A DNA stretch of 64,000 nucleotides from Macrostomum hystrix (lineage: Eukaryota; Animalia; Platyhelminthes): positions 7,502,001 through 7,566,000 of the forward strand of contig CATNEN010000034.1 in assembly GCA_950097015.1 (NCBI GenBank), given 5' to 3'. Shown in pieces: positions 1 to 64,000 of the stretch (positions within the stretch are counted from its first letter, which is position 1; each line of letters opens with the position of its first letter). The position numbers and the translations under genes are program-made. The notes under the pieces are model-generated. The model worked only from the letters and a program-made list of their open reading frames with translations, did not search any database and was not told the DNA's origin.

Positions 1-1938
1 GGTTTTCTGTTTCTGAACTTAGTTGCGCAAATGCCACAGCATTTATGATGCAGTTTAGAATATTCTACCACGCATAGCGTCTTATCTTACAAAACCATTT
101 AGTATGCAATCTTTAGAAGAGATGCATTTAGGCTCGTTCACTGTTTCGTCAAAGTCTAAATAGAGACTGACCCCACCCATCCCAGAAATTTGGCAGCATT
201 GTTGTGTATAGGACTTGCCAAAGAGAGGGCACGTGCTCGTGCTTTTATTGTTTTGCATCGAGATAGACGCTTTATATCGAGCGAACCATGTTCTATTCAA
301 CTCCAGCCTGGCGCAAAGGCTCACGGTCCGACAGTACAGACACTCGCAGCGTCTTGTCTATAATTTGTCTTTCCTAGAATAGAACGCACTGGAGCAGAAT
401 AAATTATTCCATTTAAATGCCGATATAACCCAGCATTGCCCGCTATTTTTCTTAACTCTATAAAAGACTGAACTTATTATAGCTTTTTACAGCTTTGGCA
501 CACCCAGCGAAGTGTTCTGAGTACTAAATAACTGCATCATTTTTACCTTGCGCTATTTGAAACCAAACCGTGAGCAATATTTATATGATTTTTTCACTCG
601 TTGCCATTTTTTTCTCGTTAAGTATTGTTATTTATCAATAATTTTAGACTTCGAGTTACTTCTATTCTTTAGTTCCTTGTGAATAAACTTGGTCTTGAGA
701 GCGTCTTGAGAACTTGGTCTATGTGACCTTGAACTAATTTTTTTTAGCTTTACAGAAACGCATTGAACGATAGTATGTTACTCAAGCATTAGAACAAGAC
801 CAAAATGTTGTTAGTTGTAATTATGACTTCAAATTTATTGTATATTTGTTTCTACGCTCGTATCTGCACTAAGACTAAATCTGTAGTGACAGAGCAGACC
901 ATTGATCTTATGTTCCCATGCAGAACAAGCATAGATTCTTATACTCGTATTCCTATTGAGTTCATTGATAGTGGCCTATCTAGGCAAGGCTGTTAGGGAA
1001 TTAGTTAGGCTGTCTTATTCTTTGTATTGCCTATACAACACTTGTGGTTTTTAAGAGAGTCACTTATAATTAGTTGCAATTGACTCTGAATTTCCATTAC
1101 AAATTTTTCACATTGCTTCCTGCAAAATATTTGCCTTGTGAATATTTTTTTGTTTACTATGCAGAAACGAGTTCAGCAGAAAACACGGGCATCGGTCTTT
1201 GGCCCCACGGGCACTGACCATCTCCAATTCTGCTGCCCCTCACTAAGTCGGCAATTTTCTGCCCGGCCAAGGAGAATGGCAATGTAAGTGAAAATAAACT
1301 TCACGTGATGAATATTTTGCAATTTTATTTCTTAACTATATAGGTCTTTGTGCAGTAGTGCATCATTTTTTTTTAAAAACAAGATGAGCTGAAAGTACGC
1401 TTGTACCAAACTTCGCCAGAAAGTGCTTTCTGTGAAGCAGATTTTGTTACAGGTTTACCAGGTCCATGCAATGGATTTTCAATTGTTATTTTCGTCGAGC
1501 AGGCTAGAGGAACCGACAGTAAGCAACTGCAGTCCAGGGCCTCTGTTCCTGTTGTTATTAAATTGTTAGTTTGTAGATTTTTCTCTACTTTTATTGGTTT
1601 GGAGGTAGTCCAATCGAGGTAAGCCAATATGCAACTGTATTGAGTCTCTATTCCTTGTACCTGCGCTGTTGATACCCAGGAATAGGAAATTCTCCGAGGT
1701 ATTTACCAGCGTAGAAAATGGGTGGGGCTCTATTTAACTGTTTGCATATCCCGCGCAGAAAGTAGCAAAGTGGTTTAACAAAGCTTTTTTATGACGAAAA
1801 TGCGGTGATTTTTGCAAAAAGCTTCCTCTTTTGAGTTTATTGAAACATAGTTTTTGTGCTTTTTGGTCATTTACTCACTTTCTAGTGATGTTAAACGATA
1901 TTCAAGGAGTGGTCTGTGACCAAATGTTTGGTTTTACT

Positions 1939-2090
1939 CCCGATTCGCCGATTCCCGATTCGCCGATTCCCGATTCGCCGATTCCCGATTCGCCGATTCC
2001 CGATTCGCCGATTCCCGATTCGCCGATTCCCGATTCGCCGATTCCCGATTCGCCGATTCCCGATTCGCCGATTCCCGATTCGCCGAATTC
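1939..2090 (+). repeat. 15-bp tandem repeat (CCCGATTCGCCGATT), ~10 copies
   Basis: Read directly; left arm of the foldback element. Confidence 0.95.
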
Positions 2091-2285
2091 CCGATTTGCC
2101 GAAAAATTACCAAACACGCACCTCCTGAGTTGAATAGGAATTGCTCTCGTAATGTACAAGCCAGTTATATTTTACAGAAAAGAACGCCAGTTCGACGGCA
2201 ATGCATTAATTAATTAACTTAAATACAATAGAAATAGAGTTCCAATATTTGACCAACATCCAAAGAGGGCAATGGTTATGTGGTT

Positions 2286-2444
2286 TCGGGAATTTCGGCG
2301 AATCGGGAATTTCGGCGAATCGGGAATTTCGGCGAATCGGGAATTTCGGCGAATCGGGAATTTCGGCGAATCGGGAATTTCGGCGAATCGGGAATTTCGG
2401 CGAATCGGGAATTTCGGCGAATCGGGAATTTCGGCGAATCGGGA
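2286..2444 (-). repeat. 17-bp tandem repeat (CGGGAATTTCGGCGAAT), ~9 copies
   Basis: Read directly. The reverse complement ATTCGCCGAAATTCCCG is the 15-mer unit plus 2 nt; right arm of the foldback element. Confidence 0.95.
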
Positions 2445-3058
2445 GTAAACCAAATTTTTGAGTTTGTTTCTTTTTCTTCCGCATCGAAATCGTTTTTAAA
2501 AAGTGATTTAACAGTAGAAAGGACACCGGGGGATTTAAAATGCCGCCATTTCTTCTTTTTTCTGTATATCCTAAAATATTGAACCAATCGTCATGATAAT
2601 CCAGAACAAGGATTAAAATTTTCCGTTCCATCCAATGAAACAAGTTCCAGAATTACAAAAAATCGGCATTGTCGAGATATTCAACGATTCGCGTCCGGGT
2701 GTCTGGTTGCAAAACTCAGAAATATTGGGATATTTTTTCTGCTCACAAAATTTCATCATCTTGTACTTATGTCGGCTATTTTTGTCGGCTTTGAAAATTT
2801 GTTCATCGTAGATGTTTTTTTCAAATGGTCGACTTTCACGAAAACCAGTCATTCGTTTTGGGAGCTACCGTAAAGTTGGCAGTGGTTATTTGAAATACAT
2901 CATTTATGCTCTTTTGACAGGGTGGAAAAATGGCGTGGTATTTCTGTTGTTAAAGAGCAGGAACATGGATCGCACACAGCCATTTATAGCTTAGAAATTA
3001 ACAACTTACTCCGTCAAATTTGCCGCATTTTAGGGCTCAAGGCAGCGAAGAATTCGCA

Positions 3059-6000
3059 ATGAAGGAGATCGAAGAGTTGCTGAAACAATTCAATTTTACA
3101 CGCATGCAGCAAAATCATCAAGAAGAGGTGCTGCAGCCAGTGGAAGAATGGTCTGATACTTTTGTCAAAAGATTGGGACTCAAAAGCGATCACGATATTT
3201 TTAGTGTCAGCAAAGAATCAGTATCCAGGATTTTCGAAAAAGAAAATCAGAGGACGAAATTGGCTATAGAAAGCTTTTTCGAATACGTAGCAGAAATGAA
3301 AATGCTCGGCTATATTCGTGAGGCTGAATCTCTTATGTCTCAATTTCATTGCTCCGAAAGTAATGAAGGCAGAAAGGAGAGTCTAAGCAGAATTCTTGTT
3401 CTTTTTAACGAAACAAAAAATCTAATCGGTGATCCAAAAAAGTTCGACAATATGACTACTGGACTCGAGGGCAATGAGACGTTTAGAGAAGTGATTCTGA
3501 AGAACTGCTTTTTAGACGATTCTGTCCTTGCCGAGCAACTGACACATCTATCAGCTGTATGTCCGACCTTACTGCCAGTGGCGAAGGAATTCATGCAGGT
3601 TTTGAAGGCAATCGGTCTTGAGGTGCACCTTGTTAGCAAAATTACAATCAGTCAACTCACCGAGATCACATCTTTACCACCAAGTGGCGCCTGGAAGCTG
3701 CTAAGGGGCCTCACAGATTGTAATTATAAATGCCAAAATGAAGGCGGAAATGCTGAGTCAAGGCGCAAGACAACTAGCGCGCCATTAAGCTTGCGAGCAC
3801 GAATGGAGCATCGGGAAGCGAATCAAGAGCACCCGATGGACGTTCTGTATGCCAGTTTCCTGTGCTGCGATGCGGTGGCAAAGCAGTTTCTCTGTCAGCG
3901 GCTATTCGCTTGCAAGCTGGCCTTGCCGTTTCTATACAAGAATGAGTTTGATCTTCTGGTACAGAGTGACTGGGCTTTCAGATATATCCGCATCGAGTTC
4001 AGCGATCGAAGCGGATTGGTTGAGACGAGCCTCGTTAGTGATGAAAAGAAATTGCCAATTGTGTCGTTCATGCGAATGGGCGACCTTCAGGTTTCCAAGT
4101 CAAAATTATTAAATCATTTCCTAAGCTCAAGGAGGCACGAGACCTTTTTCCACCGGGAACTTAAGAATGGCAGTCTCCAAAGAGCCTGCTCAAATGGACT
4201 GGTGGAGGCAGCCGTGCGACTGCCAACCAGAGACTCACCAAACCGAGAGCTGCTAGTACTGAATTTGAGAGGTGACGTGGACTGCCACCAACAGCAGTTT
4301 GATCAACTCATTCGAATGAGTCAGTGTTGCGTTCTGTTTGTCTGCGGAAAAGAGTTGCAGAATGAAAAGTGCATTCAGAAAATTAAGGTTATGAAAGAAA
4401 AAATTACAGGCTTAATTATTGTAGTGAGCAGCCATAATAACTGCAGCTTTCACGACGAAAAACTTTTGGAAGTTTGTGAGCGGGAATTTGAGCCTCTTGA
4501 TATTACGATTGTTATGTCCAACGAAAATGACGGTAAGACGACAAGATCTGAAGCAGACTATGTCGAAGAATTTAAATTGGCTTTGGAAACTAAAGTCCAA
4601 GGGATTCAATGTGATCAATTGACCAATAGTCGTCACAATTTGACCAAAGGTGCTTCGCTGGATGCTATGCAGAAGGCAGAAGAAGTTTACCGAAAGCTGC
4701 GCGAAAGCAAGACTGAAATATTTCGTGCCTTCCCATTGCAAGGAGAAGAATGGGAGAGAATTTGTCAACTTAAGAAAGCAATAGCTATACCGGATCACTC
4801 TCATTGGAGATTGGATCAAGACTTGCTTGAAATAGAACGATTGCAGCGCAAACAATTGGAACTCTATAATTCCCAATGTTGCCAGAAATTTTTTCTGGAG
4901 TACTTAAGACAAGCAAAATCGGGCTCAGAACGTCTCGTTTTCATTGAGAACCTTCAACTTTTGCTGAATTGTCACACACGGAGCCACACACAAGAGCTGA
5001 GAAAACAGTGCCTTGATATTAAACGCGAGTTTGAAGAGAAAGAGCGGCAAGCAATGAGAAAAAATGTAAACCAAGAAAGCAGAGTTACTCCAGCTTTAGA
5101 TCCCAATCTCAATATTGGGAATCTTCAAGCGATGTTGCTTGACGCGGACATCAAATACCAAAAGTCAATTGTGCACGCACATCATTTTTTTAGGGAGGCT
5201 GCTTTGCTATACGATGCCCACGCTCACGTGCAGGAAGGCGACATGCCCATGGAAATCAAAGAACTCCCGAGTCTCTTTGCCTCGCTGTTTCTGGCCGGAG
5301 TCCCTCTTGAACTGCTGGATGGAAATGGGGGGAACATTCCAATGAAATGGATTTCTGCCATGCTAGATCAGTGTAGAGAGCTGGTCGGCGACAAGAAATT
5401 GTTTGTCGTGTCAGTTCTCGGAGCTCAGAGCACAGGAAAATCAACTCTTCTTAACACCATGTTCGGTTTGCGACTACCAGTGAGTGCCGGTCGCTGCACT
5501 AGAGGAGTGTTTCTGCAGCTAGTGACTGTGGACAAGAACTCGAGTCTTCCTTTTGAGTACCTTGTAGTGATTGACACCGAGGGTCTGAGAGCCGTCGAAC
5601 GTGGTGTCAATAGCCTTCGCCATGACAACGAACTCGCCACTCTCGTAATTGGACTGGCAGACTTGACCCTTATCACGCTGAATGGTGAGGACTCACCTGA
5701 AATGCGGGATGTGCTGCAAATTGTAATTCATGCTTTTATCAGTATGAAAAGAGTGCAAAGCAAACTCAGCATAAAGAGAAAATGCTTGTTCGTTCATCAG
5801 AATGTGAGTGACACAGCCGCCATTGTAAGGCTAAAGACAGAGATTTTGAGGCGTCAATCTCAACTCGACGAGGTTACTCGAGCCGCAGCCGAAAAAGAAT
5901 CAGTCGATGGAGTGAGTCGTTTTTCTGACGTAATCTCATTCGAGCCTGATCGCGATACATTCCTCATGCCGGGTCTCTGGCACGGAGACCCACCGATGGC

Positions 6001-8536
6001 TCCAATGAATCCGGGATTCTCTATCGAAGTCCAGAAGCTGAAGCAGCACATCATTGCGATTCCTGGCGGGTCTGAGTTCTCATGCCTCAACTTCACTAAC
6101 TTTGCTTTGCGGATCGAGGATCTGTGGAAAGCTATTCTGACGCAGGATTTCGTTTTCAGCTTCAGAAACAGCATTGAGATGAAAGCGTATCGTCTCTTAG
6201 ATGAAGAATTCGCTCAAATCAAGGCAGAATTCTTCCGGCTCTTGAAGGAATACTTTCAATCGACCATTACGCCTGGCGTCAACAAAGCAGAAAGTAAACA
6301 ACAACTTCATGCTTCTCAGCAGAATTTGCAAAGAGAATTAAAAACCCATTCAGATAAGTTGTTGACGACTTCCATCTCTGAGTTGCAAAGGTATTTCTCT
6401 TGTTGTGAATACAAGGAGTACGCAGTTCAATGGCAACAAGGAAAAATCACTTCGTTGCATAATGAATGTAAAGAAATTATAGAAAATATGCAGGAGGGGC
6501 TTCGCAAATCAATCCAGATTCGTAAAAGAGTCCTTCTTCAGAATGAAGTAATAAAGATGATAAAGGACGAACTCAAATGTAGGGCATCCGAGCTCAACAA
6601 GCAGTCGGCATCCTCTGACGACGAAGTTCGCGAAGAGTTCGAACAATTTTTGAGAACCAGAGTTGATGACATTTATAAAAATGAGGTTGAGGAATCTCCG
6701 AACATTGAGGCAATGCTGAGAAGTGAGTTATTGAAACAATTCTCAACTGAGCAACACAGCATTGAAGCACAGCTGGCTAAAACACCAATAAGCTTTTTAC
6801 CTGCACATGATCCAGAGTCCATCAAACATTTTTCTGATCTGGGAAAACAAGCAGAGCAAAAGCCGGAAAAAGAACAGCGATTCTTAGTGGCAAAAGCCAA
6901 AAATTTTGGCTCAAATGTGCTGACAGTAGTAAAAGCTTATTGGCCAGCCAATGCGGTAAATGCACTCGAAACTAAATTTAGCCTTTTACGAGAAGAAGTT
7001 AAAAAAATCCTGATCGAAATAAAAAAAAACATAAAAGATGAGCAGAGGATGGTAAAATATACAGACATTCAGTTGCTGATCCAGAAAACTCACGAACATC
7101 TGGCCAAACTTTTCAATAGTCTCAATGTGTCCGATGGCCTAATAAATGACCTAAAGGCACAAATGGCCGTGTATGCGTGTCAATTGGCTTACAAAACCTT
7201 TAATGAAAGACAGGAAAAATACGCAAAAAAAGCGTATGAAAGTCTGAAAGCGGGGCTTGAAGAATCAAAGGAGCTACTGTTTAAAATATTTAAAAGTCAA
7301 AGTTCTTTAGAACTTGCTGTGATTGAGACGCAGGATGTGTTGCATAAAGCCTTAATGGAGAGGATAAAATCTGAATGCGAATGTAAGCTATCGCAAAAGT
7401 ACTTGCAGCAACTCAACTTTAAGAGCAAGCATATGCTAATCAAGTCGTTACTTCGTCATGGAATTGATGAGGACCCTAGTCTGCTCGAGGTTTATCTATC
7501 TCATCCAAAGGATGCGGCACTGAAGTTTCTAAAACTAAGAACTGTAAAAGCCCTTCTCCGTGACGCCAAATCAGTGCAGCAGTGCTCATATCGACTCACA
7601 ATCCAGAGAGATATCTTGGAGCCAGCCTTCCAGTCACTCAAAAATGCTGTTGAAAAAGCGAAGGAAAAGCGCTCCACTAACGAGTGGATTAAAGTCTTCT
7701 GTTTTGAATTGAGTCTTCAGCTGAACGAATCGAATCTGCGAAATATTTTTCCTGACGCTGAATTCGACTTCCAAGCCTTGTCTGAAAAGCTGATGTCGCG
7801 GCTTGAATTCGAGATTTGGAAAGAAATCGACGCAAAGATAGAGGATGAGAGCAAGTGGGATGACCTACCCGGATTCAAAGCCTTCTACAGCTGCATTCTG
7901 AATTGCCTCTGGGGCTGTGAGCATTGCTGTCCACTATGCAATGAGCCATGCATTAAGATGGACGCAGGACATGCGGAGAACGACAAGACGCCACATCAAT
8001 GCGTCATGCACAGACCAATGGGCTTGAAGGGATCTGAATTACTGGATGATCATGAATTAGCCACTTACACATGCAGCTACTTTGCTACTAAAGCCAGTAA
8101 GCTTTTTCAAGGCACAAAAAGTGTATTCCGCACCCACAAGAGATTCCGGTGCCTGCAGGACTGTCAAAAGCCTCACTCGGACTGCTCGACTGGGGAGCCT
8201 GCCTTTCACAGGTGCATCGACTACAAAGACTACTTCCCCGACTGGGACATTAAGCCAGTGTACTCAGCGCCAGTTTGCGACCTGTGGAAATGGATCGCCT
8301 CATCTATTAGAGACAGTCTGATACAAAAAAGTGCGCGCTACTCAAAAATCCCCGACGATTGGAGAAACATTACCAAGGAAAAGGCAAAGCTGAGCTTAGA
8401 CAAAGAGTTCGGCGACTCAGTGGACGACGCTGGCATCGAGGCTTCACACAAAATTTCAGAAGAAGCTGGAGTTTCCAGCTTGGGAAAGTCAGATTTTGAA
8501 ATGAGCGTCATCATTAAGAATGGCTCTGATTGTTAA
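3059..8536 (+). CDS. GVIN1: Very large inducible GTPase (VLIG/GVIN1-URGCP family), intronless, ~1825 aa from ATG 3059
   Basis: Uninterrupted 5.5-kb ORF. VLIG-type G domain: VSVLGAQSTGKSTLLNTMFG (G1), AGRCTRG, VIDTEGL (G3), HDNELATLVIGLAD. The upstream IVSFMRMG...SKSKLLN and LNLRGD blocks and the C-terminal WGCEHCCPLCNEPC...H...HRPMG motif are typical of GVIN1-like proteins. A possible splice acceptor TTTTAG at 3027-3032 means upstream exons cannot be excluded. Confidence 0.92.
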   Translation: MKEIEELLKQFNFTRMQQNHQEEVLQPVEEWSDTFVKRLGLKSDHDIFSVSKESVSRIFEKENQRTKLAIESFFEYVAEMKMLGYIREAESLMSQFHCSESNEGRKESLSRILVLFNETKNLIGDPKKFDNMTTGLEGNETFREVILKNCFLDDSVLAEQLTHLSAVCPTLLPVAKEFMQVLKAIGLEVHLVSKITISQLTEITSLPPSGAWKLLRGLTDCNYKCQNEGGNAESRRKTTSAPLSLRARMEHREANQEHPMDVLYASFLCCDAVAKQFLCQRLFACKLALPFLYKNEFDLLVQSDWAFRYIRIEFSDRSGLVETSLVSDEKKLPIVSFMRMGDLQVSKSKLLNHFLSSRRHETFFHRELKNGSLQRACSNGLVEAAVRLPTRDSPNRELLVLNLRGDVDCHQQQFDQLIRMSQCCVLFVCGKELQNEKCIQKIKVMKEKITGLIIVVSSHNNCSFHDEKLLEVCEREFEPLDITIVMSNENDGKTTRSEADYVEEFKLALETKVQGIQCDQLTNSRHNLTKGASLDAMQKAEEVYRKLRESKTEIFRAFPLQGEEWERICQLKKAIAIPDHSHWRLDQDLLEIERLQRKQLELYNSQCCQKFFLEYLRQAKSGSERLVFIENLQLLLNCHTRSHTQELRKQCLDIKREFEEKERQAMRKNVNQESRVTPALDPNLNIGNLQAMLLDADIKYQKSIVHAHHFFREAALLYDAHAHVQEGDMPMEIKELPSLFASLFLAGVPLELLDGNGGNIPMKWISAMLDQCRELVGDKKLFVVSVLGAQSTGKSTLLNTMFGLRLPVSAGRCTRGVFLQLVTVDKNSSLPFEYLVVIDTEGLRAVERGVNSLRHDNELATLVIGLADLTLITLNGEDSPEMRDVLQIVIHAFISMKRVQSKLSIKRKCLFVHQNVSDTAAIVRLKTEILRRQSQLDEVTRAAAEKESVDGVSRFSDVISFEPDRDTFLMPGLWHGDPPMAPMNPGFSIEVQKLKQHIIAIPGGSEFSCLNFTNFALRIEDLWKAILTQDFVFSFRNSIEMKAYRLLDEEFAQIKAEFFRLLKEYFQSTITPGVNKAESKQQLHASQQNLQRELKTHSDKLLTTSISELQRYFSCCEYKEYAVQWQQGKITSLHNECKEIIENMQEGLRKSIQIRKRVLLQNEVIKMIKDELKCRASELNKQSASSDDEVREEFEQFLRTRVDDIYKNEVEESPNIEAMLRSELLKQFSTEQHSIEAQLAKTPISFLPAHDPESIKHFSDLGKQAEQKPEKEQRFLVAKAKNFGSNVLTVVKAYWPANAVNALETKFSLLREEVKKILIEIKKNIKDEQRMVKYTDIQLLIQKTHEHLAKLFNSLNVSDGLINDLKAQMAVYACQLAYKTFNERQEKYAKKAYESLKAGLEESKELLFKIFKSQSSLELAVIETQDVLHKALMERIKSECECKLSQKYLQQLNFKSKHMLIKSLLRHGIDEDPSLLEVYLSHPKDAALKFLKLRTVKALLRDAKSVQQCSYRLTIQRDILEPAFQSLKNAVEKAKEKRSTNEWIKVFCFELSLQLNESNLRNIFPDAEFDFQALSEKLMSRLEFEIWKEIDAKIEDESKWDDLPGFKAFYSCILNCLWGCEHCCPLCNEPCIKMDAGHAENDKTPHQCVMHRPMGLKGSELLDDHELATYTCSYFATKASKLFQGTKSVFRTHKRFRCLQDCQKPHSDCSTGEPAFHRCIDYKDYFPDWDIKPVYSAPVCDLWKWIASSIRDSLIQKSARYSKIPDDWRNITKEKAKLSLDKEFGDSVDDAGIEASHKISEEAGVSSLGKSDFEMSVIIKNGSDC

Positions 8537-9074
8537 GTTGACTTGGCAGACGTGTTTTGGCCGGGGAGGGTTGGTCGTTGTCAATTTAACGACATTTAAG
8601 AGTGACACTGTGTATTTTAATGTCACGCACTTGCATTGTTAAATTTCCGATTGAAAGGTACATTAGCATCCTTTTTACAATCTTTTCTACGCCATTTTCA
8701 GTTTAGAGTTTGAGTTATTCTTAGCTCGTATTAGCAGTACAAGTACAAGTAGAATTAGAATTTTCTGCGTCGGTAATTTCCTAACACTTAGTTTCTGCTA
8801 CCGTTACTAACCGCATTAAATATATAAATGCGTTGCTATTGCACTCTGACTCAAAGTATAATACATATGCCAGTTTCCCTCAGAAGTCCTTAGCCTGAAC
8901 TAGAACTAGAACAGCAACCAACGTATCAACTGAAAGGCCGTTTAAACTGCTGAAAACAATATCCTCCAGCATTTATCACACACTTGCATCCTGTACGAAC
9001 CAGATGGCGAAGCACTTCCGCCAATCGTCATCCCGAATCTCTCGATGACGTCTTTGAAGTTATTCCAATTTTTT

Positions 9075-10465
9075 CTGTAAATATAAGACCTGGCCCTCCT
9101 CGTCTCCTCGTCTCCAAAGGTTCACATGGTCGACTGGCGCTTTGCTTCCGGGTCGCATTGATAAATCCCGTCTCATCTCTGAAGGATGAGTAAGGATGAG
9201 CCATAAGGTCCCAGACTCGAATTTCTGCAGTACGAATCGGCCTTAAGCCACTCGGTAGTCCTGCTGGTCAGACAGGTGATAGGCATCCACCAGGAGGCCA
9301 GGTTCCGCACTCCCAGATCCTAAGTCGAAGTCCTGCTGGATCTGCTGGTAGGTCTCTCGACGGTCAGCGACGCTCATGCTAAGACGCAGCGCAGATAGTT
9401 TCTGGGTCATTGTGTCGCAGGGTCTCCGGATAAATACTCATTTTCGAGGCTCTCTCGGCCTATTGGCAAAACTCAGCGTCAACCGTATTGGACGTTCGAG
9501 GATGAAGGGCGCAGATGCATTAACGCTCGTAAAGTTTGGATAGAATCGGCTCGCGACTTGTCTTGCTTGAAATGCTCCGAAGTTGCAACTTTTATGCTTC
9601 ATCGAGCAATTGAACGCTACAAGGGCTTAATTGGCTTTTGATCTCTGTAGTGCACTCTTAGTTGCTAGGCTAAAGGCTTTCTGAGCGACACTTGTATCAT
9701 GGATTCAGTTATGCTCTCGTATTATGCTGAAACTCAGCACATTGTTCAAAAAACCCTTGTTCACTCTGTACGCTTTTCGTCTCTTGGCGCAGTTTTGTGA
9801 CCCGTTTTTTAGTTTTTTTTGAGATGGCGGTGAAATCTGTAGGACTCGTTAACTTTTAGAGCTTGTTGTGTTGTTCTGTTTTAACCTTTACAATAACATC
9901 TTGTATCCTATTTACGTTTTAAACTCAACTGTCTGTTACTAATGTGAAATTTAGTTTTCATTTATGTGAAAAAAAAGCATCTGCAAAAACCGTACTTACC
10001 CAATATGGAACCCAATAAATATTTGAACAATTTTCAGCACTAGTAGCACAATTCGTACTTGTATAAGTGTAGCAAATATTTTAGGTAAATATTTCATGCT
10101 ATATTCTTAACCACTGCAAATATAGTACATTTTCTAAGCACTTAACTATAAAGCACTACTTCTTAAGCTTAAGATTTCGGGCTTCGGAAATGTTTTTGCA
10201 ACGAATATCTAATAGAAGGTCAGTGGGTTTAACGACAAAATCAGCATGATCTGCACTAGCTCCCTGTGAGAATCTCATGAGAATCTGCACTAGCTCCCTG
10301 TGAGAATCTCATGAGAATCTGCACTAGCTGCCTGTGAGAATCTCATGAGAATCTACATTAGCTCACATGAGAGAATCTACATTAGCAAAGGCGCACAATG
10401 TCACGATTTCGTCTAGGAAACCACAAACTGGCCTGTGAGACACTGCGCACTGTAAGACCGAAAAT
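9075..10465 (+). repeat. Unclassified dispersed repeat; inverted partial copies at 40166-40980 and 58715-59490
   Basis: 9075-9890 matches the reverse complement of 40166-40980. About 9690-10465 matches the reverse complement of 58715-59490. Confidence 0.8.
10249..10385 (+). repeat. 34-bp tandem repeat (ATCTGCACTAGCTCCCTGTGAGAATCTCATGAGA), ~4 copies
   Basis: Read directly; contains the palindrome TCTCATGAGA. Inverted counterpart at ~58790-58920. Confidence 0.85.
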
Positions 10466-11039
10466 CGCCTATGAACACAGAAATGTCCAAAATGTAAAGT
10501 CGAGGTAGAGAACGAAACTCATATTCTCTTTAGATGCGATTGGTCCGTTTATGTTGCAATTAGAAATAAATTCATAGAGAGGTACTGTTCGAAATTTCGA
10601 AAGCCTAACAGCTGATGACGAAATTGTGTATTTAATGACACAGGAAAGCACAGACTTAACAGAAAGTTTTGTGGACTTCATAGAAAGCATACTTAAAGCT
10701 AGATAAAAAGCCACTGCCCTGAGGCCCATAGTTAATAGAACTCTTGATTATAGTTTAACTTTTCTTTTTCTTATATTTGATAGTAACTTGCAAAAACACA
10801 ATAGCTATTCTCCTTTCGGGAGCGAATAGATTTCAGTAACAGTTTTAATTTTATCTTTAAATTTCAATATATTATTTTTTGTTATAATGGCCTTTGTTTA
10901 TTTCAAAAATTTGTGTTTTTTTTCATTCACCTAAAATTAATATTATGCATGCATGCTACTGTTTTTCCATCGCCTTCTTTTAAAAAAATCTAATTGTTCA
11001 GCCTCAAACATCAAATAAACAAAAAAGCAGCACCCAATA

Positions 11040-11930
11040 GGCGTGCGCACCTCAATAATGATTAATGATAAACAATTATACAAAGCTTTCCGCAGATGTA
11101 ACGGTGACTTGTAGATCCGAATTTGATATTATTATATTATCTAGCTTGGACATAATTATTGGAACCGGCTGAATGGCGGCCATCTTTTTCTGTAATTCCA
11201 TCATCATGCCGATGAATTGTTCAACACGCTGGTCACCTAAGAAATACTTTGAGCAAATATTAGAGTCTCTTCCAATAAAGAGATACGCAACAGAATTTGG
11301 GATATGCTTATTGGTTTCAGGGTTTATAGTGCATTCAAATTCGGCGTATACCATAAACGGGAGCTTAATACATGATGAGGCTTTGAGAGGGTCATATTTC
11401 ATGATCATTACAGTAGCTTTTTGAATGCCACTGACAACCCAACGTGATATCCTCTGGAAGTAAAGGCGTCAATCTTTTACTGATCTCTTGAAGAAATGGA
11501 TCCTGTGTGTCAGTGGGAGTAAAGGGTAGAGCTTTAGTAGTCATGTAGTATTCAAGACGCTCAGTGGGTTGTAAAATTCAATCTTGAATGATAACTGAAG
11601 TTTAATGGTCTTACGTGATTTCAGTGTGTGATCCATTACTGATTGGATTCTGTCTTTGAAGTCGTAAATGTCTGTAAGGGACACATAAGTGTATGTGGTG
11701 TTGTGGATTGTGTACTAAATATAATGCTCTGTGAATTTTCTCTGTGCAAATTTAAAGTTTTCAGTTTGTAGTTCTGACTCCACCTGGTGGATTGAACGTT
11801 CTAGATCATCTTGTTCCTGCTTGTTTTGTGGATATTTACAAGTCTGGCCTAATTGAGAGCCTCGTATTTATTGACCAAGGCTTGGCTCTTTCGTTGGTGC
11901 TCAGCTGCAGGGTTCTTCACTGGTGTGTAC
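11040..11930 (-). pseudogene. Polinton/Maverick (adintovirus) protein-primed DNA polymerase B, N-terminal fragment, frameshifted
   Basis: Across frames: KLQLSFKIEF, IDAFTSRG..WVVSGI..ATVMIMKYDPLKASSCIKLP, then PFMVYAEFEC...KHIPNSVAY...FLGDQRVEQF. These match the GSGW...KYxPLxGSSYIxLP and PFxxYADFE...HxP motifs of Polinton PolB N-termini. No polymerase core is present. Confidence 0.75.
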
Positions 11931-12221
11931 TGCTCTGATGATTGAATCTGTTTAATGATTTCTTGCTGCATTGCATAGCTCCCGAGGTAGCCTGGATCTA
12001 TATTGAACTTCTGCTTACAGAGCCATTGCAGAACTTTACTTTTCTGCTGAAAATAAGAGGCTCGAGGATAATTATTTTGAAAGAAGGATTCGACATTTTT
12101 TTCTCCGGGTTTGCTTTAGGCGTTTTTTAATGAAAAATAAAAATAATAAATTATGGGGTGGTCACCCTCAAGTGACGTGTAAAGTATGAGGCTAGCATGA
12201 GACGCAGATTCTGTTCTGTTT

Positions 12222-12578
12222 TCACATCCGGAGTATTGTAAATCCTGCTTTATGCAGTGTCATGATGGCTTTAACGATTTCTGATTTGCTGACTGAAGTG
12301 TCAACTGATTCATCAACTGATTCATCAACTGATTCACAACTACCCATTCCGATTCTGACTCCTTTTTCTCTAGCGATTTTCTCCATCTCTCGTTGATGTG
12401 CTCTGTCATTGCCGACCTTCACAGCTGATGCAACTCCGCCGGCTACACCTCCTGCAGCACCAAGAGCGCCTGCGATGATGGGGATAAGAGTTAGCAAAGG
12501 AAGAATCCCGCCTGTCTTCTCATCAGTGATATTGTGTGTTTGATTGCTACAATAGATTAGATACTGTATGTACATCAA
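12222..12578 (-). CDS. Adenovirus pX-like virion protein of a Polinton/adintovirus
   Basis: KTGG|ILPLLTLIPIIAGALGAAGGVAGGVASAV resembles the adenovirus pX C-terminal segment (GG|ILPLLIPLIAAAIGA) with an adenain-type GG cleavage site. Lies directly after the integrase. Confidence 0.7.
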   Translation of the reverse strand: MMYIQYLIYCSNQTHNITDEKTGGILPLLTLIPIIAGALGAAGGVAGGVASAVKVGNDRAHQREMEKIAREKGVRIGMGSCESVDESVDESVDTSVSKSEIVKAIMTLHKAGFTILRM

Positions 12579-13336
12579 GACTAAAGTATGGGTCTGTTGC
12601 TCTTCTCTTTGCGTCCTTCTCCAGCTCTTCGGGTAAGTAAAGGAAGCGAACGAATTCAGAGTTAGTAAGAACTTCCGGAGAATAAACGCCAGGGGGCTTT
12701 GGATAGTGAGGGATAGGGATCTGAGTCATCTGACGTTTTGATTCAACTGTGTCTTGTTTGATGGCAGTATTTGGTTTCAGGTTTGTCATTCGAGATACTT
12801 CATTGTTCAGTTGACTTATTACTGCGGGAGTCTTTCTGTCCACTTGGTACAGTATTGGCCAATTTTTAGTTTCAGCTCTTCAGCTGTCTGCTTTGTAAAC
12901 AGTAAGGGATTTGACTGCACCCATGAATTCTTTGCCAGGATCAGTCATAAAGGTTTGGGGGTGTGTGAGCGGTGAGTTTTTGTAAATATCTTGGAGGGCA
13001 GCTGCAACTGCTTCTGACCTCATAGTCTTAAGCGGTCTCGCTTCTTTATATCTGGAGGCAATGTCTATAACTGTGAGAGCATACTTGTAGCCTGAGTCAT
13101 TGGGGAGAAACAGAAGATCTGCTTGGTGCGCTTCATTTAGCTTATATATGTTAAAGTGTGGTCTTGTAAATTTAACAGGTGGGAAATAGACTTGGTAAAC
13201 TGCTTGCTTAGAGAGCCATCTTTTTCAACTGTTTGTTTTGATTCATTACTTAGTTCCGTTAGTTTGGTGACTGCATTTTTCCTACAAAGAATCCTCTGTC
13301 GCTGTAGTAGAGCTTTTGGAGTTTCTGATCTGTCAT
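12547..13336 (-). pseudogene. Polinton/adintovirus retroviral-type integrase, frameshifted and internally deleted
   Basis: MTDQKLQKLYYSDRGF...WLSKQAVYQVYFPP...RPHF...NEAHQADLLFLPNDSGYKYALTVIDIASRYKEA...TDPGKEFMGAV...LNNEVSRMTNLKP...VRFLYLPEELE...RRATDP are characteristic Maverick integrase motifs. The segment carrying the catalytic Glu is missing. Confidence 0.88.
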
Positions 13337-13362
13337 TATTTTTTTTAAATTTTTTTATTAAA

Positions 13363-13672
13363 ATGGTGCAACGCTCTGGAGGTAACTTAGACTCACATGG
13401 GCTGGTAGAAAAGCTTCCTCATCCAAGCAAAGGCTGGACAATTCCCGGCTACAGATATTGCGGTCCTTTAAATCCGCTTGGGGACTTCAAGCGGGTGGAG
13501 GGAATCGATCGCTCGGAAGCTAGTTAAAGCTGTTATTTTTGGTAAGACAAAGTTGGGGTTGGGGCTTGGCGGCTGTTTGGGGGAAGGAAGCGGAATTGGC
13601 TTTATATTGCATGCTCCAGGTAAACAACAAGGAGTTCTGCTGAAAGAACTGGGGGTTGAGAGAGCAGAATGA
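13363..13672 (+). pseudogene. Parvovirus-type phospholipase A2 (adintovirus PLA2X-like) with the catalytic helix deleted
   Basis: TIPGYRYCGPLNPL matches the Ca-binding loop PGYxYxGPxN. A frameshift then leads to SSGWRESIARKLVKAVIFGKTKLGLG. The HDxxY catalytic motif expected between them is absent. Confidence 0.75.
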
Positions 13673-14155
13673 TTAAAGAAAATTCAGCTCATTTCGCCCG
13701 CGCACGTTCTTCGTCACGCATGATACTCCACTGTTGCGGCTGCTGATTTCATCATGTTGCAAGTTTATTCATTTTTTCCTGACAATCCTGCGGTTAAAGA
13801 CACAATGCGCGCACGAATACCTAGTAAGTATAAATATAAGTATAAATAATTGGCTTTATATCTGTAACACACTAAAAGTGGGGAACGAACCTCGCGCTGG
13901 CAGACCGAGACGGGTTTCTGGCTTGTTTGCCTTCGTCAGTCAGCCATAGCCACACGCCGTCCTCTCCCACCACTATCAGTGTGCACAGAAGTCTCTTTTA
14001 ACCTTGCCATTTTCTATGGCGATATTTTTTTTGTGTTATGTGAGAGTTTTGCAGCCAAGTCCTTCCTTTTCTACTGTTGTCAGTAGTCTGAATTGTATCT
14101 CTCACACTAACAACCCTGGAAGAACTCTGCCCTACACGAATTTGCTGTACACGAA

Positions 14156-14326
14156 ATGAGCACGAGGAAAGTGCTTGCTTGCTTGATTGTAATTGTTTTC
14201 TCTATTCTGAACGCCAGTCAATCTCATGCAAAAATTTCGACAGCCGACCTTTCACGCCACCAGTGCTTCTCTGTGATCACTTGCAGGCAACGCTCGAAGC
14301 ACAGCAATTGCGAAGTGAAGCACTGA
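14156..14326 (+). CDS. Candidate 56-aa secreted Cys-containing peptide, copy 1
   Basis: MSTRKVLACLIVIVFSILNASQSHA-KISTADLSRHQCFSVITCRQRSKHSNCEVKH*: basic N-region, hydrophobic core and S-H-A cleavage-like site. Same protein at 21031-21201. No expression evidence. Confidence 0.35.
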   Translation: MSTRKVLACLIVIVFSILNASQSHAKISTADLSRHQCFSVITCRQRSKHSNCEVKH

Positions 14327-14620
14327 ACGAAAAGCAAAACACTTTCCACTTGTTTTTTTAAAATGATTTCCTTCTAAGAAAAATTTTTGTATCTGATAGC
14401 GGTTTCAAATTTCTGTTTAAAATATGTATCCAACTGGAAGCAAAGGCACATGCACAGAGATACTCCCGAGGAGAAAATCACGTTAAAATTTCCTTATTGA
14501 TTGCAACGCAACCACAACGTTATCTGCATTCCTGAAGGTAAAACTATGGTTCCTGGGAAAGAAACAGTTTTCTCTGCTCGTCTGCGCTTAACGTTGAAAA
14601 TTCCAATCCAACAAAAGCTC

Positions 14621-14627
14621 TATATAA
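14621..14627 (+). promoter_or_regulatory. TATA box (TATATAA) with upstream CCAAT of the secreted-protein gene
   Basis: TTCCAAT-N-AAAAGCTCTATATAAGCTT lies ~78 nt upstream of the ATG. The same motif is at 16295, 23365, 30964, 50598 and 62331; it reads TATAGAA at 21496. Confidence 0.7.
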
Positions 14628-14698
14628 GCTTCTGAGAAATTCAAATCAAACTCCAATTTCTCGATTCGTTTATTGAAACTGCCAGAAATTGAATTGGA

Positions 14699-15235
14699 AT
14701 GCCCAATCAAAGCAGTTCTGTCATCCTACTGACGCTGGTCCTGCTGGCACTCTGCCTAGCACTGCCTCTTGCAGCTTCGAAACGCGCAGTCATCAGCCAA
14801 AGCTCGCTGGTTTCGCTGACCAATGTGCGAACTGGGAACCGCATGAATGTTAATCAAGAGTCATATAGTTGTTGGGCATGTGTAAATAGGTTTTTTTTGG
14901 ACGTCATAAAAGGTAAGCCAGCCTCATTCCGATTCGAAGACGCCTGGCATGGCTCTAAGAAGATCCTCCTCGTTGATTCTGGTGATAATAAGAGCTACGC
15001 ACAATGCGGCAACGCGGACACAGTCTTCCTTAGAAAAGGAGACGATGATCGTGGTCAGATGTGGTTCATTGTGAATCAGAACAACTCTATGAACATCAAA
15101 GATAGCGACATTGTGACCATCATAAATATGTACTGGACTAACGCCTACATTGTTGACAAATCGCCACACCGATCATCTCGTATTGCCTGCGAAAATGATA
15201 ATAAAGATAAATGGAAGGTCACTGCAATCAATTAG
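14699..15235 (+). CDS. Secreted beta-trefoil-like protein, type A copy 1 (178 aa)
   Basis: Signal peptide MPNQSSSVILLTLVLLALCLALPLAAS. Three ~45-50-aa pseudo-repeats ending FRF, QMWFI and KWKV. Conserved Cys in AQCGN and IAC. Intronless, with an upstream TATA. The fold is inferred. Confidence 0.85.
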   Translation: MPNQSSSVILLTLVLLALCLALPLAASKRAVISQSSLVSLTNVRTGNRMNVNQESYSCWACVNRFFLDVIKGKPASFRFEDAWHGSKKILLVDSGDNKSYAQCGNADTVFLRKGDDDRGQMWFIVNQNNSMNIKDSDIVTIINMYWTNAYIVDKSPHRSSRIACENDNKDKWKVTAIN

Positions 15236-15496
15236 TGAGACCTGGAACTCTTAGAAATAGACTGCTCTCGCCAGTTGTTCGAATCGTGGTCCAGAATATC
15301 TTTCTTTTAGCTGAAATATCTTTTGTTTTTCTTCGCACGACTAAAATTAAAAAAACGCAAGACATAATTTTTTACTGCTAAATTGCAACAATAATGTCGG
15401 ATTATAGGAATAATTAATAGATCGCAAGCTTTGGCTCTGGCCCTCAACTGTTGGTTTGTCAGCGAACAAGACTTGACTTGAGTTCTCCAGCTTACA

Positions 15497-15946
15497 AGTC
15501 CCAAACTGGGAGGATTGATTCCCAATCTGCCAGGGTTAAATCCCAAACTGGATAGACTTGACTCCCAGACTAGGAGGATTTGAATTTCAAACTAGGAGGA
15601 TTTGAATTTCAAACTAGGAGGATTTGAATTTCAAACTAGGAGGATTGGATTCCAAACTGAGAGGATTGAATTGTAAACTGGGAGGATTGGATTCCAAACT
15701 GAGAGGATTGAATTGTAAACTGGGAGGATTGAATCCCAAACTGGGAGTATTCGAATCCTAAACTGGGAGTATTCGAATCCCAAACTGGGAGTATTCGAAT
15801 CCCAAACTGGGAGTATTCGAATCTTAAACTGGGAGTATTCGAATCTTAAACTGGGAGTATTCGAATCCTAAACTGGGAGTATTCGAATCCCAAACTGGGA
15901 GTAATCAAATCCCAAACTGGGAGTATTCGAATCCCAAACTGGGAGT
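15497..15946 (+). repeat. 21-bp minisatellite array S1
   Basis: Units AATCCCAAACTGGGAGGATTG and AATCCCAAACTGGGAGTATTCG. Confidence 0.95.
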
Positions 15947-16372
15947 ATCACTTGCAGGCAACGCTTGAAGCACAGCGATTGCGAAGTGAAGCACTGAACG
16001 AAAAGCAAGAAAAGTTTCTCACTTGTTTTTTTTCAAGAATTTCTTTCTAAGAAATATGTTTGTATCTGATAGCGGTTTCAAATTTTAGTTGAAAATCTGT
16101 ATCCGACTTAAAGCAAAGGCATATGCACAGAGATACTCCTGAGGAGTGAACCAGATTAAAATTTTCCTTATTGATTGCAACGCAACCACAACGTCATCTG
16201 CATTCCTGAAGGTAAAAATATAGTTCCTAGGAATGAAAATGTTTTCTCTGCTCGTCTGCGCTTAACGTTGAAAATTCCAATCAACCAAAAGCTCTATATA
16301 AGCTTCTGAGAAATTCGAATCAAACTATAATTTCTCGATTCGTTTATTGAAACTGCCAGATATTGAATTGGA

Positions 16373-16906
16373 ATGCCCAATCAAAGCAGTTCTGTCATCC
16401 TACTGACGCTGGTCCTGCTGGCACTCTGCCTAGCACTGCCTCTTGCAGCTTCGAAACGCGCAGTCATCAGCCAAAGCTCGCTGGTTACGCTGATCAATGT
16501 GCGAACAGGGAACCGCATGAATGTTGGTTACAATGGTTGGTTATTTTTGGTCGCAACCGGTAAGGTCGCAACCGGTAAGCCAGCCTCATTCCGATTCGAA
16601 GACGCCTGGCATGGCTCTAAGAAGATCCTCCTCGACAATCCTGGTTATATTAAAGACATCTATGCACAATGCGGCAATGGCTATGCAATCTACCTTCAAA
16701 AAGGAGCCGCTGATCGTGGTCAGATGTGGTTCATTGTGAATCAGGACAACTCTATGAACATCAAAGATGGCGACATTGTGACCATCAGGAATATGTACTG
16801 GAGTCACGCCTACATTGTTGACACATCGCAGAAGGGATCATCTTTTAGCAGTATTGCCTGCCAGAATTATATTAAAGATAAATGGAAGGTCACTTTAATC
16901 AATTAG
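16373..16906 (+). CDS. Secreted beta-trefoil-like protein, type B copy 1 (177 aa)
   Basis: Same signal peptide and framework as 14699-15235 with different loops; TATA at 16295. Confidence 0.85.
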   Translation: MPNQSSSVILLTLVLLALCLALPLAASKRAVISQSSLVTLINVRTGNRMNVGYNGWLFLVATGKVATGKPASFRFEDAWHGSKKILLDNPGYIKDIYAQCGNGYAIYLQKGAADRGQMWFIVNQDNSMNIKDGDIVTIRNMYWSHAYIVDTSQKGSSFSSIACQNYIKDKWKVTLIN

Positions 16907-17484
16907 TGAGACCCGGAACTCTTACAAATTAACTGCTCTCGTCAGTTGTTCGAATCGTGGTACAAAATATCTTTATTCTAGCTGAAATCTCTTTTTATTT
17001 TCTTCGCACTGCGACAAACAAAGTAGAAACTGCAACAATGAAATCGGATTCAAAATCTGATTCGAAAATGAAGCGCGCACAATCGATACTATTGCTCAGT
17101 GTGAGTTGTTGGTGGTGTAGAAATTATGCGATGGGAAGTTCACGATTAAAATTTTATTGAAATTAATAAAATTAATCTTAAACACACATTGACATTTCGT
17201 ACATGTGTCCTTGGACATTTCTTCCGTCTCTCTTTGTACATTCACTGAATGTGTCCTTGGACATCCCCTCAGTGTGCTTTTGGATGTTTCCTCAGTGTCA
17301 TACCACATGGACTTAGCATAGGACGAGATCCATTTCGATTTCAATACAAATCTGTTAAAACTACTCGTGAGTTTAGCATTTGTGCAAAGTTGAGCCAATA
17401 AACAAATGAATTCTAACTTTCAGTCAACCAAGGACTGTAGTTATGAAAGTTCATTGTGAAGGCATGCCGTTTTTAAAGCAGGGA

Positions 17485-18597
17485 AAGCTGAGAGGATTGA
17501 ATCCCAAACTGGGAGGCTTGAATCCCAAACTGGGAGGGTTGAATCCCAAGCTGGGAGTATTGGATTCCAAGCTGTGAGGGTTGAATCCCAAACTGGTAGG
17601 ATTTAATCCCAAATTGGGAGGATTTAATCCCAAATTGGGAGTATTGGATTCCAAGCTGAGAGAATTGAATCCCAAACTGGGAGGACTGGATTCCAAGCTG
17701 AGAGAATTGAATCCCAAACTGGGAGGATTGGATTCCAAGCTGAGAGAACTGAATCCCAAATTGGGAGGATTGGATTCCAAGCTGAGAGGATTAAATCCCA
17801 AACTGGGAGGACTGGATTCCAAGCTGAGAGGATTAAATCCCAAACTGGGAGGATTGGATTCCAAGCTGAGAGGATTAAATCCCAAACTGGGAGGATTGGA
17901 TTCCAAGCTGAGAGGATTAAATCCCAAACTGGGAGGATTGGATTCCAAGCTGAGAGGATTGAATCCCAAACTGGGAGGATTGGATTCCAAGCTGAGAGGA
18001 TTAAATCGCAAACTGGGAGGACTGGATTCCAAGCTGAGAGGATTAAATCCCAAACTGGGAGGATTGAATTCCAAACTGGGAGGATTGAATCACCAAAAAC
18101 TGGAAGGTTGAATCCCAATATGGGAGGATTGAATCCCAAGCTGGGGGGATTGAATCCCAAACTGGGAGGGTTGAATCCCAAACTGGGAGGATTTGACTCC
18201 AAGCTGAGAGAATTGAATCCCAAACTCAAAGGATTGAATTCCAAACTGGGAGGATTGAATTCCAAACTGGGAGGATTGAATTCCACATTGGGAGGATTGA
18301 ATCCCAAACTGGGAGGATTTGACTCCAAGCTGAGAGAATTGAATCCCAAACTCGAAGGATTGAATTCCAAACTGGGAGGATTGAATTCCAAACTGGGAGG
18401 ATTGAATTCCAAATTGGGAGGATTGAATCCCAAACTGGGAGGATTGATTTCCAAACTGGGAGGATTGAATTCCAAACTGGGAGGATTGAATCCCAAACTG
18501 GGAGGATTTGACTCCAAGCTGAGAGAATTGAATCCCAAACTCGAAGGATTGAATTCCAAACTGGGAGGATTGAATTCCAAACTGGGAGGATTGAATC
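17485..18597 (+). repeat. 21-bp minisatellite array S2 with 42-bp dimeric higher-order units
   Basis: Alternating ...AATCCCAAACTGGGAGGATTG / GATTCCAAGCTGAGAGGATT... units. Confidence 0.95.
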
Positions 18598-18656
18598 TGA
18601 TGTTTGAAGCTGATTAATAATATCTTGCTGCATTGCCTAGCCCCCAATGTAGCCTG

Positions 18657-18901
18657 TGTGGTGACGTGACTCTGCTTGCGACTGGCTAAGGCAGGTGTGT
18701 TGCGCACCTGCCCGGCATGTTGTCTAATTATTTTTAATGTACTGTGTATGTGCGTGCTTTGAATATTTTTCTTTTTTGTGCACGCGCGGAGTCAGTAGCT
18801 CCACCCCTAATACTGCTATCGATTTGATGAATATAAAAGTCGCTGTTTCATCTCGTTGAGAGGTTGAGATTCGTTCTACAATCTTAAGCCAGGTCTCTAC
18901 A
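18657..18901 (+). mobile_element. Solo LTR, 245 bp
   Basis: TGTGG...CTACA termini and 5-bp target duplication GCCTG (18652-18656 / 18902-18906). The paralogous site at 11990-11994 is empty, with a single GCCTG. Confidence 0.85.
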
Positions 18902-19121
18902 GCCTGGATCTATATTGAACTTCTGCTTACAGAGCTCTCGCAGAAATTTACTTTTCTGCTGAAAAGAGGAGTCTCGAGGATAATTATTTTTAAAGAAAGA
19001 TTCGACAATTTTTTGCAGGGTTTGCTTTAGGCGTTTTTTATGAAAAAAAATTATAGGTTGGTCACCCTTAAGTGACGTGTAAAGTATGAGGCTAGCATGA
19101 GACGCAGATTCTGTTCTGTTT

Positions 19122-20547
19122 TCACATCCGGAGTATTGTAAATCCTGCTTTATGCAGCTTCATGATGGCTTTAACGATTTCTGATTTGCTGAATGATTCA
19201 TCAACTGATTCACAACTACCCATTCCGATTCTGACTCTTTTTCTCTAGCGATTTTCTCCATCTCTCGTTGATGTGCTCTGTCATTGCCGGCCTTCACAGC
19301 TGATGCAACTCCGCCGGCTACACCTCCTGCAGCACCAAGAGCGCCTGCGATGATGGGGATAAGAGTTAGCAAAGGAAGAATCCTGCCTGTCTTCTCATCA
19401 GTGATATTGTGTGTTTGATTGCTACAATAGATTAGATACTGTATGTACATCAAGACTAAAGTATGGGTCTGTTGCTCTTCTCTTTGCGTCCTTCTCCAGC
19501 TCTTCGGGTAAGTAAAGGAAGCGAACGAATTCAGAGTTAGTAAGAACTTCCGGAGAATAAACGCCAGGGGGCTTTGGATAGTGAGGGATAGGGATCTGAG
19601 TCATCTGACGTTTTGATTCAACTGTGTCTTGTTTGATGGCAGTATTTGGTTTCAGGTTTGTCATTCGAGATACTTCATTGTTCAGTTGACTTATTACTGC
19701 GGGAGTCTTTCTGTCCACTTGGTACAGTATTGGCCAATTTTTAGTTTCAGCTCTTCAGCTGTCTGCTTTGTAAACAGTAAGGGATTTGACTGCACCCATG
19801 AATTCTTTGCCAGGATCAGTCATAAAGGTTTGGGGGTGTGTGAGCGGTGAGTTTTTGTAAATATCTTGGAGGGCAGCTGCAACTGCTTCTGACCTCATAG
19901 TCTTAAGCGGTCTCGCTTCTTTATATCTGGAGGCAATGTCTATAACTGTGAGAGCATACTTGTAGCCTGAGTCATTGGGGAGAAACAGAAGATCTGCTTG
20001 GTGCGCTTCATTTAGCTTATATATGTTAAAGTGTGGTCTTGTAAATTTAACAGGTGGGAAATAGACTTGGTAAACTGCTTGCTTAGAGAGCCATCTTTTT
20101 CAACTGTTTGTTTTGATTCATTACTTAGTTCCGTTAGTTTGGTGACTGCATTTTTCCTACAAAGAATCCTCTGTCGCTGTAGTAGAGCTTTTGGAGTTTC
20201 TGATCTGTCATTATTTTTTTTAAATTTTTTTATTAAAATGGTGCAACGCTCTGGAGGTAACTTAGACTCACATGGGCTGGTAGAAAAGCTTCCTCATCCA
20301 AGCAAAGGCTGGACAATTCCCGGCTACAGATATTGCGGTCCTTTAAATCCGCTTGGGGACTTCAAGCGGGTGGAGGGAATCGATCGCTCGGAAGCTAGTT
20401 AAAGCTGTTATTTTTGGTAAGACAAAGTTGGGGTTGGGGCTTGGCGGCTGTTTGGGGGAAGGAAGCGGAATTGGCTTTATATTGCATGCTCCAGGTAAAC
20501 AACAAGGAGTTCTGCTGAAAGAACTGGGGGTTGAGAGAGCAGAATGA
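19122..20547. mobile_element. Second copy of the Polinton relic (pX-like, integrase 19422-20211 on minus, PLA2 20238-20547 on plus)
   Basis: Near-identical to 12222-13672 at an offset of ~6875 bp. Confidence 0.88.
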
Positions 20548-21030
20548 TTAAAGAAAATTCAGCTCATTTCGCCCGCGCACGTTCTTCGTCACGCATGATA
20601 CTCCACTGTTGCGGCTGCTGATTTCATCATGTTGCAAGTTTACTCATTTTTTCCTGACAATCCTGTGGTTAAAGACACAATACGCGCACGAATACCTAGT
20701 AAGTATAAATATAAGTATAAATAATTGGCTTTATATCTGTAACACACTAAAAGTGGGGAACGAACCTCGCGCTGGCAGACCGAGACGGGTTTCTGGCTTG
20801 TTTGCCTTCGTCAGTCAGCCATAGCCACACGCCGTCCTCTCCCACCACTATCAGTGTGCACAGAAGTCTCTTTTAACCTTGCCATTTTCTATGGCGATAT
20901 TTTTTTAGTGTTATGTGAGAATTTTGCAGCCAAGTCCTTCCTTTTCTACTGTTGTCAGTAGTCTGAATTGTATCTCTCACACTATCAACCCTGGAAGAAC
21001 TCTGCCCTACACGAATTTGCTGTACACGAA

Positions 21031-21201
21031 ATGAGCACGAGGAAAGTGCTTGCTTGCTTGATTGTAATTGTTTTCTCTATTCTGAACGCCAGTCAATCTC
21101 ATGCAAAAATTTCGACAGCCGACCTTTCACGCCACCAGTGCTTCTCTGTAATCACTTGCAGGCAACGCTCGAAGCACAGCAATTGCGAAGTGAAGCACTG
21201 A
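21031..21201 (+). CDS. Candidate 56-aa secreted peptide, copy 2
   Basis: Same protein as 14156-14326. Confidence 0.35.
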   Translation: MSTRKVLACLIVIVFSILNASQSHAKISTADLSRHQCFSVITCRQRSKHSNCEVKH

Positions 21202-21573
21202 ACGTAAAGCAAAACACTTTCCGCTTGTTTTTTTTTAATGATTTCCTTCTAAGAAAAATTTTTGTATCTGATAGCGGTTTCAAATTTTTGTTTAAAATCT
21301 GTATCCAACTGGAACCAAAGCCACATGCACAGAGATACTCCCGAGGAGAAAATCACGTTAAAATTTCCTTATTGATTGCAACGCAACCACAACGTTATCT
21401 GCATACCTGAAGGTAAAACTATGGTTCCTGGGAAAGAAACAGTTTTCTCTGCTCGTCTGCGCTTAACGTTGAAAATTCCAATCCAACAAAAACTCTATAG
21501 AAGCTTCTGAGAAATTCGAATCAAACTCCAATTTCTCGATTCGTTTATTGACACTGCCAGAAATTGAATTGGA

Positions 21574-22110
21574 ATGCCCAATCAAAGCAGTTCTGTCATC
21601 CTACTGACGCTGGTCCTGCTGGCACTCTGCCTAGCACTGCCTCTTGCAGCTTCGAAACGCGCAGTCATCAGCCAAAGCTCGCTGGTTTCGCTGACCAATG
21701 TGCGAACTGGGAACCGCATGAATGTTAATCAAGAGTCATATAGTTGTTGGGAATGTGTAAATAGGTTTTTTTTGGACGTCATAAAAGGTAAGCCAGCCTC
21801 ATTCCGATTCGAAGACGCCTGGCATGGCTCTAAGAAGATCCTCCTCGTTGATTCTGGTGATAATAAGAGCTACGCACAATGCGGCAACGCGGACACAGTC
21901 TTCCTTAGAAAAGGAGACGCTGATCGTGGTCAGATGTGGTTCATTGTGAATCAGAACAACTCTATGAACATCAAAGATGGCGACATTGTGACCATCAGGA
22001 ATATGTACTGGACTAACGCCTACATTGTTGACAAATCGCCACACCGATCATCTCGTATTGCCTGCGAAAATGATAATAAAGATAAATGGAAGGTCACTGC
22101 AATCAATTAG
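21574..22110 (+). CDS. Secreted beta-trefoil-like protein, type A copy 2 (178 aa)
   Basis: Four amino-acid differences from 14699-15235. Confidence 0.85.
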   Translation: MPNQSSSVILLTLVLLALCLALPLAASKRAVISQSSLVSLTNVRTGNRMNVNQESYSCWECVNRFFLDVIKGKPASFRFEDAWHGSKKILLVDSGDNKSYAQCGNADTVFLRKGDADRGQMWFIVNQNNSMNIKDGDIVTIRNMYWTNAYIVDKSPHRSSRIACENDNKDKWKVTAIN

Positions 22111-22372
22111 TGAGACCTGGAACTCTTAGAAATAGACTGCTCTCGCCAGTTGTTCGAATCGTGGTCCAGAATATCTTTCTTTTAGCTGAAATCTCTTTTG
22201 TTTTTCTTCGCACGACTAAAATAAAAAAAACGCAAGACATAATTTTTTACTGCTAAATTGCTACAATAATATCGGATTATAGGAATAGTAAATAGATCGA
22301 AAGCTTTGGCTCTGGCCCTCAACTGTTGGTTTGTCAGCTACCAAGACTTGACTTGAGTTCTCCAGCTTACAA

Positions 22373-23017
22373 GTCCCAAACTGGGAGGATTGATTCCCAA
22401 TCTGCCAGGGTTAAATCCCAAACTGGATAGACTTGACTCCCAGACTAGGAGGATTTGAATTTCAAACTAGGAGGATTTGACTCCCAAACTAGGAGGATTT
22501 GAATTTCAAACTAGGAGGATTTGAATTTCAAACTAGGAGGATTTGAATTTCAAACTAGGAGGATTTGAATTTCAAACTAGGAGGATTTGAATTTCAAACT
22601 AGGAGGATTTGAATTTCAAACTAGGAGGATTTGAATTTCAAACTAGGAGGATTGGATTCCAAACTGAGAGGATTGAATTGTAAACTGGGAGGATTGGATT
22701 CCAAACTGAGAGGATTGAATTGTAAACTGGGAGGATTGGATTCCAAACTGAGAGGATTGAATTGATAACTGGGAGGATTGAATCCCAAACTGGGAGTATT
22801 CGAATCCTAAACTGGGAGTATTCGAATCCTAAACTGGGAGTATTCGAATCCCAAACTGGGAGTATTCGAATCTTAAACTGGGAGTATTCGAATCTTAAAC
22901 TGGGAGTATTCGAATCCTAAACTGGGAGTATTCGAATCCCAAACTGGGAGTAATCAAATCCCAAACTGGGAGTATTCGAATCCCAAACTGGGAGTATTCG
23001 AATCCCAAACTGGGAGT
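22373..23017 (+). repeat. 21-bp minisatellite array S3
   Basis: Paralogue of S1, about 200 bp longer. Confidence 0.95.
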
Positions 23018-23442
23018 ATCACTTGCAGGCAACGCTCGAAGCACAGCGATTGCGAAGTGAAGCACTGAACGAAAAGCAAGAAAAGTTTCTCACTTGTTTT
23101 TTTCAAGAATTACTTTCTAAGAAATATTTCTGTATCTGATAGCGGTTTCAAATTTTAGTTGAAAATATGTATCCGGCTTGAAGCAAAGGCATATGCACAG
23201 AGATACTCCTGAGGAGTGAACCAGATTAAAATTTTCCTTATTGATTGCAACGCAACCACAACGTCATCTGCATTCCTGAAGGTAAAAATGTAGTTCCTAG
23301 GAAAGAAACAGTTTTCTCTGCTCGTCTGCGCTTAACGTTAAAAATTCCAATCAACCAAAAGCTCTATATAAGCTTCTGAGAAATTCAAATCAAACTCCAA
23401 TTTCTCGGTTTGTTTATTGAAACTGCCAGAAATTGAATTGGA

Positions 23443-23976
23443 ATGCCCAATCAAAGCAGTTCTGTCATCCTACTGACGCTGGTCCTGTTGGCACTCTGCC
23501 TAGCACTGCCTCTTGCAGCTTCGAAACGCGCAGTCATCAGCCAAAGCTCGCTGGTTACGCTGATCAATGTGCGAACAGGGAACCGCATGAATGTTGGTTA
23601 CAATGGTTGGTTATTTTTGGTCGCAACCGGTAAGGTCGCAACCGGTAAGCCAGCCTCATTCCGATTCGAAGACGCCTGGCATGGCTCTAAGAAGATCCTC
23701 CTCGACAATCCTGGTTATATTAAAGACATCTATGCACAATGCGGCAATGGCTATGCAATCTACCTTCAAAAAGGAGCCGCTGATCGTGGTCAGATGTGGT
23801 TCATTGTGAATCAGGACAACTCTATGAACATCAAAGATGGCGACATTGTGACCATCAGGAATATGTACTGGAGTCACGCCTACATTGTTGACACATCGCA
23901 GAAGGGATCATCTTTTAGCAGTATTGCCTGCCAGAATTATATTAAAGATAAATGGAAGGTCACTTTAATCAATTAG
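23443..23976 (+). CDS. Secreted beta-trefoil-like protein, type B copy 2 (177 aa)
   Basis: Protein identical to 16373-16906. Confidence 0.85.
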   Translation: MPNQSSSVILLTLVLLALCLALPLAASKRAVISQSSLVTLINVRTGNRMNVGYNGWLFLVATGKVATGKPASFRFEDAWHGSKKILLDNPGYIKDIYAQCGNGYAIYLQKGAADRGQMWFIVNQDNSMNIKDGDIVTIRNMYWSHAYIVDTSQKGSSFSSIACQNYIKDKWKVTLIN

Positions 23977-24554
23977 TGAGACCCGGAACTCTTACAAATT
24001 AACTGCTCTCGTCAGTTGTTCGAATCGTGGTACAAAATATCTTTATTCTAGCTGAAATCTCTTTTTATTTTCTTCGCACTGCGACAAACAAAGTAGAAAC
24101 TGCAACAATGAAATCGGATTCAAAATCTGATTCGAAAATGAAGCGCGGACGATAGATACTACTGCTCAGTGTCAGTTGTTGGTGGTGTAGAAATTATGCG
24201 ATGGGAAGTTCACGATTACAATTTTATTGAAATTAATAAAATCAATCTTAAACACACATTGACATTTCGTACATGTGTCCTTGGACATTTCTTCCGTCTC
24301 TCTTTGTACATTCACTAAATGTGTCCTTGGACATCCCCTCAGTGTGCTTTTGGATGTTTCCTCAGTGTCATACCACATGGACTTAGCATAGGACAAGATC
24401 CATTTCGATTTCAATACAAATCTGTTCAAACTACTCGTGAGTTTAGCATTTGTGCAAAGTTGAGCCAATAAACAAATGAATTCTAACTTTCAGTCAACCA
24501 AGGACTGTAGTTATAAAAGTTCATTGTGAAGGCATGCCGTTTTTAAAGCAAGGA

Positions 24555-25160
24555 AAGCTGAGAGGATTGAATCCCAAACTGGGAGGGTTGAATCCCAAAC
24601 TGGGAGGGTTGGATTCTAAGCTGGGAGGATTGGATTCCAAGCTGTGAGGGTTGAATCCCAAACTGGTAGGATTTAATCCCAAATTGGGAGGATTTAATCC
24701 CAAATTGGGAGTATTGGATTCCAAGCTGAGAGAATTGAATCCCAAACTGGGAGGATTGGATTCCAAGCTGAGAGGATTAAATCCCAAACTGGGAGGACTG
24801 GATTCCAAGCTGAGAGAATTGAATCCCAAACTGGGAGGATTGGATTCCAAGCTGAGAGAACTGAATCCCAAATTGGGAGGATTGGATTCCAAGCTGAGAG
24901 GATTAAATCCCAAACTGGGAGGACTGGATTCCAAGCTGAGAGGATTAAATCCCAAACTGGGAGGATTGAATTCCAAACTGAGAGGATTGAATCACCAAAA
25001 GCTGGAAGGTTGAATCCCAATATGGGAGGATTGAATCCCAAGCTGGGGGGATTGAATCCCAAACTGGGAGGGTTGAATCCCAAACTGGGAGGATTTGACT
25101 CCAAGCTGAGAGAATTGAATCCCAAACTCGAAGGATTGAATTCCAAACTGGGAGGATTGA
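24555..25160 (+). repeat. 21-bp minisatellite array S4
   Basis: Paralogue of S2, about half its length. Confidence 0.95.
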
Positions 25161-25222
25161 ATCTGATGTTTGAACCTGATTAATAATATCTTGCTGCATT
25201 GCATAGCTCCCGAGGTAGCCTG

Positions 25223-25467
25223 TGTGGTGACGTGACTCTGCTTGCGACTGGCTAAGGCAGGTGTGTTGCGCACCTGCCCGGCATGTTGTCTAATTATTTT
25301 GAATGTACTGTGTATGTGCGTGCTTTGAATATTTTTCTTTTTTGTGCACGCGCGGAGTCAGTAGCTCCACCCCTAATACTGCTATCGATTTGATGAATAT
25401 AAAAGTCGCTGTTTCATCTCGTTGAGAGGTTGAGATTCGTTCTACAATCTTAAGCAAGGTCTCTACA
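25223..25467 (+). mobile_element. Solo LTR, duplicate of 18657-18901
   Basis: TG...CA termini; GCCTG on both sides. Confidence 0.85.
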
Positions 25468-25688
25468 GCCTGGATCTATATTGAACTTCTGCTTACAGAG
25501 CTCTCGCAGAAATTTACTTTTCTGCTGAAAAGAGGAGTCTTGAGGATAATTATTTTTAAAGAAAGATTCGACAATTTTTTCTCCGGGTTTGCTTTAGGCG
25601 TTTTTTATGAAAAAAAATTATAGGTTGGTCACCCTTAAGTGACGTGTAAGGTATGAGGCTAGCATGAGACGCAGATTCTGTTCTGTTT

Positions 25689-26602
25689 TTACATCCGGAG
25701 TATTGTAAATCCTGCTTTATGCAGCTTCATGATGGCTTTAACGATTTCTGATTTGCTGACTGAAGTGTCAACTGATTCATCAACTGATTCACAACTACCC
25801 ATTCCGATTCTGACTCCTTTTTCTCTAGCGATTTTCTCCATCTCTCGTTGATGTGCTCTGTCATTGCCGGCCTTCACAGCTGATGCAACTCCGCCGGCTA
25901 CACCTCCTGCAGCACCAAGAGCGCCTGCGATGATGGGGATAAGAGTTAGCAAAGGAAGAATCCTGCCTGTCTTCTCATCAGTGATATTGTGTGTTTGATT
26001 GCTACAATAGATTAGATACTGTATGTACATCAAGACTAAAGAATGGGTCTGTTGCTCTTCTCTTTGTGTCCTTCTCCAGCTCTCATGGTAAGTAAAGGAA
26101 GCGAACGAATTCAGAGTTAGTAAGAATTTCCGGAGAATAAACGCCTGGGAGCTTTTGATAGTGAATTGGGAATTGGGAATTGGAGATCTTATGTTTTGAT
26201 TTAACTGTGTCTTGTTTGATGGCAGTATTTGGTTTCAGGTTTGTCATTCGAGATACTTCATTGTTCAGTTGACTTATTACTGCGGGAGTCTTTGGCCACA
26301 GTATTGGCCACTTTTTAGTTTCAGCTCTTCAGCTGTCTGCTTTGTAAACAGTAAGGGATTTGACTGCACCCATGAATTCTTTGCCAGGATCAGTCATAAA
26401 GGTTTGGGGGTGTGTGAGCGGTGAGTTTTTGTAAATATCTTGGAGGGCAGCTGCAACTGCTTCTGACTTCTTAGTCTTAAGCGGTCTCGCTTCTTTATAT
26501 CTGGAGGCAATGTCTATAACTGTGAGAGCATACTTGTAGCCTGAGTCATTGGGGAGAAATAGAAGGTCTGCTTGGTGCGCTTCATTAGGCTTATATATGT
26601 TA
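25689..26602 (-). mobile_element. Third, truncated copy of the Polinton relic (pX-like ORF 25689-26033 plus integrase core)
   Basis: HQADLLFLPNDSGYKYALTVIDIASRYKEARPLKTKKS...TDPGKEF; homology stops at 26602. Confidence 0.85.
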
Positions 26603-27558
26603 ACTAGCACACTAAGCCCCCCTTGGGGAGCACAACTGTTCAGACAAAAAATATTGTGTAATGCAGAAGGACAAAACACACCTGAAAGCAAACAAAAACG
26701 AAAACTCATTTCGTTAGTTTTAATTTCCCTGATTGCGAATCTACGTGCTTGCGATTCAACAAGAATTTGAATTCTCACTAAATACAAAAATAGTCAGTCT
26801 GAGCTTGAATACATTCTGAGACATCCACCAAGTGTACAGACTGCCCCATTGGGGCAAAATTACACAAGTGATGTGCTGTAGTCTGCTGAGCAGCCTCCAG
26901 GCAATCTGTGGAGTCAGAGCTGCCCTAGTTCTGTGGGAGGGCTTGGGGTTAGGAGGTTTGCGGTTTCCCGTGCACACTCACTTCCGCTCGCCACCCCCTC
27001 CTCTTTCTCTCTCGTGTTCCAGCTCTGTCTGCGCATTGAGTCATATATATTGCACGCCATGGTGCAATCGCTTCGGTTCGAAAGAAGACTGGCAGAATAA
27101 CGCTCAAATGCTCCTACTATAAGTAGAGCACAGTCCGACGAATTCTCGAGTTGCTGTTAGCATTGTGGCAGCACAATTCCTGTACTTAGATGGCACACCT
27201 AGGACTGTTTTACTTCTTGTGTTTTTGTCTGCGTTTACCGCTGAGTTTGGAAATATAGTTTCTGACTCTAATTTGTGTCTAGTCCTAGTGACTTAGATAA
27301 GCTATTTAGAAGTGGATTTAAGATTAAGATTCCTTAGTGCTTAGAGAACTCCCGTCCCCACGAGTGAGGAAACTTAGCAGTCCGAGCCTGACTACCAGGT
27401 TGTTTCACTGCGAAGAAGCACAGTGTTGAGGCCGCTAAACTCCTCTCTCTGAGTCTAGCGTTCCTGTCTTGGTTATTTTCACCAATTGTGTGTGCCACGC
27501 TACCACAGGTACAACACAAGTAACTTACGTTTGATACAACTCAGCTTAATGCTACTTA

Positions 27559-28105
27559 GTCCCCCCAGCAGCAGAGAACTAATGTCCCCCCAGCAGCAAA
27601 TAACCAATGTCCCCTCAGCAGCAAATAACCAATGTCCCCCCAGCAGCAAATAACCAATGTCCCCTCAGCAGCAAATAACCAATGTCCCCTCAGCAGCAGA
27701 GAACTAATGTCCCCTCAGCAGCAAATAACCAATGTCCCCCCAGCAGCAAATAACCAATGTCCCCTCAGCAGCAAATAACCAATGTCCCCTCAGCAGCAAA
27801 TAACCAATGTCCCCCCAGCAGCAAATAACCAATGTCCCCTCAGCAGCAGAGAACTAATGTCCCCTCAGCAGCAAATAACCAATGTCCCCCCAGCAGCAAA
27901 TAACCAATGTCCCCTCAGCAGCAAATAACCAATGTCCCCTCAGCAGCAAATAACCAATGTCCCCCCAGCAGCAAATAACCAATGTCCCCTCAGCAGCAGA
28001 GAACTAATGTCCCCTCAGCAGCAAATAACTAATGTCCCCTGAGCAGCAAATAACTAATATCCCCTCAGCAGCAGAGAACTAATGTCCCCCCAGCAGCATA
28101 GAACC
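27559..28105 (+). repeat. 25-bp minisatellite (AATGTCCCCYCAGCAGCAAATAACC), ~21 copies
   Basis: Read directly. A GAGAACT variant recurs at ~150-bp spacing (27697, 27847, 27996), suggesting a 6-unit higher-order repeat. Confidence 0.95.
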
Positions 28106-30265
28106 ATTATTAACCGTTCAACATATTTAAAAACTTTTAAACGCATTAAGAAAAGTGGTAAATATTGGAAACATTTAGAAAACTTTTGCACACTTTTCGA
28201 AAATTGTTTAACACTTTTAGAAAACTGACAAACACATTTATAATACTGGTAAAAACATTTAGAAAACGGTTAAACACATTAAGAATACTAGTAAACACTA
28301 TTAAAAACCGATAAACACTTTTTTAAAAATGATAAGCCCGTTTAGAAAACTGATAAACACATGCTCTTGCTCTTGCCTTCTTTTATGTAAATATGCAAAT
28401 GTTTTATGTAATTGTACACATTTGTACTTGTGAATATTTGAACTACCAACTCAGTATTTTTTTAGAAAATAGCTTTCGAGTTTGGTTTTCGATTTCTTCC
28501 GTTGCTGGAGGACAGATGCTGGTAGAGAAACCAAATCCAGTGAAAAGAGTTGTGCTAAGTAATAAGGAAATTCACGAGATTGTGCTACAGTTTGAGACGG
28601 AAGATGGTGTTGGCGTTGATTTCAACGCCAGTTTCAAGACTTAGAAATCTGAAGGGAATTCAAGAGAGCTCTAGGAGGAAGCAACTAAAAGTAGCAACAG
28701 CAGAGAGGGCAAGCAACTGAAAGAAGAAAGATTAGACTAAGATTCGCCCCGAGATCACTTAATCATTTCAGCGCAAACCCGGTCCGGCATGACAGCAGCG
28801 GCGCCGACGTGGAGCGGCCTCCGATCCGCAGCTGTGCTGACGTGGAGCTGCCTGGAACCGGAGATGCAGCGGTGCTGATGTGGAGCTGCCGGAATCAACC
28901 CGGCCTGTCCCGACCCGCAGCTGCCTGCATCGACCCAGCCCAGCCTGAAACTGGAGCCGCCCGGACCCGATCGGGAACGAGATCTGGAGGAGGCCGGGAC
29001 CGCACAAGAAGACTGGATCGATGAAGGGGAAGGGGATAATGAACAGTAGGAAAGAGGTCTCGGTAGAAGCGGGAACGAGTCCTAACTCAACTAAGGCGTT
29101 TTCAGGACTTTCACCCACCCTCCATAGAAAAGGGGTTGGTGTGCCGACCAACCAACTAGTCTAATGATAATGACTGTACAAGACTCGAGGCTGCGACCTC
29201 AACCAGCATAAATCTTCTTGCGAATGTTGCTACGGTATTGCCTTTCCCTCGGATCGAGGGGTTTTAAATATATTATATAAGGCGGAGCGGAGCGCAGAAA
29301 AAAGGCGCCCCGCGAGTTTGTTGGAGAATCAGGTTTGAGCTCCGTTAAGTCAAATAATTATAAAACTAACGGTGTTTGAGTTCTTTCTTAATTTGATCCC
29401 GAGGTAAAACCCGGAAGAAATCGCACCAGTCAGCCGAGATACTGAGACTCGATAGTCGTTAGGAGTTATAGCCTTCAAGACAACTAGACTGCAACAAACC
29501 GCTAGACTACATATAGGAAACACCAAAACAGAGACCGAAACTTGAAGCGTTATAACGGTGAAGAGTTTGTATTGGCGTTCATCATTGAGAGAATGTAAAA
29601 AAACAATTACAATTGCTTAATGATTTCTGCAAAGTTATAGTAGCTGTCGTAGTCCTTTACGTAGGTTACTCCATACTTATGAAACCAGTGTCTTTGGAGA
29701 GCTTGATTAATATTACGAACATTGATATCGACGTTGGGCCAATGTTTCCACATGCACTCGCTGCATTCTTGTTTGCATCGGTACTTACTCTTGTAATTAG
29801 GGTCGTGCTCGGCATAGAAAGATCCTGGAGAGACGATTGGAAACATTTTTAATGAGGATTGAATTTTTTCGGAGGATGAGCACCCTAGGTTTGGGATCTT
29901 GAGTTTTGGGATTGGGAATCTGGGTGTTAGTTTTATGGATTTGGAATCAGAGAAGAAAGAAGACTGATTTCGTCTGGGGGAATACAAATACTGGTTTGTG
30001 GATAAAGAATTTCAGAAGGGGGCAGGGGGCCTTTTTTCCCTGATCTCTTCGGAATAATGAGAATACTGGTTTACTATACTCACAGAATGCAACTCACTAA
30101 CTGATCTGGAATATTAAAAGTAGAGAATTTAGAATATGGAGACCGATTTTTGAGACGGCAGGGACCCTTTTCCTGATCTCTTCGAGAATAATAAAGTTTA
30201 TAGTTTGTGGATTATCGAGGCTGCGATAATTTTTGTCCCAGATAGCCCCTTTCGCATACTATTAT

Positions 30266-30357
<92 letters not shown>
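30266..30357 (+). repeat. (CTTG)23 microsatellite
   Basis: Read directly. Confidence 0.97.
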
Positions 30358-31041
30358 AATTTTTGATTTTCTCTATTCTGAACGGCAGTCAATCTCATGC
30401 AAAATTTTCAACAGCCGACAATCATGCCACACTGCTTCTCTGTGATCACTTGTAGGCAACAAAGTAAGTAAAAGGAAGTAAAAATTGTAACAATAATATC
30501 GGAATCAAAATCTGATTCGAAAATGAAGCGCGCACAATAGATACTACTGCTCAATGTGAGTTGTTGGTGATGTAGAAATTATGCGATGGGATGTTCACGA
30601 TTACAAATTTGTTGAAATTGATAAATAAATTTTCACAATTCACAGCAATTGCGAAGTGAAGCACTGAACGAAAAGCAAAAAACTTTTTTTCTTGTTTTTT
30701 TTCAAGAATTTCCTTCTAAGAAATATTTCTTAATCTGATAGCGGTTTCAAATTTTAGTTGAAAATATGTATCCAACTTGAAGCAAAGGCATATGCACAGA
30801 GATACTCCTGACGAGTGAACCAGATTAAAATTTTCCTCATTGATTGCACAGCAACCACAACGTCATCTGCATTCCTGAAGGTAAAAATGTAGTTCCTAGG
30901 AAAGAAACAGTTTTCTCTGCTCGTCTGCGCTTAACGTTAAAAATTCCAATCAAACAAAAGCTCTATATAAGCTTCTGAGAAATTCAAATCAAACTCCAAT
31001 TTCTCGGTTTGTTAATTGGAACTGCCAGAAATTGAATTGGA

Positions 31042-31590
31042 ATGCCAAATCAAAGCAGTTCTGTCATCCTACTGACGCTGGTCCTGCTGGCACTCTGCCT
31101 AGCACTGCCTCTTGCAGCTTCGAACTGCACAGTCATCAACCAAAGCTCGCTGGTTACGCTGATCAATGTGCGAACAGGGAACCGCATGGAAGTTCGTCAA
31201 GACAATGGTTGGTTATTTTTGGACGCAACCGGTAAGGTCGCAACCGGTAATTTAACCTCATTCCGATTCGAAGACGCCTGGCATGGCTCTAAGAAGATCC
31301 TCCTCGACAATCCTGGTTATATTAAAGACATTTATGCACAATGCGGCAACGGCTTTACAATCTACCTTCAAAAAGGATACGCTGATCATGGTCAGATGTG
31401 GTTCATTGTGAATCAGAGCAACTCTACGAACATCAAAGATAATGACATTGTGACCATCAGGAATATGTACTGGATTCACGACTACATTGTTGACACATCG
31501 CCGAAACGATCATCTCTTAGCAGTATTGCCTGCAAGAATCATATTGAAGATGATAAAAAAGATAGGTGGAAGGTCACTGTGATCAATTAG
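31042..31590 (+). CDS. Secreted beta-trefoil-like protein, type C copy 1 (182 aa)
   Basis: Same signal peptide and framework; DDKKDRW C-terminal insertion; TATA at 30964. Confidence 0.85.
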   Translation: MPNQSSSVILLTLVLLALCLALPLAASNCTVINQSSLVTLINVRTGNRMEVRQDNGWLFLDATGKVATGNLTSFRFEDAWHGSKKILLDNPGYIKDIYAQCGNGFTIYLQKGYADHGQMWFIVNQSNSTNIKDNDIVTIRNMYWIHDYIVDTSPKRSSLSSIACKNHIEDDKKDRWKVTVIN

Positions 31591-32207
31591 TTAGACCTGG
31601 AACTCTTACAAATATACTGCTCTCGTCAGTTGTTCGAATCGTGGTACAAAATGTCTTTCTTTTAGCTTCTTATTCTATTTTCTTCGCACGACTAAAATTT
31701 ATAAAAGGCAAGAATCAATTATTAACTGCGAAAAACGAAGTAACATTGCAACAATGATATCGGAATCAAAATCAGATTCGAAAATGAAGCGCGCACAATC
31801 GATACTACTACTCAATGTGAGTTGTTGGTGATGTAGAAATTATGCGATGGGAAGGTCACGATAAAAATTTTATTGAAATTTAAAAATAAATTTTAAACAC
31901 ACATTGACATTTTTTACATGTGTCCTTGGACATTTCTTCCGTCTCTCTTTGTACATTCACTAAATGTGTCCTTGGACATCCCCTCAGTGTGCTTTTGGAT
32001 GTTTCCTCAGTGTCATACCACATGGACTTAGCATAGGACGAGATCCATTTCGATTTTAATACAAATCTGTTCAAACTACTCGTGAGTTTAGCATTTGTGC
32101 AAAGTTGAGCCAATAAACAAATGAATTCTAACTTTCAGTCAACCAAGGACTGTAGTTATGAAAGTTCATTGTGAAGGCATGCCGTTTTTAAAGCAAGGAA
32201 AGTTACA

Positions 32208-32750
32208 AAGCTGAGAGGACTGAATCCCAAACTGGGAGGATTTCATCCCGAACTGGGAGGATTGAATCCCAAACTGGGAGGATTGAATCCCAAACTGGGA
32301 GGATTGGATTCCAAGCTGAGAGAAATAAATCCCAAACTGGGATTGGATTCCAAGCAGGGAGGATCGGATTCCAAGCTGAGAGGATTAAATCCCAAACTGG
32401 GAGGACTGGATTCCAAGCTGAGAGGATTAAATCCCAAGCTGGGAGGATTGGATTCCAAGCTAGGAGGATTAGATTCGAAGCTGGGAGGATTGGATTCCAA
32501 GCTGGGAGGATTGGATTCCAAGCTAGGAGGATTGAATCCCAAACTGGGAGGATCGGGTTCCAAGCTGGAAGGATCGAATCCCAAACTGGAGGGATTGATT
32601 CCCAAACTGGGAGGATTGAATTCCAAACTGAGAGGATTGAATTCCAAACCGTGAGGTTGAACCCCAAAATTGGAGGATTGAATCCCAAACTAGAAGGATT
32701 TGAATTTCAGACAAGGAGGATTGGATTCCAAGCTGGGAGGATTGAAATAT
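32208..32750 (+). repeat. 21-bp minisatellite array S5
   Basis: Read directly. Confidence 0.95.
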
Positions 32751-32993
32751 TTGAAGTTGTGGCGGCCGCTCTCTCCAGCGCCCTGCGTGGTGCTAGGGCG
32801 CCCACCCCAACTTTGACTAGCACTTGCGCTGAGCCGGGCCAGTGTGCATAGGGCTTAAGCTCATGTACGCGCGGGCCTATAAATCACTAACTTTTGGAGC
32901 GCGCTGCGCTTAACCTGTTTCTCCGCCAAAAAAAACATTACGTGGCTGCAATCGCCACATTGGTGAGCCCGACTCTCAAACCGATAGTTTGAG

Positions 32994-33698
32994 ATGACTG
33001 AGTCTGCAGTAGCACTCAAGCTGCCCACGTTTTGGGTCATCCAGCCCCGCGCCTGGTTTATCCAGGCGGAGGCACAATTCACTCTCCGAGGCATTTCGCA
33101 GGACGACACCAAGTACTGTCACCTCGTAGCAGCGCTCGACCAGCAGTCGGCCGAGCGTCTGCTGGATGTGCTGGAGAATCCGCCAACGGAAAACAAGTAC
33201 GGCGTGCTCAAGGACCGGCTTCTTGGCACTTTCGGCCTGACACAGCAGCAGCGGGCCAGCCGGCTGCTCAACCTGGCCGGCCTGGGTGACCGCCGCCCGT
33301 CCGAACTCATGGACGAGATGCTGGCACTGCTAGGCGACCATCGGCCATGCATGCTCTTCGAGGAGCTGTTCCGCCAGCAACTGCCAGCCGACATCCGTAT
33401 GGCGCTGGTCTCCGCCGATTTTAGAGACCCGCGGGTGGTCGCGCAGCTCGCGGACCGGCTCTGGGCAAGCCGCGCCCAGCCCTTGGCAGCCGCCTCGCTG
33501 GCGCACGACCAGCCAGTAGTTGCCGCCGCAGCTCGGCAGGCCACGGACGCCGGTCCAGTCCGGGCCCAGCCACAGCAGCACCAGCCCAGAGAGGTAGGCG
33601 GTCCGGTCTCTTTTTTCCACCGGAAGTTCGGCTCCAAGTCCCGGCGTTGTGAACAGCCCTGCCGGTACTCGGGAAATGGACCGGCCGGCCGTCAGTGA
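32994..33698 (+). CDS. gag: Gag of the CsRn1-like element
   Basis: AVALKLPTFW...WFIQAEAQF...DDTKYCHLV...KYGVLKDRLL. C-terminal xFFHRKFG..SRRCEQPC is the CHCC-type knuckle with the first Cys replaced by Ser. Confidence 0.88.
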   Translation: MTESAVALKLPTFWVIQPRAWFIQAEAQFTLRGISQDDTKYCHLVAALDQQSAERLLDVLENPPTENKYGVLKDRLLGTFGLTQQQRASRLLNLAGLGDRRPSELMDEMLALLGDHRPCMLFEELFRQQLPADIRMALVSADFRDPRVVAQLADRLWASRAQPLAAASLAHDQPVVAAAARQATDAGPVRAQPQQHQPREVGGPVSFFHRKFGSKSRRCEQPCRYSGNGPAGRQ

Positions 33699-33718
33699 AT
33701 GCCTCGACGGCCGGCAGC
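33671..33718 (+). promoter_or_regulatory. -1 programmed ribosomal frameshift signal (gag/pol)
   Basis: In-frame slippery heptamer G GGA AAT, then a stem GCCGGCCGTC-N12-GACGGCCGGC. The -1 frame reads PSVNASTAGSNSLLLIPD into the protease. Also present at ~53304. Confidence 0.75.
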
Positions 33719-36500
33719 AACAGTCTCCTGCTCATCCCCGACGTGGCCACCGGTCAGCATTTTTCCGGTCTCAGGGGCCGACGCCCGCACGCACCCACCC
33801 AGCCCGCCACTTTTCGCGGCCAACGGCAGCCTGATACGTACCTTCGGCAGCCAGACGCTCACAATTGACCTCGGCGTCAAGACCTGCACCTGGCCGTTCA
33901 TCCTTGCCGAAGTGTCCCGACCGTTGATCGGCGCCGATTTTCTGCGGCATCATGGCCTCTTGGTGGACCTGCCGAACCGTCGCTTGCTGGACGCTAGCTC
34001 GTTGTCCAGTGTTCACCTGGTGCTCGGCTCTGGCACGGCCCCGCAGTTGGCCGCCGCGGTTGCCGGAGACCCGTATATATTGTGCCCAAATCCTCAGGCG
34101 GTTGGCGGCCCTGTGGGGATTTTCGGCGGCTCAATGATGCCACGGTACCTGACCGTTACCCGGTGCCACACATCCAGGAATTCTCAGCGCGGCTGTCCGG
34201 ATGCAAAATATTTTCAAAAATCGACCTAGTTCGCGGCTATCATCAAATCCCGGTCGCGGAGGCCGACATCGCTAAGACGCCTGTCATCACCCCTTTTGGC
34301 CTGTTTGAGTTTCTTCGCATGCCTTTCGGTCTTAAAAATGCCGCCCAGGCCTTCCAGAGGTTGATCGACACAGTCTGCCAGGACCTGGACTTCGTGTTCG
34401 CCTACATTGACGACTTCCTGGTGGCGAGCAGCGATCCTCAACAGCACCTGAAGCACCTGCGTGTGCTGTTCCAGCGCCTGGCCGACAACGGCCTCCTAAC
34501 CAACCCGGCTAAATGCCAGTTTGGCCGCAGTGAAATTGACTTCCTGTGTCACCGCATTGACAGCCGTGGGGCCGTGCCGCTGCCCGACAAGGTCGACGCC
34601 ATCACTCGGTTCGCGCCGCCTGCGACCGTCAAGGGCCTACAGGAGTTTGCCGGTATGGTGAACTTCTATCACCGGTTCGTGCCGCGTGCCGCTCAACTGC
34701 TGCGCCCTATCTACGGTGCCCTGGCCAGCAAGGAAAAGTTTGTTCAGTGGACGCCGGAGCTGACGGATGCTTTCAACAGTACGAAGCGCGCTCTGGCAGA
34801 AGCCGCCATGCTCGCCCATCCACAGCTCGGCGCTCCAACGGCGCTGACGGTCGACGCCTCGGACACCGCCATAGGGGCGGTCCTGGAGCAGCGCATCGGT
34901 GAGGCGTGGCAGCCGCTGGCGTTCTTCAGTCGGCAGCTGCGTCCCGCTGAACATAAGTACAGCGCTTTTGACCGTGAGTTGCTCGCTCTCTATCTCGCCA
35001 CTAGGCACTTTCGCTACTTTTTGGAAGGCCGCTTTTTCACCGCCTACACCGACCACAAGCCCCTAGTGGCGGCCAAGCTGTCGAACCCGTGGTCGGCACA
35101 TCAGCAGCGGCACCTCGCATACGTGTCGGAGTTCACCACCGACATCCGGCACGTAGCGGGCAAAGACAACCCGGTGGCCGACGCACTGTCCCGCTGCACC
35201 GTTGCCTCCGTGCAGCCGCTGCTTCCTGGTATCGACTATGAGGCCCTAGCGCGTGCGCAGACTTTAGACGACCCTGCGCTTGCGGACACCGGTCTCAGGC
35301 TAGAACGAGTGGCGCTGGCCCCTGCTTGGAGGTTCTCTGCGACACCGTGACCGGCCGTCCACGACCGCTGGTGCCCGCCGACTTCCGCCGTGCCGTCTTC
35401 GACGCCATCCACAGCCTGGCGCAGCCGTCGGTCCGCAGCACACGGCGCCTTGTGTCCGAAAAGTTCGTGTGGCCCGGACTCAAGAAGGACGTCGGCCAGT
35501 GGGCACGCAGCTGAATCGCCTGCCAGACGGCCAAAGTCCAGCGGCATGTGATCGCTCCACCGTCTAGCATCCCGGTGCCCAACAGCCGTTTTGCCCATGT
35601 CCACGTTGATCTGGTTGGTCCGTTGCCGCCGTCTCGTGGTTACACCTATTTGCTGACAGCAGTCGACCGTTTCTCCCGCTGGCCGGAGGCATTTCCAATG
35701 GTCGACACCTCTGCCGCTTCCTGCGCATCTGTTTTCATCGCCGGCTGGATCGCCCGCTTCGGTGTCCCCAGCGACATCACGTCCGACCGCGGCTCCCAGT
35801 TCACCTCAGAGCTGTGGACCAACGTATCCAAGCTGCTTGGCATGCAGTTCCATCACACAACGGCCTTTCATCCGCAGTCAAATGGACTGGTGGAGCGTTT
35901 TCATCGCCAGCTCAAGGCATCCCTGATGGCACGTCTGACTGGACCGGCTTGGGTGGACGAGCTTCCCTGGGCACTGCTGGGCATCAGGACGACCCCCAAG
36001 GAGGACATTGGCGCCTCCTCTGCAGAGCTGGTTTACGGCGCGCCGCTGACCGTGCCGGGCAAGTGCCTTCAGGCGACGCCCGCGACAATCTCCTACGACC
36101 AGTTCCTAGCCCAGCTTCGCGGTGCTGAGAAATCATTTCGACCGCCTCCGACCTCACGACACGGCCGCGTTGCACCCTCCGTGCCCGACGCACTGGACGC
36201 TTGCACGCACGTTTTCATCCGCCGTGACGGCCACCGCCCGTCGCTGCAAAGACCGTATTTCGGCCCATTCAAGGTGCTCGAGCGCAACACCAAAACCTTT
36301 CTGCTCGATTTATACGCGGCACGATCACGTGGCGGTAGATCGGCTGAAGCCTGTGGTGCTGGACCCCTGCGAAGCAGTACCGGCCCCACCGATGCGACCC
36401 AGAGGCCGCCCTCGCCGGGATGCTCGTCAACCGCTGAAAGACAATGAGCCTGAACCTGCCGCAGTTGCGCCAAGGCCACCGCCGCGGACGTATCAACCAG
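33699..36500 (+). pseudogene. pol: Disrupted pol (PR-RT-RNase H-integrase) of the CsRn1-like element
   Basis: IGADFL (PR); [31 protein letters not shown] (RT); VDAS, YTDHKPL (RNase H); HVHVDLVGP, TSDRG, GLVERFH, PYFGPF (INT). Confidence 0.92.
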
Positions 36501-36616
36501 CAGGTCACCAGCCAAACGCCGCGGCTCCTCCTGATCCGATTAAGCGTCGTCAGCTACCACCGCGCCGATGCCGGCCGACTCGATTTCGCTAATAGGCCAG
36601 CGCTAGGGGGGAGCCA

Positions 36617-39600
36617 CTTGACTTACTTGACTTAGCGGCAGGGAGCCTCCATGACGGACGCAGCGAGGAGGCGGCTGATGCCGCCCATATCGCTAACCCC
36701 TGGCAGCCAGACAGCCTCCAGCGAGGCGGTGCCGCTCAGGGTGGTCCGTCGGTCGATTCCGCCGCGCGATCTTCCTCGCCATAGGCTGGGAAGAAATCAG
36801 CTCGGCCGGTATCCCGGAGGAAGTGGGCGAGCTGTGGGATGTTCTCGGGCGAGCAGGCTTCGGCGAGAGTCGGTGCCGGCCCGAGATGTTTTAGCCTAGC
36901 CCGGGTGATGGCCGGGCAGTGGCAGATGAAATGCTCGGCATTTTCGCGTCCGGAGCAGCAGAAGGGACACGTTTCCTCAGGCACGTGGCCTTGAAGGTAG
37001 CGGTGTCTGGTGAAGCAGCCATGTCCCGAAAGGGCCATAGTGACTGCTCTTAGGTCTCTGCGGTTAAGCCTGAGTAAGGCCTTACGCAGGTTACTAGAGG
37101 GGGTTGGCACCGCAGCCCTGGACTGGCGACAGTTCAGGGTGCTGGACCACCTCCTCCGGTGCTGGGTCTCCATCCAGCGGTTGATGCTGGAGTTGACAAC
37201 AGAGACGGGGATCGGGGACTCCGGGCCCGGGCCCATCAGGGAGCTGGCTGCTCCAGCCTTAGCAAGCTGGTCCGCCATCTCATTCCCTGTGAACCCGGCA
37301 TGCCCAGGGATCCACAGCAGCTCCACCTTGTTAGACTGCGCCAACCCGTTTAACTGGGTGTTGCAGTCCAAGGTGGTTCTGGAGCGAGAGGTGCAGCGGC
37401 TGAGGGCCTTGAGGGCTGCTTGACTGTCGGAGTGAAAAAAGATCCTCCGACCAGACCAGCCAGCTGCCTCTGGCGCAGCTCAGCCGCACAGAGGCTGATG
37501 GCGAGCACTTCGTTTTGGAAAACGCTAGAGCTCTTGCCACAGTATTGGGAGTGGGTCCAGAGGACCTCACCACCCGAGGCGACGCACACTCCGAATCCCG
37601 ATTTACCGTTCATCAGAGAGCCGTCAGTGTAACAATGGACTGCCGGGTCATCCCAGCAGTCCTTTACCTCATTACGAGGGGAGATGCTGACTTTGTACCT
37701 GTGGCTCCGGAGTAAAGTGGCCGGGGCCCCGTCCGAAAGGATGGTGAGCCCTCCGCACTCGCCCAGAGTTTTCAGGCAGAGGTCAGAGTGAGGCAGAAGG
37801 GAGCGCTTCGAGAAGGCTCGCGAATTCTGGAAGGAGACACCCGCATCAAGAAGACGACGGGTGGACTTTGCTGCTTACCCCTTGACGAAAATGTCAATGG
37901 GTGTAGCGTTGAGGAAAGCATTCATGCCTTCGAAGGGAGTGGAGGGTGGGGCGCCCAGCGTCATACGACAGGCTCTGCCCTGCACCCCATAGAGCGCCTC
38001 CAGGTTTTTCTGGATGCCCATGGCGCTGGCCCAGATGAGGCCAGCGTAAGCGACGGACGGTCTAATGATCGCCGTGTAAATCCACCAAAGGTTCTTGGGG
38101 TTAGCACCCAAGTGGTGCCCACGGCACGCCTGACTTGCGCCAGTATGGCCAGGGCCCTCTTGGCCTTTGTGGTGATGTGCGGGGTCCAGTTAAGCCTATG
38201 GTCTAGCAGGAGACCAAGGCACCGGACCTGCTTTTCCATGGCAATATTCTTGCCATAGAGAGTCAGAGGCTTAATGGTCCAGAGCAGTCTGCTGGTAAAC
38301 ATAACCGCAACGGTCTTGGACTCAGAGAGTCGGAGCCCGCATTGTTCCGCCCAGCGCACCGCCCTGTTGATAAAGCCCTGGATGAGGTCCCTGGTGGTTT
38401 CCGCCGAGGGGCTCGCGCAGATGGCGGTCACATCGTCGGCATATCCCACCTTCAGGACTGGGTCAGGACGAGTGCTTTTCAGCAGCTCATCCATGACGAG
38501 ATTCCACAGCAGTGGGGTGAGGACGCCGCCTTGGGGCCCTCCTTTTAGGACAGGTGCCGAGAGCAGCCTTCCTTCGAGGTGGGCCACCACGTGGCGATGC
38601 CGGATCATGTACATGACCCAGCGAACGAGGTGGGGGTGAGTGGCCCTGGAAACCAGGGCCTCCTCAAAAGCTTCGAAAACAACGTTATCGAAGGCCCCCT
38701 CAATGTCTAGGAAGACAGCCAGGGCAAAACCGCTGCCCAGCACTGCCTTCTCGAGAGTCTCCACGATGCAGTGGAGGGCGCTCTCCGTGGACCGGCCCGC
38801 CCGAAAGGCGTGCTGGTTTGGGGAGAGCGGGGCCCGCCCTAGCTCTACAGTAAGAAGGCGCCAGAGCACCAGTCTTTCCATGAGCTTGAGGCAGGTGGAA
38901 GTCAAGCTTATCGGGCGATAGGACTTGACTGAGCGATAGTCGCCTTTGGCGGGCTTCGGGATGAAGACGACCCGGGCTTCGTGCCACAGCGCTGGTACAT
39001 AGCCCAGCACGATGCAGGCCGTAGAAGTCTGCAGAGGAGATGGAGGAAGCGGCCATTTTTGACCGCTTCATGCAAAAAGGCCGGATAAATACCATCTGGC
39101 CAAGGTGCTTTGAAAGGGTTGAATGCCTTTGCCGCGCGAACGATGCGGTCATTCGTGACGAGTGACTGAGCCAGGCCTCCTCCACGTGAGTGGTCGTCTG
39201 GGCCAAAGTGCGCCGGTACACTCGGGAAGAAATGCCCTAGCATAAGCTCGAGCGTTTCCTCCGGGCGCTCCGTGATCGAGCCGTCTGGCTTTTTGATCGA
39301 TGAGAGCTTGGAGAAGCGGTCGTTGGTGAGCGCCTTTACCACGCGGGCCGTGGGCCGCGAGCCCTCAAGCCCTTCGCAGTATTGTCGCCACTTGTCCGCT
39401 TTTGCCCTTCTGACCCGGCCCTTAAACTCATGGATGGCGCGAGTATAGGCCTCTTTGTCATCAGGGTCGTGCGAGATTTTCAGCCTCCTCTGGAGAGCCT
39501 TTGCTCGGCGTCTCAGGACTCCGAGCTCGGGGTTCCACCAGGGGGCCGATTTTTTGCCTTTGTAGGCTTTGAGCGGGCAAGCCATTTCGTAGGCCTCTGT

Positions 39601-40165
39601 GATGGCGCCGCCCAGCAGGGCAGCCACTCCATCTAGGTCCTGCGTGGTTGCCATGGCCATGGAGGGGTCGGAGGCCTACGACGCTTTGCCGCTCCAGAGG
39701 TTGTGGAGCGCTTTGCGCCCCGGTCATCGCGCGAGTTGGGCAGCGCGGCATTTGTGGCGGTCGCGGGGCCAGCTAGCCCGGGCGCCGCAGCGTGTATGGC
39801 CTCGGGCACCATGGTGTCCTCGGCCGGAGCAGTAGGTAGGCTGGAAGCCATTTGAAGCTGCAATGAGAAGAGGGGCTTCCTGTAGACACAGGCAGGAATA
39901 ACCCGCTCAGCCGCGATCCCAAAGCTGAGCGGGGGCAGCCAAAAAAGACAAGTTACAACCCGGGGTGGGATGCCAGGACCACCGGGAGGAACCGTAGGAG
40001 GCCAGACTACTCCCTGGTCAAGCGTCCATCAGCACGGTCAACACTGGGACATTAGAGGGCGCTATTGGGCCAGCGCCGAGGCCTGCGGACTGGCCGCATA
40101 CCCTGTTAAGGTCAGAGGGTGACACCTTTCCCTCAGACCCGTAGCCAGAGGTACCTGATACCTGA
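36617..40165 (-). mobile_element. Non-LTR retrotransposon (R1/Loa/Lian-like, RT plus RNase H), copy 1, internally deleted
   Basis: KAP(W/G)PDGIYP, VFIPKPAK...YRPISLTS, QGG, YADD (RT); YTDGS, SDSQAAL, WIPGH...GNEMAD (RNase H); CPFC...EHFICHC knuckle; 3' tail (TAAGTCAAG)2. A probable 5'UTR plus ORF1 start (ATG 39851) is fused to ORF2 at 39672. Confidence 0.9.
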
Positions 40166-40980
40166 TAAAGGTTAAAACAGGACAACACAACAAGCTCTAA
40201 AAGTTAACGAGTCCTACAGATTTCACCGCCATCTCAAAAAAAACTAAAAAAACGGGTCACAAAACTGCGCCAAGAGACGAAAAGCGTACAGAGTGAACAA
40301 GGGTTTTTTGAACAATGTGCTGAGTTTCAGCATAATACGAGCGTATCTCTGAATGTATGATACAAGGGTCGCTCAGATGGCCTTTAGCCTAGCCACTAAA
40401 AGTGTACTACAGAGATCAAAAGCCAATTAAGCCCTTGTAGCGTTCAATTGCTCGATGAAGCATAAAAGTTGCAACTTCGGAGCATTTCAAGCAAGACAAG
40501 TCGCGAGCCGATTCTATCCAAACTTTACGAGCGTTAATGCATCTGCGCCCTTCATCCTCGAACGTCCAATACGGTTGACGCTGAGTTTTGCCTATAGGCC
40601 GAGATAGCCTCAAAAATGAGCATTAATCCGGAGACCCTGCGACACAATGACCCAGAAACTATCTGCGCTGCGTCTTAGCATGAGCGTCGCTGACCGTCGA
40701 GAGACCTACCAGCAGATCCAGCAGGACCTCGACTTAGGATCTGGGAGTGCGGAACCTGGCCTCCTGGTGGATGCCTATCAGCTGTCTGACCAGCAGGACT
40801 ACCGAGTGGCTTAAGGCCGATTTGTACTGCAGAAATTCGAGTCTGGGACCTGCTGGCGATTCTGGCTCATCCTTACAAGAGATGAGACGAGATTTATCAA
40901 TGCGACCCGGAAACAAAGCGCCAGTCGACCATGTGGACCTTTTGAGACGAGAAGACGAGGAGGGTCAGGTCTTATATTCT
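40166..40980 (-). repeat. Inverted copy of the dispersed repeat 9075-9890
   Basis: Reverse-complement match. Confidence 0.8.
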
Positions 40981-41345
40981 TGGAATCCAATCCTCTCACT
41001 TTGGGATTCAATCCTCCGAGTTTAGGATTTAATCCTCCCAGTCTGGGATTCAATCCTCCGAGTTTGGGATTCAATCTTCCAAGTTTGGGATTCAATCTTC
41101 CAAGTTTGGGATTCAATCCTCCCAGCTTGGAATCCAATTCTCCCACTTTGGGATTGGAAATCAATAGAGCTGAAAATCAGTTTGGAATTAAATCCTCCCA
41201 GTTTGGGGTTCAATCCTCCCAGTTTGGGATTCAACCCTCCCAGTTTGGGATTCAATCCTCCAAGTTTGGGATTCAACACTCCCAGCTTGGGATTCAACCT
41301 CCCAGTTTGGGATTCAACCTCCCCGCTCGGGATTCAATCCTCTCA
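40980..41345 (-). repeat. 21-bp minisatellite array S6 (inverted)
   Basis: CAATCCTCCCAGTTTGGGATT units. Confidence 0.95.
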
Positions 41346-41660
41346 GCTTTCCTTGCTTTAAAAACGGCATGCCTTCACAATGAACTTTCATAACTACAGT
41401 CCTTGGTTGACTGAAAGTAAGAATTCATTTGTTTACTTTACTCAACTTTGCACAAATGCAAAACTCACGAGTAGTTTTAACAGATTTGTATTAAAATCGA
41501 AATGGATCTCTTCCTATGCTAAGTCCATGTTGGACTTAGTTGGACTATGCTAAGTCCATGATATTATTGTTGCAATTTCTACTTTGTTTGTCGCAGTGCG
41601 AAGAAAATAAAAAGATATTTCAGCTAATAGAAAGATAGTCTGTACCACGATTCGAACAAC

Positions 41661-42197
41661 TCACGAATTGATTACAGTGACCTTCCATTCATCTTTAGTA
41701 TCATTCTTGCAGGCAATACTGCTAAGAGATTATCATTGCGGGGATGTGTCAACAATGTAGGCGTGACTCTGCAGTACATATTCCTGATGGTCACAATGTC
41801 GCCATCTTTGATGTTCATAGAGTTGTTCTGATTCACAATGAACCACATCTGACCACGATCAGCGTCTCCTTTTCGAAGGTAGATTGTATAGCCGTTGCCG
41901 CATTGTGCATAGATCTCTTTATTATAACCAGGATTGTCGAGGACGATCTTCTTAGAGCCATGCCAGGCGTCTTCGAATCGGAATGAGGTTGGCTTACTGG
42001 TTGCGACCTTCAAAAATAACCTTCTTTGACATAACCAACGATTGGATGACTCTTGATTAACATTTATGCGGTTGCCTGTTCGCACATTGATCAGCGTAAC
42101 CAGCGAGCTTTGGCTGATGACTGCGCGTTTCGAAGCTGCAAGAGGCAGTGCTAGGCAGAGTGCCAACAGGACCAGCGTCAGTAGGATGACAGAACAT
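41661..42197 (-). pseudogene. Secreted beta-trefoil-like pseudogene, type D copy 1 (inverted)
   Basis: TATA box and the first codons are deleted, and the remaining ATG is out of frame. A 2-nt insertion follows RNMY, and the original frame has TGA-TAA. Confidence 0.85.
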
Positions 42198-42917
42198 TTT
42201 GTCTCCTAGGAACTACATTTTTACCTTCAGGAATGCAGATGACGTGGTTGCGTTGCAATCAAAAAGGAAAACTTTAACGTGATTTACTCATCAGGAGTAT
42301 CTCTGTGCATGTGGCTTTGCTTCAAGTTGGATACATATTTTCAACTAAAATTTGAAACCGCTATCAGATCCAGAAATATTTCTTAGAAGGAAATTACTGA
42401 AAAAAAACATGTGGGAAAATTTTTTGCTTTTCGTTCCGTGCTTCGCTTCGCAGTTGCTGAGCTTCCAGCGTTGCCTGCAAGTGATCACGGAGAAGCACTG
42501 GTGGCGTGATTTTCCGCTGTCAAGATTAGGCATGAGATTGACTGCCGTTTAGCATTAGATTGCAGCAGGGGATTGGCTCAGTTTGGCATTCAATCAACCC
42601 AGTCTGATATTGACATCCTCCCAGTGTGTGTTGGTTTTGCGGTTGCACTTTTATGCTTCAGTCCTCGTTTACATTCTGTGTTATCTTATCTTTCTCCCTA
42701 TCTGTCGTGCGCTGTCTCTCTCTAGCAGTGTTTACTCACCGCATATCCACCTGCGTGTCAGTGCATGTTTTAGCCCTCAACCAATCAAATCGTTTCAATA
42801 ATCAATGTGCATTCATCGTAAAGTCTGTGCATAATAAATAGATCGAAAGCTTTGGCTCTGGCCCTCAACTGTTGGTTTGTCAGCGAACAAGACTTGACTT
42901 GAGTTCTCCAGCTTACA

Positions 42918-43861
42918 AGTCCCAAACTGGGAGGATTGATTCCCAATCTGCCAGGGTTATATCCCAAACTGGATAGACTTGACTCCCAAACTAGGAGGAT
43001 TTGAATTTCAAACAATGAGGATTAGATTCCAAGCTGGGAGGATTAGATTCCAAGCTGGGAGGATTGGATTCCAAGCTGGGAGGATTGGATTCCAAGCTGG
43101 GAGGATTGGATTCCAAGCTGGGAGGATTAGATTCCAAGCTGGGAGGATTAGATTCCAAGCTGGGAGGATTAGATTCCAAGCTGGGAGGATTAGATTCCAA
43201 GCTGGGAGGATTAGATTCCAAGCTGGGAGGATTAGATTCCAAGCTGGGAGGATTGGATTCCAAGCTGAGAGAATTGAATTCCAAACAATGAGATTGGATT
43301 CCAAGCTGGGAGGATTAGATTCCAAGCTGGGAGGATTAGATTCCAAGCTGGGAGGATTGGATTCCAAGCTGGGAGGATTGGATTCCAAGCTGGGAGGATT
43401 GGATTCCAAGCTGGGAGGATTCGATTCCAAGCTGGGAGGATTAGATTCCAAGCTGGGAGGATTGGATTCCAAGCTGGGAGGATTAGATTCCAAGCTGGGA
43501 GGATTAGATTCCAAGCTGGGAGGATTCGATTCCAAGCTGGGAGGATTAGATTCCAAGCTGGGAGGATTAGATTCCAAGCTGGGAGGATTAGATTCCAAGC
43601 TGGGAGGATTAGATTCCAAGCTGGGAGGATTAGATTCCAAGCTGGGAGGATTAGATTCCAAGCTGGGAGGATTGGATTCCAAGCTGAGAGAATTGAATTC
43701 CAAACAATGAGATTGGATTCCAAGCTGGGAGGATTAGATTCCAAGCTGGGAGGATTGGATTCAAAACTGGGAGGAATGAATCCCAAACTGGGAGTATTCG
43801 AATCCCAAACTGGGAGTACTCGAATCCTAAACTGGGAGTATTCGAATCCCAAATTGGGAGT
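42918..43861 (+). repeat. 21-bp minisatellite array S7
   Basis: Homogenised ATTCCAAGCTGGGAGGATTAG units. Confidence 0.95.
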
Positions 43862-44134
43862 ATCACTTGCATGTAACGCTCGAAGCACAGCAATTGTGAA
43901 GTGAAGCACTGAACGAAAAGCAAGAAAAGTTTCTCACTTGTTCTTTTCAAGAGTTTCCTTCTAAGAAATTTGTAACGTTAATTTTTCTTTGTACCACCCC
44001 ATGGGGTCGGTGCTATAAATAGATGTGCGTAGTGCTGAGAGGCCGTGCGTTTTTTGGACCTCCGTGGCTCAACCTGGAGCTTGTGAATCGTGTCCCTCAT
44101 TCTTACTTGATTAAAAGAATGCTGCATGGTGGCA

Positions 44135-45354
44135 GTGGTGCGGGCTCTAACCACCCGTACAACTTGCACTCTAAAGACGGAGCGCCTGGTGAAGACTCTG
44201 AAGACACTACTGAAGAAGCCAGCGGAGTGCCGGAGCCGGTTTCACTGGAGGGCGCGAATCTAATGGAAACCATGAAGTTGCTTCTGACGCACCAGAGTCG
44301 GCAACTTCAGGAATTGACTCGCGCGCAAGAGAGACAGTCAGCGTTCTACATGGATCAACTGGCGCGTCAGCAGGCGGAGTTCACGAGGCTGCTTGCCGAA
44401 GCCAAGCCACGGCCTCCAGCGGCGGAACCCAAGCTATTTAAGCTGACGGACTCTGATGACATCGAAGCATTCCTGATGACCTTCGAGAGGACTGCCGCAT
44501 CGTGTGGATGGCAAAAGTCGGAGTGGACGATCCGGCTGGCACCGCTCTTGACAGGCGTCGCGCAGAGTGCATTCCACAGTCTGACGACAGCTGCGAGCGC
44601 GGACTACGACCTGGCGAAGGCGACTATCCTAGCGAGGTACAACATCGGCGAGGAGACCTACCGACAGCGATTCCGGTCTCTGCGGAAGTCACCCGAAGAG
44701 ACCTTCCAGGCGTTTGCAACGAAGCTGGAAGACCTGTTTGACCGGTGGATGACAGCTGGACTGGACGAGGACCAAAGAGAGGCGCTGTTAGGAGATGACC
44801 CCATCGTCAAGCAGAAAGTGCTCCTGGAGCAGTTTACAGAGTCTGTGACAAGGGGACTGCAAGTGTGGATGCGAGAGAGAAAGCCGAAGAACATCAAAGA
44901 GGCTGCGAGTCTGGCCGATGACTATGCAATGGCAAGGAACAACGACAAGACCGGTGGAACACCAGGACACCCGAACCAGGAGACTGCGGAAGGGGCTACT
45001 GTACCCAATGCTATCGCCCGACAAAGGACAGTTCAACGACCGCAAAGTCTCAAGCCTCCGATCAGCTGCTTCAATTGTGGAGGCCCCCACAAGAAGTTTC
45101 AGTGTCCCAACAAGCCTTCTAATGTCCACCTGGCCTCAGAAGCAAGAGCTATGGAGGGGGCCTCGGACAGGTTCATCACCGGACAGGCAGACGGCATGGA
45201 ATTGCGATTCCTGTTGGACACAGGAGCAGATCGAACCACGATCCGACGCAGCTGCCTGCCTGAGCACATCAATTGGACAGGACACCACGCACTATTGCGC
45301 TGCTTTGGGGCGACCTACACCGCCTTCCTATCGCTAAAGTGGAATTGCACCTAA
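44135..45354 (+). pseudogene. gag: Gag (SCAN-like capsid domain, CCHC knuckle) and protease of the Gmr1-like element
   Basis: DDIEAFLMTFER...W...LAPLLTG; ETYRQRFR; LLEQF...LQVWMRERKPKNIKEAASLADDY; CFNCGGPHKKFQC; LLDTGADRT. Frameshift after the protease. The start position is approximate. Confidence 0.85.
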
Positions 45355-45802
45355 ACGGCTACACAGGAACTACCGAAGTCTGCGTGTCCGACTCACTCCC
45401 AGTAAGCGCTTTGGCTGGACTGGATGTGATTAGCCGACTCCAGCCAGGGGTTGGAGGCACCCCTAGCACAGGACCCGGAGGAGAGGCGCGCGAGGGGGCT
45501 AAAGGCCTACCCCTCCCAGCCAATGAGAGAGAGGGGGTGGGTGCGCCACACCACCCAAAACCCCAGTTAAAGGGGGACGAGAGACTTCACGTGGAAGACA
45601 TTGTGGCCAGCGGCCTAAACCAGATCGATCCGGAACCGGCTAATAAAGCAAAACCGAGAATGACTAGAGCGCAGGTGCGTAAACATCAGCGAGAGTACAA
45701 CAAAGCTAAACAGGAAACAGCAATGCGCCCCGTGGCATTAGATTACCAGGCAGCCCTACTAGACGACAGTGAGCTTCAGGCGAAGGACGACAAACCGGCG
45801 CA

Positions 45803-48800
45803 TTGATAGCAGAAAGCAACGGCAGATTGTATCGACGTCAAGCAGTCGGCGAGGACCAACTGGTGCTTCCGAGAGCGCTGCGTGCTACGGCGCTGTCCCA
45901 GGCCCATGAAAGTGCGTTCGCTGGGCACCTGGGAAGAAAAAAGACCTATCAACGATTGGAACAGCGATTCTGGTGGCCGACAATGACCAAGGACGTGAAG
46001 GACTTCGTAGCAACGTGCGACAAGTGCCAGAAGACGGCTCGAATCCCGAGCAGCCACCGGGTGAAGCTTGTGCAAGTGCCTGGAGTGGAGGAGGCCTTTA
46101 CTAAAGTTGTCATCGACATCAGCGGGCCGTATCCAAGGACGGCGAACGGTCACCAGTACATCCTGTCGGTTATCGATGCGGCTACTCGGTTTCCAGAAGG
46201 ATTCCCACTGCGCAAGATCGACGCGGAGTCTGTGGCCAAGGCATTGATGGACTGCTTTGAGGTTAACTAATGGTGTTGATTTGAACGGGCTAGAAAAGTG
46301 AACGACCGACAAAGGCCTTGCCCCGGGCCTCTAACTATATTATATTTCGATATGCAAGGAAGGAATTGGGGCCGACAGTGAGGAGAGACAAAAGAGGGTA
46401 CGAAACCCTGGGTGGATGTACATTGGGGTTAACATACAATAACGTGCGTAGAGGGAGAGAAAACAAGGTGGGTGCAGAAGCTAGACTGGAGGGGGGTCAG
46501 TATAGAAAGGGACACGGGGAAAAATCGATAATAGATAGATAACAGTTTAACAATAATGATTTCCGTGGTGAAAAGCGCTCTGAAGAAAAGCGTCGGTCGC
46601 GCACAGCTCGGCTTCGATCAGCTGGCCACAACAACAATAGAAATAGAAGCTGTCGTCAACAGTAGACCGCTGCTTTACGTCTCCGCAGATGACAAGAGCG
46701 AAGTCATTACACCCTCACACTTTCTGAGTGGTGTACGTCTTACTCTTGAGCCTGACAAGTACTCTGAATTTTCGTCCGTTGTGCTGCCACTTTCGAGCCG
46801 TCTTAAAGTGCTTCGAAAGGCGTTGAATTCATTTTGGGACGTCTGGCACACGTCGTATGTCACAGCCCTCCGGGAGAAGTCGTTAAAGGTGCAAGGTGGG
46901 GGCCCGGAGCCAAAACCTGGCGATGTTGTCGTCGTCAGCGGCGAGCCGCGCCAACCTAGGCTGTCGTGGAAGTTGGGTGTGATTGAGTCAGTCTGCAGAG
47001 GTCGGGACGGTTTCTGTCGCTCGGCTCTAGTGCGGGTAGTCAGTGGTGTAGGGGGTCGAAGGTTGGAGCGCATTAGACGACCAGTGCGGGCCTTAGTGCC
47101 ACTTGAAGTCTCTGAATAGCTATTTGTTGTTTCAGTGTATGCCTTGAAGTTTCCATAATCAATGTGAAATAAACTTCAAGCAAATTTTCTTGTGCTTTGT
47201 CCATTTAAGATTGTAATTCATTCGCTTATCCAGTCTCTCATCCGTGCTTATCTCGTATTAGCGTTAAGTAATTTCGCCTTTGGTGTTGGTGTATTTATTA
47301 AAATTTCTTCACCAGTCAGCAATGGCTACTCCCTCTAAACTGTTACGCATGCTTGTTACTTCGCTCGTGTTTCGCCTTGGTGTTGGTGTATTTTTCCCCA
47401 TATTTTCAATCCAAAAAAACCATGCTTATTCCCTTTGAACTGTCACGCCTGCTTTTGAGCAAGGTCTCGTTTTATTAAAATTTTCATGAAAAATGGTTCC
47501 CATTTTGGGGGAGTGTCGCGGAAATCATTATTGTTAAACTGTTATCTATCTATTATCGATTTTTCCCCGTGTCCCTTTCCATACTGACCCCCCTCCAGTC
47601 TAGCTTCTGCACCCACCTTGTTTTCTCTCCCTCTACGCACGTTATTGTATGTTAACCCCAATGTACATCCACCCAGGGTTTCGTACCCTCTTTTGTCTCT
47701 CCTCACTGTCGGCCCCAATTCCTTCCTTGCATATCGAAATATAATATAGTTAGAGGCCCGGGGCAAGGCCTTTGTCGGTCGTTCACTTTTCTAGCCCGTT
47801 CAAATCAACACCATTAGTTAACCTCATTTTCTTAACAGTGAGGACCGGCTTCCCGAAGGAGATCCAGAGCGACAGAGGCACTAACTTCTCCTCGGCACTG
47901 TTGCAAGCCCTGTACCGGTGCACCGGAGTGGAAGGCATCCAGTCGACACCGTACCATCCGCAAAGCCAGGCGCTGGTGGAGAGGTTCCACGGCACGCTCA
48001 AGACTATGTTGAGGCGGCTGCCAGCTCGCGAGAAAAAGAGGTGGGACCAGTACCTGCCTTATTTACTGTTTGCCATCCGAGAGGTGCCTAACGAGACAAC
48101 TGGTTTCTTCCCTTTCGAACTGTTGTATGGACGGACCGTACGAGGACCGCTAGACTTGCTGCGACAGACCTGGGACGAGCAACTCACCGAAGAGAAGAAA
48201 GACATCATCTCCTTCGTGCTGGCCCAGAGAGATCGGCTGCATGCCGGTCAGGAAGCAGCACGAAGCAACGAAGACGTAGCCCGGAAGCGCCAAAAGCTCT
48301 GGTACGACCGGAAGTCGCGGGAACGAGAGCTGAAGCCCGGGGATCAGGTGCTGCTGCTGTTGCCATCGACGGCCAAGAAGCTCCACGCTGAATGGCGCGG
48401 CCCCTATGAAGTACTGGAGAAGTGCGGCGACGTGAACTACCGGATCCGGATTGGCACGGCAACCAACACGTTCCACATCAATCTGCTCAAGAAATACAAC
48501 GAGCGAGAGTCGATTCTGATGCAGCTGTCAGCAGCAACGCCGGTTGCTCCTGCGCTCTCCGACCGTCTGAGCCCGGACGAGAGGGACCGTCTCCAGCAAC
48601 TGGTGCAGGGCTTCGCGAACGTCTTCAGTGAGATGCCGGGTAGGACCGACTTGGTGGAGCACCGAATCCGGACGACATCTGACCGTGTTGTGCGCATCCG
48701 GCCGCGACGGGAGCCGCAGGCGCATCGACAGGTGCTCCAAGAGGAGATCCAACGCATGCTGGATCTCGGAGTGATCGAACCGTCGGACAGTGACTACTGC

Positions 48801-49949
48801 TCCCCGGTCTGTCTAGTGGCCAAGAAGGACGGCTCGGTCCGATTCACGGTCAACTTCAAGGCGTTGAATGAGCTGGTGGCTTTCGATTCCTACCCAATGA
48901 AGAACATCGAGGATCTGCTGGAGCGAGTCGCCAAGGCCAAGTTCATATCCAAGCTAGATTGCTGCAAGGGCTACTGGCAGATTCCTCTGTCCGAGAACTC
49001 AAAGCGGCTGACGGCATTCGCGGCCGGTGGCAAGCTCTACCAATTCACCGTAATGCCCATGGGCTTAAACTGCAGCAGCGCAACGTACCAGAGGCTCATG
49101 GACAAGATGTTCCAAGGGCTGGGCAACGCAGACTCATACGTTGACGACATCGCCGTGTTCAGCGAGACCTTCGAGCAGCACGTCCACGACCTGAGGGAGG
49201 TGTTAGGACGCCTCCAGGCTGCCGGTCTGACGGTGCAGCCACGCAAATGCTACCTGGGCGGCAACTCGGCGGACTACCTCGGCTTCAAGCTCGGCGGAGG
49301 CCAGATCGGCACGAGCGAGGATCGAGTGCGGACTATCACGGCACTGGCTCGACCCCAGACCAAGGCCCAGCTGCGATCAGTGCTCGGAGTGCTCAATCAC
49401 TACCGTCGGTTCGTGCCCGGCTACTCTGACAAGGTGGCAGCCCTGACTGACCTCACGAAGAAGTCGGCGCCCGAGGACCTAAGAGCGGCCTGGGGAGAAC
49501 AACAGACTCGAGCCTTCGAGACAGTAAAGTCTCTGCTGGCGAGCGAGCCGGTACTACGCGCGCCGGATTACAGTCGGCCATTCATTCTGGAGACGGACAG
49601 CTCGGAGACCGGTATCGGTGCGGTGTTAACGCAAGAGTTCGAGGACGGCCACCATCCGGTGCTATTCGTATCGCGGCGTCTGACTTCGGCGGAGCGGAGC
49701 TATGCGACGATCGAGAAGGAGTGCCTCGCGGTGCGCTGGGCGGTCGAGAAACTGCGCCACTACCTGCTCGGCCGCCGGTTCGTTATCAAGTCGGACCACA
49801 AGCCACTGCAGTGCCTGCAGATGGGCCACACCAACCCGCGGCTCCATCGGTGGGCCTTCTATCTGTCTGGCTACGACTACGAGATCCGGTACCAGCCAGG
49901 CAGAAGCAATGCGGTGGCCGACGGTCTCAGCCGCATCTGGACTGATTGA
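45803..49949 (+). pseudogene. pol: Integrase-RT-RNase H of the Gmr1-like element, interrupted at 46258-47826
   Basis: HESAFAGHLG...CDKC, VIDISGP, IQSDRGTNF, LVERFHGTLK, WRGPY (INT); then PMGL, YVDD (RT); ETDSS, SDHKPL (RNase H). Confidence 0.92.
46258..47826 (+). mobile_element. BEL/Pao 3' fragment (integrase C-terminus/DUF5641-like, PPT, LTR) with a second, inverted LTR copy at its left end
   Basis: ORF 46556-47119: EIEAVVNSRPL...ITPSHFL...FWDVWHTSYVTALR...PGDVVVV...SWKLGVI...GRDG...RRPVRALVPLE. PPT GGGGGAG at 47507-47513 is followed by TGTCGCGGAA...CCTCA (47514-47826). 46258-46565 is the reverse complement of 47519-47826. Confidence 0.85.
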
Positions 49950-50675
49950 TTGACCAAATGATTTACTGACTGACTCAGGATTGAGTGACTGTCCACGTGA
50001 TTTTTTGTACCAGACGGCTCAGTAACTGATTTTGCATTGCTGCTTGTTTAATCGATTTTGCAGTGCCGTAGGATCGATGGATTTGTAGTGTCGTAGTTTA
50101 CGCGATTTTGCGTTGCCGATTTAAATTTAAGTTTTGCTGTTTCCTGCGATTCAATTCTGACCTGAAATTTGATCCGGCTTCGTTCTTGTGGTGGAGGATG
50201 TGACGTTAACTTTTCTTTGTACCACCCCATGGGGTCGGTGCTATAAATAGATGTGCGTAGTGCTGAGAGGCCGTGCGTTTTTTGGACCTCCGTGGCTCAA
50301 CCTGGAGCTTGTGAATCGTGTCCCTCATTCTTACTTGATTAAAAGAATGCTACAAAATATTTTTGTATCTGATAGCGGTTTCAAATTTTAGTTGAAAATA
50401 TGTATCCAACTTGAAGCAAAGGCATATGCACAGAGATACTCCTGAGGAGTGAACCAGATTAAAATTTTCCTTATTGATTGCAACGCAACCACAACGTCAT
50501 CTGCATTCCTGAAGTTAAAAATGAAGTTCCTAGGAAAGAAACAGTTTTCTCTGCTCGTCTGCGCTTAACGTTAAAAATTCCAATCAAACAAAAGCTCTAT
50601 ATAAGCTTCTGAGAAATTCGAATCAAACTCCAATTTCTCGGTTCGTTTATTGAAACTGCCAGAAATTGAATTGGA

Positions 50676-51242
50676 ATGCCCAATCAAAGCAGTTCTGTCA
50701 TCCTACTGACGCTGGTCCTGCTGGCACTCTGCCTAGCACTGCCTCTTGCAGCTTCGAAACGCGCAGCCATCAGCCAAAGCTCGCTGGTTACGCTGATCAA
50801 TGTGCGAACAGGGAACCGCATGGAAGTTCGTCAAGACAATGGTTGGTTATTTTTGGTCGCAACCGGTAATGTCGCAACCGGTAAGCCAACCTCATTCCGA
50901 TTCGAAGACGCCTGGCATGGCTCTAAGAAGATCCTCCTCGACAATCCTGGTTATATTAAAGATACGAGATACGAGCTAAAGAAACGAGCTCGTATCTATG
51001 CACAATGCGGCAACGGCTATGCAATCTACCTTCAAAAAGGAACCGCTGATATTGGTCAGATGTGGTTCATTGTGAATCAGAACAACTCTATGAACATCAA
51101 AGATGGCGACATTGTGACCATCAGGAATATGTACTGGAGTCACGCCTACCTTGTTGACACATCAACGAAACGATCATCTCTTGGCAGTATTGCCTGCCAG
51201 AATTATATTAAAGATAAGTGGAAGGTCACTGTGATCAATTAG
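50676..51242 (+). CDS. Secreted beta-trefoil-like protein, copy with a 10-aa insertion (188 aa)
   Basis: Same framework; TRYELKKRAR inserted; TATA at 50598. Confidence 0.85.
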   Translation: MPNQSSSVILLTLVLLALCLALPLAASKRAAISQSSLVTLINVRTGNRMEVRQDNGWLFLVATGNVATGKPTSFRFEDAWHGSKKILLDNPGYIKDTRYELKKRARIYAQCGNGYAIYLQKGTADIGQMWFIVNQNNSMNIKDGDIVTIRNMYWSHAYLVDTSTKRSSLGSIACQNYIKDKWKVTVIN

Positions 51243-51861
51243 TGACACCCAGAACTCTTACAAATATACTGCTCTCGTCAGTTGTTCGAATCGTGGTACA
51301 AAATATTTTTCTTTTAGCTTTTTATTCTATTTTCTTCGCACGACTAAAATTTATAAAAGGCAAGAATCAATTATTAACTGCGAAAAACGAAGTAAAATTG
51401 CAACAATGATATCGGAATCAAAATCAGATTCGAAAATGAAGTGCGCACAATCGATACTACTACTCAATGTGAGTTGTTGGTGGTGTAGAAATTATGCGAT
51501 GGGAAGTTCACGATTACAATCTTATTGAAATTGCAAAAATCAATTTTAAACACACATTGACATTTTTTACATGTGTCCTTGGAATTTCTTCCGTCTCTCT
51601 TTGTACATTCACTGAATGTGTCCTTGGACATCCCCTCAGTGTGCTTTTGGATGTTTCCCCAGTGTCATACCACATGGACTTAGCATAGGACGAGATCCAT
51701 TTCGATTTCAATACAAATCTGTTCGAACTACTCGTGAGTTTAACATTTGTGCAAAGTTGAGCCAATAAACAAATGAATTCTAACTTTCAGTCAACCAAGG
51801 ACTGTAGTTATGAAAGTTCATTGTGAAGGCATGCCGTTTTTTAAGCCAGGAAAGTTACAAA

Positions 51862-52375
51862 GCTGAGAGGATTGAATCCCAAACTGGGAGGTTGAATCCC
51901 AAACTGGGAGGATTGAATCCCAAACTGGGAGGATTGAATCCCAAACTGGGAGGATTGGATTCCAAGCTGAGAGAAATAAATCCCAAACTGGGATTGGATT
52001 CCAAGCAGGGAGGATCGGATTCGAAACTGGGAGGGTTGAATTCCAAACTAGGAGGATTGGATTCCAAGCTGGGAGGATTGGATTCCAAGCTGGGAGGATT
52101 GGATTCCAAGCTAGGAGGATTGAATCCCAAACTGGGAGGATTGAATCCCAAACTGGGAGGATTGAATCCCAAACTGGGAGGATTGAATTCCAAACTGGAA
52201 GGATTAAATCCCAAACTGGGAGGATTGAATTCCAAACTGGAAGGATTAAATCCCAAACTGGGAGGATTGAATTCCAAACCGTGAGGTTGAACCCCAAAAT
52301 TGGAGGATTGAATCCCAAACTAGAAGGATTTGAATTTCAGACAAGGAGGATTGGATTCCAAGCTGGGAGGATTGA
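51862..52375 (+). repeat. 21-bp minisatellite array S8
   Basis: Paralogue of S5. Confidence 0.95.
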
Positions 52376-52387
52376 AATATTTGAAGT

Positions 52388-55300
52388 TGTGGCGGCCGCT
52401 CTCTCCAGCGCCCTGCGTGGTGCTAGGGCGGCCACCCCAACTTTGACTAGCACTTGCGCTGAGCCGGGCCAGTGTGCATAGGGCTTAAGCTCATGTACGC
52501 GCGGGCCTATAAATCACTAACTTTTGGAGCGCGCTGCGCTTAACCTGTTTCTCCGCCAAAAAAATAAACATTACGTGGCTGCAATCGCCACATTGGTGAG
52601 CCCGACTCTCAAACCGATAGTTTGAGATGACTGAGTCTGCAGTAGCACTCAAGCTGCCCACGTTTTGGGTCAGCCAGCCCCGCACCTGGTTTATCCAGGC
52701 GGAGGCACAATTCACTCTCCGAGGCATTTCGCAGGACGACACCAAGTACTGTCACCTCGTAGCAGCGCTCGACCAGCAGTCGGCCGAGCGTCTGCTGGAT
52801 GTGCTGGAGAATCCGCCAACGGAAAACAAGTACGGCGTGCTCAAGGACCGGCTTCTTGGCACTTTCGGCCTGACACAGCAGCAGCGGGCCAGCCGGCTGC
52901 TCAACCTGGCCGGCCTGGGTGACCGCCGCCCGTCCGAACTCATGGACGAGATGCTGGCACTGCTAGGCGACCATCGGCCATGCATGCTCTTCGAGGAGCT
53001 GTTCCGCCAGCAACTGCCAGCCGACATCCGTATGGCGCTGGTCTCCGCCGATTTTAGAGACCCGCGGGTGGTCGCGCAGCTCGCGGACCGGCTCTGGGCA
53101 AGCCGCGCCCAGCCCTTGGCAGCCGCCTCGCTGGCGCACGACCAGCCAGTAGTTGCCGCCGCAGCTCGGCAGGCCACGGACGCCGGTCCAGTCCGGGCCC
53201 AGCCACAGCAGCACCAGCCCAGAGAGGTAGGCGGTCCGGTCTCTTTTTTCCACCGGAAGTTCGGCTCCAAGTCCCGGCGTTGTGAACAGCCCTGCCGGTA
53301 CTCGGGAAATGGACCGGCCGGCCGTCAGTGAATGCCTCGACGGCCGGCAGCAACAGTCTCCTGCTCATCCCCGACGTGGCCACCGGTCAGCATTTTTCCG
53401 GTCTCAGGGGCCGACGCCCGCACGCACCCACCCAGCCCGCCACTTTTCGCGGCCAACGGCAGCCTGATACGTACCTTCGGTAGCCAGACGCTCACAATTG
53501 ACCTCGGCGTCAAGACCTGCACCTGGCCGTTCATCCTTGCCGAAGTGTCCCGACCGTTGATCGGCGCCGATTTTCTGCGGCATCATGGCCTCTTGGTGGA
53601 CCTGCCGAACCGTCGCTTGCTGGACGCTAGCTCGTTGTCCAGTGTTCACCTGGTGCTCGGCTCTGGCACGGCCCCGCAGTTGGCCGCCGCGGTTGCCGGA
53701 GACCCGTATATATTGTGCCCAAATCCTCAGGCGGTTGGCGGCCCTGTGGGGATTTTCGGCGGCTCAATGATGCCACGGTACCTGACCGTTACCCGGTGCC
53801 ACACATCCAGGAATTCTCAGCGCGGCTGTCCGGATGCAAAATATTTTCAAAAATCGACCTAGTTCGCGGCTATCATCAAATCCCGGTCGCGGAGGCCGAC
53901 ATCGCTAAGACGCCTGTCATCACCCCTTTTGGCCTGTTTGAGTTTCTTCGCATGCCTTTCGGTCTTAAAAATGCCGCCCAGGCCTTCCAGAGGTTGATCG
54001 ACACAGTCTGCCAGGACCTGGACTTCGTGTTCGCCTACATTGACGACTTCCTGGTGGCGAGCAGCGATCCTCAACAGCACCTGAAGCACCTGCGTGTGCT
54101 GTTCCAGCGCCTGGCCGACAACGGCCTCCTAACCAACCCGGCTAAATGCCAGTTTGGCCGCAGTGAAATTGACTTCCTGTGTCACCGCATTGACAGCCGT
54201 GGGGCCGTGCCGCTGCCCGACAAGGTCGACGCCATCACTCGGTTCGCGCCGCCTGCGACCGTCAAGGGCCTACAGGAGTTTGCCGGTATGGTGAACTTCT
54301 ATCACCGGTTCGTGCCGCGTGCCGCTCAACTGCTGCGCCCTATCTACGGTGCCCTGGCCAGCAAGGAAAAGTTTGTTCAGTGGACGCCGGAGCTGACGGA
54401 TGCTTTCAACAGTACGAAGCGCGCTCTGGCAGAAGCCGCCATTCTCGCCCATCCACAGCTCGGCGCTCCAACGGCGCTGACGGTCGACGCCTCGGACACC
54501 GCCATAGGGGCGGTCCTATGTAACAGTGTAACAATGGACTGCCGGGTCATCCCAGCAGTCCTTTACCTCATTACGAGGGGAGATGCTGACTTTGTACCTG
54601 TGGCTCCGGAGTAAAGTGGCCGGGGCCCCGTCCGAAAGGATGGTGAGCCCTCCGCACTCGCCCAGAGTTTTCAGGTAGAGGTCAGAGTGAGGCAGAAGGG
54701 AGCGCTTCGAGAAGGCTCGCGAATTCTGGAAGGAGACACCCGCATCAAGAAGACGACGGGTGGACTTTGCTGCTTCCCCCTTGACGAAAATGTCAATGGG
54801 TGTAGCGTTGAGGAAAGCATTCATGCCTTCGAAGGGAGTGGAGGGTGGGGCGCCCAGCGTCATACGACAGGCTCTGCCCTGCACCCTATAGAGGTGGACA
54901 GTCTTGGACTCAGAGAGTCGGAGCCCGCATTGGTCCGCCCAGCGCACCGCCCTGTTGATAAAGCCCTGGATGAGGTCCCTGGTGGTTTCCGCCGAGGGGC
55001 CCCGCAGATGGCGGTCACATCGTCGGCTTATCCCACCTTCAGGACTGGGTCAGGACGAGTGCTTTTCAGCAGCTCATCCATGACGAGATTCCACAGCAGT
55101 GGGGTGAGGACGCCGCCTTGGGGCCCTCCTTTTAGGACCGGTGCCGAGAGCAGCCTTCCTTCGAGGTGGGCCACCACGTGGCGATGCCGGATCATGTACA
55201 TGACCCAGCGAACGAGGTGGGGGTGAGTGGCCCTGGAAACCAGGGCCTCCTCAAAAGCTTCGAAAACAACGTTATCGAAGGCCCCCTCAATGTCTAGGAA

Positions 55301-57058
55301 GACAGCCAGGGCAAAACCGCTGCCCAGCACTGCCTTCTCGAGAGTCTCCACGATGCAGTGGAGGGCGCTTTCCGTGGACCGGCCCGCCCGAAAGGCGTGC
55401 TGGTTTGGGGAGAGCGGGGCCCGCCCTAGCTCTACAGTAAGAAGGCGCCAGAGCACCAGTCTTTCCATGAGCTTGAGGCAGGTGGAAGTCAAGCTTATCG
55501 GGCGATAGGACTTGACCGAGCGATAGTCGCCTTTGGCGGGCTTCGGGATGAAGACGACCCGGGCTTCGTGCCACAGCGCTGGTACATAGTCCAGCACGAT
55601 GCAGGCCCGTAGAAGTCTGCAGAGGAGATGGAGAAAGCGGCCATTTTTGACCGCTTCATGCAAAAAGGCCGGATAAATACCATCTGGCCCAGGTGCTTTG
55701 AAAGGGTTGAATGACTTTGCCGCGCGAACGATGCGGTCATTCGTGACGAGTGACTGAGCCAGGCCTCCTCCACGTGAGTGGTCGTCTGGGCCAAAGTGCG
55801 CCGGTACACTCGGGAAGAAATGCCCTAGCATAAGCTCGAGCGTTTCCTCCGGGCGCTCCGTGATCGAGCCGTCTGGCTTTTTGATCGATGAGAGCTTGGA
55901 GAAGCGGTCGTTGGTGAGCGCCTTTACCACGCGGGCCGTGGGCCGCGAGCCCTCAAGCCCTTCGCAGTATTGTCGCCACTTGTCCGCTTTTGCCCTTCTG
56001 ACCCGGCCCTTAAACTCATGGATGGCGCGAGTATAGGCCTCTTTGTCATCAGGGTCGTGCGAGATTTTCAGCCTCCTCTGGAGAGCCTTTGCTCGGCGTC
56101 TCAGGACTCCGAGCTCGGGGTTCCACCAGGGGGCCGATTTTTTGCCTTTGTAGGCTTTGAGCGGGCAAGCCATTTCGTAGGCCCCTGTGATGGCGCCGCC
56201 CAGCAGGGCAGCCACTCCATCTAGGTCCTGCGTGGTTGCCATGGCCATGGAGGGGTCGGAATCCCGAAGGCCCTCATGCAGCTTTTGGCTGAACACGGGC
56301 CAGTCGGTATTTCTGACATTACGCCTCCAAATAGGCTTTTGCTTCTTATCGGGGGTACCGATGTTGAAGCGAATGAAGCGGTGGTCCGAGAGCGAGCTTT
56401 CGGTCTCCCACACCTCCCACCCCAGCACCCTTGGGAGGATGCCGGGTGAGGCCAGAGTGACGTCAAGCACCTCAGCCCACCGCCCATTGTCGAACGTGGG
56501 CGTGTTGCCCACATTGCAGAAGTTAAGAGGCATGCCGCTAACGAAGGCCAGGAGCTCTTCGCCGCGGTCATTGATTTTTGAGCTACCCCAGATGGGTCAT
56601 CCAGCGCTGTTGCCCATTCTGTCCGGCTGCCCTAGGGTCAGCCTTGAACACTCGCGGGACGTGTACCCATGGGTCAGCTGACGGGACAGCGCGGAGGGAT
56701 TCCTGTACCCGAAGGCACAGGTCTCCTTCCTGCCCGGCCTGCTCAAGAAACGACTGCAGGTGTGAGGCATCGCAGGCCATAGCCCGTGGGCCTGGACTGA
56801 CTCATACCTCACAGGCACTGTGTCCCGCCGGTGCGAGCAGGGGGGAGCCATTTGGCGGCCGCTCTCTCCAGCGCCCTGCGTGGTGCTAGGGCGGCCACCT
56901 CAACTTTGACTAGCACTTGCGCTGAGCCGGGCCAGTGTGCATAGGGCTTAAGCTCATGTACACGCGCCGGCCTATAAATCACTAACTTTTGGAGCGCGCT
57001 GCGCTTAACCTGTTTCTCCGCCAAATAAAATAAACATTACGTGGCTGCAATCGCCACA
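52388..57058 (+). mobile_element. CsRn1-like LTR retrotransposon copy 2 with both LTRs (52388-52592, 56851-57058); RNase H and integrase deleted
   Basis: 4-bp target duplication AAGT (52384-52387 / 57059-57062). gag 52627-53331 is nearly identical to copy 1. pol breaks at 54517. Confidence 0.92.
54524..56838 (-). mobile_element. Non-LTR retrotransposon copy 2 (APE C-terminus plus RT; 5'-truncated, 3' part deleted)
   Basis: NVGNTPTF...VLDVTL...LSDHRFI (APE end), then the same RT as copy 1. Confidence 0.9.
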
Positions 57059-57064
57059 AAGTAC

Positions 57065-58535
57065 TATTTGGGAGTATTTGAATTCGAAACTGGGAGTATT
57101 TGAATCCCAATCTGGTAGAATGGAATCCCAAACTGCAAGTATTTTAATCCCAAAATGGGAGAATTTGAGTCCCGAACTGGGAGTATTCAAATATCCAAAC
57201 TGGGAGAATTCAAATCCCGAACTGGGAGTATTCAAATCCCAAACTGGTAGGTTTGAATCCCTAACTAGGAGTATTTGAATCCCAAACTGGGAGTATTTGA
57301 ATACCAAACTGGGAGGATTGAATCCGAAACTGGAGTATTTGAATCAGAAACTGGGAGGATTTAATCCCAAACTGGGAGTATTTGAATCCCAACTTGGAAG
57401 GATCAAATCCCAAATTGGGAGGATTGAATCCCAAATTGGTAGGATTGAATCACGAATTATAGAGAAATAAATTCCAAACTGGGAGGATTGAATTCCAAAC
57501 TGGGAGGATTGAATCACGAATTATAGAGAAATAAATTCCAAACTGGGAGGATTGAATTCCAAACTGGGAGGATTGAATTCCAAACTGGGAGGATTGAATT
57601 CCAAACTGGGAGGATTGAATTCCAAACTGGGAGGATTGAATTCCAAACTGGGAGGATTGAATTCCAAACTGGGAGGATTGAATCCCAAACTGGTAGGTTT
57701 GAATCCCTAACTAGGAGTATTTGAATCCCAAACTGGGAGTATTTGAATACCAAACTGGGAGGATTGAATCCGAAACTGGAGTATTTGAATCAGAAACTGG
57801 GAGGATTTAATCCCAAACTGGGAGTATTTGAATCCCAAATTGGAAGGATCAAATCCCAAATTGGGAGGATTGAATCCCAAATTGGTAGGATTGAATCACG
57901 AATTATAGAGAAATAAATTCCAAACTGGGAGGATTGAATTCCAAACTGGGAGGATTGAATCACGAATTATAGAGAAATAAATTCCAAACTGGGAGGATTG
58001 AATTCCAAACTGGGAGGATTGAATTCCAAACTGGGAGGATTGAATTCCAAACTGGGAGGATTGAATTCCAAACTGGGAGGATTGAATTCCAAACTGGGAG
58101 GATTGAATTCCAAACTGGGAGGATTGAATTCCAAACTGGGAGGATTGAATCACGAATTATAGAGAAATAAATTCCAAACTGGGAGGATTGAATTCCAAAC
58201 TGGGAGGATTGAATTCCAAACTGGGAGGATTGAATTCCAAACTGGGAGGATTGAATTCCAAACTGGGAGGATTGGATTCCAAACTGGAAGGATCGAATCC
58301 CAAATTGGGAGGATTCAATCCCAAATCGTGAGGATTGAATCCCAAACTGGGAGTATTCAAATCCCAAACTGGGAGTATTCAAATCCCAAACTGGGAGTAT
58401 TCAAATCCCAAACTGGGAGTATTCAAATCCCAAACTGGGAGTATTCAAATCCCAAACTGGGAGTATTCAAATCCCAAACTGGGAGTATTCAAATCCCAAA
58501 CTGGGAGTATTCAATTCCTAAACTGGTAGTATTGA
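57065..58535 (+). repeat. 21-bp minisatellite array S9 (continuation of S8 after the LTR insertion)
   Basis: Contains a ~446-bp internal duplication (57245 vs 57691) and recurrent AATCACGAATTATAGAGAAATAA variant units. Confidence 0.95.
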
Positions 58536-58604
58536 ATCTGATGTTTGAAGCTGATTAATAATATCTTGCTATATTAATAATATAATAGCCCCCGAGGTAG
58601 CCTG

Positions 58605-58705
58605 TGTGGGACGTGACTCTGCTTGCGACTGGCTAAGGCAGGTGTGTAGTGCACCTGCGCGGAACGTTGTTTAATTATTTTGAATGTACTGTGTATGTAC
58701 GTGCT
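58605..58705 (+). mobile_element. Truncated copy of the 245-bp solo LTR
   Basis: GCCTG followed by TGTGGGACGTGACTCTGCTTGCGACTGG..., matching 18657 onward. Confidence 0.75.
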
Positions 58706-58714
58706 TTAAGTACG

Positions 58715-59490
58715 TGCTTCGGTCTTACAGTGCGCAATGTCTCACAGGCCAGCTTGTGGTTTCCGGGACATTGTGCGCCTTTGTTAATGTAGATTCTCAT
58801 CTGAGCTAATGTAGATTCTCATGAGATTGTCACAGGGAGCTAGTACAGATTCTCATGAGATTCTCACAGAGAGCTAATGTAGATTCTCATGAGATTGTCA
58901 CAGGGAGCTAGTGCAGATCATGCTGATTTTGTCGTTAAACCCACTCACCTTCTATTAAATATTGGTTGCAAAAATATTTCCGAAGCTCGAAATCTTAAGC
59001 TTAAGAAGTAGTGCTTTATAGTTAAGTGCTTAGAAAATGTACTATATTTGCAGTGGTTAAGAATATAGCATGAAATATTTACCTTATATATTTGCTACAC
59101 TTATACAAGTACGAATTGTGCTACTAGTGCTGAAAATTGTTCAAATAGTTATTGGGTTCCAAATTGGGAAATTCCGGTTTTTGCAGATGCTTTTTTCACA
59201 TAAATGGGTTCATTTTGGAACTAAATTTCACATTAGTAACAGACAGTTGAGTTTAAAACGTAAATAGGATACAAGATGTTATTGTAAAGGTTAAAACAGG
59301 ACAACACAACAAGCTCTAAAAGTTAACGAGTCCTACAGATTTCACCGCCATCTCAAAAAAAACTAAAAAACGGGTCACAAAACTGCGCCAAGAGACGAAA
59401 AGCGTACAGAGTGAACAAGGGTTTTTTGAACAATGTGCTGAGTTTCAGCATAATACGAGCGTATCTCTGAATGTATGATACAAGGGTCGC
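58715..59490 (-). repeat. Inverted copy of the dispersed repeat ~9690-10465
   Basis: Reverse-complement match including the 34-bp repeats. Confidence 0.8.
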
Positions 59491-59499
59491 TCAAGGGTC

Positions 59500-59785
59500 G
59501 AGTTTGGGATTCAATCTTCCAAGTTTGGGATTCAATCCTCCGAGATTGGGATTCAATCTTCCAAGTTTGGGATTCAATCCTCCCAGCTTGAAATTCAATC
59601 CTCTTAGCTTGGAATCCAATTCTCCCACTTTGGGATTGGAAATCAATAGAGCTGAAAATCAGTTTAGAATTCAATCCTCCCAGTTTGGGGTTCAATCCTC
59701 CCAGTTTGGGATTCAACCCTCCCAGTTTGGGATTCAATCCTCCCAGTTTGGGATTCAACCTCCCCGCTCGGGATTCAATCCTCTC
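59500..59785 (-). repeat. 21-bp minisatellite array S10 (inverted)
   Basis: Paralogue of S6. Confidence 0.93.
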
Positions 59786-60101
59786 AGCTTTCCTTGCTTT
59801 AAAAACGGCATGCCTTCACAATGAACTTTCATAACTACAGTCCTTGGTTGACTGAAAGTAAGAATTCATTTGTTTACTTTACTCAACTTTGCACAAATGC
59901 TAAACTCACGAGTAGTTTTAACAGATTTGTATTAAAATCGAAATGGATCTCTTCCTATGCTAAGTCCATGTTGGACTTAGTTGGACTATGCTAAGTCCAT
60001 GATATTATTGTTGCAATTTCTACTTTGTTTGTCGCAGTGCGAAGAAAATAAAAAGATATTTCAGCTAATAGAAAGATAGTCTGTACCACGATTCGAACAA
60101 C

Positions 60102-60636
60102 TCACGAATTGATTACAGTGACCTTCCATTCATCTTTAGTATCATTCTTGCAGGCAATACTGCTAAGAGATTATCATTGCGGGGATGTGTCAACAATGTA
60201 GGCGTGACTCCAGTACATATTCCTGATGGTCACAATGTCGCCATCTTTGATGTTCAAAGAGTTGTTCTGATTCACAATGAACCACATCTGACCACGATCA
60301 GCGTCTCCTTTTCGAAGGTAGATTGTATAGCCGTTGCCGCATTGTGCATAGATCTCTTCATTATAACCAGGATTGTCGAGGACGATCTTCTTAGAGCCAT
60401 GCCAGGCGTCTTCGAATCGGAATGAGGTTGGCTTACTGGTTGCGACCTTCAAAAATAACCTTCTTTGACATAACCAACGATTGGATGACTCTTGATTAAC
60501 ATTTATGCGGTTGCCTGTTCGCACATTGATCAGCGTAACCAGCGAGCTTTGGCTGATGACTGCGCGTTTCGAAGCTGCAAGAGGCAGTGCTAGGCAGAGT
60601 GCCAGCAGGACCAGCGTCAGTAGGATGACAGAACAT
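60102..60636 (-). pseudogene. Secreted beta-trefoil-like pseudogene, type D copy 2 (inverted)
   Basis: Same promoter/start deletion and premature TGA-TAA as 41661-42197. Confidence 0.85.
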
Positions 60637-61354
60637 TTTCTTTCCTAGGAACTACATTTTTACCTTCAGGAATGCAGATGACGTGGTTGCGTTGCAATCA
60701 AAAAGGAAAACTTTAACGTGATTTACTCATCAGGAGTATCTCTGTGCATGTGGCTTTGCTTCAAGTTGGATACATATTTTCAACTAAAATTTGAAACCGC
60801 TATCAGATCCAGAAAAATATTTCTTAGAAGGAAATTACTGAAAAAAAACATGTGGGAAAATTTTTTTCTTTTCGTTCCGTGCTTCGCTTCGCAATTGCTG
60901 AGCTTCCAGCGTTGCCTGCAAGTGATCACAGAGAAGCACTGGTGGCGTGATTTTCCGCTGTCAAGATTAGGCATGAGATTGACTGCGGTTCAGCATTAGA
61001 TTGCAGCAGGGGATTGGCTCAGTTTGGCATTCAATCAACCCAGTCTGATATTGACATCCTCCCAGTGTGTGTTGGTTTTGCGTTTGCACTTTTATGCTTC
61101 AGTCCTCGTTTACATTCTGTGTTATCTTTCTCCCTATCTGTCGTGCGCTGTCTCTCTCTAGCAGTGTTTACTCACCGCATATCCACCTGCGTGTCAGTGC
61201 ATGTTTTAGCCCTCAACCAATCAAATCGTTTCAATAATCAATGTGCATTCATCGTAAAGTCTGTGCATAATAAATAGATCGAAAGCTTTGGCTCTGGCCC
61301 TCAACTGTTGGTTTGTCAGCTACCAAGACTTGACTTGAGTTCTCCAGCTTACAA

Positions 61355-61966
61355 GTCCCAAACTGGGAGGATTGATTCCCAATCTGCCAGGGTTAAATCC
61401 CAAACTGGATAGACTTGACTCCCAAACTAGGAGGATTTGAATTTCAAACTAGGAGGATTGGATTCCAAGCTGAGAGAATTGAATTCCAAACAATGAGGAT
61501 TGGATTCCAAGCTGGGAGGATTAGATTCCAAGCTGGGAGGATTAGATTCCAAGCTGGGAGGATTAGATTCCAAGCTGGGAGGATTGGATTCCAAGCTAGG
61601 AGGATTAGAATCCAAGCTGGGAGGATTGGATTCAAAACTGGGAGGATTGAATCCCAATCTGGGAGGATTAGATTCCAAGCTGGGAGGATTAGATTCCAAG
61701 CTGGGAGGATTAGATTCCAAGCTGGGAGGATTAGATTCCAAGCTGGGAGGATTAGATTCCAAGCTGGGAAGATTGGATTCCAAGCTGGGAGGATTAGATT
61801 CCAAGCTGGGAGGATTGAATCCCAAACTGGGAGTATTCGAATCCCAAACTGGGAGTATTCGAATCCCAAACTGGGAGTATTCGAATCCCAAACTGGGAGT
61901 ATTCGAATCCCAAACTGGGAGTATTCGAATCCCAAACTGGGAGTATTCGAATCCCAAACTGGGAGT
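61355..61966 (+). repeat. 21-bp minisatellite array S11
   Basis: Paralogue of S7. Confidence 0.95.
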
Positions 61967-62408
61967 ATCAATTGCAGGTAACGCTCGAAGCACAGCGATT
62001 GCGAAGTGAAGCACTGAACGAAAAGCAAGAAAAGTTTCTCACTTGTTTTTTTCAAGAATTTCCTTCTAAGAAATATTTTTTCTATAGCGGTTTCAAATTT
62101 TAGTTGAAAATATGTTCACAATTGTATAAAATATGTATCCGACTTGAAGCAAAGGCATATGCACAGAGATACTCCTGAGGAGTGAACCAGATTAAAATTT
62201 TCCTCATTGATTGCAACGCAACCACAACGTCATCTGCATTCCTGAAGGTTAAAATGTAGTTCCTAGGAAAGAAACAGTTTTCTCTGCTCGTCTGCGCTTA
62301 ACGTTAAAAATTCCAATTAACCAAAAGCTCTATATAAGCTTGTGAGAATTTCAAATCAAACTCCAATTTCTCGGTTCGTTTATTGAAACTGCCAGAAATT
62401 GAATTGGA

Positions 62409-62957
62409 ATGCCCAATCAAAGCAGTTCTGTCATCCTACTGACGCTGGTCCTGCTGGCACTCTGCCTAGCACTGCCTCTTGCAGCTTCGAAACGCGCAGT
62501 CATCAGCCAAAGCTCGCTGGTTACGCTGATCAATGTGGGAACAGGGAACCGCATGGAAGTTCGTCAAGACAATGGTTGGTTATTTTTGGACGCAACCGGT
62601 AATGTCGCAACCGGTAAGCCAACCTCATTCCGATTCAAAGACGCCTGGCATGGCTCTAAGAAGATCGTCCTCGAGAATTATGGTTATATTGAAGAGATCT
62701 ATGCACAATGCGGCAACGACTATACAATCTACCTTCAAAAAGGAGCCTCTGATCGTGGTCAGATGTGGTTCATTGTGAATCAGAACAACTCTATGAACAT
62801 CAAAGATGGCGACATTGTGACCATCAGGAATATGTACTGGAGTCACGTCTACCTTGTTGACTTATGGCCGAAGGGATCATCTCTTAGCAGTATTGCCTGC
62901 AAGAAGCATATTAAAGATGATAAAAAAGATAGGTGGAAGGTGACTTTAATTAATTAG
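62409..62957 (+). CDS. Secreted beta-trefoil-like protein (182 aa)
   Basis: Same framework; TATA at 62331. Confidence 0.85.
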   Translation: MPNQSSSVILLTLVLLALCLALPLAASKRAVISQSSLVTLINVGTGNRMEVRQDNGWLFLDATGNVATGKPTSFRFKDAWHGSKKIVLENYGYIEEIYAQCGNDYTIYLQKGASDRGQMWFIVNQNNSMNIKDGDIVTIRNMYWSHVYLVDLWPKGSSLSSIACKKHIKDDKKDRWKVTLIN

Positions 62958-63566
62958 TGAGACCTGGAACTCTTACAAATATACTGCTCTCGTCAGTTGT
63001 TCGAATCGTGGTACAAAATATCTTTCTTTTAGCTTTTTATTCTATTTTCTTCGCACGACTAAAATTTATAAAAGGCAAGAATCAATTATTAACTGCGAAA
63101 AACGAAGTAAAATTGCAACAATGATATCGGAATCAAAATCAGATTCGAAAATGAAGCGCGCACAATCGATACTACTGCTCAGTGTGAGTTGTTGGTGGTG
63201 TAGAAATTATGCGATGGGAAGTTCACGATTACAATTTTATTGAAATTGAAAAAATCAATTTTAAACACACATTGACATTTTTTACATGTGTCCTTGGACA
63301 TTTCTTCCGTCTCTCTTTGTACATTCACTGAATGTGTCCTTGGACATCCCCTCAGTGTGCTTTTGGATGTTTCCCCAGTGTCATACCACATGGACTTAGC
63401 ATAGGACAAGATCCATTTCGATTTCAATACAAATCTGGTCAAACTACTCGTGAGTTTAGCATTTGTGCAAAGTTGAGCCAATAAACAAATGCATTCTAAC
63501 TTTCAGTCAACCAAGGACTGTAGTTATGAAAGTTCATTGTGAAGGCATGCCGTTTTTAAAGCAAGG

Positions 63567-64000
63567 AAAGCTGAGAGGATTGAATCCCAAACTTGGAGGT
63601 TGAATCCCAAACTGGGAGGTTGAATTCCAAACTGGGAGGGTTGAATCCAAAGCTGGGAGGTTTGAATCCCAAACTGGGAGGATTGGATTCAAAGCTGTGA
63701 GGATTGAATCCCAAACTGGGAGGTTGAATCCCAAACTGGGAGGATTGGATTCAAAGCTGTGAGGATTGAATCCCAAACTGGGAGGTTGAATCCAAAAATG
63801 GGAGGATTGAATCCAAAAATGGGAGGATTGAATCCCAAACTGGGAGGATTGAATCCCTAACTGCGAGGATTGAATCCCAAACTAGGAGGGTTGAATCCCA
63901 AACTAGGAGGGTTGAATCCCTAACTGGGAGGATTGGATTCTAAGCTAGGAGGATTGGATTACAAATGGGGAGGATTGAATCCCAAATTCAGAGGATTGAA
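63567..64000 (+). repeat. 21-bp minisatellite array S12 (runs off the window)
   Basis: Read directly. Confidence 0.95.

What the first reader, a model, noticed from the sequence alone, without database searches (positions are those of the whole stretch)
14400..64000. Minisatellite-bounded cassettes amplifying a family of hypervariable secreted proteins (candidate new effector or recognition system)
Seen: nine copies of an intronless ~180-aa gene (14699, 16373, 21574, 23443, 31042, 41661, 50676, 60102, 62409). Each has a conserved ~350-bp upstream block, and each is followed by a 21-bp minisatellite array; most are also preceded by one. Known: the sea-urchin SpTransformer (Sp185/333) immune genes are similarly bracketed by short tandem repeats that delimit segmental duplications. 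Inference: this is an analogous repeat-driven diversification locus for a secreted lectin-, toxin- or immune-type protein that I cannot assign to a named family.
Basis: partly seen in the sequence, partly recalled or inferred. Interest (0 to 1): 0.88.

Follow-up and report, generated by a model that had tools for sequence, protein, structure and literature searches.

The report
Satellite-flanked lysenin-like secreted gene family
A flatworm-like animal genome carries about twenty fast-evolving copies of a small secreted protein related to the membrane-binding end of the earthworm toxin lysenin, and every copy sits beside a short tandem repeat found nowhere else in the genome.

Summary
The window has nine copies of an intronless 177-188-aa signal-peptide ORF. 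Seven are intact on the + strand; two on the - strand are frameshifted pseudogenes. All nine are followed by a 21/22-bp minisatellite array, and five are also preceded by one.

The protein can now be named. [quoted passage not shown] It lacks the pore-forming module, and lysenin's phosphocholine pocket is not conserved.

Genome-wide there are about 20 copies in three loci. Every satellite match whose position was returned (235 of 301) falls inside those loci, in the gene's orientation. In the two loci outside the window, and in five of the nine window copies, an array lies upstream of the start codon; where it abuts the conserved block it ends 419-486 bp from the ATG.

The TATA promoter and signal peptide stay nearly identical. 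The mature domain shows excess amino-acid change (omega about 1.8, p 0.003), concentrated in loops. Paralogues are recombination mosaics, and one switch point lies inside an array. RNA-library contigs cover only the ORF and short flanking stretches.

The satellite's causal role and the ligand remain inferred. The youngest 6.9-kb duplication has edges outside the arrays. I rate this a new variant of a known kind.

The parts
14699..15235 (+). Intact family gene, type A, 178 aa: signal peptide plus beta-trefoil
   Evidence: ORF; member of alignment A1
15499..15948 (+). 22-bp minisatellite array (unit TCCCAAACTGGGAGKATTCGAA). It lies downstream of gene 14699 and abuts the upstream block of gene 16373.
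15951..16372 (+). Conserved upstream (promoter) block of about 420 bp, with a CTATATAAGC TATA box about 75 bp before the ATG. It starts at the array edge.
   Evidence: the same block in copy 14699 was read
16373..16906 (+). Intact family gene, type B, 177 aa
16907..17484 (+). Conserved downstream block. It contains 3-4 copies of a 23-bp motif (17191-17298) and ends at the fixed junction ...AAAGCAAGGAAAG|CTGAGAGGATTGAATCC.
17485..18597 (+). 21-bp minisatellite array (42-bp higher order), about 52 units
21574..22110 (+). Intact family gene, type A; recent duplicate of 14699
22374..23016 (+). 22-bp minisatellite array
23443..23976 (+). Intact family gene, type B; recent duplicate of 16373
24555..25163 (+). 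21-bp minisatellite array
11989..25466 (+). Two units of a recent tandem duplication of about 6.9 kb (11989-18900 and 18901-25466, 96-98% identical), each with a type A and a type B gene. A partial third unit spans 25467-26603. The unit edges lie about 300 bp outside the 21-bp array.
31042..31590 (+). Intact family gene, 182 aa. This is the copy that was folded and laid against sequencing runs. RNA-library contigs cover 31010-31690 only.
32206..32746 (+). 21-bp array. A recombination switch point lies inside it at about 32640: identity to the 50676 locus rises from 86-97% to 99-100%.
32751..40165 (.). LTR (gypsy-type) retroelement with a nested non-LTR element, inserted directly after the array. 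Its right end was not mapped precisely.
   Evidence: ORFs; similarity to 52381-56260
40980..41346 (-). 21-bp array in reverse orientation, downstream of the minus-strand pseudogene
41661..42197 (-). Family pseudogene: out of frame from just after the start codon, with internal stops
42922..43849 (+). 21-bp array, GGATTAGATT variant, between the pseudogene and the split upstream block of gene 50676
44023..50353 (+). LTR-type retroelement (gag, protease, RT, integrase ORFs) inserted into the upstream block of gene 50676
   Evidence: ORFs; upstream block resumes at 50354
50676..51242 (+). Intact family gene, 188 aa, with a 10-residue insertion in a variable loop
51858..52376 (+). 21-bp array; left part of an array split by an LTR element
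52381..57058 (.). LTR element (LTRs near 52381-52592 and 56853-57058) with a nested non-LTR element. It is 99-99.6% identical to 32751-39672.
57069..58538 (+). 21-bp array; right part of the split array
59501..59787 (-). 21-bp array in reverse orientation, downstream of the minus-strand pseudogene
60102..60636 (-). Family pseudogene, 98.5% duplicate of 41661-42197, with the same frame disruption and more stops
61358..61965 (+). 21/22-bp array between head-to-head copies 60102 (-) and 62409 (+)
62409..62957 (+). Intact family gene, 182 aa
63571..64000 (+). 21-bp array that continues about 1.5 kb beyond the window end

Best explanation
This is a lineage-restricted multigene family encoding small secreted single-domain beta-trefoil proteins. 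The domain is homologous to the C-terminal, membrane/phosphocholine-binding domain of the earthworm pore-forming toxin lysenin. It has no pore-forming module and carries a cleavable signal peptide instead.

Each gene is a compact intronless cassette: a TATA promoter block of about 0.42 kb, a 0.55-kb ORF, and 0.2-0.6 kb of 3' flank. The cassette is embedded among arrays of a family-specific 21/22-bp minisatellite that point the same way as the gene.

The ancestral cassette already carried the satellite. It has since been amplified to about 20 copies in three loci.

Proposed mechanism (inferred):
- The co-oriented arrays, together with the near-identical promoter and signal-peptide segments, give long tracts of homology.
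- Unequal crossing-over and gene conversion across those tracts add, delete and recombine cassettes.
- Selection then favours amino-acid change in the exposed loops of the trefoil, while the promoter, the signal peptide and the fold core stay fixed.

The products most likely act as a co-expressed repertoire of secreted binding modules (lectin-like or lipid-headgroup-like) with diversified specificities. Their role would be recognition or defence at the body surface or in secretions.
For: **Fold and homology**
- AlphaFold model: 12 strands, mean pLDDT 79, pTM 0.74.
- Foldseek's top 16 PDB hits are all lysenin, E 4e-8 to 3e-7, with 19-22% identity.
- VIA-align gives Z 18.2-18.4; the 3zx7 alignment covers residues 156-297 at rmsd 2.6 over 140 residues.
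- The family profile against all PDB sequences hits only lysenin, E 2.4e-7.
- One of only two hits in 1.84 billion representative proteins is a full-length lysenin homologue.
- The same genome has its own full-length lysenin-like ORF on C11, E 1e-22.

**Secretion.** The hydrophobic N-terminus is invariant.

**Architecture and exclusivity.** The upstream junction and promoter are conserved across paralogues that share only 49-64% of amino acids.

**Selection**
- Over seven independent pairs the mature domain has 186.5 nonsynonymous and 27.5 synonymous differences, omega 1.77, p 0.003.
- Within-cluster pairs give omega about 1.0-5 where it could be computed, by NG86, LWL85 and YN00 (YN00 failed on half the pairs).
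- The signal-peptide nucleotides diverge 0-2.5%, against 2-14% for the upstream block.
- Variable sites cluster in loops at 50-72, 87-97, 104-106, 113-116, 152-161 and 165-175.

**Recombination**
- An identity switch lies inside an array.
- Copies 81381 and 90248 are a mosaic, p 1e-6.
- The pseudogene cassette was duplicated with arrays of changed length.

**Transcription.** Contigs from one RNA run and two probable RNA runs cover only 31010-31690. One 269-bp contig has a single mismatch. The DNA run covers every bin.
Against: - The youngest duplication (6.9 kb) has its edges outside the arrays. Satellites are therefore not required for duplication.
- One switch point inside an array is a single case.
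- This genome is rich in satellites generally. Even the unrelated lysenin-like gene on C11 has a different 14-bp array beside it.
- Hairpin propensity of the arrays is weak and inconsistent, z -1 to -6.
- Recombination among paralogues violates the independence assumed in the omega test. The counts use simple pairwise methods.
- Two of the three RNA runs are only guessed to be RNA, and contigs cannot give levels, strand or tissue.
- No ligand, tissue or induction data exist.
- Lysenin's phosphocholine-pocket residues are not kept, so function cannot be transferred from lysenin.
Confidence: 0.6

Rival explanations
1. The satellite is a passive passenger. It was part of the first cassette and has simply been copied along with the gene by ordinary segmental duplication. 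Concerted evolution keeps the arrays recognisable. It neither drives the amplification nor regulates the genes.
For: - The fixed junctions at both array edges are inherited, not re-created.
- The most recent 6.9-kb duplication breaks outside the arrays.
- The genome is generally satellite-rich.
- Synonymous divergence between loci is only about 0.3, so inheritance alone can explain the shared satellite.
Against: - The identity switch from about 86-97% to 99-100% falls inside an array.
- Array lengths differ between otherwise 98.5% identical duplicates.
- Array orientation always follows the adjacent gene.
Confidence: 0.3
2. The genomic architecture is the same, but the proteins are reproductive or other glandular secretions, such as seminal-fluid or adhesive-gland proteins. 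Their fast evolution would then come from sexual conflict rather than from pathogen or prey recognition.
For: - Small secreted, lineage-specific, tandemly duplicated proteins with omega above 1 fit reproductive proteins as well.
- The shared, strongly conserved promoter suggests one dedicated cell type.
- Other agents' notes call the genome a Macrostomum-like hermaphroditic flatworm (not verified here).
Against: - There are no tissue data either way.
- The only detectable homologue is the targeting domain of a defence toxin.
- The cluster lies next to a URGCP/very-large-GTPase-type gene, which is weak circumstantial evidence for an immune neighbourhood.
Confidence: 0.25
3. The cassette plus satellite is the cargo or body of a mobile element (Helitron-like, foldback-like or similar) that spread the gene to three loci.
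For: - Copies lie in three loci on two contigs.
- Other notes report Helitrons and foldback elements tied to satellites in this genome, and a TIR-bounded 19.9-kb element inside this very cluster (not tested here).
Against: - I noticed no transposase or Rep/helicase ORF and no terminal signature at the cassette edges, though I made no dedicated search.
- The satellite is confined to three loci instead of being scattered.
- The TE-like ORFs I looked at in the cluster belong to LTR and LINE elements inserted into the arrays or cassettes.
Confidence: 0.07
4. The family is decaying. Omega near or above 1 would simply reflect relaxed constraint in redundant copies on their way to becoming pseudogenes.
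For: - Two of the nine window copies, and several fragments elsewhere, are broken.
- Omega between loci is 0.75-0.95.
Against: - Fifteen full ORFs remain open.
- About 55 positions, including the fold core, the two cysteines and the signal peptide, are invariant across paralogues with 49-64% identity.
- The excess of nonsynonymous change is significant, and change is confined to loops.
- Transcripts of several paralogues appear in RNA libraries.
Confidence: 0.05

Closest known systems
Lysenin and lysenin-related proteins of the earthworm Eisenia fetida (PDB 3ZX7, 3ZXD, 3ZXG, 5EC5, 5GAQ)
   Same: - The whole mature protein aligns with lysenin's C-terminal beta-trefoil (residues about 156-297).
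- Shared motifs include Q-x-W, GD-x-VT-x-x-N-x-Y/W and C-x(4-9)-D-K/R-W.
- The genome also has a full-length lysenin-like gene.
   Different: - There is no aerolysin-type pore-forming module, so no pore formation is expected.
- It has a signal peptide, which lysenin lacks (from my own knowledge, not tested here).
- Of the four alignable phosphocholine-pocket residues reported in PMC3526787, only Tyr233 is kept, as Tyr or Phe. Ser227 becomes Gly, the gate Gln229 falls on a hypervariable position, and Tyr282 becomes Ala.
- It is massively duplicated.
SpTransformer (Sp185/333) gene clusters of the purple sea urchin
   Same: The resemblance is of architecture and proposed working (from my own knowledge, not checked in a paper here). 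Both have tight clusters of small secreted-protein genes, each flanked by short tandem repeats; repeat-associated segmental duplications; mosaic paralogues with presence/absence blocks; and high amino-acid diversity.
   Different: - There is no sequence relationship. The family profile found only two weak hits in 1.84 billion proteins, neither of that family.
- The repeats here are 21/22-bp minisatellite arrays of 0.2-3.6 kb, not di- or trinucleotide microsatellites.
- The genes have one exon, not two.
- The protein is a folded beta-trefoil, not a disordered protein.
- Immune induction is unknown.
Ricin-B / R-type beta-trefoil lectins (Pfam PF00652, PF14200) and other secreted trefoil families such as mosquito CWRC salivary proteins
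   Same: - Same fold: Z 16-17 to HA33, fungal lectins and designed trefoils.
- Language-model neighbours are RicinB_lectin_2 clusters.
- A three-fold pseudo-repeat ends in D-A-W, Q-M-W and D-K/R-W.
   Different: - No Pfam model matches, even at E 10.
- Only one canonical QxW motif is present.
- Sugar binding is unknown.
Repeat-flanked cassette systems of antigenic variation, such as the 70-bp repeats upstream of trypanosome VSG genes
   Same: A family-specific tandem repeat lies at a fixed short distance upstream of many family genes (all seven mapped in the two other loci, five of nine in the window) and can serve as a recombination tract. Two of the three loci lie 0.2-0.34 Mb from the two ends of one 7.8-Mb contig.
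   Different: All the intact copies aligned carry the same complete TATA promoter, and several paralogues are seen in RNA libraries. There is therefore no sign of silent donor cassettes feeding one expression site. The comparison rests on my own knowledge of that system.

Membership tests
Lysenin family (aerolysin-type pore-forming toxin with C-terminal trefoil) | C-terminal beta-trefoil domain homologous to that of lysenin | tested here: met
   - Profile against PDB sequences: lysenin is the only hit, E 2.4e-7.
- Foldseek E 4e-8.
- Z 18.2, rmsd 2.6 over 140 residues.
Lysenin family (aerolysin-type pore-forming toxin with C-terminal trefoil) | N-terminal aerolysin-like pore-forming module | tested here: not met
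   - The ORF is 177-188 aa, signal peptide then trefoil.
- Structural and sequence alignments cover only lysenin 156-297.
- A separate full-length homologue exists at C11.
Lysenin family (aerolysin-type pore-forming toxin with C-terminal trefoil) | Phosphocholine pocket residues Lys185, Ser227, Gln229, Tyr233, Tyr282 (PMC3526787) | tested here: not met
   From the alignment, read against the residues quoted and the columns:
- Ser227 aligns with Gly102.
- Gln229 aligns with variable position 104.
- Tyr233 aligns with Tyr/Phe108.
- Tyr282 aligns with Ala163.
- Lys185 lies outside the alignment.
Ricin-B / R-type lectin domain (PF00652, PF14200) | Match to the Pfam models | tested here: not met
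   No ricin-type model matched at E up to 10 for five paralogues.
Ricin-B / R-type lectin domain (PF00652, PF14200) | Beta-trefoil fold with a three-fold (QxW) repeat | tested here: inconclusive
   The fold is met. Only Q118-M-W120 is a canonical QxW. The other two repeats have D-A-W and D-K/R-W.
Ricin-B / R-type lectin domain (PF00652, PF14200) | Carbohydrate binding | not testable with these tools
   This needs glycan or lipid arrays with recombinant protein.
SpTransformer-type repeat-bracketed immune gene cluster | Clustered small secreted-protein genes, each flanked by short tandem repeats | tested here: met
   The repeats here are 21/22-bp minisatellites.
SpTransformer-type repeat-bracketed immune gene cluster | Duplication units delimited by the repeats | tested here: inconclusive
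   Cassette homology ends at array edges, and one switch point lies inside an array. However, the youngest 6.9-kb duplication ends outside the arrays.
SpTransformer-type repeat-bracketed immune gene cluster | Sequence homology to Sp185/333 proteins | tested here: not met
   The profile search of 1.84 billion proteins returned only a Gram-positive surface protein and a lysenin homologue.
SpTransformer-type repeat-bracketed immune gene cluster | Expression induced by immune challenge | not testable with these tools
   Only presence in RNA-library contigs could be shown.
VSG-like cassette and expression-site system | Silent donor cassettes lacking promoters, copied into a dedicated expression site | tested here: not met
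   All eight aligned copies from the three loci keep the same TATA promoter block. Contigs of several paralogues occur in RNA libraries.

The most novel reading that the evidence does not exclude
The family-exclusive minisatellite may be a functional cis-element rather than a by-product. Sitting at a fixed distance upstream of the promoters, in the gene's orientation, it could be a dedicated recombination signal. Like switch regions or VSG 70-bp repeats, it would then target breaks and cassette exchange to this locus. Alternatively it could be a multi-site binding platform that sets variegated or one-of-many expression of the repertoire. Either way the animal would have an actively diversified recognition system built from a domain freed from a pore-forming toxin.
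Probability: 0.1. Interest if true: 0.85.

Novelty: new variant of a known kind. Interest (0 to 1): 0.6.

Why it matters
- **Toxin-domain evolution.** The targeting domain of an aerolysin-type pore-forming toxin has been released as an independent secreted protein. It has expanded into a repertoire of about 20 genes evolving under diversifying selection, in an animal group where I found no paper describing lysenin relatives.
- **Genome architecture.** The locus independently repeats the design described for sea-urchin Sp185/333: short secreted-protein genes separated by tandem repeats. Here the repeat is exclusive to the gene family. If the organism is a laboratory-tractable flatworm, as other notes suggest, repeat-mediated gene-family turnover could be tested directly.
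- **Possible tools.** Lysenin derivatives are used as lipid probes. A natural library of variants of the same scaffold with different loop sequences may offer new lipid- or glycan-binding specificities.

Tried and rejected
- **Pfam:** scan of five paralogues gave no family.
- **The search for homologous proteins, 31042 protein:** nothing. This search sees only proteins of 0.55-1.75 times the query length.
- **Exact look-up:** the family protein, the C11 lysenin-like ORF and the large GTPase are not in the 15-billion-protein collection.
- **Metagenome contigs:** no hit for the satellite dimer or for relatives of the family.
- **tRNA origin of the repeat:** the 22-bp unit contains GGATTCGAATCC, which resembles a tRNA T-arm or B-box. 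ARAGORN found no tRNA in the window, so the idea was dropped.
- **Hairpin-forming arrays:** DNA folding z-scores of -2.0, -6.0 and -0.95 are inconsistent. I do not use this as an argument.
- **Bacterial-type promoter/terminator scan:** uninformative for a eukaryote.
- **Profile against the C11 lysenin-like ORF:** hhalign gave only E 7e-4 and probability 27%. This is weak support, but the alignment does include the first trefoil strand.
- **Branch-wise substitution counts:** I did not attempt it any other way and used independent pairs instead.
- **First self-comparison:** it was swamped by satellite hits and redone with the arrays masked.
- **Literature:** searches for lysenin in Macrostomum or flatworms found nothing relevant.
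- **Not tested:** copy-number variation among individuals. The single reads call went to the expression question.

Full report
**1. The observation**

The ORF list shows intact ORFs of 177-188 aa on the + strand at 14699, 16373, 21574, 23443, 31042, 50676 and 62409. All begin MPNQSSSVILLTLVLLALCLALPLAAS. The copies at 41661 and 60102 are on the - strand. Translated from their start codon, they are out of frame almost at once and contain several stops. They are 98.5% identical to each other over 1.55 kb, so a pseudogene cassette was itself duplicated.

Tandem Repeats Finder and a fuzzy scan with the unit place 21-bp or 22-bp arrays 0.27-0.6 kb after every one of the nine genes. Five of the nine also have an array 0.42-0.75 kb before the start. 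The corrections are minor: two copies are pseudogenes on the other strand, the upstream block is about 420 bp, and the repeat has two period variants.

**2. Anatomy of a cassette**

After masking the arrays, self-comparison and inspection of the junctions give the unit: array, about 420 bp upstream block, ORF, 0.2-0.6 kb downstream block, array.

- In copies 16373, 23443 and 62409 the upstream block begins at the last base of a 22-bp array (...GGGAGTATCA|CTTGCAGGCAACGC).
- In seven copies the downstream block ends at one fixed junction (...AAAGCAAGGAAAG|CTGAGAGGATTGAATCC).
- The junctions are therefore inherited.
- The upstream block carries a CTATATAAGC TATA box about 75 bp before the ATG.
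- The array flanking each gene's 3' side always reads in that gene's orientation; the arrays between head-to-head pairs take the orientation of the + gene.

The cluster is also riddled with LTR and non-LTR retroelements inserted into arrays or cassettes: 32751-40165, 44023-50353 and 52381-57058.

**3. The family and the satellite in the whole genome**

The window is C34:7502001-7566000 of a 220-Mb, 42-contig assembly. The protein finds 25 matches, grouped as follows:

- about 17 at C34:7.51-7.60 Mb
- three at C34:0.31-0.34 Mb (about 63% identity)
- two at C8:1.13-1.16 Mb (49-58% identity)
- fragments at C34:7.75 Mb

Three satellite patterns were searched genome-wide:

| Pattern | Matches | Listed |
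|---|---|---|
| 21-bp dimer | 166 | all 86 with at most one mismatch, plus 14 of the two-mismatch matches; 66 unlisted |
| 22-bp variant | 88 | all |
| GGATTAGATT variant | 47 | all |

Reversed-pattern controls gave 0. Every listed match lies in those same three loci.

I fetched the rest of the main cluster and the two other loci and mapped them. All five genes of the two other loci have a co-oriented array ending 419 bp (C34 left locus) or 485-486 bp (C8) upstream of the ATG. In the main cluster the figure is 423-438 bp where an array abuts the upstream block; other copies have one only downstream or further upstream. An alignment of eight upstream regions shows that the proximal 250 bp, TATA box included, is better conserved than the mature coding sequence.

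Gene and satellite are thus one evolutionary unit that predates the split of the three loci (synonymous divergence about 0.3). Neither is met.

**4. What the protein is**

- Pfam finds nothing.
- The language-model atlas pointed to ricin-B-like trefoils.
- A model built on an alignment of 14 paralogues (A1) has 12 strands after an N-terminal helix, mean pLDDT 79 and pTM 0.74.
- Foldseek's first 16 PDB hits are all lysenin (E 4e-8 to 3e-7, 19-22% identity), ahead of generic trefoils.
- VIA-align gives Z 18.2-18.4 for lysenin. The cleanest alignment is model 27-182 onto lysenin 156-297, rmsd 2.6 over 140 residues.
- Independently of structure, the family profile searched against all PDB sequences hits only lysenin (E 2.4e-7, residues 193-297 of chain 5ec5_A), with shared Q-x-W, GD-x-VT-x-x-N and C...DKW motifs.
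- The profile search of 1.84 billion representative proteins returned only two weak hits. One is an unrelated Gram-positive surface protein. The other, P0002, is a full-length lysenin homologue (E 3e-30).
- Used as a query, P0002 finds the family again, plus a 316-aa ORF on C11. That ORF aligns with lysenin residues 81-294 (E 1e-22).

So the genome has one conventional lysenin-like gene and, separately, this expanded family. The family corresponds to the lysenin C-terminal domain alone, preceded by a signal peptide.

The paper that solved lysenin (PMC3526787) states that phosphocholine is bound in the trefoil by Tyr233, Ser227 and Tyr282, with a salt bridge to Lys185. Gln229 acts as a gate. 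In the alignment these positions correspond as follows:

| Lysenin residue | Family position |
|---|---|
| Tyr233 | Tyr/Phe108 |
| Ser227 | Gly102 |
| Tyr282 | Ala163 |
| Gln229 | hypervariable position 104 |
| Lys185 | not aligned |

The two invariant cysteines, Cys101 and Cys164, sit next to the Ser227 and Tyr282 equivalents. The pocket is therefore remodelled, and the ligand cannot be inferred from lysenin.

**5. How the family evolves**

Pairwise comparison of flanks and coding parts gave these nucleotide divergences:

| Region | Divergence |
|---|---|
| 81-nt signal-peptide segment | 0-2.5% |
| upstream block | 0.2-14% |
| mature coding part | 0-15% |

The mature part exceeds the upstream block in 33 of 45 pairs.

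Over seven phylogenetically independent pairs, the mature part has 186.5 nonsynonymous and 27.5 synonymous differences (omega 1.77, binomial p 0.003). The signal-peptide part has only four differences in all. Three estimators give omega 1.0-5 for within-cluster pairs and 0.74-0.94 between loci.

Variable columns and indels cluster at residues 50-72, 87-97, 104-106, 113-116, 145-147, 152-161 and 165-175. These are the hairpins and loops of all three trefoil lobes. The strands of the barrel are invariant.

Paralogues are also mosaics. Copies 81381 and 90248 (coordinates counted from the window start) are identical at 399 of 400 upstream bases. They differ at 13 coding positions, all amino-acid-changing. 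Ten of those fall in the last 80 aligned bases, next to a 12-bp indel, and there each copy matches a different set of paralogues (p 1e-6). This mosaicism qualifies the independence assumed in the omega test, but not the excess of nonsynonymous differences as such.

**6. Do the arrays take part in rearrangement?**

Evidence for:
- Aligning the 31042 locus with the 50676 locus gives 89-98% identity through promoter, gene and 3' flank, and 86-97% in the first part of the array.
- From about 32640/52270, inside the array, identity jumps to 99-100%. It stays there through the adjoining LTR element, which carries the same nested LINE in both places.
- A recent exchange therefore ended within the array.
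- Array lengths differ between otherwise 98.5% identical duplicates: 367 against 287 bp, and 928 against 608 bp.

Evidence against a necessary role:
- The youngest event is a 6.9-kb two-gene tandem duplication (11989-18900 and 18901-25466, 96-98%). Its edges lie about 300 bp beyond an array.
- The arrays show no consistent hairpin propensity.

I conclude that the arrays are demonstrably sites of exchange. I cannot show that they are the main driver.

**7. Expression**

Of the runs that share words with the 31042 cassette, I laid one RNA run (a sediment metatranscriptome), two runs guessed to be RNA, and one DNA run.

- The DNA run covers all 30 bins of 30400-32200.
- The three RNA-type runs cover only 31010-31690, with traces downstream in one. 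That span is the ORF with about 30 nt before it and 100 nt after.
- It starts 40-45 nt after the TATA box.
- One 269-bp contig has a single mismatch.
- Loose ends match other paralogues.

This supports transcription of several copies without introns. It gives no level, strand or tissue.

**8. Organism and context**

The coded run labels do not name the species. Notes from other agents on this genome call it a Macrostomum-like flatworm. I did not verify that. It does fit the sediment metatranscriptome hit and the retroelement and Polinton content.

Literature searches found no description of lysenin relatives in flatworms. One annelid genome paper states that lysenin was found only in Eisenia when compared with Enchytraeus.

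**9. Verdict**

It is a lineage-restricted family of about 20 stand-alone secreted lysenin-C-terminal-domain-like beta-trefoils. The family sits in three loci, locked to a family-exclusive minisatellite. Promoter and signal peptide are frozen, the loops are under diversifying selection, and paralogues recombine.

Two things are inferred and not shown: a causal role of the satellite in amplification, and a recognition or defence function.

It resembles the Sp185/333 architecture without any homology. It is related to lysenin but is not a pore-forming toxin. I rate it a new variant of a known kind, with interest 0.6.

Noticed in passing
window 3020-8536 (+): An intronless 1838-aa ORF has URGCP-like GTPase and URGCP domains (E 6e-100 and 8e-47). 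This is the very-large-inducible-GTPase type. It lies 6 kb upstream of the cluster.
   Followed up: partly
L026:988-1938 (G000:C11:6601481-6602431, +): A 316-aa ORF with a signal-peptide-like N-terminus aligns with lysenin residues 81-294 (E 1e-22). It is a probable full-length lysenin-type pore-forming protein in this genome. An unrelated 14-bp minisatellite (CTGTCTTCTACCCA, 39 copies) follows it 0.6 kb downstream.
   Followed up: partly
window 17191-17298, 24261-24368, 31906-32013, 63274-63359; also L020:2876-3146: Every downstream block of types B to E holds 3-4 degenerate copies of a 23-bp motif (TGTGTCCTTGGACATTCCCTCAG) containing the palindrome TGTCC-TT-GGACA. The motif is also kept at the gene fragment at C34:7.75 Mb, which has no satellite.
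   Followed up: no
window 13156-13527 and 20031-20402 (+); 12222-12578 (-); 11076-11408 (-): Short ORFs lie in the spacer of the 6.9-kb duplication. One matches the adenovirus protein X / mu core motif (PF05829, E 3e-6). Another contains a PGYRYCGPLNPLG stretch that recalls viral capsid N-termini. They are probably remnants of a Polinton-like or other endogenous viral element. I observed them only.
   Followed up: no
window 32751-39672 versus 52381-56260: Two copies of the same LTR element share the same nested non-LTR insertion and are 99-99.6% identical. The second is a deletion derivative, with its pol ORF cut at 54517. The LTRs of the second copy are 97.6% identical to each other.
   Followed up: partly
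window 27559-28106, 28174-28360, 30266-30357, 1938-2102, 2286-2444: Unrelated tandem repeats: a 25-bp satellite (22 copies), a 21-bp AT-rich repeat, (CTTG)23, and 15-bp and 17-bp arrays near the large GTPase gene.
   Followed up: no
G000:C34, loci at 0.30-0.34 Mb and 7.51-7.60 Mb of a 7.82-Mb contig: Two of the three family loci lie at similar distances (0.2-0.34 Mb) from the two opposite ends of the same contig. This may point to exchange between chromosome-end regions.
   Followed up: no
main cluster, about 98023-98655 counted from the window start (G000:C34:7600023-7600655, -): A more divergent family member (41% identity to the 31042 protein) lies in a 230-aa open frame at the far edge of the cluster. 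Only a 3-unit satellite remnant sits beside it.
   Followed up: no
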